A stretch of 64,000 bases of DNA from Chiloscyllium plagiosum (lineage: Eukaryota): positions 7,436,130 to 7,500,129 of the forward strand of contig NC_057753.1 in assembly GCF_004010195.1 (NCBI RefSeq), in the 5' to 3' direction. This document shows positions 1-64,000 of the stretch, piece by piece. How positions within the stretch are numbered: position 1 is the first letter of the stretch; the number at the start of each line of letters is the position of its first letter. The position numbers and the translations under genes are program-made. The notes under the pieces were generated by a model. It was not told the DNA's origin, did no database searches, and was given only the letters and a program-made list of their open reading frames with translations.

Positions 1-939
1 GCTGTGCTTTGAATTGAAGTGCCTGTGTTTCCATGATGGCGCAGTGAAGAGACGGGAAGATCAGGTGTTGGAACGGAGAAAGGGAAAAAAAAAGAAAACT
101 GTTAAAAGAGGAAGGCTGGTCGAGGAGATTTTCCAGAGGAAGACACAAGGTCTAGGGAGGGGGAGACCCAGTGTTCAGTCAGTGCCTTGCTCCAGTCCCA
201 CTCTCCCGTTTGAAAAAGGGAAGAGTTTGGCATGTCCTGGTGGTGAACAGGGAAAGGCTGTGTTTGACCGTAGCAGATTCTGGGATCTTGCTTTAAGTGG
301 AGTGGCCTTCACCCTGTTGTAATATGGCAACTGGAAAATTTTATCTTTCAAAGTAGGGAAAGAGTTGTGAGATTGGACAATGAAATCCCGGAAAGAGAAA
401 TATGTTCCGTTTTGTGACTGATGCTGGTGACTGTAAAGTCTTCCCGACAGGAGGCAGTAATTTTTGCCCTGGTTTAAAAACGGAAATCTCTGTCTAATTT
501 TGCACTGTTCAAAAAACAACATGCAGTAGTGCCAGACGAGTTTTCTCTGTGCTTACTCACAGGCGGAACGTCCCATTTTCAAGAGATATGATTTGTAAGA
601 TTCCCAGAATGGGTGAGAGTGGGAAAAGGATGTGAAAATTGCAGTTACTTTGATGGTTGGATTGGAAGGCAGCCTGTTTGAAACTTCAATCTGAAGGTAA
701 AATCGCTGTTTGAAGTCAATCTGACTCTTGGTCTCTTTCCACCTCTAGCCAGTTCCCACTCACTAAGATTTCTATTGCTCATCATGCAGTCCAAACACAC
801 CCAGAAAATCGATTCATTTTATCTCATGGAGAGTCAGAGAGAGAGACGCTTCACAGAATACGAGAGAGGGAGTGATGCACAGCGGGGGCGGGTGTTGGTG
901 TTGGGGTCTGGGGGAAAGAGGAACAGAGAGTGAGGAGGG

Positions 940-1050
940 CCGAGTGCTGGCAGGTGGAACTAGATTGGGTTGGGATATCTGATCGGCATGGACGGGTTGG
1001 ACTGAAGGGTCTGTTTCCGTGCTGTACATCTCTATGACTCTATGACTCTA
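940..1050 (+). mobile_element. CR1-type LINE 3' tail fragment
   Basis: ggactgaagggtctgtttccgtgctgta followed by (TCTATGAC)n terminal repeats. Confidence 0.7.
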
Positions 1051-2329
1051 AACAGAGAGGGGGGGGGAGTCAGAGGTATAGAGCAGATAGGAACAGAGAC
1101 AGTATGAAAAACAAAATATGGGAGAAAGAAGAGCACATAGAGAGACATAGAGAGGGGAAGAGTGAAAGAGAGAGGCGAGCATTGAAGGAGAGAGAGAGAG
1201 AAGGGAGGACTGAAAGAGACGGAGAAAGAGTGAGAGACCTAGAAGATGAATTACTTACATTTAATGTAAACAGCGATGCAGTCCCAGATGCAGTGGGTGA
1301 CGGGCTCTGAATGGGACGAGGAAAGAGAGAGAGGGGCGCTGTCACTCGTCTTTGATGTGTGTCCCACCACCAGCAGCTCCCTGCTGCCACCCCACACAAT
1401 AAGACAGAGAAGCAGCTGGAAATATCAGGGTCCACAATGAAGGAGGGAGGAAGAGATAATGGCTCTGGCAGTGATTCACTACGGTCGAATAACACCAGTG
1501 CAGAAAGAAAACACTGCGGGGTTGGGGCGGAGTGTAGTCAGAAAGCATTTGCCCCTTGATCATTTGGGTTCCATGATCTGGAGCAAGATGGGAGTTGATA
1601 TCCGGGAAGTTGATGGTAAATTGGGAAGTTTTCAGAAGTGATTGGATCTTACAGTGCATTTCTTTTGTCATTTTCTCAAGGGAGAAAAAAATCTTGACTT
1701 TTTTTCATCTCTGTTCCCGTGGACTGATTGATGAGGAGGGAGTGAAATGTGGACATGGACAGCGAGAGGGAGAAAGGCACAAAACTCTGGGGGTGGGATG
1801 TTGGAGTGGGGTCATCTATGCCCAGTCTGTGACTTAAAGCAACCACATCCCAACACATACTCAAACAGAAAACTGGGCTGCACACCAAAGAGTTTTCACA
1901 CCTACCTATTATCGATTTCTAAGGTTTTAATAACAGGTGCTATGCAGGGAAAAGGATAGCGTTGTGGAAATTCAAGACAGCAAAGGGATGCTATGCTTTT
2001 GGTTTCCACCGTTAATTGATAAGAAATACAATTTCATTATTCTCTCTCTCTTTTTCCCTGAGGAGAATTGACTTGGAAGCTGCAATTCAGAAAATGCATT
2101 TTTCATTGACGAACGCTCAGATCAGAGCTGGAACCAGAGAGGGAGTAATAATAGTATTTAAAAATCATCTTATCCCATTATCATTCATTCACACACATGC
2201 AGAGAAAACAATTGTGGGGATTTCGTCCAACTTCGAGATTTTTAACATAAGGGGGTGATCTCTGGGCTGAAGGGGACAAAGGGGCAAAAATGGTGAGGAG
2301 AGGATTGCTGCACACCCTGACGCTGCATT

Positions 2330-2805
2330 TTTGAATGCCTCCCTCTATCTGTCTAACCAATTCCATGCTGCCAGCAATCTCTGTCTCTCCCTCTCTCTTG
2401 CCCCGCCGCCATGGCTTTTTTTCCATATCCCCATCTCCCCAACTATCCCCTATCTCCGACACAGATCCCTGCATCCGACTGTCTCGCCTCATCACTGGCC
2501 AATCAGGAACCGTCTTAATCATTCAGTCTTTCCGTTCCTGAACCTTCCTATCACCTCTCTTCAAACCTTTCTCTCTTCTCTTTCCCTCGGGCCTGTGAGA
2601 CCTCTCTCTCTGTCTCCATCTCTAGGTCTCGATGTGTGTTTCCATTCTCTCTGTACCCCCCTCGATTTGTGTCTGTCTTTCTGCCTCTTCCTTGGAATTC
2701 TATCTCTGCCTTCTGTTTGCCCTTTTCTTATTCTCGCTATCGCTGGCAAGTCTCTCTTTTTCCCTCTCACTTTCTCTGCCTCTCTCTCTCTCTCTCTCTC
2801 TCTTG
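2330..2805. repeat. CT-rich low-complexity tract
   Basis: Degenerate polypyrimidine sequence ending in (CT)n. Confidence 0.7.
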
Positions 2806-2819
2806 CACTCGAACCCTGT

Positions 2820-3000
2820 CAGGATTCCGAACATAGAAATGAAGACTTTTGCCACTCCCCTCGCCAAGCTGGTCCAGTACAGTTGCAACATTGGCATCTA
2901 CCCGAAAATGTAGACAATTGCCCAAGGTTATCCTGCACATCAAAAAATGAAAAATCCAGCTCGGCCAACTACCACCACCTCCACCTCCCCTCAGTCTACT
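2820..3000 (+). mobile_element. Old LINE (CR1/L2 clade) RT fragment
   Basis: RIPNIEMKTFATPLAKLVQYSCNIGIYPKM matches the LINE pre-RT motif (GIP..LK....PLA.LFQ.S...G.YP..W). Confidence 0.65.
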
Positions 3001-3017
3001 CTCGAACATCAGCAAAG

Positions 3018-3282
3018 GGGCGGCATGGTGGCTCAGTGGTTAACAATGTTGCCTCACAGCGCCAGGAACCTGGGTTTGATTCGAGCCTTGGTCAACTACC
3101 TGTGGATTTTGAACATTCTCCTTGTGTCTGCGTGGGTTTCCTCCGGGTGCTCCGGTTTCCTCCTATAGTCCAAAGATATGCAGGTTAGGTGAATTGGCTG
3201 TGGGAAACAGGTCTGGGTGGGTTAGTCTTCGTGTTGGGCAGAAGGGCCTGTTTCCATCCTGTAGGGAATCTAATCTTATCTA
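3018..3282 (+). mobile_element. tRNA-derived V-SINE (HE1-like)
   Basis: GGGCGGCATGGTGGCTCAGTGGTT A-box head, degenerate B box, V-domain gtctgcgtgggtttcctccgggtgctccggtttcctc, CR1-like tail with taatc repeats. Confidence 0.85.
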
Positions 3283-3304
3283 AAGTGATGGAAGGCGTCA
3301 ATAA

Positions 3305-3575
3305 CAGTGCTATCAATGACCTGGAGGAGGGGCTAGAAGGTTGGGTGAGCAAGTTTGCGGATGATACGAAAGTCGGAGGAGTTGTTGACAGTGAGGAAGG
3401 ATGTGGCAGGTGACAGCGGGATATAGATAAGCTGCAGAACTGGGCAGAAAGGTGGCAAATGGGGTTCAATGTACTAAGTGTGAGGTGATTCACTTTGGTA
3501 AGAGTAACAAAAAGATGGGGTACAGGGCTAATGGTGGGATACTTGGTAGTGTGGATGAGCAGAGGGACCTTGGAA
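3305..3575 (+). mobile_element. CR1 LINE RT fragment
   Basis: INDLEEGLEGWVSKFADDTKVGGVVDSEEG. Confidence 0.85.
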
Positions 3576-3754
3576 ACACCCTGGCTGTGGAGGTGAGATG
3601 AGTCCATTGCTAACACATGCATGCTGTATTGTGCCCAATAAAAAAAAAATTGCATTTATGTAAAACCTTTCATGATCCCAGGAAATTCCAAAGCAATAGT
3701 GAATAAGGTGAAGTCATGGTAGTGTGGGAAATATGGTGAAACAAACCAGAACTC

Positions 3755-3962
3755 GGATTCTTTACTCAGCGAGTCGTGAGTTCATGGAAAGCACTGCCAG
3801 TAGCAGTGGTGGACTCTCCCTCTTTATGGGCATTTAAGCGGGCATTGGATAGGCATATGGAGGATAGTGGGCTAGTGTAGGTTAGGTGGGCTTGGATCGG
3901 CGCAACATCGAGGGCCAAAGGGCCTGTACTGCGCTGTATTCTTCTATGTTCTATGTTCTATA
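3755..3962 (+). mobile_element. CR1 LINE 3' end
   Basis: FFTQRVVSSW-type C-terminus, 3' UTR stem-loop and (TTCTATG)n tail. Confidence 0.8.
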
Positions 3963-4084
3963 TAACACCTGCTCAGCAATAACCTTCTCAATGCTGCCCA
4001 GTTTAGGTTCTGCTCGGACCACTCAGCTCCTGAATTCATTACACCCATGGTGCAAACATGAATAAACATGAGCTTACGTAAGTT

Positions 4085-6012
4085 AGAAGATGCAAGGATC
4101 TAGCACAGCTTTAGAGGATTATAGGCTTACAAGAGAGAAGATCAAAGATGGACAGTGAAGAGTCAGGAGGGGGCACGAAAAAGGCACGGCAGGAAAGATT
4201 GGGGAGAACCAAAAGGCATTTTATCCATACGTGAGGAAGAAGAGAATGATCAGGGAGAAGGTAGGGCCGGTCATAAATAGCGTAGGGAACTTGAACGTGA
4301 TGTCCCAGCAGATAGGGGAACCCCTAAATGAGAATTTTGCTTCGGTTTTCAAGAAGGAAAGTGACCATGTTGTTTTTGAGAACTTTAAGGAGCTGGGAAA
4401 CAGGCTTGAACATATCAAGATTGATGATGTTAGATGTGCTGGAAAGTTTTGCAAACATTAAGATTGATAATTCCCCAGGGCCAGACCTGATTTATGGGTA
4501 GGTTGCTTCGAGATGATAGAAAGGGGGTTGCTAAGCCACTGGCGAGGATCTTTGCCTCCTCAATCTCCACGGGAGTTGTACTGGAGGATTGGAGGGTGGT
4601 GAATGTCGTTCCTCTTCTCAAGAAGGGCAATAAGGCAATCCCGAGCAATTACAAACCAATCAGTCTTACGCCTGTGTTTCGCAAGATTTTGGAAAGAATT
4701 CTGAGGGATAGGATTTATGACTATTTGGAAAAGCATAGTGTGATTAAAGGCAGTCAGCATGGCTTTGTGAGGGGCAGGTCATGCTTCACAAATCTTATTG
4801 AGTTCTTTGAGGAGGTGACGAGACAGGTTGACAAAGTGGGTGTGTTGTATGTGGACTTCAGCATGACATTTGATAAGGTTCCCTGTGGTAAGCTCATCAT
4901 AAGGTCAGGAGGTATGGGATACAGGGAGATTTGGCTCTCTGGATTCAGAATTGGTTGGCTGACAGAAGGCAAAGAGTGGTTACAGATGGAAAGTATTCTG
5001 CTTGGAAGTCACTGGTGTCCCACAGGACTCACTTCTTGGGCCTCTGCTCTTTGTAGTTTTTATAAATGACTTAGATGAGGAGGTTGAGGGATGTGTTAGT
5101 AAATTTGACGACGACACAAAGGTTGGAGGTGCTCTTGATAGTATCAAGGGCTGTTGCAGACTGCAGCACGACAGACAGGATACAAAGCTGGTTTGAGAAA
5201 TGGCAGATGGAGTTCAACTTGGATAAATGTGAAGTGATGCATTTTGTCGGTCGAACTTGAATGTTGAATGTAGGATTAAAGACAAGATTGTTGGTGGTGT
5301 GGAGGAATATAGGGATCTTGGTGTTCAAGTGAATAAATCCCTCAAAGTTGTCACCCAAGTGGATAGAGTTGTTAAGAAAGCGTATGATCTTTTGGCTTTC
5401 ATTAACAGGGGTATCGAGTTTAAGAGCTGCGAGGTTTTGCTGCAGCTCTACAAAACTCTGGTGAGACCACACTTGGAATATTGTGTCCAGTTCTGATCGC
5501 CCTATTATAAGAAAGATACAGAGACTTTGGAGAGGGCGCAGAGAGGGTTTACCAGGACGCTGCCTGAACTGGAGGGCTTGTCTTAGGAAGAGAGGTTAAC
5601 TAAGCTCTGACATTCTTCTCTGGAGACAAGGAGGAAGGGAGGTCACCTGACCGAGGTGTACAAGGTATTGAGAAGCGTGGATAATGTTAATAGATAGAGA
5701 CTTTTCCTCAGCGTGGGATTGACTGCCACGAAGGGTCATAGTTTTAAGTTGCTAGGAGGAAAGTAGAGAGGAGAGGTCAGAGGTACGTTCTTTTCGCAGA
5801 GTTGTGAGTGCATGGAATTTGTTGCTACTGGTCGTGGTGGAAGCAGAGTCATTAGGGACATTTAAGGGACTGCTGGACATGCACATGGATAGCTGTGAAT
5901 TGAGGGGTGTATAGGTTAGGTTATTTTATTTTAGATTAGGATTAATCCTCGGCACAGCATCATGGGCCGAAGGGCCTGTTCTGTGCTGTACTTTTCTATG
6001 TTCTATGTTCTA
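4085..6012 (+). mobile_element. 5'-truncated CR1 LINE (ORF2 RT, disrupted)
   Basis: EDWRVVNVVPLLKKG, NYKPISLT, QHGFVRGRSC, GVPQDSLLGPLLF, FDDDTK, LVRPHLEYCVQF across several frames; (TTCTATG)n tail. Confidence 0.93.
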
Positions 6013-6014
6013 AT

Positions 6015-7390
6015 AGAGCTGAATTCTAAAGGTGTGGTGAGAGTGACATCACGTGACATCAAGGCGGTATTCGACGGATTATGGCAACAGGGAGCCTAGC
6101 CAAAATCCATCAATGGGTATCCTGTGGTAAAATTCTCTGCTGGTTGGAGTCATACACGACACAAACAAAGATGGTTCTCGTTGTTGGAATCAGTCACCTC
6201 AGATCCAGGACATCTCTGCACGAGTTCATTGGAGTCATGTGCTCGGCCCAACTATCTTTAGCTGCATCATCAATCACCTTGCCTTCATCTTTAGGTCAGA
6301 AGTGGATATGTGCGCCAATGTCTATACAATGTTAAGCACCATTCACAACTCCTCAGATGCTGAAGCAGTCCATGTCCCACTGCAACAAGATTTGGACAAT
6401 ATCCAGGCTTGTGATAAGAAATGACAAGTAACAATTGTGCTACGTCAGAGCCGCCATATGACTTTCATGAATAAGGAAAGTCTAACCAGCGTCCCGAGGT
6501 ATTTAACCACGTTATCATTTCTGAATCCTCAACCATCAACGTCCTAGGGATTGTCAATTTCCAGAAACTCAACTGGACTCACTATATAAACACAGAGGCT
6601 GCAACAGCAGATCAAAAACTTGGATTGCAACAGCGAGACTAATAGTGATGACCATGAATCCATTGTTAATTGTCAGAAAAACCGCATCTGGTTCACTCAT
6701 GCCCTTTAGGGAAGGAAACTGCCATCTTTACCTGGCCTGGCCTACATGTGACTCCTGACCCACAGCAATGTGCGTGACTCTTAACTGGGCAATTCGGGAT
6801 GGGCAATAAATGCTGGCCTATTCAGCGACGACCTCAAACTGAGAATGAATTTTTTTTAAAAACTCCGGATCTCCAAAGTGTTAAGAAGGCACAAGTGAGA
6901 AGTTTAATGGAATACTTCCACGGATAAATGCAGCCCTAACAGCGCTCAAGAAACTTGACACCATCCAGGACAAATCAGCCCTATTTATTAGCATGACATC
7001 CATAAGCATCCACTCCTTCCTCTACCGACTCGCAGTAGCAGCAGTGTGTGATTGCAGAAACTCAACAGATATCCTCAGACAGCACCTTCCAAACCGACGA
7101 CCACTTCCATCTAAAAAGACAGGGGCAACAGATATATGGGAACACAACTACCTGCTAATTCCTCTCACAGCTACTCACTATCCAGACTTGGCAATATATC
7201 GTCGTTCCTTCAGTATCGCTGGTTCAGTCCTGCAATTCTCTCCCTAATGGCATTATGAGTCAACCAATAGCAGGTGGACTGCAGTTGCTCAAGAAGGCAG
7301 CTAACCAACATCTTCTCAATGGAAACTAGAGATGGGCAATAAATGCTGGATAGTCAGCGACGCCCACATCGCACAACGCAATATAAAAAC
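6015..7390 (+). mobile_element. Old LINE (CR1/L2 clade) 3' portion, interrupted by a SINE fragment
   Basis: DIKAVFD, LGPTIFSCIIN, LQQDLDNIQA motifs; tail gatgggcaataaatgctgg...cagcgacgcccacatc. Confidence 0.75.
6641..6862 (+). mobile_element. SINE 3' portion sharing its tail with the surrounding LINE
   Basis: Non-coding body ending gatgggcaataaatgctggcc...cagcgacg, the same tail seen at 7331-7365. Confidence 0.65.
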
Positions 7391-7400
7391 ACACTCACAA

Positions 7401-7434
<34 letters not shown>

Positions 7435-7441
7435 ACACACA

Positions 7442-7479
<38 letters not shown>
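7389..7479. repeat. (CA)n microsatellite
   Basis: Directly visible. Confidence 0.95.
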
Positions 7480-7482
<3 letters not shown>

Positions 7483-8023
7483 AATCTTGTAGCAGACGTG
7501 AAATCCAAACAAAGTTGCAGGTTTGAAGCAGTTGCAAAATACCTTTATTCAGACAATAGATCGTAGGTTTCTGTAAACACGTAACTCAGATTTTCCCCAC
7601 GGCAGAACAAAATATTGTCATGCAGACCAGCATAACGTTTGATTGCAAATGAAATTATGTGTATGTGTATCTATCTCTGTCGAACTACCACTGTCTATGT
7701 GAGAGTATGTTAGTGTGTTTATCAGTGTATGTTTCGGTGTCGGGTCACTGTGTAATGGGATCTTACATTTTATGGGTGAATTAATTGAAATAGGATTGAC
7801 CTGCTGTCCACTTGTTCTCTGTTTATCCTGCTTGTGTTGAAAGTGATACAGCGCTGATGGTCATGTTGATGTGTGTTTCTATACCCGTGCTTTCCCGTTT
7901 CGGTTTTTCTTTGTCTAAGAGTCTATGACTGGTTGCATTGGAGGGAAGATTGAATGAAGGAATATGTTAAAAAAGTGATGAGCCAAAGGTTCAGAGTCTC
8001 TCTTTCTCTCGCTTGTGTTTAAT

Positions 8024-8039
8024 GGCACCCTCTGGTGGC
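8024..8039 (-). promoter_or_regulatory. Candidate CTCF binding site
   Basis: Minus strand GCCACCAGAGGGTGCC, close to the CTCF core CCACCAGRGGGCGC, in a unique non-TE stretch. Confidence 0.4.
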
Positions 8040-8499
8040 TTCCCAAGGACGCTACAACAGCGACAGATTTCTTTTGGAGAAAGCATCAAAGCCTCTGAAT
8101 CTCTGAGGTTGCACAGCTACTTGTTCATGACAGAATGCCTTTGTTCATCAAAGCAGCTTTGTTCAATCGATGTTGACCCTGTGATGTGAGCAAAAGGAGA
8201 TTCACAAAACGAAGTACTGGTCTCATCCCCTCCACTGTCTAACACTTCTCTCACTCAGACTCGAGGACTGCACGTGACAAAACAACACAAATTACAGAGC
8301 GTACCCTCCCCTTTCCCGGAGAACGGGACTTAGGGTTCAGTAGAGTCAGAGAGTTTAAATTTAGGGAACTTCTGAAAATGAACATGATGCACTTTCTCAT
8401 CATTATTACATCGCTGTAATGCAAAGCGGTGAATTATCTGATTGACACAAATAATGTTGAAGATGGTTAATCTCAGGAGTGTGAGTTATTGCACGCAGT

Positions 8500-8925
8500 C
8501 TATCTGTGTGTTGTGTTTCCATATATGTGTACTCGTGTGTGTGCGTTTCTATGTGTCTGACTGTGTGTATGGTTCAGTGTGTCCGTACGTGTCGATCTTT
8601 CTGTGTCTGTATGTCGGTGTGCCTGTATGTGCATATGTTTCTGTGTGTTTGGTTCTCAGTGTGTCAGTGACTGTGTGTACATGTATCTGTCTGTGTGCCT
8701 GTATGTGTCCATGTGCGTATATGTATCTGTGTCTGTCTGCGCTTAGTTGTTTATGTGTGCATATATGCGTGTTTTTGTTTGTGTTTCTATATCTGCGCTT
8801 CTTTATCTCTGCTGAACTATCTCTCTGTTTATCACTGTATGTGTTTGCTACTTTATGCAAGTATGTGCATTCGCATATGTTTCTGTATTTCTGTATCGGT
8901 CTCTGTGTATCTGTGCGTTGAGCTC
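8500..8925. repeat. Degenerate TG-rich simple repeat
   Basis: Runs of tgtgtg/tgtatg/tctgtg. Confidence 0.75.
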
Positions 8926-9339
8926 TCTGTTGTTTTGAGGATCAATACATTGAATTGGCTTAAGCCACTTGCTGCTTTCTCCTGTCTGTCCACTTTGTAC
9001 TTAGGTGATACTATGCCGATAGTCTTGTTGATGCGTGGAAGGCCTATTTGCGTGCTGCATGACTCGATGACTATATGATTATTTATGTCTCTGTGTGTTG
9101 AGTCTCTGTGTAATTCAGGCTGTCGCGGGATTCTTTGCAAGTAAGTTGGAATGAACGAATGAATGAATAAATGAATGAAATATTTATTTAATTAATGGAT
9201 TCATTAAAACAATTAATCAAAGTATCAGAGTCTCTCAACATCTGCTTTTACAGTGATACAATCCAACATTTCGACGGAATGTCCATGTCACCACACCAAT
9301 GGTAGATTTGTTTTGCAGAAAATATTCTATGAATTCTTC

Positions 9340-10390
9340 AGTGTCGACAAGTGTGGTGCTGGAAAAGAACAGCCGGTCAGGCAGCATCATGTAGCTGGTA
9401 ATGGGATAGGTAGATGAAGCTGGGGGTAAAGTTGATAAGTTGGAGAGGAAAGTGGAGCAGATCGGTGAGAAGGAAAATGGACAGGTAGGACAGTTCAAGA
9501 TGGCAGTGCTGAGGTGGATAGTTGGATCTGATAAGGCGCGGGAGGGGAAGTAAGGATACTGGAGAAATCCGCATTGATTCCGAATGATTGGAGTACCCAA
9601 AGGCGGAGGGTGAGGCGTCCCTGCTGCAGGTGTCGGATGATTAGCCTTCGGCGATATAGAAGGCCCAGAACCTGCATCTCCTTAGCTGAGTGGGAGCGGT
9701 ATTTAAAAGTTTCAACCTTTGGTCAGTGGGGTTACTACGTTCAAGTGGCCCAGAAATGTTCTCTGAAACGATCGGCAAATTGGTGTCCTGTGCCTACAAT
9801 GTAGGGAAGACAATATCGGGTGCAGTGGAGAGATGATGTGTGTGAAAGGACAGTTGAATCTCTGTCAATGTGGAATGAACCTTTAGGGCCTTGGACTGGC
9901 ATGAGCGGGGGAGGTGTGGGCGCAGATTTTGAACTTCTTGTGGTGGCAGGGGAAAATGCCGGGAGTGGAGGGTGGGTTGGTGGGACACGTGGGCCTAACA
10001 AGGGAGTCGCAGAGGAATGTGGACATGGGCGGGAAGAGAACTATATCGCTGATGGTGGGGTCTGTTTGCAGGCGGCGGAAATTTCGGAGGATAATGCGAT
10101 GCATTTGAAGGTTCGTGGGGTAGAAGGATAGTGGTTGGGTTGGCGAGAGAGGAAGGAATGGAGGGCTTGGCGTTCTTCATCATGGTGAATGGATGCATAC
10201 AAGAACTAAATGTTCATGGTGAAGATGAGGAAAGTCCTGGAGGAGGTGGAGGGAGTGGGTGGTGTCCCGAATGTAGGTAGGGAGTTCTTTGATTAGTGGA
10301 GAGAGGATGGTATCAAGTTATGCAGAAATAAGTTCAATGGAGCAAGGGCAGGCTGAGACAACGGGTCGACCGGGGCCGTCAGGTTTGTGA
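9340..10390 (-). mobile_element. Penelope-like element fragment (RT remnants and GIY-YIG endonuclease)
   Basis: YCLPYIVGTGHQFADRFREH and MQVLGLL...RL..LQ..GINADFS; terminal sequence at 9345-9390 shared with 29440-29490. Confidence 0.8.
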
Positions 10391-10729
10391 ATTAATCAGT
10401 TTGAACAGCTGTTTCCTTCTTCAAACAATGTCCTTGAAGACAAAGAACAGTTTTGTCTAATCGATGTTGCCACTGAAACATGGGCAGAAGAAGATGAACA
10501 TACCCAGCATGAGACTCAACCCCTCGAATTTTGAAATATTTTCTCATTTCGCATCAAAGAGTAGATTACCTGGATGCAGTTGACACGAAATTACTCTATT
10601 TAATGTATAAAATGTCAGGAAAATTGTTCAAAAGACGAATTATTTCTATTTCGCAGAGAGCAAATGCAAAAAATCTTTACTCACTAATGCAACTGACCAT
10701 GAATGGACAGCCACAGTACAAAACAGCTC

Positions 10730-12164
10730 GGGATGGGACCATTTGTCACAGCAGATTTGCCGCCGACGATTAGCCACTGCCCTTTGACCACCGAGGACGT
10801 TTAGCCACCGCAAGTAAGTCGTATATTTTCAATATTGGTGGTATATAAAATCGTCGTTATATTGGTTAAGGTAGTGTTTTCGTTGTTCGTTTGGCGGATA
10901 GTGGTCAAGGAAGTACTTGTATTATCGTATTTGGTAGGGAATCTTGGATACATCATTTAGCAGAATCGACGTGGTTTGTGGATTGTACGTTCAAAATAGC
11001 CCCTGTTTTATTCTCTCAGGTATATTGTATTTTTGCAAAAAGACTTGATGGGCTTCATCCAATATTGTGTGTACTTCCACCAAATAAGCAGCATTCAACA
11101 TATGTATGCATGTTTGAAATGGTGAAGTCCTTGGTACCTAATCCCAGACCGCAATATATCCATTGTGACTTTGAGCAGGCAGCTATCAGTGCGATGAGAG
11201 AATGTTTTCCTGAAGTTAGAATTAGGGGCTGTTTCTTTCATTTGGCACAAAGTATGCCTAGACATATTGCTGCAGTTGGAGCAACTCGTCAATACAACAC
11301 CGATCCTGGTTATGCTTTAAAAGCAAAAATGATAATTGCTTTGGCTTTTCTGCCACTTCCTGGCCTTGATAACTACATAGAAGCACTTGCAGATTTTTTG
11401 CCTCAAGAACTACAACCAATACTAGATTGGTTTGAATTTAATCATATTGGAATTAACAATAGACGTGGCAGTAACCGAAGGGCACCTTTGTTTCACCATG
11501 ATGTGTGATCGGTCTATGAGACAGCAATAAACGATGAAGATCGCACGAATAATCACGCAGAAGCTGTTTATCGGAGAATCGCTTTTGAACTCGGAGCTCA
11601 CCACCCAACCATATGGAAATGTATTGGAACGTTAGTGAAAGTGCAAAAGGGGCGTGATTTATACTTGGAACAGCTGATAGCGAGTTACTCACCACAAATA
11701 AAGCTAAAAAAAAGTATCGAGACACAGACGATAGAATTTTTTAAAAAAGTTCTTGAATACGGCGAAAGAGGTGTAATATCTTAGAGGAATAGCGCATAAC
11801 TATCAAATGAACTGAAATTTCATTGTTTCATATTAATGTGAGATTTTACTGCCATTATAAAGATTTTTAAAGTATATTTCCTTTTACTGGTTAAAGATGG
11901 TAACTCATTTTTATATATAAACCAATAAAATGATATTTATTGTACCTCTTTTTTATCAATATGTAGTATGTAGTTGTATAAATAAAGGGGACTGAGAAGT
12001 ATGAACGAATAGGCGGGAGAGAAAACAATCAATACATATATATATATTTCCGGTGGCGAATAGTCTCCAGAGGTCAAAAGACCCCAGCGGAGAAACGCTG
12101 GTGGCGAACCGGCAGTGGCTAATCATCGGCGGCGAATCTGCCATGGCGAATCGTCACCAACCCC
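10730..12164 (+). mobile_element. MULE (Mutator-like) DNA transposon with TIRs and disrupted transposase
   Basis: ORF 10891-11508: WFVDCTFK, IHCDFEQAAISA, GCFFHLAQS; frame continues past TGA with RTNNHAEA and HPTIWKCI. Imperfect TIRs near 10730-10812 and 12049-12164 (gcagatttgccgccgacgattagccactgcc / ggcagtggctaatcatcggcggcgaatctgc). Confidence 0.9.
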
Positions 12165-12356
12165 AACAAGCTACAGACGTTCGACAGCAACAAACACAGA
12201 AAATGAAAAATACTAGACTGCAGAAAAAAAAACTTACACAAAATAACAAAACAGACAATACAGAAGAATGGGAAAGAAAATCTGACCGACCCTTAATAGA
12301 CACTGAAAAAGTCATCTTAATAAGAGGATTAAGTTACAACTTCCAGGATGCAGACA

Positions 12357-12758
12357 AGGCTGAGAGACTTGAGTCAGTTTTCATTGGAAAGAAGAAGGCT
12401 AAGAGGGGATTTGATAGAGACATACAAGATTATCAGAGGATTAGAGAGGGTAGACAGTGAAAATCTTTTTCTTAGGATGATGTACGAGAGGGCATAACTG
12501 CAAATTGTGGGGTGATAGGTTTAAGACAGATGTCAGAGGCAGGTTCTTTACTCAGAGAGCGGTAAGGACATGGAATGCCCTACCTGCCAATGTATTCAAC
12601 TCAGCCACATTAGGGAGATTTAAACAATACTTAGATAAGCACATGGATAATGATGGGATAGTGTAGGGGGATGAGCTGAGAATGGTTCACAGGTGGGTGC
12701 AACATCGAGGGCCAAAGGGCCTGTTCTGCGCTGTATTGCTCTACGTTCTATGTTCTAA
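12357..12758 (+). mobile_element. CR1 LINE 3' fragment inserted in the Penelope element
   Basis: RLRGDL-like and FFTQRAV..WNALP C-terminus with TTCTATG tail. Confidence 0.85.
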
Positions 12759-13579
12759 GAAATATTTCATAGCAGCATTAAAAACAACAACTGAAAGACA
12801 ACCAACTCACAGAAGAAACCCAGCAAACCATCAGACAGGTAGTCTCACTAATATCCAGCAGAAAGAAGGAAGGAAACACACTCAATACATAAGAAAGGAA
12901 AGCTCTAGAAAAACTAAAACAAGTTATCCTACCTGCAGACAAAGGAGGCTTGACAGTCATTTTAAATCAAAGAGACTAAAATGAGAAAGCGAAAGTTCTA
13001 CTTGCAGATACCAACACTTACCAACAAATGGTGGTAGATCCCACCACACAACTGGAGACCCGAATCAGTCCTACTCAAGAAACGTCAGAAATCTGGAGAA
13101 ATAAATCAGATCGAATTCCAAAAAATTAAACAAGATGTATCCTGCACACTATGTTTCTACCAATTGCCCAAAATTCACAAACCAGTCGCCCCCTCAGACC
13201 CACAGTTTCGCTACCTGGAACACCAACTTACAGATTGGCCAAGTAGTTACACTAACATCTAAAGCACACTGTAGAAAACTCATGCCACTCCATCCACGCC
13301 ACCCAATAATTCCTGAAGCCCATCAAAGACACCAAGATAGAAGAGGATGAAATAATGGTCTCCTTTGATGTAACAGTCCTGATCCCATCCATTTACCTCA
13401 ACCTGGCCAATGAAACACTGACTAAACTATTAGAAGAACCAAAACTAAATACTCCAAACACCACCAACTTCATCAGCAAGGGCAGTTCTACCCATTTCAC
13501 CTTCAAAAACAAAACCCACAGACAAATCAACGGAGTACCCACGGGATCTCCGATATCAGGGTTCTTAGCTGAGGCAGTA

Positions 13580-15725
13580 CATAGAACATAGAAAAGTACA
13601 GCACAGAACAGGCCCTTTGGCTCACGATGTTGTGCCGAGATTTAATCCTAATGTAAAATATCGTACCTTAATTTTCTCACCCCTCAACTCACTGCTATCC
13701 ATGTGCATGTCCAGTAGTCGCTCAAATGTCCCCAATGACTCTGCTTCCACTACCACAGCTGGCAACGCATTCAATGCATTCACAACTATGCTTAAAAACC
13801 TACTTATGACATCTCCTTTATACCTTCCTCCTAAAATATCTTCAAACTATGACTTCTCATATCAGTCAATCCTGACTTGGGGAAAAGTCTCTGGCTATTG
13901 ACTCTATTTATTCTTCTCATTATTTTGTACACCTCTATCAGGTCTCCTCTCTTCCTCCTTCTCTCCAGAGGGCAAAGTCTGAGCTTATTCAACCTTTCTT
14001 CATAAGGCATGCCCTCCAGTCCAGGCAGCATCCTGGTAAACCTTCTTTGCACCCTCCACAAAGCCTGTGTATCTTTCCGATAGCAGGGCGACCAGAACTG
14101 AACAAAATATTCCAAGTCTGGTCTCACCAGGGTTTTGTAGAGCTGCAGCAAAACCTCACGTCGCTTAAACTCGATTCCCCCGTTAATGAAAGCCAAAACA
14201 CCATATGCTTTCTGAACAACCCTATCCACTTGGGTGGCAACTTTGAGGGATCTATGAACTTGCACACCTAGATCCCTCTATTCCTCCGCACTGCCAAGAA
14301 TCCTGTCTTTAATCCTATATTCAGCATTCGAGTTCGACCTTCCAAAATGCACCACTTCGTATTTATCCAGGTTGAACTCCATCTGCCATTTCTCAGCCTA
14401 GCTCTGCATCCTGTCTATGTCGCGCTGCAGTCTGCAGTAGACCTCTATACTATTGACGACACCTCCAACCTTTGTGTCATCTGCAAATTTACTAACCCAC
14501 CCCTCAACCTCCTCATCCAAGTCATTTATAAAAACTACAAAGAGCAGAGGCCCAAGAATAGAGCTCTACGGGAACCCACTCAACACTGTCCTCCAGGCAG
14601 AATACTTTCCATCTAGAAACACTCGCTGCCTTCTGTCAGCCAGCCAATTCTGAATCCAGATAGCCAAATCTCCCTGTATCCCACACTTCCTGACACTATG
14701 AATGAGACTACCATGGGGAATCCTATCAAATGCCTTGCTGAAGTCCATATACACCACATCCACTGCGCGACCGTCATCGACCTGTCGACACCTCCTCAAA
14801 GAACTCAATAAGATTTGTGAGGCGTGACCTGCCCCTCACAAAGCCATGCTGACTGCCTTTAATCAAACTATGCTTTGCAAATAGTCATAAATCCTATCCC
14901 TCAGAATTCTTTCCAAAACTTTGCTGACCTCAGACGTAAGACTGACTGGCTTATAATTGCCAGGGATTCTCCTATTACCCTTCTTGAAAAGAGAAACAAC
15001 ATTCGCCTCCTTCCAATCCTCTGGTGTGACTCCTATGGCGAGTGAGGAGGCAAATAGCCTCACCAACGGCTTAGCCACCTCCTTTCTCGCTTCTCGGAGC
15101 AGACTAGAATAAATCAGTCTGGCCCTGGGGACTTATCAATCTTAATGTTTTCTAAAATTTCTAGCACATCAACTTCACCAATCTTGATCTGGTCATGACT
15201 GTATCCCAGCTCCTCTAAGTTTTCAACTACAACAAGTTCCCTTTCCTTGTTGAAAACCGAAGCAAAAAAAAAACTCATTTAGGGCTTCCCCTATCTGCTC
15301 AGACTCCACGCACAAGTTCCCTCCGCTATCCCTAATCGGCCCTACCTTCTCCATGACCATTCTCTTATTCCTCAAGTCCGAGTAAAATGCTTTTGGGTTC
15401 TCCCTAATCCTTCTTGCTAAGCCTTCTCCGTGCCCCCTCCTGGATCTCCTCAGTCCAATTCTGAGCTCCTTTCTAGCTGGCCTGTACTCCTCTAAAGCTG
15501 TGCTAGATCTTTGCTTCCTCCACTTGATGTAGGATGAGAAGTTCCTCTGTCCTCTTCATCCAAGTTTCCCTAATCTTATTCCTTCTTACCTGTCTCTGTG
15601 GAACAAGTGTGTGCATCAATCGCAACAACTGCTCCTTAAATAGTGTCCACATGTCTGCTGTGCCATTTTTGTAGAACAATTGCTCCCAGTACTTCCCAAC
15701 TCCTGTCTGATAACGTCATAATTTC
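13580..15725 (-). mobile_element. CR1 LINE (5'-truncated) inserted in the Penelope RT
   Basis: Minus-strand VDVVYMDFSKAFD, PEDWKEANV, LVRPDLEYFVQFWSP; tail (catagaa)n at 13580; Penelope RT resumes at about 15726. Confidence 0.93.
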
Positions 15726-16809
15726 TTGAACAAACAGCTCTACCAACTATCCAAACCAAACTTTGGGCCCACTACATGGATGACACCTTTGCCATCACTA
15801 AACGAAACAAATTAGAGGAAACCTTCAAGAACATCAATAATCTTACTAGCAAAAAATCCACTAACGAAGACGAAAGCAACAACAAACTGACATTCCGAGA
15901 TGTCGCAGTAGAGCGAACAGCCAATGGGGAACTTCAAACCAACACCTGCAGGAAAATAATGCACATGGATAAAATACTGAACAACCGAAGCAATCATTCC
16001 AACACCCACAAACGAAGCTGCCTTAGAACATTATGTCAACGAGCCACTGCACACTACAGCACAGAAAAACTATGAAGAACAGAGGAAATCATTTGTATAG
16101 TGTATTCAAAAAGACCAGGTGCCCAATGAACACAGTCCGCCGATTTTCCAGCAACAAATCCCCAAAATTAGACAAAACACGTCCAGAAACCCGAGCCACT
16201 CTCCCCTACATCAAAAATATCTCTGGAATGACTCCCAGACTATTCAGACCTCTTGCCATCATGGTAGCCCACAAACCCACCAACATTAAAACAGCAGCAA
16301 ATGAACTTGAATGACCCCGCAAAGACCACAAGCAAAAATAATGTCATTTACAAAATACCTTGCGAGAAATGTAACAATCAGTATATTGGATAAACAGGCA
16401 GACCTACATCTAGAACTTCAACCTGAGCTACAAATCTTCAAAACCTCACTAAGATAATACATTTATTAACACAAGGGTGTTTCACTCTGAGGAACGCCAC
16501 GCAATTGCAATCCAATGCGCACCATAACATGTGTGCTTGTGCGTGTGTGTGTGTACGTGTGTGAAAGAAAGAGTTGGTGTGTGTGCATGCATATGTGCGC
16601 ATGTATGTGTGTGTTTGCTGGGTGTTCGTGCGTATGGCCACGTGTGTTTCTGTTTTGACGCTGCTGTGAGCTACTCTTTGTCTTTTTATGATTGAACACC
16701 CGATGGCTTTCACCTTCCACAATCCCCTGTGCAGTAGCATGGGTAGGCCAGCAGCTGGTGGCATTGCATCAGTTGAATCAAAAGGGAAAAATTGACACAG
16801 AGAGCGATA

Positions 16810-17600
16810 CCCTCTGTCTCTTCCTCTCTCTTCCTGTCCCTTTCTCCTTCTCACACTCTCAGTGTACTTCTGACCCCTTCACCCTTTCACCTTCTCTCTG
16901 TGCCTCTCATTCTGCCTCTCTCTCTCTCCTATCTCCTTTTCACTTTTCCTTTGATTTCTCTGTTTATTTCTCTCTTTTTCTTCCAAACATCCTTTCAACT
17001 TCTGTCTGCTCTTCTCTCTCCTCCTCTCTCTCTTTTTGTCTCTCACTGTCTTTATCACTCGATCCCTCCCTTTCCCTTCCCTCCCACTAATACTCTCTTC
17101 CTCACTCACTCACTTTCTCGATCCCAATCTCCCATGAGCTCTCTCACTGTCTCTCGCCATATTTCACTCAGTGCCTTTCACTGTCTCTCCTTTGCTCTTC
17201 GTCTTTCTCCCTCTCGCTCTTTCCCTTCTGCTTTTTGTCTCACACACTCTCATTCTCGCTTTCCCCCCTCTCGCTCTCGCTCTCGTTCTCTACCTGTCAC
17301 CCTCTGACGTTCTCTCCATCATTTCCTTGGTCTCTGCTTTTCTCTCTATCTCTTACTTTCTTCATTACTCTGTCCTTCCCTCTCCCATTTCTCTCTCACT
17401 CCTATTCTCTCCGTTCCTCTTCCCTCTCTCGGGCTCTTTCTACTATACCGCTCTCTCTCTGTGTTACTCACCCCATTCCTCCCTGTTTCCATGTTCCTTT
17501 TTCTTTAACTGCCTCCGTCGCAGTCCCTCCCTCTCTGCCTCTCTCTCACTCCGTCCTGCTCTCCCTCTCCATCTCCATCTCCCTCCCTGTCTCTTTAATC
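16810..17600. repeat. CT-rich low-complexity tract
   Basis: About 800 bp of polypyrimidine sequence. Confidence 0.8.
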
Positions 17601-19324
17601 CCTCGAGTCTGACTCACCATTCGGAAAGATCATGTTTTGCTGAATGTAATTAATCTCCGACTTCCTGTGAGTCGGTGTGGAAGGGAGATGAGAAAACAAA
17701 CATCAGAAGCAAAGAGCGACTATGAGAAAAGACGGACAGCATTTATGAAACTGTCCTGAGTGTCAGTCAGCTGCTTATTGTTGACAATCTGGTGCTCTTC
17801 TCTTTATCGCTTCACAATTGAAAGGTAATTGATTGGATGCAAATTAACTCGACTCGACCTTTCTACGTTTTCTGCACAGGACGTAGCTGGGCAATTGCCC
17901 AAACTGATGAGTAAATATCCGAATTGTAGATAAACTGGCAGAGCTTGGTTCATAGCCTGACCAGTCTGGAATTCGGACGATCAGTGTTACTGCTGGAATG
18001 CTAACAACACGCTCCGCTTTCTCAATATCCAGTTCCTTCAGCTGTTTCCTGATAATAGGGCGAGTGAATTAAGTTAGTTCAAAACTGGCAGCCGAGAGGC
18101 TGAGGTTCTGAGAAAGAGGCCACGATGAGACGTTATGAAAGTTATACCTATGTGACCAGCCAATAATGGAGACAAAATAATACTTTTCACTATACGTATG
18201 TACATGTAACAATACTACATCGAATCAAATCAAAACAATGGATCATCAAGTAGATACTTCTCGTTGAGGATGGAAGCAAACACTTCTGCTGTGTTCTTGG
18301 AATGATGTCCTGTGTTCCCTCTGTTCTGAGTCTGGAAATATTTATGCACCTGCCTCCTCCTGCTATTGCTCTAGATTTTCAACTCTATTTCCAGCCCCCT
18401 CGGCAGTACCGTTCAATTAAGGCCTGATCTGCTTTTTAGGTGATCTCTGAGCTATGTCAAATCCAATCTGAATTCACCGATGGTGCGGCAATGGTCTGTG
18501 GGCCCACGCCTACACGTTTCCCCTAGAAGTGGACTGCAGTCTCATCCCAAACTTCCAAAGGTAACGACCATCAGCCGCACCGCCACACTATTCCCGGACA
18601 AGGGCCCGGGATCCTACGTGCACTTGTACGCAACCAACGACCTGCTGCATCAACACTGCACTGTTGACTTGACAACAGGATTCGTCCTCACCGAGACTAT
18701 GTTCTCTAGCAATATCCTGTGGTCCTACGTCGAAATATTCCCTTAACAATGGAAGATTAGAGGGGATTCGAGGAAGGCAGTCATTGAGATTGTGATAAGT
18801 AGATAGAGAGTGCAAGGGAGAGTAAAGGAGAATGGGGAGGAACAGACAATGAAAGAGAAAGACAAAGTGAGAGGACGAGATAGGGATAGTTCAAGGATGG
18901 GAGTAATTAATGGAGAGAGAGATGTCAAGGAAGAGAGATGTGTTGTGCCATGACCAGATCAGAGGGAGTGACACCAGATGTGGAAGCAAGGACAGACTGA
19001 CTGAAATCCAGTTGCTGAGCTCAGCACCTGTCCCCTACACTTCCCTGAGTACCGGGACTTGGAATCCAGTCAGACTCGACCCAGCTCAGCTTCTTCAACA
19101 AAAAGGAAAAAGAAGAGAAAAATGAGCTCTGCTGTTTCATTTTTATAAAAAAAAACAACATTTTTAGTTTTTACAATTTTAATTTAAATATACAGTAAGT
19201 GGAACGGTGCCTTTTCTCATTGGCCTCTAAGTTGAGTCAAACATTGAAATGTATCTATCAAATTTGCGTGGTAAAAGTCGGAAACGAGGACTGCCTCAGC
19301 CTGTAACCATTGGGAGAGGCTGTT

Positions 19325-20141
19325 TCATTGTTGCAAACATTGAACCGACATGAGAAAATCTTCGATGGATTGATTAAGTTGAGCAAAGGGATATTTCAAC
19401 ATATTCTTCAGCTGCTCTCTGAAGTTGATCTCGGTCATGGCGGTGTTTGTGCAGCAACTGAGGAGCTGCAGCATGAAGCTCAATTGCTGCAAGAACCAAT
19501 CCAGAGCTATGGTCAATAATATAAATCCGAATACATACAGAAAGCACCAATAACGTTGATCATAGCAGGATGAAATTAGCCGAGATCACAAAAAGGTAGA
19601 ATTATGGATGTTTTTGATTACTGTGTCACAGTGTCCCCATGGTTGTGTTCATTAGCAGAATTAGGAGAAATGGGAGAATCGGGATTATAATACATTGCAG
19701 GAACGCGAGTTCGGCCCAGGCACGTGATAACTTGACCTTTATTGTTGCTTGACAAAACCAGGGATATCGAATTGTGAGCATAAAATACCAGAAAGAGTTC
19801 TTTAACCAGGTCAGCTTCGTCACTATTCACAGAACCATAGCTGCCTTTTTCTCACTGCAACATTTCTTTTTCAGCTTCTGGCAAAGAATGGTCACAAATC
19901 GATCAAAGGTGGAAGTGACGATGAAGCAGCCAGAAAAGTCATTGCCTGCGTAAAGCATGACGGCATAGACTTTACACAGGCGGATGTAATACAGGACATA
20001 AAACAATCAGAAGGTTTCTCAAACTCGGATTTAAAATAACTAACAAAATATCCAACGTTGCCATGGCCACCAGGTAACGACAGAAACGTGGAGGCAATCC
20101 ATAATCTTTATACAGCAGGACGAAAGTCGTCATTACTTTGA
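19325..20141 (-). pseudogene. GPR139-like GPCR pseudogene (exon 2 only)
   Basis: Acceptor cgtcacAG at 20143-20142, then (V)KVMTTFVLLYKDYGLPPRFCRYLVAMATLD, TFDRFVTILCQKLKKKCCSEK, LKNSFWYFML, FMLQLLSCCTNTA, FREQLKNMLKYPF. In-frame TGA at 19829-19827, frameshifts and deletions. Confidence 0.9.
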
Positions 20142-20494
20142 CTGTGACGCAAAAATGCGAGATACTGAATCCATTACTAAGGTATGATATAAATCAGATA
20201 AACACTCCCATTCCAAATACACAGGCACTCACCCATAAGACCAAACGATTTCCAGAGAAATTCCACAATCTCAATCACTCTAGAACAGCCATAGTTCACT
20301 GTTTTTCAGTTCCTGCTTCGGATGGTGAAAACTTTGCCTTACTAAAGGACTCTATTCCAGTTCCTTGAAGACAACCCGAGTTTGGAATTTTCTGTTTTTC
20401 AGTCTCGTTTAAGTTCGATCCTCTGTGAAGAAAAAAATGAAAGCGCTGGGAAAACGTGCTCATCCCTTTTACGGACTGAGCCAACTCTTTCACC

Positions 20495-21050
20495 CTGAGA
20501 CTCCCTTGTGGTTTGGAGGGTTCCTTGGCGGAAGATGAGGCGCTCTTCCTCCAGTCGTCGTGTTGCCAAGATCTGGCGATGGAGGAGGCCAAGGACCTGC
20601 ATGTCCTTGGCGGAGTGGGAGAGGGATTTAAAGTGTTCAGCCAAGGGGCGGTTGGGTTGGTTGGTGCTGGTGTCCCAGAGGTGTTCTCTGAAACGTTTCG
20701 CAAGTAGGCGGCCTATCTCCCCAGTGTAGAGGAGGCTACATCGGGTGCAACGGATGCAGTAAATGATGTCTATGTGCATCCACCTAGGAACCCTCCAACC
20801 ACACGGAATGAATGCAGATTTCCCCAGCTTCCTCATTTCCCCTCCCCTCACCTTTTCTCAGTCCCAACCCTCTGGCTCAGCACTGCCTTCTTGACCTGCA
20901 ATCTTTTTCCCGACCTCTCCGCCCCCACTCCCACTCCGGCCTATCACCCTCACCTTAACCTCCTTCCACCTATTGCATTCCCAACACCCCTCCCCCAAAT
21001 CCCTCCTCCCTACCTTTTATCTTAGCCTGCTTGGCACGCCCTCCTCATTC
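20495..21050. mobile_element. Penelope-like fragment with internal inversion
   Basis: Minus strand 20500-20776 encodes IIYCIRCTRCSLLYTGEIGRLLAKRFREH (GIY-YIG). Plus strand 20780-21050 carries the downstream C-terminus (LGTLQPHGMNADF) and 3' UTR. Confidence 0.85.
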
Positions 21051-21174
21051 ATTGAAAAATACTGTCTGTTATTGAATGTACAGGAGAACGACGGTTAAAG
21101 AAAAATCCAGAGGATGACGGTTATGGAAAGATCTAGAAATTGCTCCAAGCTACATCCAGGACTACCTGCAATAA

Positions 21175-24100
21175 CCTACGGTGGAGAACTTTGTCAAACG
21201 CCTCACTGAAATCCCCATACACCACATCAACTGCTTTTTCCCTCATCCACCTGTTTGCTCACCATCTGAAAGAACTCAATATGTTTAGTGAGGCAAAACC
21301 GTATTGACTATCCCTAATCAACTTGTTCCTCTCCTGATGACTATAATTCCGATCTCTTATAACAATTTCCAACACTTCACTCACAGCCAAATGAAGGCTT
21401 ACTGGTCTATAATTAATAGGGTTGCCTCTAAATCTATCATTAACAGGGGGACAACATTTGCTCTCCTCCTTTCTTCTGGCACTATTCCTGTAGACAATGA
21501 CAACATAAAGATCAAGCTTAAGGCTCAAAGAAATCTCCCCTGGTTTCCCAGAGATCCTAGGATAAATCCCATACGAATCAGGGGACTTATATATTTCACT
21601 CGTCCCAGAATTGCTCACACCTACTACTTGTGAACCTCAATCCTATCTCGTCTACTGGCCAGTATTTCAATATTCTCTTCAACAACATTGCCTTTTTCCA
21701 GTGTGAATATTGACGAAAATTATTCATTTATCACTTTCCCCATCTTCTCAGACTCCATGCACAACTTCCCATTACTATCCTTGATTGGCCCTAAACTTTT
21801 TCTGGACATTCCTTATTCCTGATATACCTCTGGAAAGCTTCATGGTTTACCCTAATTGTACGTACCCTGACGTACTTTCCATGTTCCCTCCCGGACCTTC
21901 TTAGCTTGCTCTTCAGGTCTTTTGTCACTGACTTGTAACTCTCAAGCGCTCTAACTGACCCTTCACGTCATATGCTAACATAAGTCTTCTTCCTCCTCTT
22001 GACAAGAGATTCAAATTCTTTTGAAAACCACGGTTCCTTGCTTGACCACTTCCTCCCTGCCTGATGGTAACATACTTATCAAGGACACGCAGTAGTTGTA
22101 CTATAAACAAGCTCCACATTTCAATTGCGCGGAACCCTTACAGTTTCCTTCCCATCATTTGTATCGTAAATCTTGACTAATCGCATCATCATTGCCTTTC
22201 CGCCAGCAATACCTCTTGCCTTCGTTATTCACCTATCCCTTCCATTGCTAAAGTAAACATAACCAAGTTAAGGTCTTTATCACCAAAAGTACTCAGCTAC
22301 CTCCAAATCTAACACCTGGCCAGTTTCATTCCCCAGTGGCTTGTCTACGTACTGTGTGAGAAAAACGTCCTGCAGACATTCGAAAAAAATATGTCAAGGT
22401 TTCGAAATATAGAGCTTCCAGTTAATATTTGGAAAGTTAACGTACCCCATAACAACTACCCTGTCACTCTTGCTCCTGTTCAGAATTATGTTTGCTATCC
22501 TTCCCTCTGCACCTCTGGAACTACTCAGAGAACTATGGAAAAACCCCAACACATGACGTCGCCTTTCCTATTTCTAACGTCAGCCCATACTATCTCAGGA
22601 GACGAGTCATCAAACGGTCATTCTGCCACATTTATACTGTGTGTGACGTACAATACCACACCTACCCCTCTTTTACTTTTTGCGATGTTCTTATTGAAGC
22701 ATCTGAATCCCAGAACCTGCAACAACCATTTCTGTCCCTGCTCTGTCCATGTCTCTGGAATAGCCGAACTTCAAAGAACTTGGTACCAGCCAATGCTGCA
22801 AGTTCACCCATCTAATTCCAGATGCTCCTGGTGTTGCTTAACAGTGAACCCTTTCGCTTTGAAACCTCATTTCAGACCTCATTACTCTCCACCTAATGGA
22901 GACTGGTACTATAACTTAGGTTCCCAAGCCCCTGCTGAATTAGTTTATACCTTCCCGAAAACATTAGCAAATTCCAATCCCCCGCAGGCTATTGTTACCC
23001 GTTGGTTCATGTGCAAAACTAAATGTTCGCAGAAGACTCACCTATTGCAGAATGAGGATAAATTATCCAGGTATTCGAAATCATCCTCCTGCACTATCCC
23101 TGCAGCAACGTGTTCAGCTCCTCTCTCTCTCTCTCCCTCTTCCTCGTCTCGCTAGCACGTGTGATCGGTAACGAATCACAGAAAACTAACATTCAGGTCG
23201 AGTTCATTGATTTTCTACCTCAAATGCCCATCCCTTCTCTGACCTATGTCGTTAGAAACTATTCTGAACACGACTTGGGAGTGCTACCCCGCCCCTCAAG
23301 AATGCCAAAACAAAGTCCGAGACACCATGAACCCTGGGACCTGAGAGGCAGCACTCCTACCGTGAGTCTCTCTTATTTCGACAGAACCGCCTATCTATTC
23401 CCTGAATTATGGAGTCCCCAATGACTAATGCTCTGCTCATCTTCCCCTTACTTTCCCCTTACTTTCTGAGGAACAAGGACATATTCTGTGCCAGAGATGT
23501 GTAACCCATAGCTTACCCCGGTAAGTCATCCCCACAACAGTATCAAAAGGGTATGCTTGTTATTGAGGGGAGCGGCTGCAGGGGTTCCCTAAACTGCCTG
23601 CCACTTCTATTTCTGTTCCCTGTGAGAAAACCATCTGCCTTTTTTAGAATAGATTACATTACATTACAGTGTGGAAACAGGCCCTTCGGCCCAACAAGTC
23701 CACACCGCCCCGCCGAAGCGCAACCCACCCATTCCCCTACATTTACCCCTTTACCTAACACTACGGGCAATTTAGCATAGCCAATTCACCTGACCTGCAC
23801 ATCTTTGGACTGTGGGAGGAAACCCACGCAGACACGGGGAGAATGGCGCTATGAGGCAGCAGTGCTAACCACTGTGCCACCGTGCCGCCCACTGCACCTG
23901 ATTTGTAACCATCTCCCTGTAACTTATCTCAAAAACCCCTCTACATCCCGAATAATCTGAAGTGCATCCAGCTCCTGCTCCAGTTCCCCAAATATTTTTT
24001 GAGGAGCTGGAGTTGGGTGAACTGCCCACAGATGAAGTCAGCAGGGACAGTAGTGGTAACCCTATCCTCCCACCTTTTGCAGGAGGAAAGTTCAACTGCC

Positions 24101-24420
24101 CTAACCGCCAGTCCCAATATTATAAATCCCCAAAGACACTAGAGAACATAATGAATTTTTTCAAAAATCTATTTACGTTAACAATCCGGCAGACAGAACT
24201 TTTTTTTGGTTAGAGGTGGAGGATGGGTGGGAGCAAATACTTAAGTAATGTTTCAGCTATGCAACCAGCCATATATACGACTTCACGTATTCAGGAGTTC
24301 CATGTCCGGTCCAGCTCAGTGTGCACTCCGTCTGTTCACGAGGTAAGTTATTAAGCAATAATTAACCTCCCCATCAGCCCCTGATCGATGTTCCCGCTCT
24401 TCCTGCTGCTGAAATAAAAA
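21175..24420 (-). mobile_element. CR1 LINE 5' portion (5' UTR, ORF1, endonuclease, start of RT; decayed)
   Basis: SPDSYGIYPRI, NYRPVSL, SQYGF; endonuclease motifs (VVMGYVNFPNINW) near 22420-22460; ORF1-type sequence at 23160-24100. Confidence 0.8.
23643..23890 (-). mobile_element. V-SINE (HE1-like), internally deleted
   Basis: Reverse complement starts GGGCGGCACGGTGGCACAGTGGTTAGCACTGCTGCCTCA; tail gggccgaagggcctgtttccacactgtaatg. Confidence 0.85.
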
Positions 24421-25507
24421 TGGAGGGTTCCTCCTTCCTCTTTAATGTTTATTTTCTGCCTTAAAACCTGTAACAGTATACTGTTTCAATAATTAAAAAT
24501 ACATGAACTTAATTTCAAAAGCGCACCATGGTTATCGTCTCAGGTGTCCTCATTCTCTCGGATGAAAATCTCCGAGGGTGTCTTCTGTCTTTTACTGCAA
24601 AGAGTTTCATATGAGAAGAGACCTTTGGTAGAGAGTGCTTTAAATGGCAGTCTCTCTCGATAGCAGGTTCTCTATGACGAACAGATGTTCTCTGGATAAC
24701 TTTCAAAATGTCTCTTTTTTTGCATCCCACGATTGTTCCCATGTGGCAAATGCAGTAAAGGCAATCTCGGTTGAGTGTTAATATCCTGTGGTATAATTTG
24801 AACTGATTCGTTAGATTTGAGTTGTGGTCAAATCACCTAAGATATCGAGTTTATAGCCAGATGTTGAATATTTTAAATTTTCTCAGACACTCTGAGACTG
24901 CTAGTCAGTCACGTGACAGGTGCCTGCACGTTTTCGGTGCAAAGCAGCTTTCATTCTCTCTTAAAGGTATAGTACACGCCTTCGACTTCCTTAAGCACAC
25001 CTTATTAATTATCCACCTTTAATGCTATTGTGTCCCTCTCGTCTGACACGAGACAGGTTTTTCCCGTTCGTCACAGCCAGACCAATTCCCCCTGCTTCGA
25101 TATGCCAGAATTGACCAGTCTCGCAGTTGCTGGTCACAGCTGGAAAAAGGCTCCTGTGCATTTCTAATGTCACTGCAGACCTGCCCAGTTTGTGTCTTTT
25201 CCCCAGACATGGCAATAATCGTTGCTCATCCAGTTCAGTTTAGTACCGATTCCAAACCTCAACCAGGGGATTATGTAGATGAACACTTTGCGATTGTCAA
25301 AACGTTTCTAACAGTTAATTCAACAGCAAACACCAGAATGTGCAGAACAGAAGGAATCCGTTGGGAGCATCATACCTTTACGGGATGCTTGGGGGTATTA
25401 CTTAATGCCTGGGGGTATTACTTAATTCATTTTGCTCTCTTTACATGTCCCCCGACCTTGTTTTACCTCCAAAAAGTTACAAATTGAAATTCGTGATGAA
25501 AATATTT

Positions 25508-25799
25508 ATTGATTAGATTACTTACAGTGTGGAAACAGGCCCTTCGGCCCAACAAGTCCACACTGCCCCGCCGAAGCGCAACCCACCCATACCCCTGCAT
25601 TTACCCCTTACCTAATACTACAGGCAATTTAGTATGGCCAATTTACCTGACCTGCACATCTTTGGACTGTGGGAGGAAACCCAAGCCGACACGGGGAGAA
25701 TGTGCAAACTCCACACGTCAGCCGCCTGAGGCGGGAATTGAAGCTGGGTCTTTGCCGCTGTGAGGCAGCAGTGCTAACCACTATGCCACCGTGCCGCCC
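25508..25799 (-). mobile_element. V-SINE (HE1-like), near full length
   Basis: tRNA-like head with A and B boxes, central domain, CR1-derived tail. Confidence 0.88.
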
Positions 25800-26059
25800 A
25801 CGTGTAGCATCATAACATGCACCAAGTTAGGATTGTACCTCTGTACCTTCCACCATTCTGAAACGTTCATTAACCTCTACCATGTGCTCTGTCTCTAAAC
25901 CAAAGTAGTACGTATTATGTATTCTTCTAGGAGTATCAATTATTTATTCGCATAATTCAAATTTGAGGCGTTCTCTCATCTCTGTGAATAAGTTGATGCC
26001 AGTATCTCTACTTACCCTGTGTCACTTCAATCTTCACAGAACCAAGATAACAATGGTTC

Positions 26060-27300
26060 AACGGTGTTTCTGGCAAGTTGCCCCAGGCAGATAAAGGAAT
26101 GATACGACATAGATACAACGAAGTTTCTACTAAACCGGCCCACTGTAAAACTTCCAGGGCAGAATCTGGATTGGTTGAAGACGAATTAAAACTTTCCCTA
26201 AACTGCTCATAACTAATATTCCTGAGCAGCTACAGTTGGAGTTAGATCAGAGCAAATCTCGTTTACTCAGTGCCACGAAATTCTTCAAGGACAGGTACAG
26301 TGTGTGGTTAATAGTGAGTACACTTTCCTGTACTCTTTTTAGACAAACACAAAACTTCTTCTTCTCAACGAGAAGTAAAGATCACTGTAGTTATGCGATC
26401 AATCGCTGCAGGCACGTGCCCACGGTTTTACATAGAACGTAAAGACCCCTTTGTTCCTGCAAAACAAAGCTCTCTCTCTCTCTTTATACGAATACTGTCA
26501 ATGCAATGTTGGAATGGGCTTGATTCTGAGTAAACATTTCAGAACACTATCCCCAACAAACAGTTCCATGACAGGAACAGCATAGGGTTAGATACAGAAT
26601 AAACTACTTTATAATATTATCATATGAAAGTAAAGTTCCTTATATTAGCTTTAACCCAAATTAGAGGCTCCACTACCTTGCCTCTAAGTTGCCAGGACAG
26701 GAACGGCATAAAATATAGACCAAACCTCTCTCCAATCCTTCAAAGTAAAACTAAAGCGTTTCAACAATGGTTAAATGATTTGAGGACAGGGTTTGGTGCT
26801 GAATAAATCTTTTGAATTGAAAACAACACTCAGTCCACGCTGTTTCTATCCAAACTAGAAGGACATTTACAACATCAACGTCAATGTCTTGAAAATTGTG
26901 ACGCAGGAAAAGCACAGCAGTTCAAGTAGCATCCAAGGAGCAGGAGAGTTGTTATCAACTTTCCTCACTTTCTCACAGAGTCAATCTCCCTCTACACTGT
27001 ATCCAGCAAGCACCCACAGTGCAGATGCAGCGTTAGATTGGGTGTGGAGTAAATCTCTCTCTACACTGTCCTCAGCAAACACTCTTAGGACAGGACAGCA
27101 TGAGATCAGATGAAGATTAAATATCTTATATGCGGTTCCATCCAGCAGTCGCAATACTGAGACAGCTTCGGTTTGATGCCAAGTACAGCACCCCATTTGA
27201 ACTGACAGTAAAGCTCATTCGATATTGTACTCATGAAACTGTTCGACGACAGAGATAACAAGTGCTCAGAGACAGATTAAAGCTCTCTGCGCACTGCGTG
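26060..27300. repeat. Highly degenerate tandem array with a unit of about 67-69 bp
   Basis: Recurrent acagagtaaa(g/t)ctccctctacactgt...caaacact...ggacaggtacagc...gggttagat; ctacactgt at 26992 and 27061 (69-bp period). Confidence 0.6.
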
Positions 27301-27614
27301 TGTATCTTGGGGTGTTGGAGTAGGTCTAACAGTCTCTGTGCGGTTTTAATTGATGGAATGATACTCTCTGCTGGGCTCCCACCGCCACTGCATAGGTAGA
27401 GTTGACAGTGTTACGACAAGTAAAATACCCATTAGATTTTCAGATCAATGGAATAGTGTAGCTCCCTATGCTATACAGATGTCTTGAATAATGTTATAGA
27501 TTAATGCTCTAGCTTGTCCCCATGCTGGACAGTGCGGTCTGTGCAATGTTTCACTTCAGTTAAATTGTTGGGTTGGAATGAACAAAACCCTAGCCTCCTC
27601 TTTGCAGTACCTCC

Positions 27615-27960
27615 TGCTTGACTCATGTCTCAGTGTTCCTCTATGGGAGGTTTAACAGGCTGAATGATCTCCTGCTATTCATCCGTAACATACATCAGGG
27701 GCTAACTGGCCTCCTTTTGTTCCTCCGTAGCAGACTCGAGAGATGGAATGGCCTACTCCTTTTGCTCTGTAACATTCTGGAGAGGTGGAATGACATCTTC
27801 CTGTTCCTGTTTAACAGACTCAAGTGGTTGAATGACCTCCTCCTCTTCCTTTCTTTCCAGTTCGAGAGGCTGAATGACCTCCTCTGGTTCCTCTGTAACA
27901 AGCTCGATAAGCTGAATGGCCTCCGCTTGTTCCAGAATAACATCTCATGAGGCTGAGTGA
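27615..27960 (+). repeat. 42-bp minisatellite (about 8 units) derived from a CR1 3' tail
   Basis: Units such as aggctgaatgacctcctctggttcctctgtaacaagctcgat with 42-bp spacing. Confidence 0.85.
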
Positions 27961-28656
27961 TCGATTGTTTTTCTTAAGTATCAAGTTGATACATAAAATA
28001 ACATAGCAAACCGTGGATTATGAGCAGCGCCTAAACTACATTCAATGGAGCACCATGCCCTCTCAGGTACAGAAACAAGAAAAAGCATATGCTCCTCGAG
28101 ATGTGCTCTTATTTGCATACTGTGCAGGTGCAGTAACATTTCGCGTTGTTTAACAGTGATGCTCTTGGTAAAAATGTGCCAAAAGTCCAGCTCTCCCCCT
28201 GTTCAGTAGGTAAGACGCTTGCGTGGTCTAAATGACCCCCTCTTATCCTCAGTAATAAGCACATGGGATTGAAATGACTTCCCCACGTTGTTGTGTTATG
28301 GTCGCAATGCTGATTGATGTCTCCAAGCTCTCAAAGCATTACATGTCATAACACTTAATCGTATCAGCAGTATTATACAAAATCAATGAGCAGTGAATAT
28401 TGCAGCACTGAATTATGTCCTCGGGAAATTTGCCCACCAGCAACTTTGCAAAGCTGGTTTATAGCTCGAGGCTCTATCAAAGTCTCCTTTACAAAAGCTT
28501 GGACCATGCAGTACGCTACCTTAAGTCCCACATAAAGGGAGGAAAAATTAAAATGATGCAAAGATTATGGTCCATCTCTTATGCATTTCCACCACTTCCT
28601 CACGTAGCAACCTTTATTCATAAATTTCAGTCCGAGTGAATTTTCATTTTAATTGT

Positions 28657-28665
28657 TATATAAAA
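28657..28665 (+). promoter_or_regulatory. Possible TATA box upstream of GPCR paralog 1 exon 1
   Basis: TATATAAAA about 220 bp upstream of the ATG, in non-repetitive sequence. Confidence 0.3.
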
Positions 28666-28886
28666 AGTGCTTTGTGGAAAGAGTTAAATGAGCCTACTTG
28701 TTCAGTGACTGTGATTAATGTTAGTCTCCATGGAACCTATTTGGCCCAACGGTGTGTTTACATTTTCTGTAATAAATTGAATCCTTCCAATACCTTATCC
28801 CATAGTATCGCTGGGATCATCAACTCCGACACTACGGGAGAGGGAGAGATCTGAATCTGAGAAGAATCGATTGCAATGATAAAACA

Positions 28887-29067
28887 ATGGATTTGAATCT
28901 GAGAACGGTCGCTAGGAATGTTACAATAACAGGAAAAGGTTTATCCTGGGATGTTTGGGTTCTTTCTACATATTATGACCAGTTGTCACTATTGACACGG
29001 ATCCAATTTGCAGTTTATGTAATTCAATATTTTTATTGTCCCATCCTAGCTATTGTTGGTGTTCCTG
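28887..29067 (+). CDS. GPR139/GPR142-like class A GPCR, paralog 1, coding exon 1 (N-terminus and first half of TM1)
   Basis: ATG at 28887 in aaacaATGg context. Encodes MDLNLRTVARNVT...YFYCPILAIVGVP with an NVT sequon. Ends at a consensus donor CTG|GTAAGT (GT at 29068), phase 1 (181 nt), complementary to the acceptor at 40659. Confidence 0.85.
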
Positions 29068-29409
29068 GTAAGTCACACTATTCAGTTATTATCTCGTTTA
29101 AATATGTCTAACTGTATTACTGCTCTTATTATTTTTTTTCTCCTCCACTTGGTGCTGTTATTGTTCCAGATGAGATTATGAATCGATTTTTTGACTCTAC
29201 AAACGACATCGAACTGTATTAATGAACCTTTTCATTCACGTTTGTCGTAATCCTAAGCATTCCAATACCATGCTCAATACCTGATCTCCTGGGTTTGGAA
29301 TGTCATTTTGGATGTTTTGGCACTCACTGTCCAAGTCTCTGATTGTCTGTCTGCAAATTTTCCTCTGAGGTCGTGAATTGCTTTGACTGTTCTTTCACAA
29401 CTTATTTAA

Positions 29410-29626
29410 GGAGAAAGTGAGGTCTGCAGATGCTGGAGATCAGAGATGGAAATGTGTTGCTGGAAAAGCGCAGCAGGTCAGGCAGCATCTAGGGAACAGG
29501 AGAATCGACGTTTCGGGCATTAGCCCTTCTTCAGGAATGAGGAAGGGCTAATGCCCGAAACGTCGATTCTCCTGTTCCCTAGATGCTGCCTGACCTGCTG
29601 CGCTTTTCCAGCAACACATTTCCATC
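29410..29626. mobile_element. Penelope-terminus fold-back insertion: perfect 87-bp inverted repeat with 15-bp TSD
   Basis: Arms 29443-29529 and 29542-29628 are exact reverse complements; TSD tcacaacttatttaa at 29395-29409 and 29627-29641. Confidence 0.9.
29502..29539 (-). ncRNA. Minimal type I hammerhead ribozyme motif (Penelope-associated)
   Basis: Minus strand CUGAAGA-A-GGGC-UAAU-GCCC-GAAA-CG-UC: intact core, 4-bp stem II, palindromic ACGU stem III, weak stem I. Confidence 0.65.
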
Positions 29627-29659
29627 TCACAACTTATTTAAACCGATCTATGCCGATTG

Positions 29660-31270
29660 AACATCGCCAGCCCTCCCACTAACACATCCTCTGACAACTG
29701 CAGGTCGCAAAAGGCGTCAACCCTATTCTCCTTGATGTGTTTGATCTCAGTTTCATTAGAATAGTGCGTTGTACTCTTACCCATTCATGCTCTGTGTCTA
29801 TCAGGATTTTTGTCAGAGTAGGTTTCCATGTCCAGTTCATTCGTTCTCGTACACATGAACTTTGGAAGTAGAATGGGAGATGGAATTTCTGTTTAATAAA
29901 TAAAGTCACATATCCACTCAGTTAATTTCCATGTAAAATATATGCCTTGTTAAGAACTGATCTGGATGTGTCGCCCCGATCCCAGTGTCTTCCTCCAGTG
30001 TTTTTGCAACTGTGCCTGCTGAGCAGTCCCTGCAGGGGAAAGCTTCCACTTACCGAGTAAACCTGTCTATTACCACATAAAAGTCATCTGTAATTGTTCC
30101 CATGGACCCCTGGGTCTCAGCTGATGGCTCAATTTTATGTTGATTGCATTCATTGGCTCAAAATGTTCGCAGACTCCACATGCTTGACACACGTTGCCAG
30201 ATTTCTCCATATTCCAGGATACCCCCAGCAACGAGTCATCTGATATAATATTTTATCCCACCCAATATCGCCCACTCCGTGGTACGTTGTTTTCTACTGT
30301 TTGTCTTATACAGATTGATGCCACTGTCTGATCCTGCATCTTCCAGACTCTGTATTGCCCTTTCAGTCTCTGTTCTTCTCCAAATACTTTCTCTTCCTTT
30401 GGGGCTTGTTCTTGTAGTACCTTAAAACTTTCCTCTCTTGCCTGTGTAACCACAACTGCTGCCAATTCCTGAAATGTCTGCACTTTTAAACTAAACATCT
30501 TAGCTGCGTTACCTGCATACTCACTGCCCGTTAATGCGGGGTTTCCACTTTCTTGTGAGCTCTAATCTTAGTTACTCCTGTTTTGCTTTTCCCTGAACTT
30601 CTTTCAACGACTTCTGTTCTCCTACCTGAGTTGAGCATCTCCCAGATGTCGCATGCCCAAACATTTCAGGACCCTCAGAATATTTCTTTGATTCAAATAA
30701 CTCCACCACACTGTCTCCATCTAATGGTTCATAGGAATATTGCAACTCTCTGCATCCTTAACTTCTCTCTCACACTCTTGTTCACCTCCTTCCTTCAACA
30801 TCAGTGTGCTAGATCCACTAAACTATCCTTGGCTACTTGTACATGATTTTCTCCAGGTAGTAACATTGTCTCCCATTTAGCTCTAGAGCTATCTGATACT
30901 GCCCTTAAGTTTATTGTCTCAAACAGAGTCATCAAACTATGTGGTGCGTGTAGGACATCTTGCCCCATTTGACTAATAGTTTCGGAGACTTCAACTGCCC
31001 AAAGCGGCAAATTCCAAGGCCTGAGCACATTGGTGAAGTCCAAACACTACCTTCCTCTCTTGACAGAAGCATACTCGCCCAGTCTCCTACTATCACCTTG
31101 CCTTTGACAAACTGCGGCTTTAGAATATACTTCCTCATTGTCACGGAAAATGTGATAAAGCTTTGACCCATCTGGCAGTCCTAAAGCAAGGTGGACACCA
31201 CTGTTTGTGTTAAAGTGTGAAAGGTTTCCACACTTGTCGGAATTTTATTTATCGTCTGGAGATTTTTAAT
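29660..31270 (-). mobile_element. Endogenous retrovirus (class I / epsilon-like) pol relic: RT end, connection, RNase H, integrase
   Basis: WAVEVSETISQMGQDVLHAPHSL...RAKWETMLL (connection); KIRAH...GSEYAGNAAK (RNase H); CQACGVC...PRGPWEQLQM, VIDRFTR*VEAFPCR, IKQKFHLPFYFQSS..ERMN (integrase). Confidence 0.8.
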
Positions 31271-31299
31271 TTCTTGCCAATCCTCTTGTTTCTCCGCAC

Positions 31300-32000
31300 A
31301 TCTTCACCACATTATATCTTTTCCTTGTCAGTTTATACTGTCCCTTCCATCTGTTATTTTTAGCCAAGGCTGCCTCATCGTCTCATTGATTTGGTGTTTC
31401 TTGCTTAGAATTAATTCCTGTTTTCCTTTGCGAATTAGCCCCCAAACCTTCTGCCATTGCTGCCCTATCATCTTCCCTACAAGCTTCTCCTTCCAATCGA
31501 CACTGACCAGCCCCCTTTCCACAACTCTCTCACGCATTTGCAATTATCCCAACTCAATACTATTCTTCTCAAATTGCAGTTTGAAATCCATCATTCTGTG
31601 TTCACTGCCCCCGAGAGGTTCCTTCACCTTTCGTGTCCTTATGATGACTCTCTTCGCACTTCACGTATTGCAGTATTATATTTTCCCTCGTGAGCTCTAC
31701 CACAAGCTCTTTAAAAAAATCCTAAGAATTTTATGAATTTTGTTCTTAACATCTGCTACGAACCTGCTGTTCATAGGCAACATCCATATTGAACTTCACA
31801 TGATTATTGTAATGGTTCATTTATTACATACTTTTTCTACGTCCTGCATTCTTTTCTTACCCACTTCCTGAAGACTGCACACTATTAGGCTCTGATTTAC
31901 TTGGCGATTTCTCAATTCTACCCACACAAATTTGACGCCCTCCAGCTCATTCGCATATCCTGATGTTTGCAACAAGCTAAATCTATTCGTGTTTCTTTGA
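31300..32000 (-). mobile_element. CR1 LINE endonuclease-region fragment
   Basis: FVWVELRN; VKEPLGGSEHRMMDFKLQFE; VDWKEKLVGK...QQWQ. Confidence 0.7.
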
Positions 32001-32169
32001 TGCATGCTGGTGGGGGCTGACAGGCATTCTCCTGATCCCGGCTAACAGTTCCTAAGGGAAGATTTACCCCCATCTTTCCTTGCGTGTTCTGCTAACGTCA
32101 TTGAACGATGTTCTCCTGCTGATTTAAATCCGTTTGAGAAACTAAAAGATAAAAGATTGATAGTATGAC

Positions 32170-32352
32170 TGACTGCACCTATTCCGATGTAACAAGCATC
32201 GGTGCAGAATGAACGCCTGTTGTTCATAAGTAAGGTTTTGAATGCCCTCCTCCTGTTCCTGTACAAGAGACTCTCGAGGGTGGATGACCTCGTTGTGTTC
32301 CTGTGTGACAGGTTTGAGAGGCTGCTTTGCCTCATCCTATTCCTGTAACAGT
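32170..32352 (+). repeat. 42-bp CR1-tail-derived minisatellite, second array
   Basis: gaatgccctcctcctgttcctgtacaagagactctcgagggtggatgacctcgttgtgttcctgtgtgacagg. Confidence 0.7.
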
Positions 32353-32479
32353 CAAGAACCGTTCAAATGCACAATTTAGGAGCAGCAATGGATTCCGGTC
32401 CCCTCACGTCTGACCTACCATTCGGAAAGATCATGGCTGATCTGACTGTAGTTGAATCGCAATCTCCTGCCTGGTGCTT

Positions 32480-33990
32480 CAGAACAGTGTTGATAAAGCA
32501 GGGACAGGGGACAAAGCGGGATGATGAAAACAAGGGAGGCAGCTAACATTACAAGATAATGTGTTTCAGCGAGGATCGTATTTATGAGGACGTTAGAGTA
32601 GTGTCCACTTGCTTTCCATCACTTTATTGAAGGCCTAAGGATAACAGTTGGATACAACCTAACTTGAGGTGTGATTTTCCTTTTTTTATGCTGAGGACGA
32701 AACTAGGTAATATCCCAATATACAGGCTAGATGCAATTGTTGAACATGCACTGGCACAGCTTAGATCGTGGCGTGGCCACTTCTGGAACACGCACCTCCA
32801 GTATTTTAGTTGGAATGTTGTCAAGACCTACAGACATTGCAACATTCAGTTGCTTCAGCTTTTCCCTGACATTTTGTAACGTGAATCAAATTAATTGAAG
32901 ACTGCCATCCTTGGTGAAGAGGTCCTCAGGAGAGGCTACTGTGGTTGATCAATTCAGTACTTCTTGTTGCTAACGGATGCAAATATTTTCACCTTGTCTG
33001 TGGAATAATATGGTGTATTCGCTCACCATTGAATCTGGAAATAGTTATGGAGCCGTGTCCTCCTGCTATTGGTCTAATTGTATACAACCATTCACAGCTG
33101 CATTCGACAGGATTTTAGATTTCAGACCCGGTCTCTTCTTTGAGTGATAACTGTGTTAACTGCAAGCTGCTTGCACTATTTGGCTTTGAAGGACTCGCAT
33201 TCTTAGCAACACCAATTGATACTTAATGGTTAGACATAACTGATTCTACGACTGTTGCACCTATTTCCCTTTACATTCAGACAGCACTAGGTCCCTGTCT
33301 TGTTGATAAATTTAGAGTTGGAATACGCCTTGTCATGAGTTTGCAAATTCTGATTGACGAGAGTTCTGCTGCTGCTAATTGATGATTGTGCGTCATTTAT
33401 ATCGTGTTTGAAGTTCCTAGATCTGTTAGAAGGCTATTCGAAGTTGCGGTAATTAGGACAACGAAACACGATGATGGACGTGTTCAATATGAGGGTGAGA
33501 TTGCAACTCCACCTGGAGTGTGTGATGGGCACTCCTACATATTGTGTTATGAAAAGATACACCTGAGACAAACAGATTGACGAGGATTTTTCCTTTCGTA
33601 GGTTCAGTCATAACTTTTCAGTCTACCTGCTTTGTGTTCTCGTTCTTGGTCTGTTCATTTTCAGTGGCATTTTCAAGACACTGTTGGTGATAGACTTTGA
33701 AGTACCTCATCCAGATTGCATTCTGTGTCCTTTTCAATCTTAGGGAGTAGTTAGATATGACTGATTGGTCGTGAGGAGGACAGTAGATGTCTCTCAGCCT
33801 GATTTTTCCATGACCAAATTTGACCAGTGGCCATGAGATTTCTTGAGCTCTGGAGTCAACTTTGAAAGTTGGGGAAATCGTTTTCCCTAATGTGCACCAT
33901 TGTGCTGAAACCTCGGATTGGCCTGTCCTGCTGGAGGGTCAGGATATATCCAGAGATGTTGATGGTGGTTACTGAAGCATTGTCTTCTGG
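32480..33990 (-). mobile_element. Old LINE (CR1/L2 clade) fragment
   Basis: LKYWRCVFQKWPRHDLS; related to 2820-3000, 17800-18480 and 59380-60100. Confidence 0.6.
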
Positions 33991-34009
33991 TATGTGTTTG
34001 TGAGTGTGA

Positions 34010-35300
34010 CGGTATAAGAACACAGAAACGTAGGAACCAGCAGCAGGAGGAGACCATCTGGCCCTTCCAGCCCATTGTACAATTCAATTAGATCATTGCT
34101 GATCATGCCCTCAGCTTCACTTACTATCGCCTTCACCATGACCCCGAATTCCTTGACTGTTCAAAAAATATATATCTTAGCCATAAAAATATGCATTGAG
34201 GAATCCTCAACTAATTCTTTGGGCACGGAATTCCACAGATGCACAATTCTTTGGCTGAAGAAGCTTCTACTTGATTGAGTTCAAAATCTGCTCCCCATAA
34301 TTTTGAGGCTATGCACTTTGGTTCTAGTTTCACCTGCCAGAGGAAAAAAAAACCTTCTTTCTTCTATCTTATCTATTCCCTTAATAATTTTACGTGTTTC
34401 CATATGATGCCCCCGACTCATAATCCTAAATTCCAATGACTATACAGCCTGTCTACACAATGTTTCCTAATAAGCCATTGTCCCCACTCCGGAGGTAACC
34501 CAATGATCTCCACTGCACCCAAACCAGTGCCAGTACATCTTTTCTCAAGTGTGGAGACAACAGCTGCACGCAGTCCTACAGGTGTGGCTTCGGCAGCACC
34601 CTACATAGACTTAACATAACCTCACTATTTTCTTACTCACTCCTTCCAGCAATGAACGACAAAATTTTATTTATTTTGTTAATTACCTGTTGCATATGCA
34701 AACCAATCTTCTGTGATTCATGCACAAGCACACCGAGGGTCCTCTGTACAGCAGCTTGCTGCGATTTTATGCTTCAATAATAATCATTTTACTGCTATTC
34801 CTAACAAAATGAATGACTTCACATTTATGAACCTTGTAATCCATCTGACAGACCTCTGCACACTCATTTGAACAATTGACATCCCTCTGCAAATTTTCCT
34901 CTGCACACTTTGCTTTAACACCTATGTTAGAGACATTCGCAAACATTGACACATTACACATGCTGCCTATCTCCAAATCATCCTTATACATTCCAAACAA
35001 TTGAGTTCTCAACACTGATCCATGAGGCACACCAGTAATCACTGATCGCCAGGCAGAAAAAAGCACACATTTGTATATACAATTTATGCTATCTCTACAT
35101 GCTAATGCTTTGCCTCAACGACACCTCCTTTACTTTATGCAGTTGACCTCTGCACGGCACCTTCTGGAAATCTAGATACACCACATCTACTTGGTCCCAG
35201 TAGTCGATCGCGCTGGTAATGTCTTCATTGAATTCCAGTAAATTAGTTAAACATGACCTGCCTTTCATGAATCCGTGCTGCATCTGCCTGGAGGGACTTT
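34010..35300 (-). mobile_element. CR1 LINE 3' portion
   Basis: QHGFMKGRSCLTNLLEF, VDVVYLDFQK, GVPHGSVL; 3' tail at 34010-34105. Confidence 0.88.
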
Positions 35301-35454
35301 TGGTCTCTTTCTTGACAAGTCAAAGAAATGTTACAATGTGAATAGGAATAATAGATTACAAAGCTGAGTGAAAGGCTCTCGATTAGAAGTCGTGTTGCAT
35401 TCTTAGAACGATCGATAAATTGAACGTACTGACAGAGATAGGTGATAAAAGAAC

Positions 35455-37400
35455 ACTACATCAGTAGGGCGGCCCTATGACACACTGAGGCTCCATTGAG
35501 TTATGATGACTTTTCTAAACTAACAAAACTCTTGCCTCTAAGCTCTCCATACCTCTCTATTCCCTACCTCTACATTTTTCTCTAAAGATGCCTCTTCAAC
35601 GTTGCTGTCGTATCTGCCTCTACTTTTTCCTTTTGCAGCGCATTCTAGGCATTTGCCAACGAGTGTGCAAAATCACTGCCTTTCAGATCTCTTTTATACT
35701 TATCCCCATTTAACTTAAACCTAGATCCCCTACTAATTGATATTTCTATACTGAAAATAAGTTCTGACGATTCATTCTGTGCAATACTCTCAAAACCCCC
35801 ACCACCACCAGCTTCTGACGTTCAAGTGAGTAAACAAGGTATCCAAGCTCGCTTCATAGCTAATCGGCTCCACACTGGACAGCAATTCTGTGCCGATTAG
35901 AACAGTACACAATATTCCAAATACGGCCGTATTAAAGTTCTATGCAGCTGCAACATGAGTTTCCAATGTTCATACTGTGCCTTGATCCATAAAGGCAAGC
36001 ATGAAATACTCCGACTTGTTCACCATTCCCACTTGGACTTCCACTCCGAAAATCTGTACACCCGTTTGCCTCAAACGCTCTGAGTGTTAATGATACTAAT
36101 GGTACTGCCATTTACTGAACACCTAATTCCTGCATTAAACCTGCATTAAATTGCATTAACTCCCATTTATTCAGATTGTTCTCCATCTGCCAATTGTCCA
36201 ATCAAGTCTCCAGACTGTCTCTACCCTACTGTATCACCTGGCAATGCTAATCACTATCCACAGCTCCCCCAATCTTTGTGCCATCCGCAAGCTTGCTAAT
36301 CAGGGGCCTAACATTCTACTCCAAATTATTCACATACATTTCATTCAACAACAGTAGTCGCAGATGTGCAAACTTGAAAACACCCTTCCACTGTTACTCT
36401 AGTTTCTGTGACTAATCCAATTGTGTATCCATCTTACCAGGTCACTCTGGATCTCGTATGGCTTCATCTTTCACGTCAGTCTGCCATGAGGAATCATGTC
36501 AAACGTCTTGGTAATGTCTATACAGATACCATTCACCTTCTTATTTATCTACTTTAATGCGCTTTGATAACACCAGCACCCTTCCTTCTCTAATGTGGAA
36601 CTTTTCAATATATCATTATTTCCTACCTCCGCCCCCCACCAACACATTGCCTTATCTTCCATTTCTTTCTCCACAATAAATTCTAACACTAAGTATCTTT
36701 TGAACATCTCAACCAGTAGATGTCGTCACATAAATAGACAACCTTGCTGGTCTTTGACGGCCCTATTCTCTCGTCAGATATTCATTTGAAATTAATTTAC
36801 TTGAAGCATATCTATCGATTGGATTTAACCTTATTTGATAAAGCTATCACGTGGTCCTCGTGATTTCCCTCTTAAGTATAGTCTTAAGCCCCATTACTGC
36901 TCCATAGTTAAACGTGATCACAAATGTCTACACCTGACGTGAGCCTCCTTCATCTTTTCGACCACAGCCTGAATATCTCTTGTCATTCTGTGTTCCCTGC
37001 ACGTTCCATCGTCATACTTCACACTAACAGGAACATACTCCTACGATCTTACTTTTGAAAGTCTCTTACATGACAGACATCCCTTCACCTGCGACAATCT
37101 TCCCAAATCAACTTTGAAAGTTTCTGCCTAATGCGATCATAATTGGCCTCACTGTAATATAGAAAGCTAACTTTTAAATCAGGCCTGTCTTTTCCCATAA
37201 CAAATGAAAAACAAATTGAATTACGATTACACGTCCTTCTCCTGCCAAACCTCAATCATTTGCTCTGTCTAATTTCCCAAGAAAATGTCTAGTTTTGCTC
37301 CTTCTCGGGAATATGCATCTACATATTATACAAGAAAAAAAGTCTGCAATACACTTAACAGGCCTTTTCTGTGATGACGCTGTGGCTTTTAAAGTTGTGT
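35455..37400 (-). mobile_element. Decayed CR1 LINE
   Basis: Antisense CR1 ORF2-type sequence (tccatctgccaatt, ctccccccaatctttgtgccatccgcaa = ADGTKIGG) with deletions. Confidence 0.7.
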
Positions 37401-38499
37401 ATTGCACTAGGTTCATTCAGAATAGAGAATGAACGAAAAATGCAGACGGTCTGTGCCAAAGTTATCAGCTTGTGAGTCCTTTGTAATTTTAAATTTCGTA
37501 AACTAAAAGAAACTGGAGGGTTGTGGCCCACTCTCACTGACCAGGATTGCCTTTTCAGATTTGCCTTAATCAGTTACTGTTGTTGGGCTTGAATATGTGG
37601 AAGCGACGTTCATTCTCACGAGTAGCGTCAAAAGCTAAGTTTTGTTTTTGCTTTAGGCTGTTGAATTGCATGCGAGACGGAATCTGTTTTCTGAATTTCT
37701 TTTTGACAGAATGTGCTTCTGGATTGTTACTACATTGGAACAATTCATTAGTAATAATTACAGTGTCTATTATTCAACAGTTATTTCAATATAGTCATGT
37801 TATTCAAAGTTCTTCTTTCCTTTGTCGTTTTTAAATATAGCGTTTAGACAAATTGTGTTTCAATTAACGTCGAGTAGTCTGACTAATCGAACCACATCTA
37901 AACATAGGCCTTTACACTTCCCAGTAAATTGCAAAAACGTTAGGGTCGAGACTGCCTTCTTAGAATATTTGAGTATGTCTGGTCTTGTCTATAATACTTT
38001 GCATCCGAGGGCTCATGATTAACAAAGTTGAAGCCCTATTTCCTGCACCAGCTCCTCAGCCACGCATTCTTCTGCTCTGTTTTTTTTTCCTACGCTCACT
38101 ATTACGTGGCACTGGGAGTAATCCACAAAGTACTACCCTTGGCGTCCTGCATTTTAATCACCTGTCTAATTTCCTATATTCTTCTGTACTGCTTCATCAA
38201 ATTTCGACCTCTGTCGTTGCCTCATTTGCATAATGACCTCTGGCTGTTCATTCTCCCCTTTAAGAACTTGTTGCAGTTCTCAAAGATATCCTTGGATCCC
38301 AGTACCAGGGAGGCAGCAGCACATTAGCCTTGCCTCTCGCTTGCATCTGCAGAAACAACTAACACAACTCTTGAGCGGAGAGTCCCCAATCACAATCGAT
38401 CATTTGGAACCTGGCAGAACCCACTCACCAGCAGAGTCTGTCATGCCAATAAACTGTGTGTGAGTGCAATTTCCCGTGCAGAGACAGGCTGTTCGCCCA

Positions 38500-39860
38500 G
38501 ACTGGTCCATGACGACCAAAATATTCATCCAAGCTCGCACTATTTCCCTGCTCTTGAATGACATCCTTCGAAACCTTTCCTCCACATACATTTTCTCAAT
38601 GCCTTTTAAACGTTATTAATGTAATTGCTTCAACAACGTCCGTTTGCAGAAAGCATTTCATCTGTGTACCACCCGCTGTGTAAAAAGGTCACCCGTCAGG
38701 TTTCCTTTGATTCTTTCCTCTCTAAACTTAAATTGGTGCTCTCTAGTCCTCAATTCTACACCCCTGGGAAAAAAAGCACTGAGTGCGTACTCCTCACCGA
38801 TACCATCTATGGTGATATACACATCTATGAAATCCGCCCTCAGTTTTCAAAGCTCTAAAGAAAAAAAAGTCCGAGTTGGTCCAATCTCGCCCATTAACGC
38901 AGACCATTTGGTCATGGCAAAATCCTTGTAAATTTCTTCTGCATTCCTTCCAGTTTAATAACAAGCCTCCGATAGCAAGCTGACAATAACCGAGCAAATA
39001 CTTCAAGTGCAGTCTCAGCAAAGTCCTGTTCAACTTCAACGTAACTTCCCAACTTCTATACTCAGTGCCTCGATCGATGAATGCCAGTATGCCCAAAGCC
39101 TTCTTCACTGCCCTGTCTCCACTTTCAGAGAACCATGCACCTGAGCTCCAAGGTTCCTCTGTTCCACTACACTCCTTTACGCACTACTATTCACCATGAA
39201 ACTTCGCTCTGAAATTGAATTTCCAAAATACCACACCACTCACTTATCTATATGAATCTCAAGTTGCAATTTCTTGGCCGACTTCCCCAGCTATTCAAGG
39301 TCCTGCTATAATTTCTGATAACCATCTTCACTGTCCACAAGAACAACTGTTTTAGTGTCAGCCTGAAAACTTACTAATTATGCCTTGGACATTCTCATGC
39401 GCATCATTGGTATAGATGACACATAGCAATGGGTCCAATACCGACCTCCAAGGCCTTTCGCTCGTTTCAATCTGCCAATCCGACTAATATCCTTCCACGA
39501 TTACCCTCTGCTTTCTATCATCGAATCAATGGTGTATTTAATTTGCCAGCTCCCCTGGACTCCATGCAACCTGACTTTCCAGAGCAGCCTACCACTTAGA
39601 ACCTCACCAAAGGCTATGCTGAAATCCATATAGACTACATATACCGCCCTGCCCTCTCATTCTTTGTGGTCACTTCATCGAAGAACTCGAACAAAGTTAT
39701 GAGGCATATTCACCTGTGCACAAAGCCACGGTGACTGCTCTTGTTCAAACTCTGTCTTTCAAAGTGCAAGTACACCGTATCTTTCATAAACTTCCCAAGT
39801 AACGGGCCGACCACAGATGGCAAGCTTATTGGTGTATAGTACGCAGATATTTCTTTGGAA
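38500..39860 (-). mobile_element. CR1 LINE ORF2 3' portion
   Basis: KKALGILAFIDRGTEYRSWEVTLKLNRTLLRLHLKY; VYVVYMDFSIAF near 39610-39645. Confidence 0.85.
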
Positions 39861-40659
39861 TCCTTCTTGTATAACGTAGAGGGATAGATCCAGGCACATC
39901 AGCAAACTCAGGCGTTATCGTGTTTGGGTGAGTGTGCAGATCACAGGACACAAACAAATCAGAAATAAATATATCAATGGTGGAGACGTTTCGACGGGCT
40001 GCATGGTCTACTGATGCATCTTATTAATATGCTACTGAAATTGCAACAAACCAACTCCATACGTCCTCATCGGTGACATATAGCGTTATCGGCATTTACC
40101 TTATCATTGATGCGTTTTGGAACGGGGTAATTGCTTTGTACAGGTTTAAATTCGATAGGTCGAAATGAATTTTCTTGCCCAGTAGATTCCTATGTTTTGA
40201 TAACATTCCGTAAGTAAAAGTCTCCAAAACATTTCATAACCTTTGAATTTTTCACTGCAGTGAATCAACCACAATTTAAAGTACAGATCATGTATTTCTA
40301 ACTTCCGTTTTTCTTTAAGAAACTGGGAGAGAATCCTTAAGGACGGCAACATTTTCAACCTCCGTACTGGAACTATAAAGAAGTGACCTGCATTTGCTCT
40401 GGAATATCAAGTGCATGCCATTGTCTCGAAATAGCCTGTTCATATGGGTGCAGACCTGTGTGTTTGGGGAGTGGTTGCCTGTTGTCTTTAATATCTCCGT
40501 TTTTCGTACAATGCAGATCTTCACATTTGTTTTTACAAATCCAAAATTTATCAATACATCTCTGAAAATAGTGACACATTCGAAAATTTTAATTGGTCTT
40601 CAAACAAACTGGTAACTTTGTTTTGTAACAGATGTATACTTTGTCTGTCCTTTGCACAG

Positions 40660-41567
40660 TTAACGTCGTAACCATCTTCATCCTGTTTTATAAAAATTGC
40701 GGATTGTCTCCATGTGTCAGTCGTTACCTAATGGCCATGGCAGTTGTGGATCTACTAATCATTTTCATCGACCTGATATTGAGACACATTCCGATTGTTT
40801 ATGAGGAACAGTTTTATTTCATGACGTCCATCCCCGTGTGTAATATCCATGCCGTCCTACTTTATGCGGCCACTGACTGTTCTGTATGGTACACCGTCAC
40901 TTTCACATTTGATCGATTTGTGGCAATTTGTTGCCAGAAACTAAAAGATAAATATTGTCGTGAGAAAACGGCGAATGTGGTTTTAGGATCAGTGACTGTG
41001 GTAAGCTCTTTAAAGAACATTTTCTGGTATTTTATGCTCACTGGTTTTTATTGGATGAGGAACTTCCCTTGGTTTTGTTCCGTACCAAACGACGTGTACA
41101 AGTCTCGGGTCTGGGTTACAATCGAGTTCCTTCACCACATTATAACCCCAACTCTCCCATTTCTCCTGATTCTGGTGCTCAATGTCTTCACCGTTAGACA
41201 CGTTTTATTGACCAGCAGAGCCCGCAGGAGACTCCAGGCTCACGCCAATAAGAATGTTCAGTGTGACACCGAATTGCAAAATCGAAAAAAATCCATCATT
41301 TTACTATTTCTTATCTCAGGTAATTTCATCATGTTATGGATAACGTTATTGGTTTATTCGATATGGCAACGAATGTCGTGGATTGGATACGAGTCTGTTT
41401 TTCTACCTATCTTTGTGATGGATTTGGGCTTCATGTTGCAGCTCCTTAGTTGCTGCACAAACACTGTGATTTATGCGGTGACCCAGACTAAGTTCCGGCA
41501 GCATCTGAAGAATGTGCTGAAATATCCCTTTACCCAAATTCATCAATCAATCAAATTCATTCCTTGA
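40660..41567 (+). CDS. GPR139/GPR142-like class A GPCR, paralog 1, coding exon 2 (TM1 end to C-terminus); spliced product 362 aa
   Basis: Acceptor ttgtctgtcctttgcacAG|TT (AG at 40658-40659). Splicing restores TM1 GVPVN. Open for 908 nt with AVVDLL (TM2), PVCN, SVWYTVTFTFDRF (TM3), PWFC (ECL2), PTLPF (TM5), FIMLW (TM6), LLSCCTNTVIYAVTQTKFR (TM7/H8). Confidence 0.93.
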
Positions 41568-42649
41568 TGAATTCGCCCAGGATTCTCTCAATTTGACTGA
41601 TTTTTGTTTCAGCGTCTCTTTTCCAATCTTGTCACACAGGTTGCAGAGGCGCATTTCAATGTTTCTCGCATCAGAGATCAGTAAGAAAAGGCACCATTTA
41701 CTTACTATGTCTGGGAATTCAGTTTGTATACACTGAAAACGTTCATTAAAAAGTGTCAAACAGCAGATCTACAATAATTTGTTTGTTTTTGTGATTAAGA
41801 AGCTCACCCGGAGAGAAACAAACTCGGCCCCAGGGTCTCGTCCTCAAGGAAGGCGGGGGGACCACAACCGAGGATAGAAGTTGGTTTTATGTCAGTCTGT
41901 CCTTGCTTTTACCTCTGCTGATAGAAACCTTAAGCGCTTAACTCATACCTCCCTCCCACTTGTTTTCACTCCCACGCTTGAACTTCCCTGTCTCTCTCTC
42001 TCTCTCACTCCCATCTCACTCCCATTTTCACATCCTCCTGTGACACTTCCGACCTCCATAATTTTCTTTCACATCTATTCCCTCCTGTCGACTTTCCTCT
42101 TGCACTGACTGTATGTGTGCCACACTTTCTTTCACCAACAATTCCTCTTCTGAACCTTTCATTCTCTCTTCGTCTTTCCTATTCTTTTTCACCATTATTT
42201 TTCTCTCATTCTATATTCACCCATCCCTGTCGCGCTCTCCCCAATCCTTATCCACGCCCTTCCACTTTTATCTATCTTTCTCTCCTCTTTAATCCCGACC
42301 TCTCCGTTCTAGTTTCCCGTTTCTCTAATTTCCTCTTTCTCCCTGGTCATCACTCTCTCTTTCCCGACACAGATTTCCTCTATCTCTCATTAATCAGACA
42401 GACACATTCCCCATATCCCTACACGTTGGGAATCTCGCTCTGCCATCTCAATTATATTTCTTCAGGAACCAGACTCCTGTGCTGGAAGGAAGGAGTCTTG
42501 CATTATACCTGATACGCTTATTGACTCTGAGCCATGTACCTCACACCCTCCAGTAAAATTCATGGACAATGGAATGTCCTATTCGTCAGTGGGGCCGGAT
42601 AGGGACTTTGGTCGGAATGATCCTGGATTTTTGCAGTGAATTCCAAAAG

Positions 42650-44420
42650 CTCACAATGCTGTGGTGAAAAATTCCTACTACTTAACAACTATTTTTTTTT
42701 ACATTTATCCTTAAACTATGAGCACTGATTCTGGAAATTCCACCTTCAGGAATATTCTTTCTGCATCTAACCTCTTCATTCCTGCAGAATTCTATCGGTT
42801 TCTATGAGAACCTCCATGATATTCCTAAACTCCCTAGTGAATGCAATCTAATCAACTTTACCTCTCCCCATTCAAAAGCCTGCCATCACAGGAATCAATT
42901 TTGCAAATGTTTGCTGCACTCTCTTCTGGCAAGGACATACTTCCTGAGATAAAGAGACATATATTGCACACAACATTGCAGTTGAGGCTTCACCAATTCC
43001 ATGTATAGTTGTATCAAGACACCCTTGTTCCGGTATTCGAATCCTCCCACTGTGAAGACCAAAATATAGTTAACCTTCCTTGTTTTTTGGTGCAATTTCA
43101 GTGACTGGTGTCGGAGGACGCTCAGGTCTATTTGAACATTCTCAACTCGATAGTGAAAGCAAGTGAAGGAACAACAGAATCATAAAATCCACACAGTGTG
43201 GAGGGAGGCAATTCGTCCATATTATGCTGTACTATTTGTGTTGCAAAATGGGCATGCACAAATGTACCCACATTATAATGCATCTGCCATGCATTTCACC
43301 ATTAAGTGGAGGTACCAGTGTTGGACAGGGATGGGCAAAGTTAAAAATTGCTCGACACCGGATTTAGGAGCATGAAATTCTACTCAAAAACGACTGGCCA
43401 GGCAGGAGCATTTTCTCTGTGGGAAAGAAAGCCTGGGCATTTTAAAGAACAAATTTGATATTGTGGTGACCAGAACTGTAGTAGTATTCCAAACATGGCC
43501 GAACCAAAATCTTATACAACTGTAACATGACCTGCTAACTCTTGGAGTCAGTAGCCAGTCCGATGAAGGACAGTGTAACAAGGTAACAATGAACCTGAAC
43601 ACACAGATCTCTGTTCCTCAAAATTCCCCAGGACCTTTCCATTTACTTTACAGCTCGCAATAAATGGATCTTCCAAAATGCATCACCTTGCATTTGCCAG
43701 ATTGAACTCCATCTTCCATTTCTTTCTCCAACTCTCCAATCTATCTACTTTCTGCTGTGACTCGGTGACAGTCTCTTTCACTGTCTGCTACTCCAACAAT
43801 CTTAGTTTCATCTGCAAACTTGCTATCAGACCCCATATACCGTCATCCTTGTCATTTATGTATATCACAAACAACAGTGGTCTAAAGTTTGGGTGAAGAT
43901 TTGTAGCTCGGGTGCTCGTTGTTGTGGTTCTGTTTGCCGAGCTCGGCGAACCACAACAACAGTGGTCTCAACATGGATTATTGTGGGACACATTTGGTCA
44001 CAGGTCTCCATTTTCAGAAACACGTTACCACTACTACTCTCTGTCTCCTGATGCCCAGCCACTTCTCTATACATCTAGCTAGAACGCCCTGGTCCCCATG
44101 CGAATTCACCTTCTCCATCAACCTATCACTGGGAATCTTATCAAACGCCGTATTGAAGTCCATAGATATGACTTCTACAGCCCTTCCCTAATGAATGACC
44201 TTTGTCACTTCCTCACCGAATTAAGTTCGGATGGTAAGACATCAGCTTCCCTGCACAAAGCCATGTTGCCTTTCACTGATAAGCCCATTTTCTTCCAAAT
44301 GGGAAAAGATCCTTACCATCAGGACCTTCTCCTGTGGCGTCCTTACCACTGACGTCAGGTTCACTGGTTCATAATTACCTCGATTATCCCTACTACCCTT
44401 CTTAAACAAGGGGACAACAT
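42650..44420 (-). mobile_element. CR1 LINE fragments
   Basis: GFEYRNKGVLIQLYMELVKPQLQCCVQY; QHGFVQG and FADETKI motifs on the minus strand. Confidence 0.8.
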
Positions 44421-44765
44421 TAGCAATTATACGGTCCTCCAGTTCATATCTATTGGCTTGAAGGCGTTATTTCGTCCATGCTACTTATGACTTCAGTGGG
44501 GTGGACGTGGAGAACATGTTCCTGTTCTTACAAAAAATAAAACTGATATCCAAGCTTACAAAGTTATGTCACTGAGTCACAGCAGAAAGTAGATAGATTG
44601 GAGAGTTGGAGAGAGAAATGGAAGATGGAGTTCAATCCGGCAAATGCAAGGTGATGCATTTTGGAAGATCCATTTATTGCGAGCTGTAAAGTAAATGGAA
44701 AGGTCCTGGGAAATTTTGAGGAACAGAGATCTGTGTGTTCAGGTTCATTGTTACCTTGTTACACT
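43572..44765. repeat. 199-bp inverted duplication (43572-43770 / 44567-44765)
   Basis: Reverse complements with about 4 mismatches by eye. Confidence 0.9.
43884..43954. mobile_element. 71-bp Penelope-terminus fold-back insertion with 14-bp TSD
   Basis: TSD aacaacagtggtct at 43870-43883 and 43955-43968; gaagatttgtagctc is the reverse complement of the terminus at 16425-16439; internal hairpin. Confidence 0.85.
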
Positions 44766-44894
44766 ATGAGAAATTCTGAAGAAGTTGTATTAAGCTAGAA
44801 ACACACTAAGTAGCAGGTATTTTCCTCAACATGTTGAAACAATACATCAGATACTGGTGCACGCAATAGTGACCGCCTAAAACATGAAATTCCC

Positions 44895-45990
44895 ACGAAA
44901 ACTGCTCTTGGGAAGTAGATCCCATGGAATCCGGGGGATCTGGTAATATGGATACACAATTGATTTGATGGTACGAATCAGAGATGAACCGTGGAAGGAT
45001 GCTTGTCTGACTGGACGCCTGCGACTAGTGGAGTGCCTCGGAGTCGGTGCTGGGCCCATTGCTGTTTGATACCTATATCAATAATTTGGATGAAAATATA
45101 CAAGGAATGGCTAGTAGGTTTGCAGATGATTCTAACATAGGCCGTATCACGGAGAGTGAGAATAGTTTTCAGAAATAGCAGCAGGACCTTGATCAGCTGG
45201 GGAAGTGGACCGAGAAATGGCAAACGGATATTATTAAATATAAGTGTGAGGTCCAGCGTTTTTCGCTTCGGCGGGTCGGTGTGGACTTGTTGGGCCGAAG
45301 GGCCTGTTTCCACACTGTAATCTTACTTAATCTACTTAATCTACTACTTAAAAAAAGTGTGAGGTCCAGCGTTTTGGAAAACCAAATCAGGGCAGAGGTT
45401 TAATGGTGAATTGTAGGGCCTTACGGAGTTTAGTGGAACAGCAGAACCTTCAAAAACAGGTACATGGTCTTCTGAAGATGGAGGCACTGTAGACAAGGCA
45501 GTGAAGAAGGCTTTTGGCACATTGGCCGTCATCAGTCAGTACACTGATTAAAGAGTTGGGAAGTTATGTTGAAGTTGCACAGGGCGATTGTGAGGCTGCA
45601 CGTGGAGTCTTGTGTTCAGTTTTGATCACATTGTTATAAGAATGAGGTTATTAAGTTAGAAAATGTGCAGAAAGATATTTAAAACGATGTTTCCAGGACT
45701 CAAGGGTTTAAGTTGTAGGGAGAGTTTGAACAAGCGAGTACTTATTTTTCAACAGAGTGTAGAAGACTGGGGTTTGGTCACAGAATTGTATAAAATTGCT
45801 AGGTTGAATACACTCAGTCTTTTACCCAAGATGGCATCAATCAAACGTTCGAGGGGTAAGATTGAAAGTGAACCTTTGGGCAACTTTTCTGCACAGAGCA
45901 TGTTACGCATATGGAATGACATACCAGCAGAAGTGATTGAGCTGGCTACATTAACACCATTTAAAAGGCATTTGGATAAGTACATGGATG
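44895..45990 (+). mobile_element. CR1 LINE RT 3' portion
   Basis: GVPRSRCWAH/LGPLLF, FADDSNIG, FSAQSMLRIWNDIP. Confidence 0.85.
45263..45354 (+). mobile_element. 5'-truncated SINE/LINE tail insertion with 21-bp TSD
   Basis: TSD aagtgtgaggtccagcgtttt at 45242-45262 and 45355-45375. Confidence 0.85.
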
Positions 45991-46054
45991 TTTGGAATGT
46001 TTTAGAAAGATCTGGAACAACAGGGTACCAACATACTTGGGGGGAGGGGAGGGG

Positions 46055-47188
46055 GGAATTCGCTAACGACATAGGTAGGAAGAAAAATGGGGATTTAAGG
46101 CAGAAATTCAGGGAGCTAGGATGGAAGCTTAGAGTTAGGACGAACATAATTGTTGTCTCTGATTTGTTGCCAGTGCCACGTGCTAGTGAGGCGAGGAATA
46201 GAGAGAGGGAGAGGAGTTGAACACGTGGCTACAGGGATGGTGCAGGAAGGAGAGCTTTGGATTCTTGAATAATTGGCCCTCTTTCTGTGATAGGCGGTTC
46301 CTCTACAAGCAGGATGGTCTTCATCTGAACCAGAGGGGTTCCAATATCCTGCGGGGGGTGGGGGGGATTCGCTAAGGCTATTGGGATGGTTTTAAAAGTA
46401 ATCCAGCAGGGGGATGGTAACCAAAATTGTAGATCGAGTAAAGAAAAGATTGAGAGTAGGGAGGTCCGAAATCAAGTTTCAGGCATGCAAGATGGTGTCA
46501 ACAAGCAAGAAGTTGGTTTGAAGTGTGTCTACTTCAACGCCAGGAGCATCCAGAATAAGGTGGGTGAACATGCAGCATGGGTTCGTACCTGGGATTTCGA
46601 TGTTGTGGCTATTTCGGAGACATAGATAGAGCAGGGGCAGGGATGTTTATTGCAGGTTCCAGGATTTAGATGTTTCAGTAAGATTAGAGAAGAGGGGGAG
46701 GCGTGGCATTGTTGTTCAAGGACAGTATTAAAGTTGCAGAAAGGATGTTTGGGGACTCGTCAACTGAGGTAGTATTGGCTGGCGTGAGAAACAGGAAAGG
46801 AGAGGTCACCTTGTTGGGAGTTTTCCATGGGCCTCCGAATAGTTCCAGAGATGTAGTGGAAAGGATAGCAAAGATGATTCTCGATAGGAATGAGAGAGAC
46901 AGGATAGTTGTCATGGGGGACTTCAACTTTCCAAATATTGACTGGGAACACTATAGTACGAGTACTATAGATGGGTAAGTTTTTGTCCAGTGTGTGCAGG
47001 AGGCTTCCTGACACAGTATGTAGACAGGCCTACAAGGGGCGAAGTCACATTAGATTTGGTACTGGGTAATGAGCCCGGCCAATTGTTAGACTTGGAAGTC
47101 GGTGAGCACTTTGGTGATAGCGATCACAATTATGTTATGTTTACTTTAGAGATAGAAAGGGATAGGTGCACAACGCTGGGCAAGAGTT
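46055..47188 (+). mobile_element. CR1 LINE ORF1 (esterase-like) end and ORF2 endonuclease
   Basis: NDIGRK...VVSDLLPVPRAS, YKQDGLHLN, YFNARSI, VAISET, VMGDFNFPNIDW, LDLVL...GDSDHN. Confidence 0.9.
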
Positions 47189-47189
47189 G

Positions 47190-47623
47190 AAACGGTGAGA
47201 GGATGCATGTGTGAATGTGTCAATGTGTGTGTCTGTAGGAGTGTGTCTGAATGTGTGTGTGCGTGTCTGTGTATACGTGTGTCCATGTGTATGTGTGTGT
47301 GTATAGGAGTGCCTGTGTGTGTATGTGTGTATGTTTGTGTGTGTGTATGTGTGAGAGCGTCTGTGAATATGTATAGTGCAAAGGTGGTCACCTGCAGTGT
47401 GACATGAACCCAAGCTCCCAGTTGGGGCCCGACCTATGGGTACAGAACTTAGATATCAGCATCTGGTGTAATTTCAGTTAAATCACACTGTAAACGGTTG
47501 GCATAAATTCTGTGTCTGACAATTGTGTCCTCCACAACCACCTGATGAAGGAGTGGCACTCCAAAAGCTAGTGCTTACAATTAAACCTGTTGGACTACAA
47601 CCTGGTATTGTGTGATTTTTAAC
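47190..47623. mobile_element. Penelope-like fragment with inversion and hammerhead-bearing terminus
   Basis: Minus strand LISKFCTHRSGPNWELGFMSHCR* plus (CA)n; plus-strand terminus cacctgatgaaggagtggcactccaaaagctagtg. Confidence 0.75.
47539..47573 (+). ncRNA. Minimal hammerhead ribozyme motif, degenerate (G12 to A)
   Basis: CAC-CUGAUGA-A-GGAG-uggca-CUCC-aAAA-GC-UA-GUG: stem I CAC/GUG, stem II GGAG/CUCC, palindromic AGCU. Confidence 0.55.
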
Positions 47624-48815
47624 ATGGACTTCAGTAAGACATTTGATACGGTTCCTAGGCTGAAGGAGAAAGTTACGTCGAATGGAGTGCAGGGTGTACG
47701 AGAATGATGGATAGAGAAATGGCTGCACAGCTGGAGAGAGAGCCTAGTCGTGAAACGGAATTTCGCAACATGGAAAATTATGGACAGTGTTCTTCAGGGA
47801 TCCGTGTTGGGACGACTGTTGTTTGTGATACACATAAATGCCTTGAAGGAAGGGATAGGTGGGCTGATTAGCAAGTTTGAAGATGACACTACGATTGATG
47901 CAAGGGCAGATGGTGAAGCGGAATGTCAGAGAATGCAGCACCATATTCATAGATTAGATGGGTGGGGAGAGAAAATGGCAGATGGAGTTCAATAGAGGAA
48001 AATGTAAGGTGATGCATTTTGGTAGATGCATTTCAAGTGCGAACTGTATACTGAATGGAAAAAGCCCTGGGGAAAGTGGAAATGCAGAGAGATCCAGATC
48101 CTCAGATCCACCATACACTGAAGGTGGCAATGCAGATGGACAGAGTGGTCAAGAAGGCATGCGGCATGCTTTCCTTCATTAGAGGGGTACTAAGTACAAG
48201 AGTTGGCAGGTCATTTTACAGTTGTATACTTTTTTGGTTCGGCCATATTTGGAATACTGCCTGAAGTTCTGGTCGCCACATTACCAGAACGAAGAAAATG
48301 CTTGGCGAGGGTGCAGAGGAGGTTCATCAAAATGTTGGCTGGTATGGAGGGCGTTATCTTTTAAGAGAGATTGATTAGGTTATGATTATTTTCAATAAGA
48401 ATACGGAGCTTGACAGGGGACCGGATTGAGATCTACAAACTCACGAGAGGTATACATGTGGTGGATGGTAAGGAGTTGTCTTTTGTTTCCAGAGTGCAAG
48501 ACTCAATTTCTAAGGTTCACGAGTTCAAGGTGAGAGGGGAAAATTAGGAGAGATATGCGTGCGAAATTCTTTACTCAGCGGGTGATGTACGCCAGGAAAA
48601 TGTTGCCACTGTAGATGGTAGAGGCGGGAACAATAGCGTCATTTAAGACGTATCTAGACCGATACATGAATGGGCAGGGAGCCGTGGGATACAGATTCTT
48701 AGAAAATGGGCGAAAGGTTGAGATAGAGGATCTGGATTGGCGCAGGCTTTGAGGGCCTAATGGCCTATTCATCTGCTGTAATTTTATTTTTTCTTTGGAC
48801 TTTCTTTGTTCTTTG
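47624..48815 (+). mobile_element. CR1 LINE RT 3' portion
   Basis: MDFSKTFD, VLQGSVLGRLLF, SKFEDDT, WQMEFN..KCKVMHFG; 3' tail. Confidence 0.88.
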
Positions 48816-48859
48816 TATATCCCTCGATATCGTTTCTGTTCATGTACTTCTCTCAGTGT

Positions 48860-50035
48860 CATATACACTTTGCAATTCTGCCCGTTTCGAGCACTTGCTG
48901 AGGAAATTACTTCCACACACGAATCACCCCATACAAAAACGCCTCAAATTTCCTTTCTCAATCTGTGTGTCTCAACTTAGATGTATAGCCCCAGTCTTGA
49001 AAACCCCCATCCTAGTGGAAGGACACTTACCATTAAATCTACCTGTATCATTCATGATTTTATTAATCTATGTTAGGTCACCTCTCAACTTCCTACCCTC
49101 CAATGGAAAACAAGTCCCACCATATCGAGCCGGCCTTTACAACCTAATCCTTCCATATGCGGCAATATACTGATAAATGCCTTCTGAACCTCTCCAGCTT
49201 AAACATATTCTTACTATGACAGGGCGACTATAAATGGACGCAGAACTTCAGACGTTGCCTCACCAATGTCCTGTACAACAACAACATAACTTAACTACTC
49301 CTGTACTCAACTGATTGATCAATGAACAGAAGCGTGGTAGACGCCTTTTAAGCGTGCTATGGATGTGTGATGCAAACGTTGAAGAATTACGTACCTTAAC
49401 TCAAACATTCCTCTGCTCGGCAATACTCTTCAAGCTCTCATCAATATCTGTATAATTCCTATTCCTGTTTGTTTTAGCAAATCGTCAGAGAGGAACACAA
49501 ACAAAAACACACAGAAACAGAAGTAAATAATCATTCAGTGACAAATGCATTGCAGGTGCAGTATAATGTGTGTGACTGTGAAGTTACATACGACGTTATG
49601 ACGTGCAAAGCTACAAATTTGGAGACGGGACTGTTAAATAAGTCCTCGGTGTCCTCGTGCACCAATTGTAGACCGTAAGCATGCAGGTGTGAGAAGGCAT
49701 TAAAGAAGTTGAACTGTTTTTTGTACTTCTTAGCGAAAAGGTTCCAATGCAGGAACAAGCATGTCATGCTATTGCACAAGACCTTCGTGAAACCACACTT
49801 AGAAATATTTGTGCAGTTTTGGTCCACTTACCTAAGGAAGCATAGTCTTGCTAAAGAAGAAATGCAGCGAGAGTTGAACAAATTGATTCCTGGAATGGCA
49901 GGACTAACGGAAAAGGACAGATTGACTCATTTGGGTTGGATTCACTTGCGTTTAGATGAACAAGCCGAGATCTCATTGAAACGTCTACGACCTAACGAGA
50001 ACAGTCAGATTAGGATCTGGAAGGATAAGGAGAGA
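48860..50035. mobile_element. Decayed CR1 fragments (minus 48860-49480, plus 49560-50035)
   Basis: LHKTFVKPHLEIFVQFWS on the plus strand; antisense equivalent upstream. Confidence 0.7.
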
Positions 50036-50061
50036 TTATGGGGGAATCGAGGGAGAGGCAG

Positions 50062-50777
50062 TGTGACGATGCTGCTACTTTAACAAGGTTATTTTGTAAT
50101 TGTCTTTTTCAGACAGATCGTAAAAGGCACAGGCAATGAAATGTCTAGGATTGAAGGGATGAAGGGCTTTTGCCCGAAACGTCGATTTTGCCTGTCCTCG
50201 GATGCTGCCTGAATTGCTGTGCTCTTCCAGCACCACTGGTCCAGATCCTTGAAGGGAATCATGGCTACTTTGATTTTAGCTAACAGATACCAAATCAGGC
50301 AAAAGGCTTTTACGTTGTTTAAAAAAAAACACTTGTACAACGAAAGGGGAGTGACTAATTCTCATTGCTCAGTTTTCTCTGGTCTGGCTATTCAGAAAGC
50401 AGTTGCAAAGCCGCTTAATTAAACAGCGCATTTTCAGACTGATCCTACTCTCTCTCTCTGACTCTCTCCTCTAAGATCCTGTGTTTGATTTTACCTTTGT
50501 TCCCCCGGAATGTTTATGGGGATTGTTGCAATTACCGGGAACAGCATCATTAGATTGATATTGTCTGTTAGGTTTTTGGATATGTTAAGTTATTTTTTTG
50601 TGTGTGTTTTATTTTGTAATCTTGTAAATAAATGCTGTTTTCTTTGAAACTAAGTAGTTTGACCAACTGCATCTCTCCTGGAATATATGCGTTACACCTG
50701 TTTAAAACAACTAGCAAAGTTAGAATTCAGGTTACTGTGTTGAAATGTGCATGTGCAGTCTGGCCTGGTTCATAATT
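50062..50777 (+). repeat. 5' LTR of the Gmr1-like element (contains a Penelope-terminus insert at 50160-50248)
   Basis: Shares gaccaactgcatctctcctggaatat, acacttgtacaa and ttctctggtctggctattca with the 3' LTR; the insert is flanked by ttgaaggga direct repeats. Confidence 0.85.
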
Positions 50778-52821
50778 CATTGGGGGCTGTTTGTGGAATT
50801 TGTTGTAGAGCTTCAAATTAAGAAAGGATATTTTTGGACTCTAAGATGGCGAGTGGTAGGTGTTAGTGTCTTTTGCTCTTGGTGTTGATTTCCTTTTGCT
50901 TAAGCGGTACTAGACATAGCAATGGCTCCTTCAATCACCAAGAGCTTTCTGCGGGTGGAAGAAGTGACCTTGGGCGTTAAGAAAACAAAATGCTGGAATT
51001 AGCAGAGAAACTGGAATTGGAACTGTCTCCTTCCGTGAGAGATGATGTTGCAACTACAGTATAACATAGTATTTGCATTTCTTGGAAACACTCTCAGAAT
51101 CTTTAGAATTTGCTAAAATTAAATTGAACATGTAGCAGCTTCAGTTAGAGGGAAAAGACAAAGAACTACGTTTAAATGTTGGGGAAAGAGTAAAAACAGC
51201 GAATCACCTTAGCAGAAACAAAAATAAAAAAAGAGGAAGAGAGACAAAAGAGATGATCATTTTAGAAGAGTCCAAAAACTTGCTTCCGAAAGCAGCGAGA
51301 ACTCATTTGTAAATGCAAAGAGTTAAAACGGTAAGAATAGCAGCTGTAATGGCTCATGATTATGAATTGGTCCATAACTCAAAAATTGGCTTTCAAAATC
51401 ACTTTCAATCTGTGAGGGGTAGAAACTAGGGAAAAGGGGAACCCTCGCATGGAAAGGAAAATGTAGAACTCGGTAAAGATCATAAATGTAACTTATTCCC
51501 GGAGTAAAAAGGAAGCCCTTGCTGGCAAAAGAAACGTTTAAAAAGATCTGGTACTTTCACTGCAATAAAGTAGGCCACATGAGATCTCAAGGTTGTTGGG
51601 TTAGGAAGAGCACTTGTAAGCTAGATGTTGGAAAACAGGAGACCCAGTGAATGTTTTGGACTGGTAGCGGAGGCTGAAAAGCTGCACACAATGTTCAAGC
51701 GGTTCAGAAGTTGATTAAGGAAGAAGTGCCAGATCCTCAACCCAGCCACATTCGAGGCATTTTAACAGTTCTTGGATAAGCTTATGCATTATGTTTAGGG
51801 TGATTGGCTTAGATTAGTTCACAGGTCGGCGCAACATAGAGGGCCACAGAGTCTGTTCTGCACTGCATTGTTCTATATTCAATGTTCTCTGTCCTGAAAT
51901 CATAGACCTGTGAAGGTAACGTTTACTGACAGAGGCCAGGATTAACAGGTAAACAGGTTACATTATTAGGAGATACAGGAACCTCTTAATATATGTACCT
52001 CTGAAGGACTATTACCACAAAAGGTACGAGCGAAGGGAATTCAGGTAAGACAACAATAGTCAATTATGTAAATTGAGGTTAGAGTGTCCAGTGAATTGTG
52101 GAGAAGTCATGGTAGGTGTATTGGACAACTCTCTGCTCCAGGAATGCAATTTTTCCTTGCTAATGATATAGCTGGTTCTACAGGTAGGTGTGCTACCTTT
52201 TGTGGTTGAACAGCCAGTGAAAGCTCAAGCAACTGAAGTTTTGAAGCATATATGCCTTAGGCTTTTTTTTACCTGACTGTGTGGTAACAAGGTCACAGTT
52301 CAAACTGGAGCCATCAACGAATAAAGATAAGAAAGTTGAAGTTAGCAGAGACCCTGTTTGATCTAATGATGGAGAAAAACCAGGAACAAGCAGGCATCTT
52401 TAGCTCAGATAAAATAACTAAGTTACAGCAGAATGATAACAATTTCAAGCAATTATATCAAAAGTCTTACACAGATAAAGTGCCTGAATGTATCCCTGAT
52501 TTTTTTTTAAATGATGTCTTAATGAGGAAATGAAGGCCATCACATATTTAAGTGAATGAGACATGGACAGAAGTTCATCAACTCACATTGCCAGTGGATT
52601 ATAGAAAGGAGATGCTGCAAGTGGCGCATGAGCTACCATGGGGTGTCATTTAGGTACGAGAAAATCTCAAGCTAAAATGCAAAAACATTTTTTCTACTCG
52701 CCTAGACTGCACAAGAATTTGCGTATCTGCATTTGAGAATCCATTTGCAAGTGTCTTAATTGATTGTATAGGAATCTGACGTCAAACACGAGTGGGAATC
52801 TTTGTTTTCTAATATTGACGG

Positions 52822-53101
52822 ATAGAACATCGAACATAGAACACAGAACATCACAGAGCAATACACGCCCTTCGGCCCTCGATGTTGCGCCGCCCTGTCA
52901 TACTAATCTGAAGCCCATCCCACCTACACTATTCCATGTACGTCCATATGCCTGTCCAATGACGACTTAAATGCACTTAAACTTGGCGAATCTACTACCG
53001 TTGCAGGCAAAGCATTCCATACCCTTACTACTCTCTGAGTAAAGAAACTACCTCTGACATCTGTCTTACCTATTTCCCCTCACTTTAAAGTTGTGTCCCC
53101 T
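52822..53101 (-). mobile_element. Young CR1 3' end inserted in the Gypsy integrase
   Basis: (atagaac)n tail, cccttcggccctcgatgttgcgcc, ctctctgagtaaagaa. Confidence 0.85.
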
Positions 53102-55541
53102 CTTGTTTACCGTCCCCAAATGTGTCCAATACATTTTCAGAGGCCATTACATTGCGCAACATCACAGCTAAAAGGATTGCAGAGGTATTACTCAAAAATT
53201 TCAATCAACACGAACTACCTACAGAGATACAATGAGATCAAAGATATAAGTTCACATCAAAACTATTCAAGGATGTTATGGATAGATGAGGAATAAAACA
53301 ATTCAAATCTACTGCTTAAAATTCAGAAACAAGAGAGCACTCGAAAGGTGTAATCCGACATTAAAGACCATGTTAAGGGCTATTGTAGTCAATACTATCC
53401 AGATGACTCAGATAAGGGGATTCCATTTCTGCTTTTGCAATCATTCATAAACAAAGTGTATCTATCAAATCCATTTCATTTGAATTGGCTTCTGGGCATG
53501 ATGTGAGAGATCCGCTAAAATTGATTAAGGAGAAATTGTTTAATCAGAATTCAAAGACCACATATTGGGACTATGTGTCAAATTTTCTGGAATGATTACA
53601 TGGGCTGGGGGAGCAGAGTGGACAAGACAGTACTGAAAGGCATAACCACATGCAATGATATAGGTGTCAGACAGGAAATTAAAAAGAAAAACTCACAATT
53701 TTGCTCAGCGAGGTAAGTGGTTCATCTTACTTCCTAAATAGTTAAATCTTTAGAACAAATTTTAGAGGACCTTATCAACTGGAAGGGAAATTGAGTGTTG
53801 TGAACGATTTGATATGGACTTCAATCAGAAATAAATCACACAGAGTGAAGATGCTCATAACGAATTTTAAAAGGGAAGGAAATCCAAAGGAGAATGTGTT
53901 ATTCATTCCAACACAGAGGGAAGAACCAAGTGCAGAGGATTCTGAATTGGATAACCCTCAAATTAAATTGGACAATGACTAAATTATCAAAGTCTTGGAT
54001 AGATTATTGAGTTACATTTCAGAGGAACGTCGAAATTATCTGAAAGTGTTCAGATTATGACATGTGTGGAAATAAGCCTGGAAGATCTAACCTAATTATA
54101 CATGATGTAGATATCAAAGAGGTTCTTCGAATTAAGCAATATCCTTACTGGGATTACCCTGTTATATTGGCACAGGTTAAAAAGGATAATGAACGTATGC
54201 TCCAAGACAACATAATCAAAGTGAGTTACAGTGACTGTAGTTCACCCATAGTAATAGTGCCAAAGCCAGATGATGCAAAACAACTATGTGTAGACTATCT
54301 CAAAGTCAATGCAGTTACAAAGATTATTGCATATACAATTGCACGTTTGAAAAACTGTGCAGAGTAAGTAAGACAAATAACTTATATTTTGAAGTTGAAC
54401 TTGCTGAGAGGATATTGGTGGGTACCTTTGTCAGGAAGACAAACGGGTTGTATCAGTTTAAGTCATACTATTTGATCCAAAAAATGCGCAACCACATTTC
54501 AGAGACTAACCAATAATTTCATTGCCGGATTACTGACCTGTTTCATACATATAGATGACATGGTAATTCTTAGTCATACATGGAAGCAACATTTTCAAAC
54601 GTTATTAGACTTGCTTGATCGACTTCGGAAGGCAGGCTTAGTGATAAACGTAGCTAAAAGTGAATTTGCAAAAGTCCATGTCACCTTCCTGTGTTATTTT
54701 ATTGAACATGGTCAATTGGCCTCTTGGGATGCAAAAACAAAGTTAAGTGGAAAGTTTCCCAAAGCATCAGCAAAACGGGCAGTACTGCAATTGCTGGGAT
54801 TGAGTGGAATTTATCTGAAATTCGTACCAAATTGTAGCAGTAAAGCTGTTCCACTCACTGAATTGCTGACGAAAGCAAAAGTTTCAGAGGACAGCAGACT
54901 GTCAGAATGCATTTGACAGCCTGAAAGCTGTGTTAACCGCTGGACCTGAATTAGCCACACCTAAATACGCAATGCCATTCAAAGTGTCTATCAATGCAAG
55001 CGATGAGCGTCTCGGTGCTAAGCTCTTGCAGGAAGATGATGAGAAGACATAAAAACCCACAGAGATTGTTTTCCAGGAAATTGAACCTTTATCAGCAGAA
55101 ATACTCGACAATAAAGGAGGAGGTATTGAGCTTGATAGTGCCGTTACAACATTTGAATGCTTATGTTACCAGTAACGAATCTGAGACAATCATACATACA
55201 GACCATAACCATTGGTAGTTTGGAGAATGTAAAGGACAAAAATGCCAGACTGTCTAGAAGGATCTTGACGTTACATGCCTTCAATTTGAAAATTGTGCAT
55301 GCGGCAGGACGAGAAAAATGTAATTGCCCAAATATAGTTGAGACGGGAATGAGGAATGGGACGTTCGGTGGCTGTAGTAAAACAGACTGAAGAAAAATAA
55401 TGTACTCCATATTTGCATGTTTATATTTAATGTATGTATGTGTGTGTGTGTGTTATAGAGTACTAAAACATTGGAATTAAGGGTTTTTCAAATGAAGCCA
55501 TCTTTGCATATTGATGGCTTTTTTTTTTGTAAGTGGCTAGG

Positions 55542-56177
55542 TATGGCGATACTGCTCCTTTACCACGGTTACTTTGTCCTTCTTATTTTCTTGTTCAAAG
55601 ATGTCGTGTAAGACAGACTCCGAAAAGTCTGTGGTGGAAGGAGTTTAGGGCCAATTTGATTACAGCTGACAGATACTGTCTCCGACAAAAGGCATTTAAG
55701 TTTAAAAAAGAAACACTTGTACAATGAAAGGAGAGCGGTCAGTTCTCCCAGCTCAGTTTTTCTCTGGTCTGGCTATTCACTGATAGCTGTTATGCATTTG
55801 TAAAAACTGATGAACCCAAATTTAAGGTCTGTCCCTATCCCCATTTCTCTCTGACATCTCTCCTGTAAGACCGTGTTCGATTTTGTTTTTGTTCTAAAAG
55901 CTATTTATGGGGATTGTATCAATTATTGGGAGAAATATCATTAGTCTGTTATACTTCGTTGGGTTTTTGGATAGGTTCAATGATTCGGTAGTTGATTATA
56001 TTTTGTTTGTGTTTCTGTCAGTAATCTTGAATTTTTTCTTTGTTTAAAATAAAGTTATTCGACCAACTGCATCTCTCCTGGAATATCCGCAGTACACCTG
56101 CTTAAAACAACGAGCAACGTTAGGGTCTGGGCGACTTTCTTGAAATGTTTTGAGGGGGTCTGGCCTTATCCATAACA
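55542..56177 (+). repeat. 3' LTR of the Gmr1-like element
   Basis: Colinear with the 5' LTR; ends cataaca. Confidence 0.85.
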
Positions 56178-56578
56178 GATGAGAGAAGTAAAGCAGAACA
56201 GTGTATATGTAGATAGGTGGAAAATCTAAAGAGAAGGCTGGAGATTGCTTCATCACTAGTAAAAAAGATAAAAATGCTTCCTTCAAACCAGCTCCCGAGC
56301 TTGACACCGATTGTCGCTCCTTCCTCAGCACAAAAACAAAACATACACAAAGACATACTTAGTTGTGCTGTTTGTCACTTTCAAATGAACATTTTTTAAT
56401 TACTCTCAAGTGAAGTTATAGATACAGCAAGTGGAACGCTACCTCTTCCCAGAGGCCCTTGACTCGGGAGAAAGCCATTAAAAATGCTCGTGATTTTACT
56501 CCCAGTCTGTTAACACAGCGACAGGCCAATTCTTTACTGAACATTTGAATTGAAATAAGGAACTCCTGGATGGATTAT

Positions 56579-57486
56579 TCAATTAGTGAATTTGATTGTT
56601 TGATAGATTTGTGAAAAGGGGTATTTCAATACTTCCTTCAGCTGATGTCTGAACTTTGTCTGGGTCACAGCATAAACTGCGGTGTTTGTGCAGCAACTGA
56701 GAAGCTGCAACATGAAACCTAACTCCATCACATAATAGTCTAGAATCACAGAATTATACCCCAAATACCACATCCGGCTCCAGAGAGAATACAGAAATAA
56801 CATTGACCATAACAGGATGAAATTGGCTGATATTGCAAACAATAAAATGATGGATTTCTTTCGGTTCTTCAATTCCGTGTCTGTCTGACTCTTCCCATTG
56901 CTGTGAGCCCGGAGTCTCCGGCGGGCATTGCTGGTCACTAAAATATGTTTCACAGTGAAAACATTGAATAGCAGAATCAGAAGAAAAGGGAGCGTCGGGT
57001 TTAGCATGTTATGGAGGAACTCGACTGTGACCCAGAAAAGAGAATCATACACACCAGTTGATACGTAACAAAACCAGGGATCATTGTCCAGCCAATACCG
57101 GCCTGTGAACATAAAATACCAGAAGATGTTCTTTAAACAGCTCAGCACAGTCACTATTCCCAGAACCACAGCCCCGGTTTTTACACTGCAGTAATTACTT
57201 TTCAGCTTTTGGCAACAAATGGCCACAAATCGATCAAAAGTGAAGGTGACGGTGAACCAGACAGAACAATCAGTGGCTGCATAAAGCAGGACAGCATGGA
57301 TGTTACAGACAGGGATAGATCTCAGAAAAGAACACTGTTCTCGATAAACAATCGGAATGTGTCTCAATATCAGGTCGAGGATAACGACCAGTAGATCCGC
57401 CAGTGCCATGGCCACCAGGTAACGACAGACACATGGAGACAATCCACAATTTTTAAAGATCAAAATGAAGATCGTTACTACGTTAA
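56579..57486 (-). CDS. GPR139/GPR142-like class A GPCR, paralog 2, coding exon 2 (exon 1 not found in window)
   Basis: Minus-strand acceptor tctctttgccttcctcacAG|TTAACG at 57488-57487. Exon is 908 nt, colinear without indels with paralog 1 exon 2, about 72% aa identity by hand count (83 differences in 302 aa). Same DRF and LLSCCTNTAVY motifs. Confidence 0.92.
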
Positions 57487-57699
57487 CTGTGAGGAAGGCA
57501 AAGAGACAGATTATGAACCAGCCTGAAGCAAATTTATCAGTTTGATTGAAGACTTACTGAGATTTTCAAATGAGCCCCTGCATTCAGACATTAAGTGAAA
57601 TAATTAGACCTGAAATAAGAAACAAAAAGATCCGAATTTCTTTCGAAAAGGTTGGGGATAGTATCCGTATGAACATCGTGCACATAAGAGACATTCACA

Positions 57700-57928
57700 A
57701 GAAAGTGCGGATTGCAGATGCTGGAGATCACAGTCAAAAGTGTGGAGCTGAAAAAGCTCAGCAGGTCAGGCATCCTCCGAGAAGCAGGAAGATTGATCTT
57801 TCCCGATGAAGGGCTTATGCCCGAAAAGTCGATTCTCCTGCTTCTTGGACGCTGCGTGATCGGCTGTGCTTTTCTTGCAACACACTCTTCGATTCTGATC
57901 TCCAGCATCTGCAGTCCTCTCTTTCTCC
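57700..57928. mobile_element. Penelope-terminus hairpin element (older) with degenerate hammerhead
   Basis: Imperfect inverted arms (tgcagatgctggagatca / tgatctccagcatctgca); centre ccgatgaagggcttatgcccgaaaagtc. Confidence 0.8.
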
Positions 57929-58769
57929 ATTCAAAAATAATGTCGATTATAAAATATGCCAGAGTCATGAAGATCCACATTACAGATAGGCCCCTTCCAT
58001 CAATCAAAACTACATAAATCCAAAATAAGGACCGAACAATGTTTGAAACGGCGTTAGCATCACGGAATGTTGAATGTGCAGGAGCAGATTCGTTTTGATA
58101 CAAGTACGAGAACATGTGATTAAGGTACATCCTTTGGCCATTCAACCCTTCAGACCTGCCCTCCCATTTAATATGATCATGGCCGCTCCTGAGATCCACA
58201 CTGCCGCACGCTCTCTGAGATTCATTCGATGTAATTGATATTCATGAATCTGCCTTTACCTTAAAAATGTTGATTGATTTTGTTTCCATCGCTCACTGGG
58301 TGAGACATTTCCAAAATTCCCAAAACTCTAAGAAATTGAAACAAATGTCCTCATCTCTGCAACGAATTTAAGGTGACTTTTTTGAAACAAACTATGGATT
58401 TAAGAGATATGACCACTTTGTGATTGGTGCATTTGTTTCCACCTTACCGAGTCCTTCTTTGTAATCAGATGTCTGTTTGGTTTGTTTCTTTCATGGCTGA
58501 GCTCCTTTGTGTGGTTGAACAAATAGTCAGCTGACAGTGACGCCATTGTCCAATTTGTCCATCTCTTCCACATGTGTCCTGATGATTCTACCCTCCAAAG
58601 CGGTACATCGGACATTACCTGCTTTTCCTCAAACGAAAAGTACACCTCAAACCTAACAAAGGCCTTCAGCTATTATTGACCGTCGCCTGCATTCTTACAC
58701 GCGACCTTCCCCTCCTTTTCAGAACGTCTCCTGCAATAACGCTGCAGTGCGCACAATACTTACTAATCT

Positions 58770-58900
58770 AAAATAAAACAAAGAACTGGATATGCTGAAG
58801 ACCTGAAACGAAATCGGTTTTGATGACGAATAGGACTGGACTCGAAACGTTAACTGCGCTCTCTTCTGAAACATGCTCCTAGGTCTGTTGAGTTTCATCT
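58770..58900. mobile_element. Penelope-terminus remnant of another family
   Basis: aaaacaaagaactggatatgctgaagacctgaaac followed by tttgatgacga...ctcgaaacgttaact. Confidence 0.5.
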
Positions 58901-59379
58901 TAATAATTTCCTCGACGTTTCTCGCTTTTGGTTATTCAAGTGTAATGCTTATTATGAAAATCACCCCACCCATTTTTCTTATTTGTGCACAAATACCTAA
59001 TTGTGCACAGTCCTGGATATCAGTTCCCAACAGTTGCTAAAATACTCATAGTACACAGGGATGTGTCGGTCATGTGCATTCGTCAGAGGTAAATATAAGA
59101 TAATATGGTAGGGGGAATTTGCCTGGGTGTATTACTCTTCAGAGGGTGGGTGTGGATAGCTCGGCCAAATGGCTTGTTTCCACGACGTAGGGATTCTTTG
59201 ATTTGTCACCATGTAGTGATGTTTCTGTAATGCTATTAAATCAGAGCTGTTTACTGCAAATGCCTCAATCGTCAATTCCTCATTCGTTTTGAGAATGCAA
59301 AACTCATTATAGTAGATAGCCTTTCATTCAGCTTGAGGCATTATTCCCTTAGCCTTTGTAGTTTTTACTTTATTTTGAA

Positions 59380-60100
59380 TGATGAAGAAGCAGCCTGGTT
59401 TGGACATACTCACAAAATGGGATCTCATGGGCAATGTAGCAGGAACCACCATCAGCATCCTTGGAATGCCCCGGCCCCCCAGTGAGGCAGACCCATCAGC
59501 AGTATAGGCACAACGGTGAAGAGTCGGAAGGGAATTCCTCAACATCGATTCCAGACCCCAAGGAATTTCATAGTTACAGGTCAACGATGAACAAGGAAAG
59601 ATCGAATAGATGGATATCTACTGAACTCCTCACTTCCCCTCAATGATAAATCAGTTCTCCTTCATCTTGAAAATGAATTGTAAAAAGCACTGAGGGAAAC
59701 ACGAAAACCGAATATATTCTGGGAGCGTCACTTCAATGATCATCAACAAGAGTGTCTCCACAATCCCATTTACTGAGCTGGCCGAAGTCAAAAATGCAAA
59801 GCAGCTTGACAACAGTACGTGATGACTCAACCAAGAGGGAAACATCCTTCACAATCTGCTTGTCACACAGGCACCGGTACGTAGCAGCATCAGCAGGCAT
59901 GCCCAGCAGACACTCCTGGTGAGATGAAGTCTCATGCTCTTAAAGAAGACATGCTTCATCATGTTATATGGTGCCACTTGCTGCGAATTTAGAAAGCTTG
60001 AGAACAGAGTTGGGAAATCATGACCGGATACGAATGATGCAGTGTGATTCATCATCACAGCAAAGCTGTTGTCAATCACAATCTATAATCTCATTGCCAG
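59380..60100 (+). mobile_element. Old LINE (CR1/L2 clade) endonuclease fragment
   Basis: DKSVLLHLENEL*KALRETRKPNIFWERHFNDHQQE resembles the LINE APE GDFN region. Confidence 0.6.
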
Positions 60101-60702
60101 TATCATCACTATTCAAAAATGACATGTAAAGGGGAACTCAGCATATTTTAATGTAAATTGCAGGATAGTTTTCAAGGAGCAGTACCAGATATATATAATA
60201 ATGAAGAACCAATGTGGTTGTCTTAAACATGCAAAGACTTGAACGGGAAATAATGAATGCAGCTTCTAGACTCTGAGAACATCACAGCAATATTACTGAT
60301 GGCTCGTCATTCAGAACTGACCACATCACAGTTGACGTTGTTCCAATATAACTACAACACTGACATTTACCCGGCCATTTTACGTAATTACCGAGGTATG
60401 CTCTGGGGACAAAAATTCGAAATAATGTCCAGTTCAGCTACTTTGCATCCAATCAGTTACCTTCTGCCATCTCGTAAAGTGATGCAAGAGAAATCAACTG
60501 AGTTCTCAAGCAACATGTTCTCAAGAGGAAGCTAGTCACTGACACTCAGTACCTTTTTCATGTTAGCTGTCCACTTCTCATTTCATTCTCCCACTTTGCA
60601 CTTTTCCTTGATCACCTCCCTTCTGAATATTCTGACAGGAAAGTGGTGTTCAACATCATCAGTTTAGCTCTGACGTTTCCGGAGGTGGGCCAGACTCGAG
60701 TA

Positions 60703-61092
60703 GATTAGATTCCCTACCGTGTATAAACAGGCTCTTCGGCCCAACAAGTCCACAGCGAATCTCTGAAGTGTAATCCAGCCAGACCCATTCACTCCTGACT
60801 AATGCACATAATGCATCTATCTCAGGGCCCTGTAGTTCCTCGACTCTGCAAAACAGGAATAGAAGGAGGCGATTGATTATTTCACACATTAATATCAACA
60901 GGGCAATTTAGCTTGGCCAAATACACCTGACCAGTGCATCTTTGGATTGTGGGAGGACACCAGAGCACCCGCAGGAAACGCATGCTGGCAAGGGGAGAAT
61001 GTGCCACCTCCACACAGACAGTCGACCGAGGTTGGAATTGGACCCGACTCTCTGGCACTGTGAGGCAGCAGTGCTAACCACTGAACCAACGT
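60703..61092 (-). mobile_element. V-SINE (HE1-like) with an internal foreign insert
   Basis: Head cagtggttagcactgctgcctcacag, B box ggtccaattcc, V-domain and tail; extra segment near 60812-60897. Confidence 0.85.
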
Positions 61093-61139
61093 GACTTGCA
61101 ACGGAGTCTAACTTGTGCAATTCTGTGTAATTTAATCGT

Positions 61140-61880
61140 TCATGGTTGTTAGAGGAGCAAGGCGAGGTTGATCAGCTTCTTGATTCCATTTAAACAGGAA
61201 CGGGAGGAGGCCATCTGCCTCTCAAATCTGTTACTAGGAGGGCATCATTCAGTCCGTTGAATCTGTAACACTCTAACAGGAGGAGGCTGTTCGGATTCTT
61301 GAGGCTCCTTCAAAGGAACAGAATGAGGCGATTAAGACTCTTGAACCTGTTACATGTAAACAAATGGAATTCACTCAGCAGCAAAAGGCTCTTGGATAGG
61401 AATAGTTGCATATCAGTCATAACAGAAGGTCATGAATTAGATATTATGTCTATGAATTCTACAGCTCATGGACAGAATGTAGCCATTGACTTTCGCAGAG
61501 ATTTTACAGAAGAACGGCGAGGTCATTCAGCCCCTCAGACCTGTTGTACAGTAAAAGGAAATTCCACCTGTGAGCATGTTACACAGCAACAAGAGGACGT
61601 TCAGGCGCCCATTGGCACAATTATTATGCAAAGCAGGGAAAACATTTAGCTGCTTGAGCAAGTTTCATATAAATAGGAGGACGAATTGTTGTCTCTATGG
61701 AGACTATAAGGCAAGAATATTTGAAGGACATGCGGTTCCTTGATTCTGCAAAACAGGAACAGAAGAAGGTGATTGAGTATTTTAAACATTAATATCAGCA
61801 GGAAGCCATCATTCGTCCACTTGAGCAGAATGTAGAATGAAAACTGGAGCCCTGGGAACTGTTGCACTAGAACAGGAGAA
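61140..61880 (-). repeat. Degenerate 42-bp CR1-tail-derived minisatellite arrays
   Basis: aggaacgggaggaggccatctgcctctc, aggaacagaatgaggcgattaagactcttgaacctgttaca and aggaacagaagaaggtgattgag are reverse complements of the 27.6-kb unit. Confidence 0.65.
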
Positions 61881-62194
61881 TGTGAATCAGTCCTTACCAT
61901 TATGTCACAGAAAAAGGAGCAGATTTGGCTTGTTGCAAGCATCGTAACATCAGAATAACGGGCACGAGTAGGCCATTTGGTCTCTTGAACTGGTTCCACT
62001 CTTCAATAATATCATGGAAAAATTGATTGTTGCTCGTTCCCAAAATACCACAACCCAACCTGGATACGTTTTGGCCCTGATGTTCACCATGCAACACTTT
62101 TGCCTCTGTATTCGCAATAAGCAATGACTCTGCCTCCTCTGCTTACTGGGAAAAGATTTTCATTTTCACAGCATACTCTGATAAAGAAAATAGA

Positions 62195-62800
62195 AATGCA
62201 TGCAAGCACAGACTGTAATAAGAAACGCAAATGAAATGTTGGCATTTACTTCAGTAACAATAGAATTTATATGGAGGGAAAGATTGCTGTAAATATACAA
62301 AACATTAGTGAGCCCGTGAATGGAATGCTGTGTACAGTTTTGGTGCTCTCACTTTGGCATGGATGCTGTTGAATTGCAGGCAATTCTGAAGACGTTCACT
62401 GTATTGAATCAGAATATAAGGGGATCTTCATAGCAAGAGAAATTAAGCAGTTCAGAATTGCACTGTCTTCAATTTAGAAGAACGAGGGGAATTACAATTG
62501 GGGTATTGAAGACACTCAAGGAATTGAAAATGTCGACAGTGAGTGGATGGTTTCTCGTGTGGGTGATCTAAAACTAGAAATCACAGATTGAGGATGGAGT
62601 GCAGCAGAGTTACCGCAGCGGTACAATTCACTATCTTAACATTCAGAGCTTGCTTGACATTTGAGTAAATGAATTGTTACGCAGAACGGACAGGGGAGTG
62701 GAGGCGATGGCAGGATAAGGTCAGCCATGACAGCAGAAATGGCGAAGCAGGCTCGAGAGGCTGAATTGCACAGTGTTGGTTCCTTCTTCTTTTGTTCTTC
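62195..62800 (+). mobile_element. Decayed CR1 3' portion
   Basis: YKTLVSP*MECCVQFW; tail tcagccatga...gcaggctcgagaggctgaat. Confidence 0.75.
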
Positions 62801-64000
62801 TGTCTTCACGGAAGATAATGACTTTCTAATACCATAGAACGTGAAACGGTAGGTAGATTATCAAATAAAAAACGCATACATTGTAAATAAGTAATCCTTA
62901 TCATGTCGGGATAGTGTGGCTGTAGTGGTTGTGACGAGGTCAAACAATTGGACCTTACTGGGGCTCTTCATCTGGTACAATCAAGGAGCTCTGGTTGATA
63001 GGTACAAAGAGGAATGTTAGTCGTTCTGTCAGTTTGACAAGTGACTGAATGACGTTGTACTCCAGGCAAGAACTGTCCATGTGCAACTAAAGCTTGACTT
63101 GGTGACAGGATACCGGCACTGTACAGCTATCTCTCTGGCATTGGACTAAAGCACGTCCCTGAAGCAACTCGATTGGAACAACCCTCATTGACTTGGGGAA
63201 GTATTTTGTAAGTGTGGATTAATTTGATCGACCTTAGCGTCAAGGATTGGGTTTAGGATGCGAAAATTTATTCTTTTCTGGGAGAATGACATTCTGAAAG
63301 ATCCAAATCAATGTGTAATTGTCCCTACCGGATGTGTAGACACAGGTTTTTCTATTATTACTCGTGGAGGGGTTTGAGGATGCAATGATTGCATCAAGGA
63401 CAGACAGTTAGGCCTCGTGGAATATGATTTACTTGAGTAAGGCTGTTAATCTCGTCCAATTACAGAGCATTCGCTGACAGATGAAAAGATGGATTGGCAT
63501 AGATTCTGGAACTTTGAGAGCTGAATCTAAATGCGGCATGTATGTACAAGAGGGAAGGCGGAATAGAGACTTCTGTGGATTGATTTCACTAAAGAGTGCA
63601 GTGACACAGTGATTTTGAAAGTTGTTAAAGTACCCGCCTCAACCATTTCTGCTGGCAGCACATTCTGGACGCACACCACGCTTTATGGAACAAAGCCTGC
63701 TGCACTAGAAAACCTGGCTGCCAAGATATCGGTCTGCCTCCATGTCCATGTGCGACTCTTCCCCTTGAGCAGGTCACTTCTGGTTAGGTCAGCCTAAACC
63801 AGTTTCGGCCAAAGAGCATAGCTTGACTGTATTCTCAGTGGATACACGACAACTATAGGAATGACTGACTGCTTCGTAATTAAGATGCTGTGTTAGCTGC
63901 CATGAGTACGGGCTTTATTCAACATGATGTGCTCTGCATGGTCACACTCTGGCCTTAAAAGGCTGAGATTTCCTTTAGTTTTTCCGCTTTCCCTCATTGA

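What the first reader, a model, noticed from the sequence alone, without database searches (positions are those of the whole stretch)
19325..57486. Cluster of GPR139-like receptors evolving by birth and death: candidate uncharacterised receptor repertoire
Seen: three paralogs within 38 kb (one pseudogene, two open frames, about 72% aa identity), in alternating orientations and separated by TE-filled spacers. Established: GPR139 and GPR142 are single-copy mammalian receptors activated by aromatic amino acids; sharks have few classical odorant receptors; clustering with pseudogenes is typical of chemosensory and immune receptor families. Inference: this is part of a lineage-expanded receptor family that is not orthologous to true GPR139, possibly a chemosensory or metabolite-sensing system with unknown ligands.
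Basis: partly seen in the sequence, partly recalled or inferred. Interest (0 to 1): 0.8.

Follow-up and report, generated by a model that had tools for sequence, protein, structure and literature searches.

The report
Huge undescribed shark receptor family
These three genes belong to a family of more than a thousand related cell-surface receptor loci in a shark genome, whose outward-facing binding rim changes much faster than the rest of the protein, so they likely form a large sensing repertoire, probably for peptides, in animals thought to have few such receptors.

Summary
The window holds two intact two-exon class A GPCR genes (362 and 374 aa; second exons 73% identical) and one pseudogene. 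Two motifs occur 1,147 and 1,054 times in the genome (controls 0). Extrapolation gives about 1,650-2,250 loci; 21 of 61 resolvable sampled second exons are intact. True GPR139, GPR142 and a third single-copy relative lie elsewhere. The family is a separate clade present in sharks, rays and chimaera, and a salamander gene groups with it. Among 59 intact paralogs, 16 hypervariable sites are all extracellular, while the deep pocket is conserved. Selection signal: omega about 6 naive, about 2 after allowing for a raised synonymous rate. Family transcripts are polyadenylated in one single-cell RNA run of unknown tissue. Best reading, inferred: a repertoire for diverse external peptides, more likely chemosensory (0.45) than immune (0.3). 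Ligand and tissue are untested. RefSeq labels members 'probable GPCR 139'; nine completed paper searches found no description. This scan found the family before on other DNA (e1-9870320, e1-7813824, e1-7939187).

The parts
19325..20141 (-). Gene A: pseudogene second exon (TM1 end to C-terminus), frameshifted, with stops and a loop deletion; splice acceptor retained
27710..27942 (+). Decayed 42-bp tandem array about 1 kb upstream of gene B's ATG; a homologous stretch lies upstream of gene C's exon 1; role unknown
28887..29067 (+). Gene B exon 1 (60 codons + 1 nt: N-terminus with one N-glycosylation sequon, most of TM1), donor GTAAGT
29068..40659 (+). Gene B intron, 11,592 nt, phase 1, at the same position as the intron of the genome's GPR139 and of its third single-copy relative; the splice joint itself was not seen in RNA
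40660..41567 (+). Gene B exon 2, open, 7tm_1; protein 362 aa in all
41745..41750 (+). ATTAAA polyadenylation signal of gene B (an ATTAAA lies at the same distance in gene C; poly(A) reads end just after the equivalent signal of paralog L144)
54476..54916 (+). Retroelement reverse-transcriptase fragment in the B-C spacer
56579..57486 (-). Gene C exon 2, open, 7tm_1
57487..64000 (-). Part of gene C's 11,521-nt intron; exon 1 lies beyond the window at L001:5008-5224 (G000:C44:7505137-7505353), protein 374 aa

Best explanation
Genes B and C are intact members, and gene A a dead member, of a class A GPCR family with over a thousand loci in this shark genome, separate from GPR139 and GPR142; the family likely works as a sensing repertoire for diverse external peptides or proteins, most likely in a chemosensory epithelium. 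Shown: copies arise by DNA-level duplication (intron flank and 3' UTR are co-duplicated), many die, and the intracellular side and deep pocket stay conserved while 16 rim positions in ECL1, ECL2, the top of TM6, ECL3 and the top of TM7 diversify. Inferred: a shared deep pocket anchors a common, possibly aromatic, ligand group and the variable rim reads the rest, so each paralog would have its own specificity and signal through a common G-protein route. Ligand, G protein and tissue are untested.
For: Size: 1,147 and 1,054 exact motif hits, reversed-pattern controls 0; overlap 49 of 99 and 96 listed hits gives about 1,650 (union) to 2,250 (mark-recapture) loci, extrapolated from C2-C8. 0 of 20 unplaced copies were 98% or more identical to any of 139 other fetched copies, so the count is not mainly haplotype duplicates. 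Birth and death: 21 intact, 40 broken, 19 gapped of 80 sampled. Selection on 59 intact second exons: M2a vs M1a LRT 949, 16 sites, all 16 inside 73 extracellular positions of 297; holds with segment-specific trees (LRT 158, 345, 275) and against a neutral hypermutable class (omega about 2.1, LRT 31.7). Deep-pocket positions are near invariant (D 58, Y 58, H 58, W 59, F 55 of 59) while positions aligned to GPR139 I169, H251 and V263 are hypervariable. Tyr/Trp/Arg/Asp make up 48% of residues at the 16 sites vs 19% at other extracellular sites (33% vs 19% among non-consensus residues). A confident model of a paralog (pLDDT 91) matches peptide GPCRs and GPR139 about equally. GPR139 is placed with FMRFamide/MIP-type peptide receptors (PMC12208981, passages). 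The nematode srw family is a birth-death family from neuropeptide receptors, speculated to sense environmental peptides (PMC2576165, passages). Catshark has only 34 V2R and 4-9 receptors in each other olfactory family despite a large sensory surface (PMC10116579, passages). Family transcripts with poly(A) ends exist: 330 of 12.96 million records, 9 poly(A) loose ends.
Against: No tissue label: the only informative RNA run is of unknown tissue, and some of its reads are intronic. Genes B and C themselves were not shown transcribed or spliced. Persistent positive selection was found in only 1 of 19 nematode chemoreceptor families and is described as limited in chemoreceptors generally, which fits an arms race at least as well. 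A neutral hypermutable class fits better than plain M2a (-17421.7 vs -17427.5), the synonymous rate at the variable codons is 2.7-fold raised, and only 7 of the 16 sites pass a per-site test; so part of the signal may be codon-scale conversion or multi-base mutation. Older subfamilies share a chromosome half with all 29 chromosome-placed MHC class I hits. The 50 most specific genes of a catshark brain plus olfactory library held no GPCR, though one gene of a large family would not be expected there. Only 3 of 89 aligned proteins hit Pfam Srw; in the nine-protein scan the Srw hit was GPR142 and none of the three family members tested hit it.
Confidence: 0.45

Rival explanations
1. The family is an innate immune or barrier repertoire: leukocytes or skin, gill and gut cells would use the variable rim to detect microbial or parasite peptides, or the rim is escaping pathogen proteins that bind it.
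For: Persistent diversifying selection confined to the exposed rim, with Tyr/Trp/Arg/Asp enrichment of the sort seen in protein-binding interfaces (recalled). 42 listed family exons lie in the same 0-17.6 Mb half of C37 as all 29 placed MHC class I hits. [quoted passage not shown] Such selection is rare among chemoreceptor families.
Against: Within that half of C37 the exons are no closer to MHC genes than random (20 within 500 kb vs 18.6 expected). Most listed copies of the B/C subfamily lie on C8, chromosome ends and small chromosomes. Known vertebrate immune GPCR families have at most tens of genes, and mammalian odorant receptor clusters are also MHC-linked (both recalled). The one readable supplement of a shark spleen paper was 4,750 characters and had no mention, which is uninformative.
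Confidence: 0.3
2. Copy number is mostly genomic drift: the genes sit in duplication-prone subtelomeric and small-chromosome regions, and the variable codons come from codon-scale gene conversion or multi-base mutation with relaxed constraint, around a few functional receptors.
For: 40 of 61 resolvable copies are broken; 23 of 32 listed hits on large contigs other than C8 lie within 10% of an end; the synonymous rate is raised at variable codons and this was not reproduced in 2 of 2 simulations of pure selection; pooled extracellular omega is about 1.
Against: At least 222 full-length stop-free frames are listed (110 of 131, 112 of 122, hand count). 65% of sites have omega 0.17. Nonsynonymous exceeds synonymous rate in the variable class (LRT 31.7). 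Conserved codons beside variable sites have a normal synonymous rate (1.1 vs 0.9). Subfamilies are shared across sharks, rays and chimaera.
Confidence: 0.12
3. The receptors read self or conspecific molecules in a non-olfactory setting, such as gamete recognition, or act as cell-identity labels on neurons.
For: Rim-restricted positive selection is also typical of reproductive proteins (recalled); GPR139 is brain-expressed.
Against: No expression data point to gonad or brain; a repertoire of hundreds with heavy pseudogenisation is more typical of sensory families (recalled).
Confidence: 0.1

Closest known systems
GPR139 and GPR142 (class A; GPR139 activated by L-Trp and L-Phe; PDB 7vug, 9m42)
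   Same: Nearest solved relative by sequence (E 1.6e-4); same phase-1 intron before the TM1 asparagine in GPR139. Of four mutagenesis-validated GPR139 residues (PMC5430874 abstract), H187 and W241 are kept and F109 is Tyr.
   Different: Only 23% and 20% identical to the genome's own GPR139 and GPR142, which exist as separate single genes. N271 is Phe, R244 is Leu/Phe, E108 is Leu, I80 is Asp. The family has conserved cysteines at the top of TM3 and in ECL2 and over 1,000 loci.
[quoted passage not shown]
   Same: These are the family: the best 120 of 1,732 protein clusters are all shark models with such names; ray and chimaera members.
   Different: Automatic labels only; they wrongly imply orthology. 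No text describing them as a family was found.
Third vertebrate GPR139-like gene (coelacanth XP_005988539, silverside; own single ortholog at G000:C26:36.6 Mb) and salamander gene (Pleurodeles XP_069092602, Ambystoma, Lissotriton)
   Same: Closer to the family (27-30% to gene B) than GPR139 is; the C26 gene has the same intron; the salamander gene groups with the family at UFBoot 100.
   Different: The C26 gene is single and conserved (64% shark to coelacanth). The salamander gene has no distinct ortholog in this genome (best 37%, flat ranking); its copy number was not tested.
Caenorhabditis srw and srz chemoreceptor families (PMC2576165, passages read)
   Same: [quoted passage not shown]
   Different: An independent expansion in another phylum; 3 of 89 aligned proteins hit Pfam Srw, and no family member of three tested singly did.
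Vertebrate chemoreceptor families OR, TAAR, V1R, V2R, T1R, T2R
   Same: Clustered, birth-and-death, large repertoire, short coding structure.
   Different: 0 of 89 aligned proteins matched an OR, V1R, T2R or class C Pfam family; different ancestry; olfactory expression not shown.

Membership tests
Class A (rhodopsin-like) GPCR | 7tm_1 domain and seven-helix fold | tested here: met
   Pfam 7tm_1 above cut-off for B and C; paralog model pLDDT 91, top 50 fold matches shown are GPCRs.
GPR139 ortholog | One-to-one orthology, clade with GPR139 | tested here: not met
   Separate single GPR139 at C21:58.73 Mb; GPR139 plus GPR142 form their own clade (UFBoot 100); B is 23% identical.
GPR139 ortholog | Agonist-site residues F109, H187, W241, N271 (plus R244, E108) | tested here: not met
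   H and W kept, F is Tyr, N is Phe, R is Leu/Phe, E is Leu (residues). The H187 match depends on the alignment.
GPR142 ortholog | One-to-one orthology | tested here: not met
   A separate GPR139-sister gene, named GPR142 here by inference, lies at C24:44.31 Mb; B is 20% identical.
GPR139/GPR142 wider clade (homology) | Closest known relatives and shared intron position | tested here: met
   Best PDB sequence hit; same phase-1 intron as GPR139 and the C26 gene. No outgroup from unrelated class A families was in the tree.
GPR139/GPR142 wider clade (pharmacology) | Activation by L-Trp or L-Phe through Gq | not testable with these tools
   Needs cell assays.
OR, V1R, V2R, T2R chemoreceptor families | Match to the family profile | tested here: not met
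   0 of 89 proteins matched these Pfam families.
Chemosensory receptor repertoire (functional class) | Large clustered family with birth and death | tested here: met
Chemosensory receptor repertoire (functional class) | Sparse expression in sensory cells | tested here: inconclusive
   Transcribed and polyadenylated in one single-cell run of unknown tissue; cell-level data not available.
Nematode Srw family | Pfam PF10324 match | tested here: not met
   3 of 89; P0021, P0129 and P0157 did not match.
Retrogene or transposon-carried family | Intron loss or terminal repeats around copies | tested here: not met
   Splice acceptors retained in most sampled copies; intron flank and 3' UTR co-duplicated; 150 exon-1 copies scored. 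Terminal repeats were not searched.

The most novel reading that the evidence does not exclude
Cartilaginous fishes have their own seventh vertebrate chemoreceptor family: hundreds of intact GPCRs from the GPR139/FMRFamide-receptor lineage, expressed sparsely in sensory cells and tuned by positive selection to read peptide cues (prey, conspecific or MHC-bound peptides), making it by far the largest receptor repertoire of the shark nose and a vertebrate parallel to nematode srw.
Probability: 0.35. Interest if true: 0.95.

Novelty: new variant of a known kind. Interest (0 to 1): 0.82.

Why it matters
Sharks are described as having few olfactory receptors (34 V2R, 4-9 in each other family in catshark) and a 'relative paucity' of GPCRs, although their olfactory organ is large. 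A family with over a thousand loci and likely hundreds of intact genes, hidden under one wrong automatic name, would overturn that count whatever its role. It makes a long-standing question, what sharks smell with, directly testable on existing tissue RNA-seq. If the role is immune instead, it would be a germline-encoded GPCR recognition repertoire of a size not known in vertebrates (recalled). The conserved pocket with a variable rim also gives a natural library for studying GPCR specificity, beside the drug target GPR139.

Tried and rejected
RNA search with gene B: no RNA holder listed. Laying four runs on gene B at 93% gave only a few partial reads on exon 2 and no exon 1-exon 2 joint; run X6 laid 0 reads in both calls and X8 none, so they test nothing. 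The first structure model, from 25 close sequences without TM1, was poor (pLDDT 56) and was not used. Fold search did not single out one receptor. Plain M2a omega of 5.9 was rejected as an overestimate. A regional mutation hotspot was rejected. Haplotype duplicates as the main source of the count were not supported (0 of 20 at 98% or more, 3 at 97%), though only 120 placed copies were available to compare. Close physical pairing with MHC genes was not supported. No first exon for gene A was found. Literature: searches found no description of the family (61 was for GPR139 pharmacology; 101, 'GPR139-like', gave 0 papers); one further search timed out (74). Term look-ups in the main text of PMC11979771, PMC8455134, PMC10620051, PMC7677710, PMC10468316, PMC10751288 and PMC13113109 found no mention. 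Supplements: catshark unreadable; whale shark 24 files, one GPR142 orthogroup row only; spleen paper one short file, nothing; MHC paper 13 annotation rows. Subscription journals and bioRxiv supplements were not searched and could hold a mention. PMC2700072 (Aplysia chemoreceptors, passages) gave no link to this clade. No complex prediction was run, as no partner is known.
Full report
OBSERVATION. The window is G000:C44:7436130-7500129. Self-comparison and tblastn show three related segments in -, +, - orientation. Gene B has exon 1 at 28887-29067 and exon 2 at 40660-41567, joined across a phase-1 GT-AG intron of 11,592 nt, and encodes 362 aa. Gene C has exon 2 at 56579-57486; its exon 1 lies just outside the window (L001:5008-5224), giving 374 aa. 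The splicing is read from the sequence and from full-length homologs, not from RNA. B and C second exons are 73% identical. Gene A (19325-20141) is split over three frames, with three stops and a deletion, and no first exon was found. Both open exons match only Pfam 7tm_1. The best PDB sequence match is human GPR139, weakly (E 1.6e-4). The closest named proteins come from whale shark, zebra shark and bamboo sharks at up to about 80%, so the genome is inferred to be a carpet shark.

SIZE. A protein search of the genome gave 8,452 first-look candidates; the 131 scored were all at least 71% identical, 62 of them on 21 chromosome-scale contigs (hand count). DNA patterns for two conserved motifs matched 1,147 and 1,054 times, with 0 reversed-pattern matches. 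In the range where both lists are printed, 49 loci of 99 and 96 carry both motifs; scaling gives about 1,650 loci with either motif and a mark-recapture figure of 2,100-2,250. This extrapolates from C2-C8 only. A random 80 of the 146 listed loci gave 21 intact second exons, 40 broken and 19 interrupted by assembly gaps. Applying 21 of 61 suggests very roughly 550-770 intact second exons; this does not show intact whole genes, and some indels may be assembly errors. An older set of subfamilies, about 40-48% identical to B where compared, adds more: a divergent query scored 122 other loci, 112 without stops. With 110 of 131, at least 222 full-length stop-free frames are directly listed (hand count, top-scoring, so biased towards intact). 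Exon 1 is multiplied too (2,809 candidates, 150 scored). None of 20 unplaced copies was 98% or more identical to any of 139 other fetched copies; three were 97%.

ARRANGEMENT. Seven copies lie in the 264 kb around the window, and at least about 59 distinct copies are listed on the 15.3-Mb contig C44 (hand tally). Copies run along C8. Of 32 listed hits on large contigs other than C8 (C9 left out, length not in hand), 23 lie within 10% of an end; clustered hits are not independent. Intron flank and 3' UTR are duplicated with the exon, so this is DNA-level duplication, not retroposition. All 29 chromosome-placed MHC class I hits, of 50, lie on C37 between 0.4 and 17 Mb, the same half that holds 42 listed family exons, but the exons are no closer to MHC genes than random within that span. 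[quoted passage not shown]

ORTHOLOGY AND AGE. A pattern for the GPR139 TM7 motif found three places; two are open receptor exons, GPR139 on C21 and a GPR139 sister on C24 that I name GPR142 by inference. A third single gene on C26 is 64% identical to a coelacanth protein. GPR139 and the C26 gene share the family's intron position and phase. In a tree of 39 proteins and 293 columns, all chondrichthyan family members plus a salamander gene form one clade (UFBoot 100), apart from GPR139 plus GPR142 (100), the coelacanth/silverside gene, an anchovy gene and two amphioxus genes; the C26 gene was not in this tree, and the root is an unnamed protein. Members come from sharks, skates, rays and chimaera (20 of 150 representatives were looked up by name). 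The family therefore predates the chimaera split, and the salamander gene suggests a gnathostome origin, though its long branch leaves its exact place unsure (59). The B/C subfamily is shared with sevengill, horn and cat sharks.

SELECTION. I aligned 63 intact second exons and kept the 59 at least 65% identical to B (pairwise 69-93%, none above 95%). These combine B, C, random-sample copies and 40 top-scoring copies. My codon likelihood code reproduced IQ-TREE's M0 value. M2a beat M1a by LRT 949, with 65% of sites at omega 0.17 and 5% at 5.9; 16 sites had posterior above 0.95. All 16 fall in ECL1, ECL2, the top of TM6, ECL3 or the top of TM7 (73 of 297 positions; boundaries set by me after seeing the variability profile and consistent with the helices). 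The test held with separate trees for three segments. Against this, a neutral hypermutable class fitted better than M2a; freeing both rates gave synonymous 2.7 and nonsynonymous 5.7, omega about 2.1, LRT 31.7. Only 7 of the 16 pass a per-site test. Conserved codons beside the variable ones have a normal synonymous rate, and two simulations under pure selection did not inflate it. So selection is supported but more modest than M2a says, and whole-codon replacements are a real, unexplained feature. Tyr, Trp, Arg and Asp are enriched at the variable sites.

POCKET. Mapped to GPR139 ligand residues (PMC8807744, first third read; PMC5430874 abstract), the family keeps H5.43 and W6.48, has Tyr for F3.33, and lacks N7.38, R6.51 and E3.32. 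These deep positions are nearly fixed among the 59 paralogs, while those aligned to GPR139 I169, H251 and V263 at the pocket mouth are among the most variable. A model of a full-length zebra shark paralog (75% identical) reached pLDDT 91; its fold matches neurotensin, GPR139, somatostatin, opioid and chemokine receptors about equally. A constant floor with a variable mouth is what a set of receptors for related but diverse peptides would need; this step is inference.

EXPRESSION. On a central paralog at 80% likeness, single-cell poly(A) run X5 gave 330 of 12.96 million records, spread over identity classes (3, 75, 109, 143), with a one-strand peak over the 3' UTR and 9 poly(A) loose ends about 20 nt after ATTAAA. 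Some reads lie in the intron. The tissue is not given. So some members are transcribed and polyadenylated, at a low summed level; nothing is shown for B or C themselves.

MECHANISM AND RIVALS. Most likely the family is a repertoire of G-protein-coupled sensors for diverse external peptides. A chemosensory site is favoured (0.45) because only sensory GPCR families reach this size in vertebrates (recalled), because the related nematode srw family followed the same path from neuropeptide receptors (PMC2576165, passages), and because known shark olfactory repertoires are small (PMC10116579, passages and part 3 of 7). An immune or barrier role (0.3) fits the persistent selection and the MHC co-residence. 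Drift (0.12) and reproductive or neuronal-identity roles (0.1) fit less well.

NOVELTY. RefSeq lists members under wrong names. Nine completed searches aimed at the family and term look-ups in seven shark or chemoreceptor papers found no description; one paper states a relative paucity of GPCRs in cartilaginous fishes (PMC8455134, passages). The library lacks most subscription journals, and the catshark supplement could not be read. This scan noted the family before in this and two other genomes; those notes are leads, and the counts here are my own. Verdict: a real and surprising new variant of a known kind (lineage-expanded GPCR repertoire); interest 0.82.

Noticed in passing
G000:C26:36600769-36601743 (L152): Single-copy GPR139-like gene, 64% identical to coelacanth XP_005988539, with a silverside relative; a conserved third vertebrate member of the GPR139/142 group, same intron position.
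   Followed up: partly
P0232, P0271, P0274: Salamander receptor (Pleurodeles, Ambystoma, Lissotriton) groups with the shark family; a possible surviving tetrapod member, testable in axolotl.
   Followed up: partly
window 27710-27942 and L001:6250-6650: Decayed 42-bp tandem array about 1 kb upstream of exon 1 of B, with a homologous stretch upstream of C; it reads as an open 118-aa leucine-rich frame with no Pfam match.
   Followed up: partly
exon 1, window 28840-28930; P0085, P0096, P0112: The N-terminus carries a roughly 14-residue unit with an N-glycosylation sequon whose copy number varies between paralogs.
   Followed up: no
59-paralog codon alignment: Hypervariable codons often differ at two or three bases, with a raised synonymous rate limited to those codons; cause unexplained.
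   Followed up: partly
G000:C8: Family copies are spread along this 108-Mb contig, unlike other large contigs where most listed copies lie near the ends.
   Followed up: no
G000:C37:0-17.6 Mb: All 29 chromosome-placed MHC class I hits share this half-chromosome with 42 listed family exons.
   Followed up: partly
window 29443-29628 and 57700-57926: Near-perfect inverted repeats of a very abundant short element, one inside each intact gene's intron.
   Followed up: no
window 10870-11508; 4086-6011 and 13576-15520: MULE transposase fragment, and an inverted pair of LINE-like fragments 82% identical.
   Followed up: no
genes B and C: Both introns are almost the same length (11,592 and 11,521 nt), although window self-comparison shows no long match between B's intron and the in-window part of C's; probably coincidence.
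   Followed up: no
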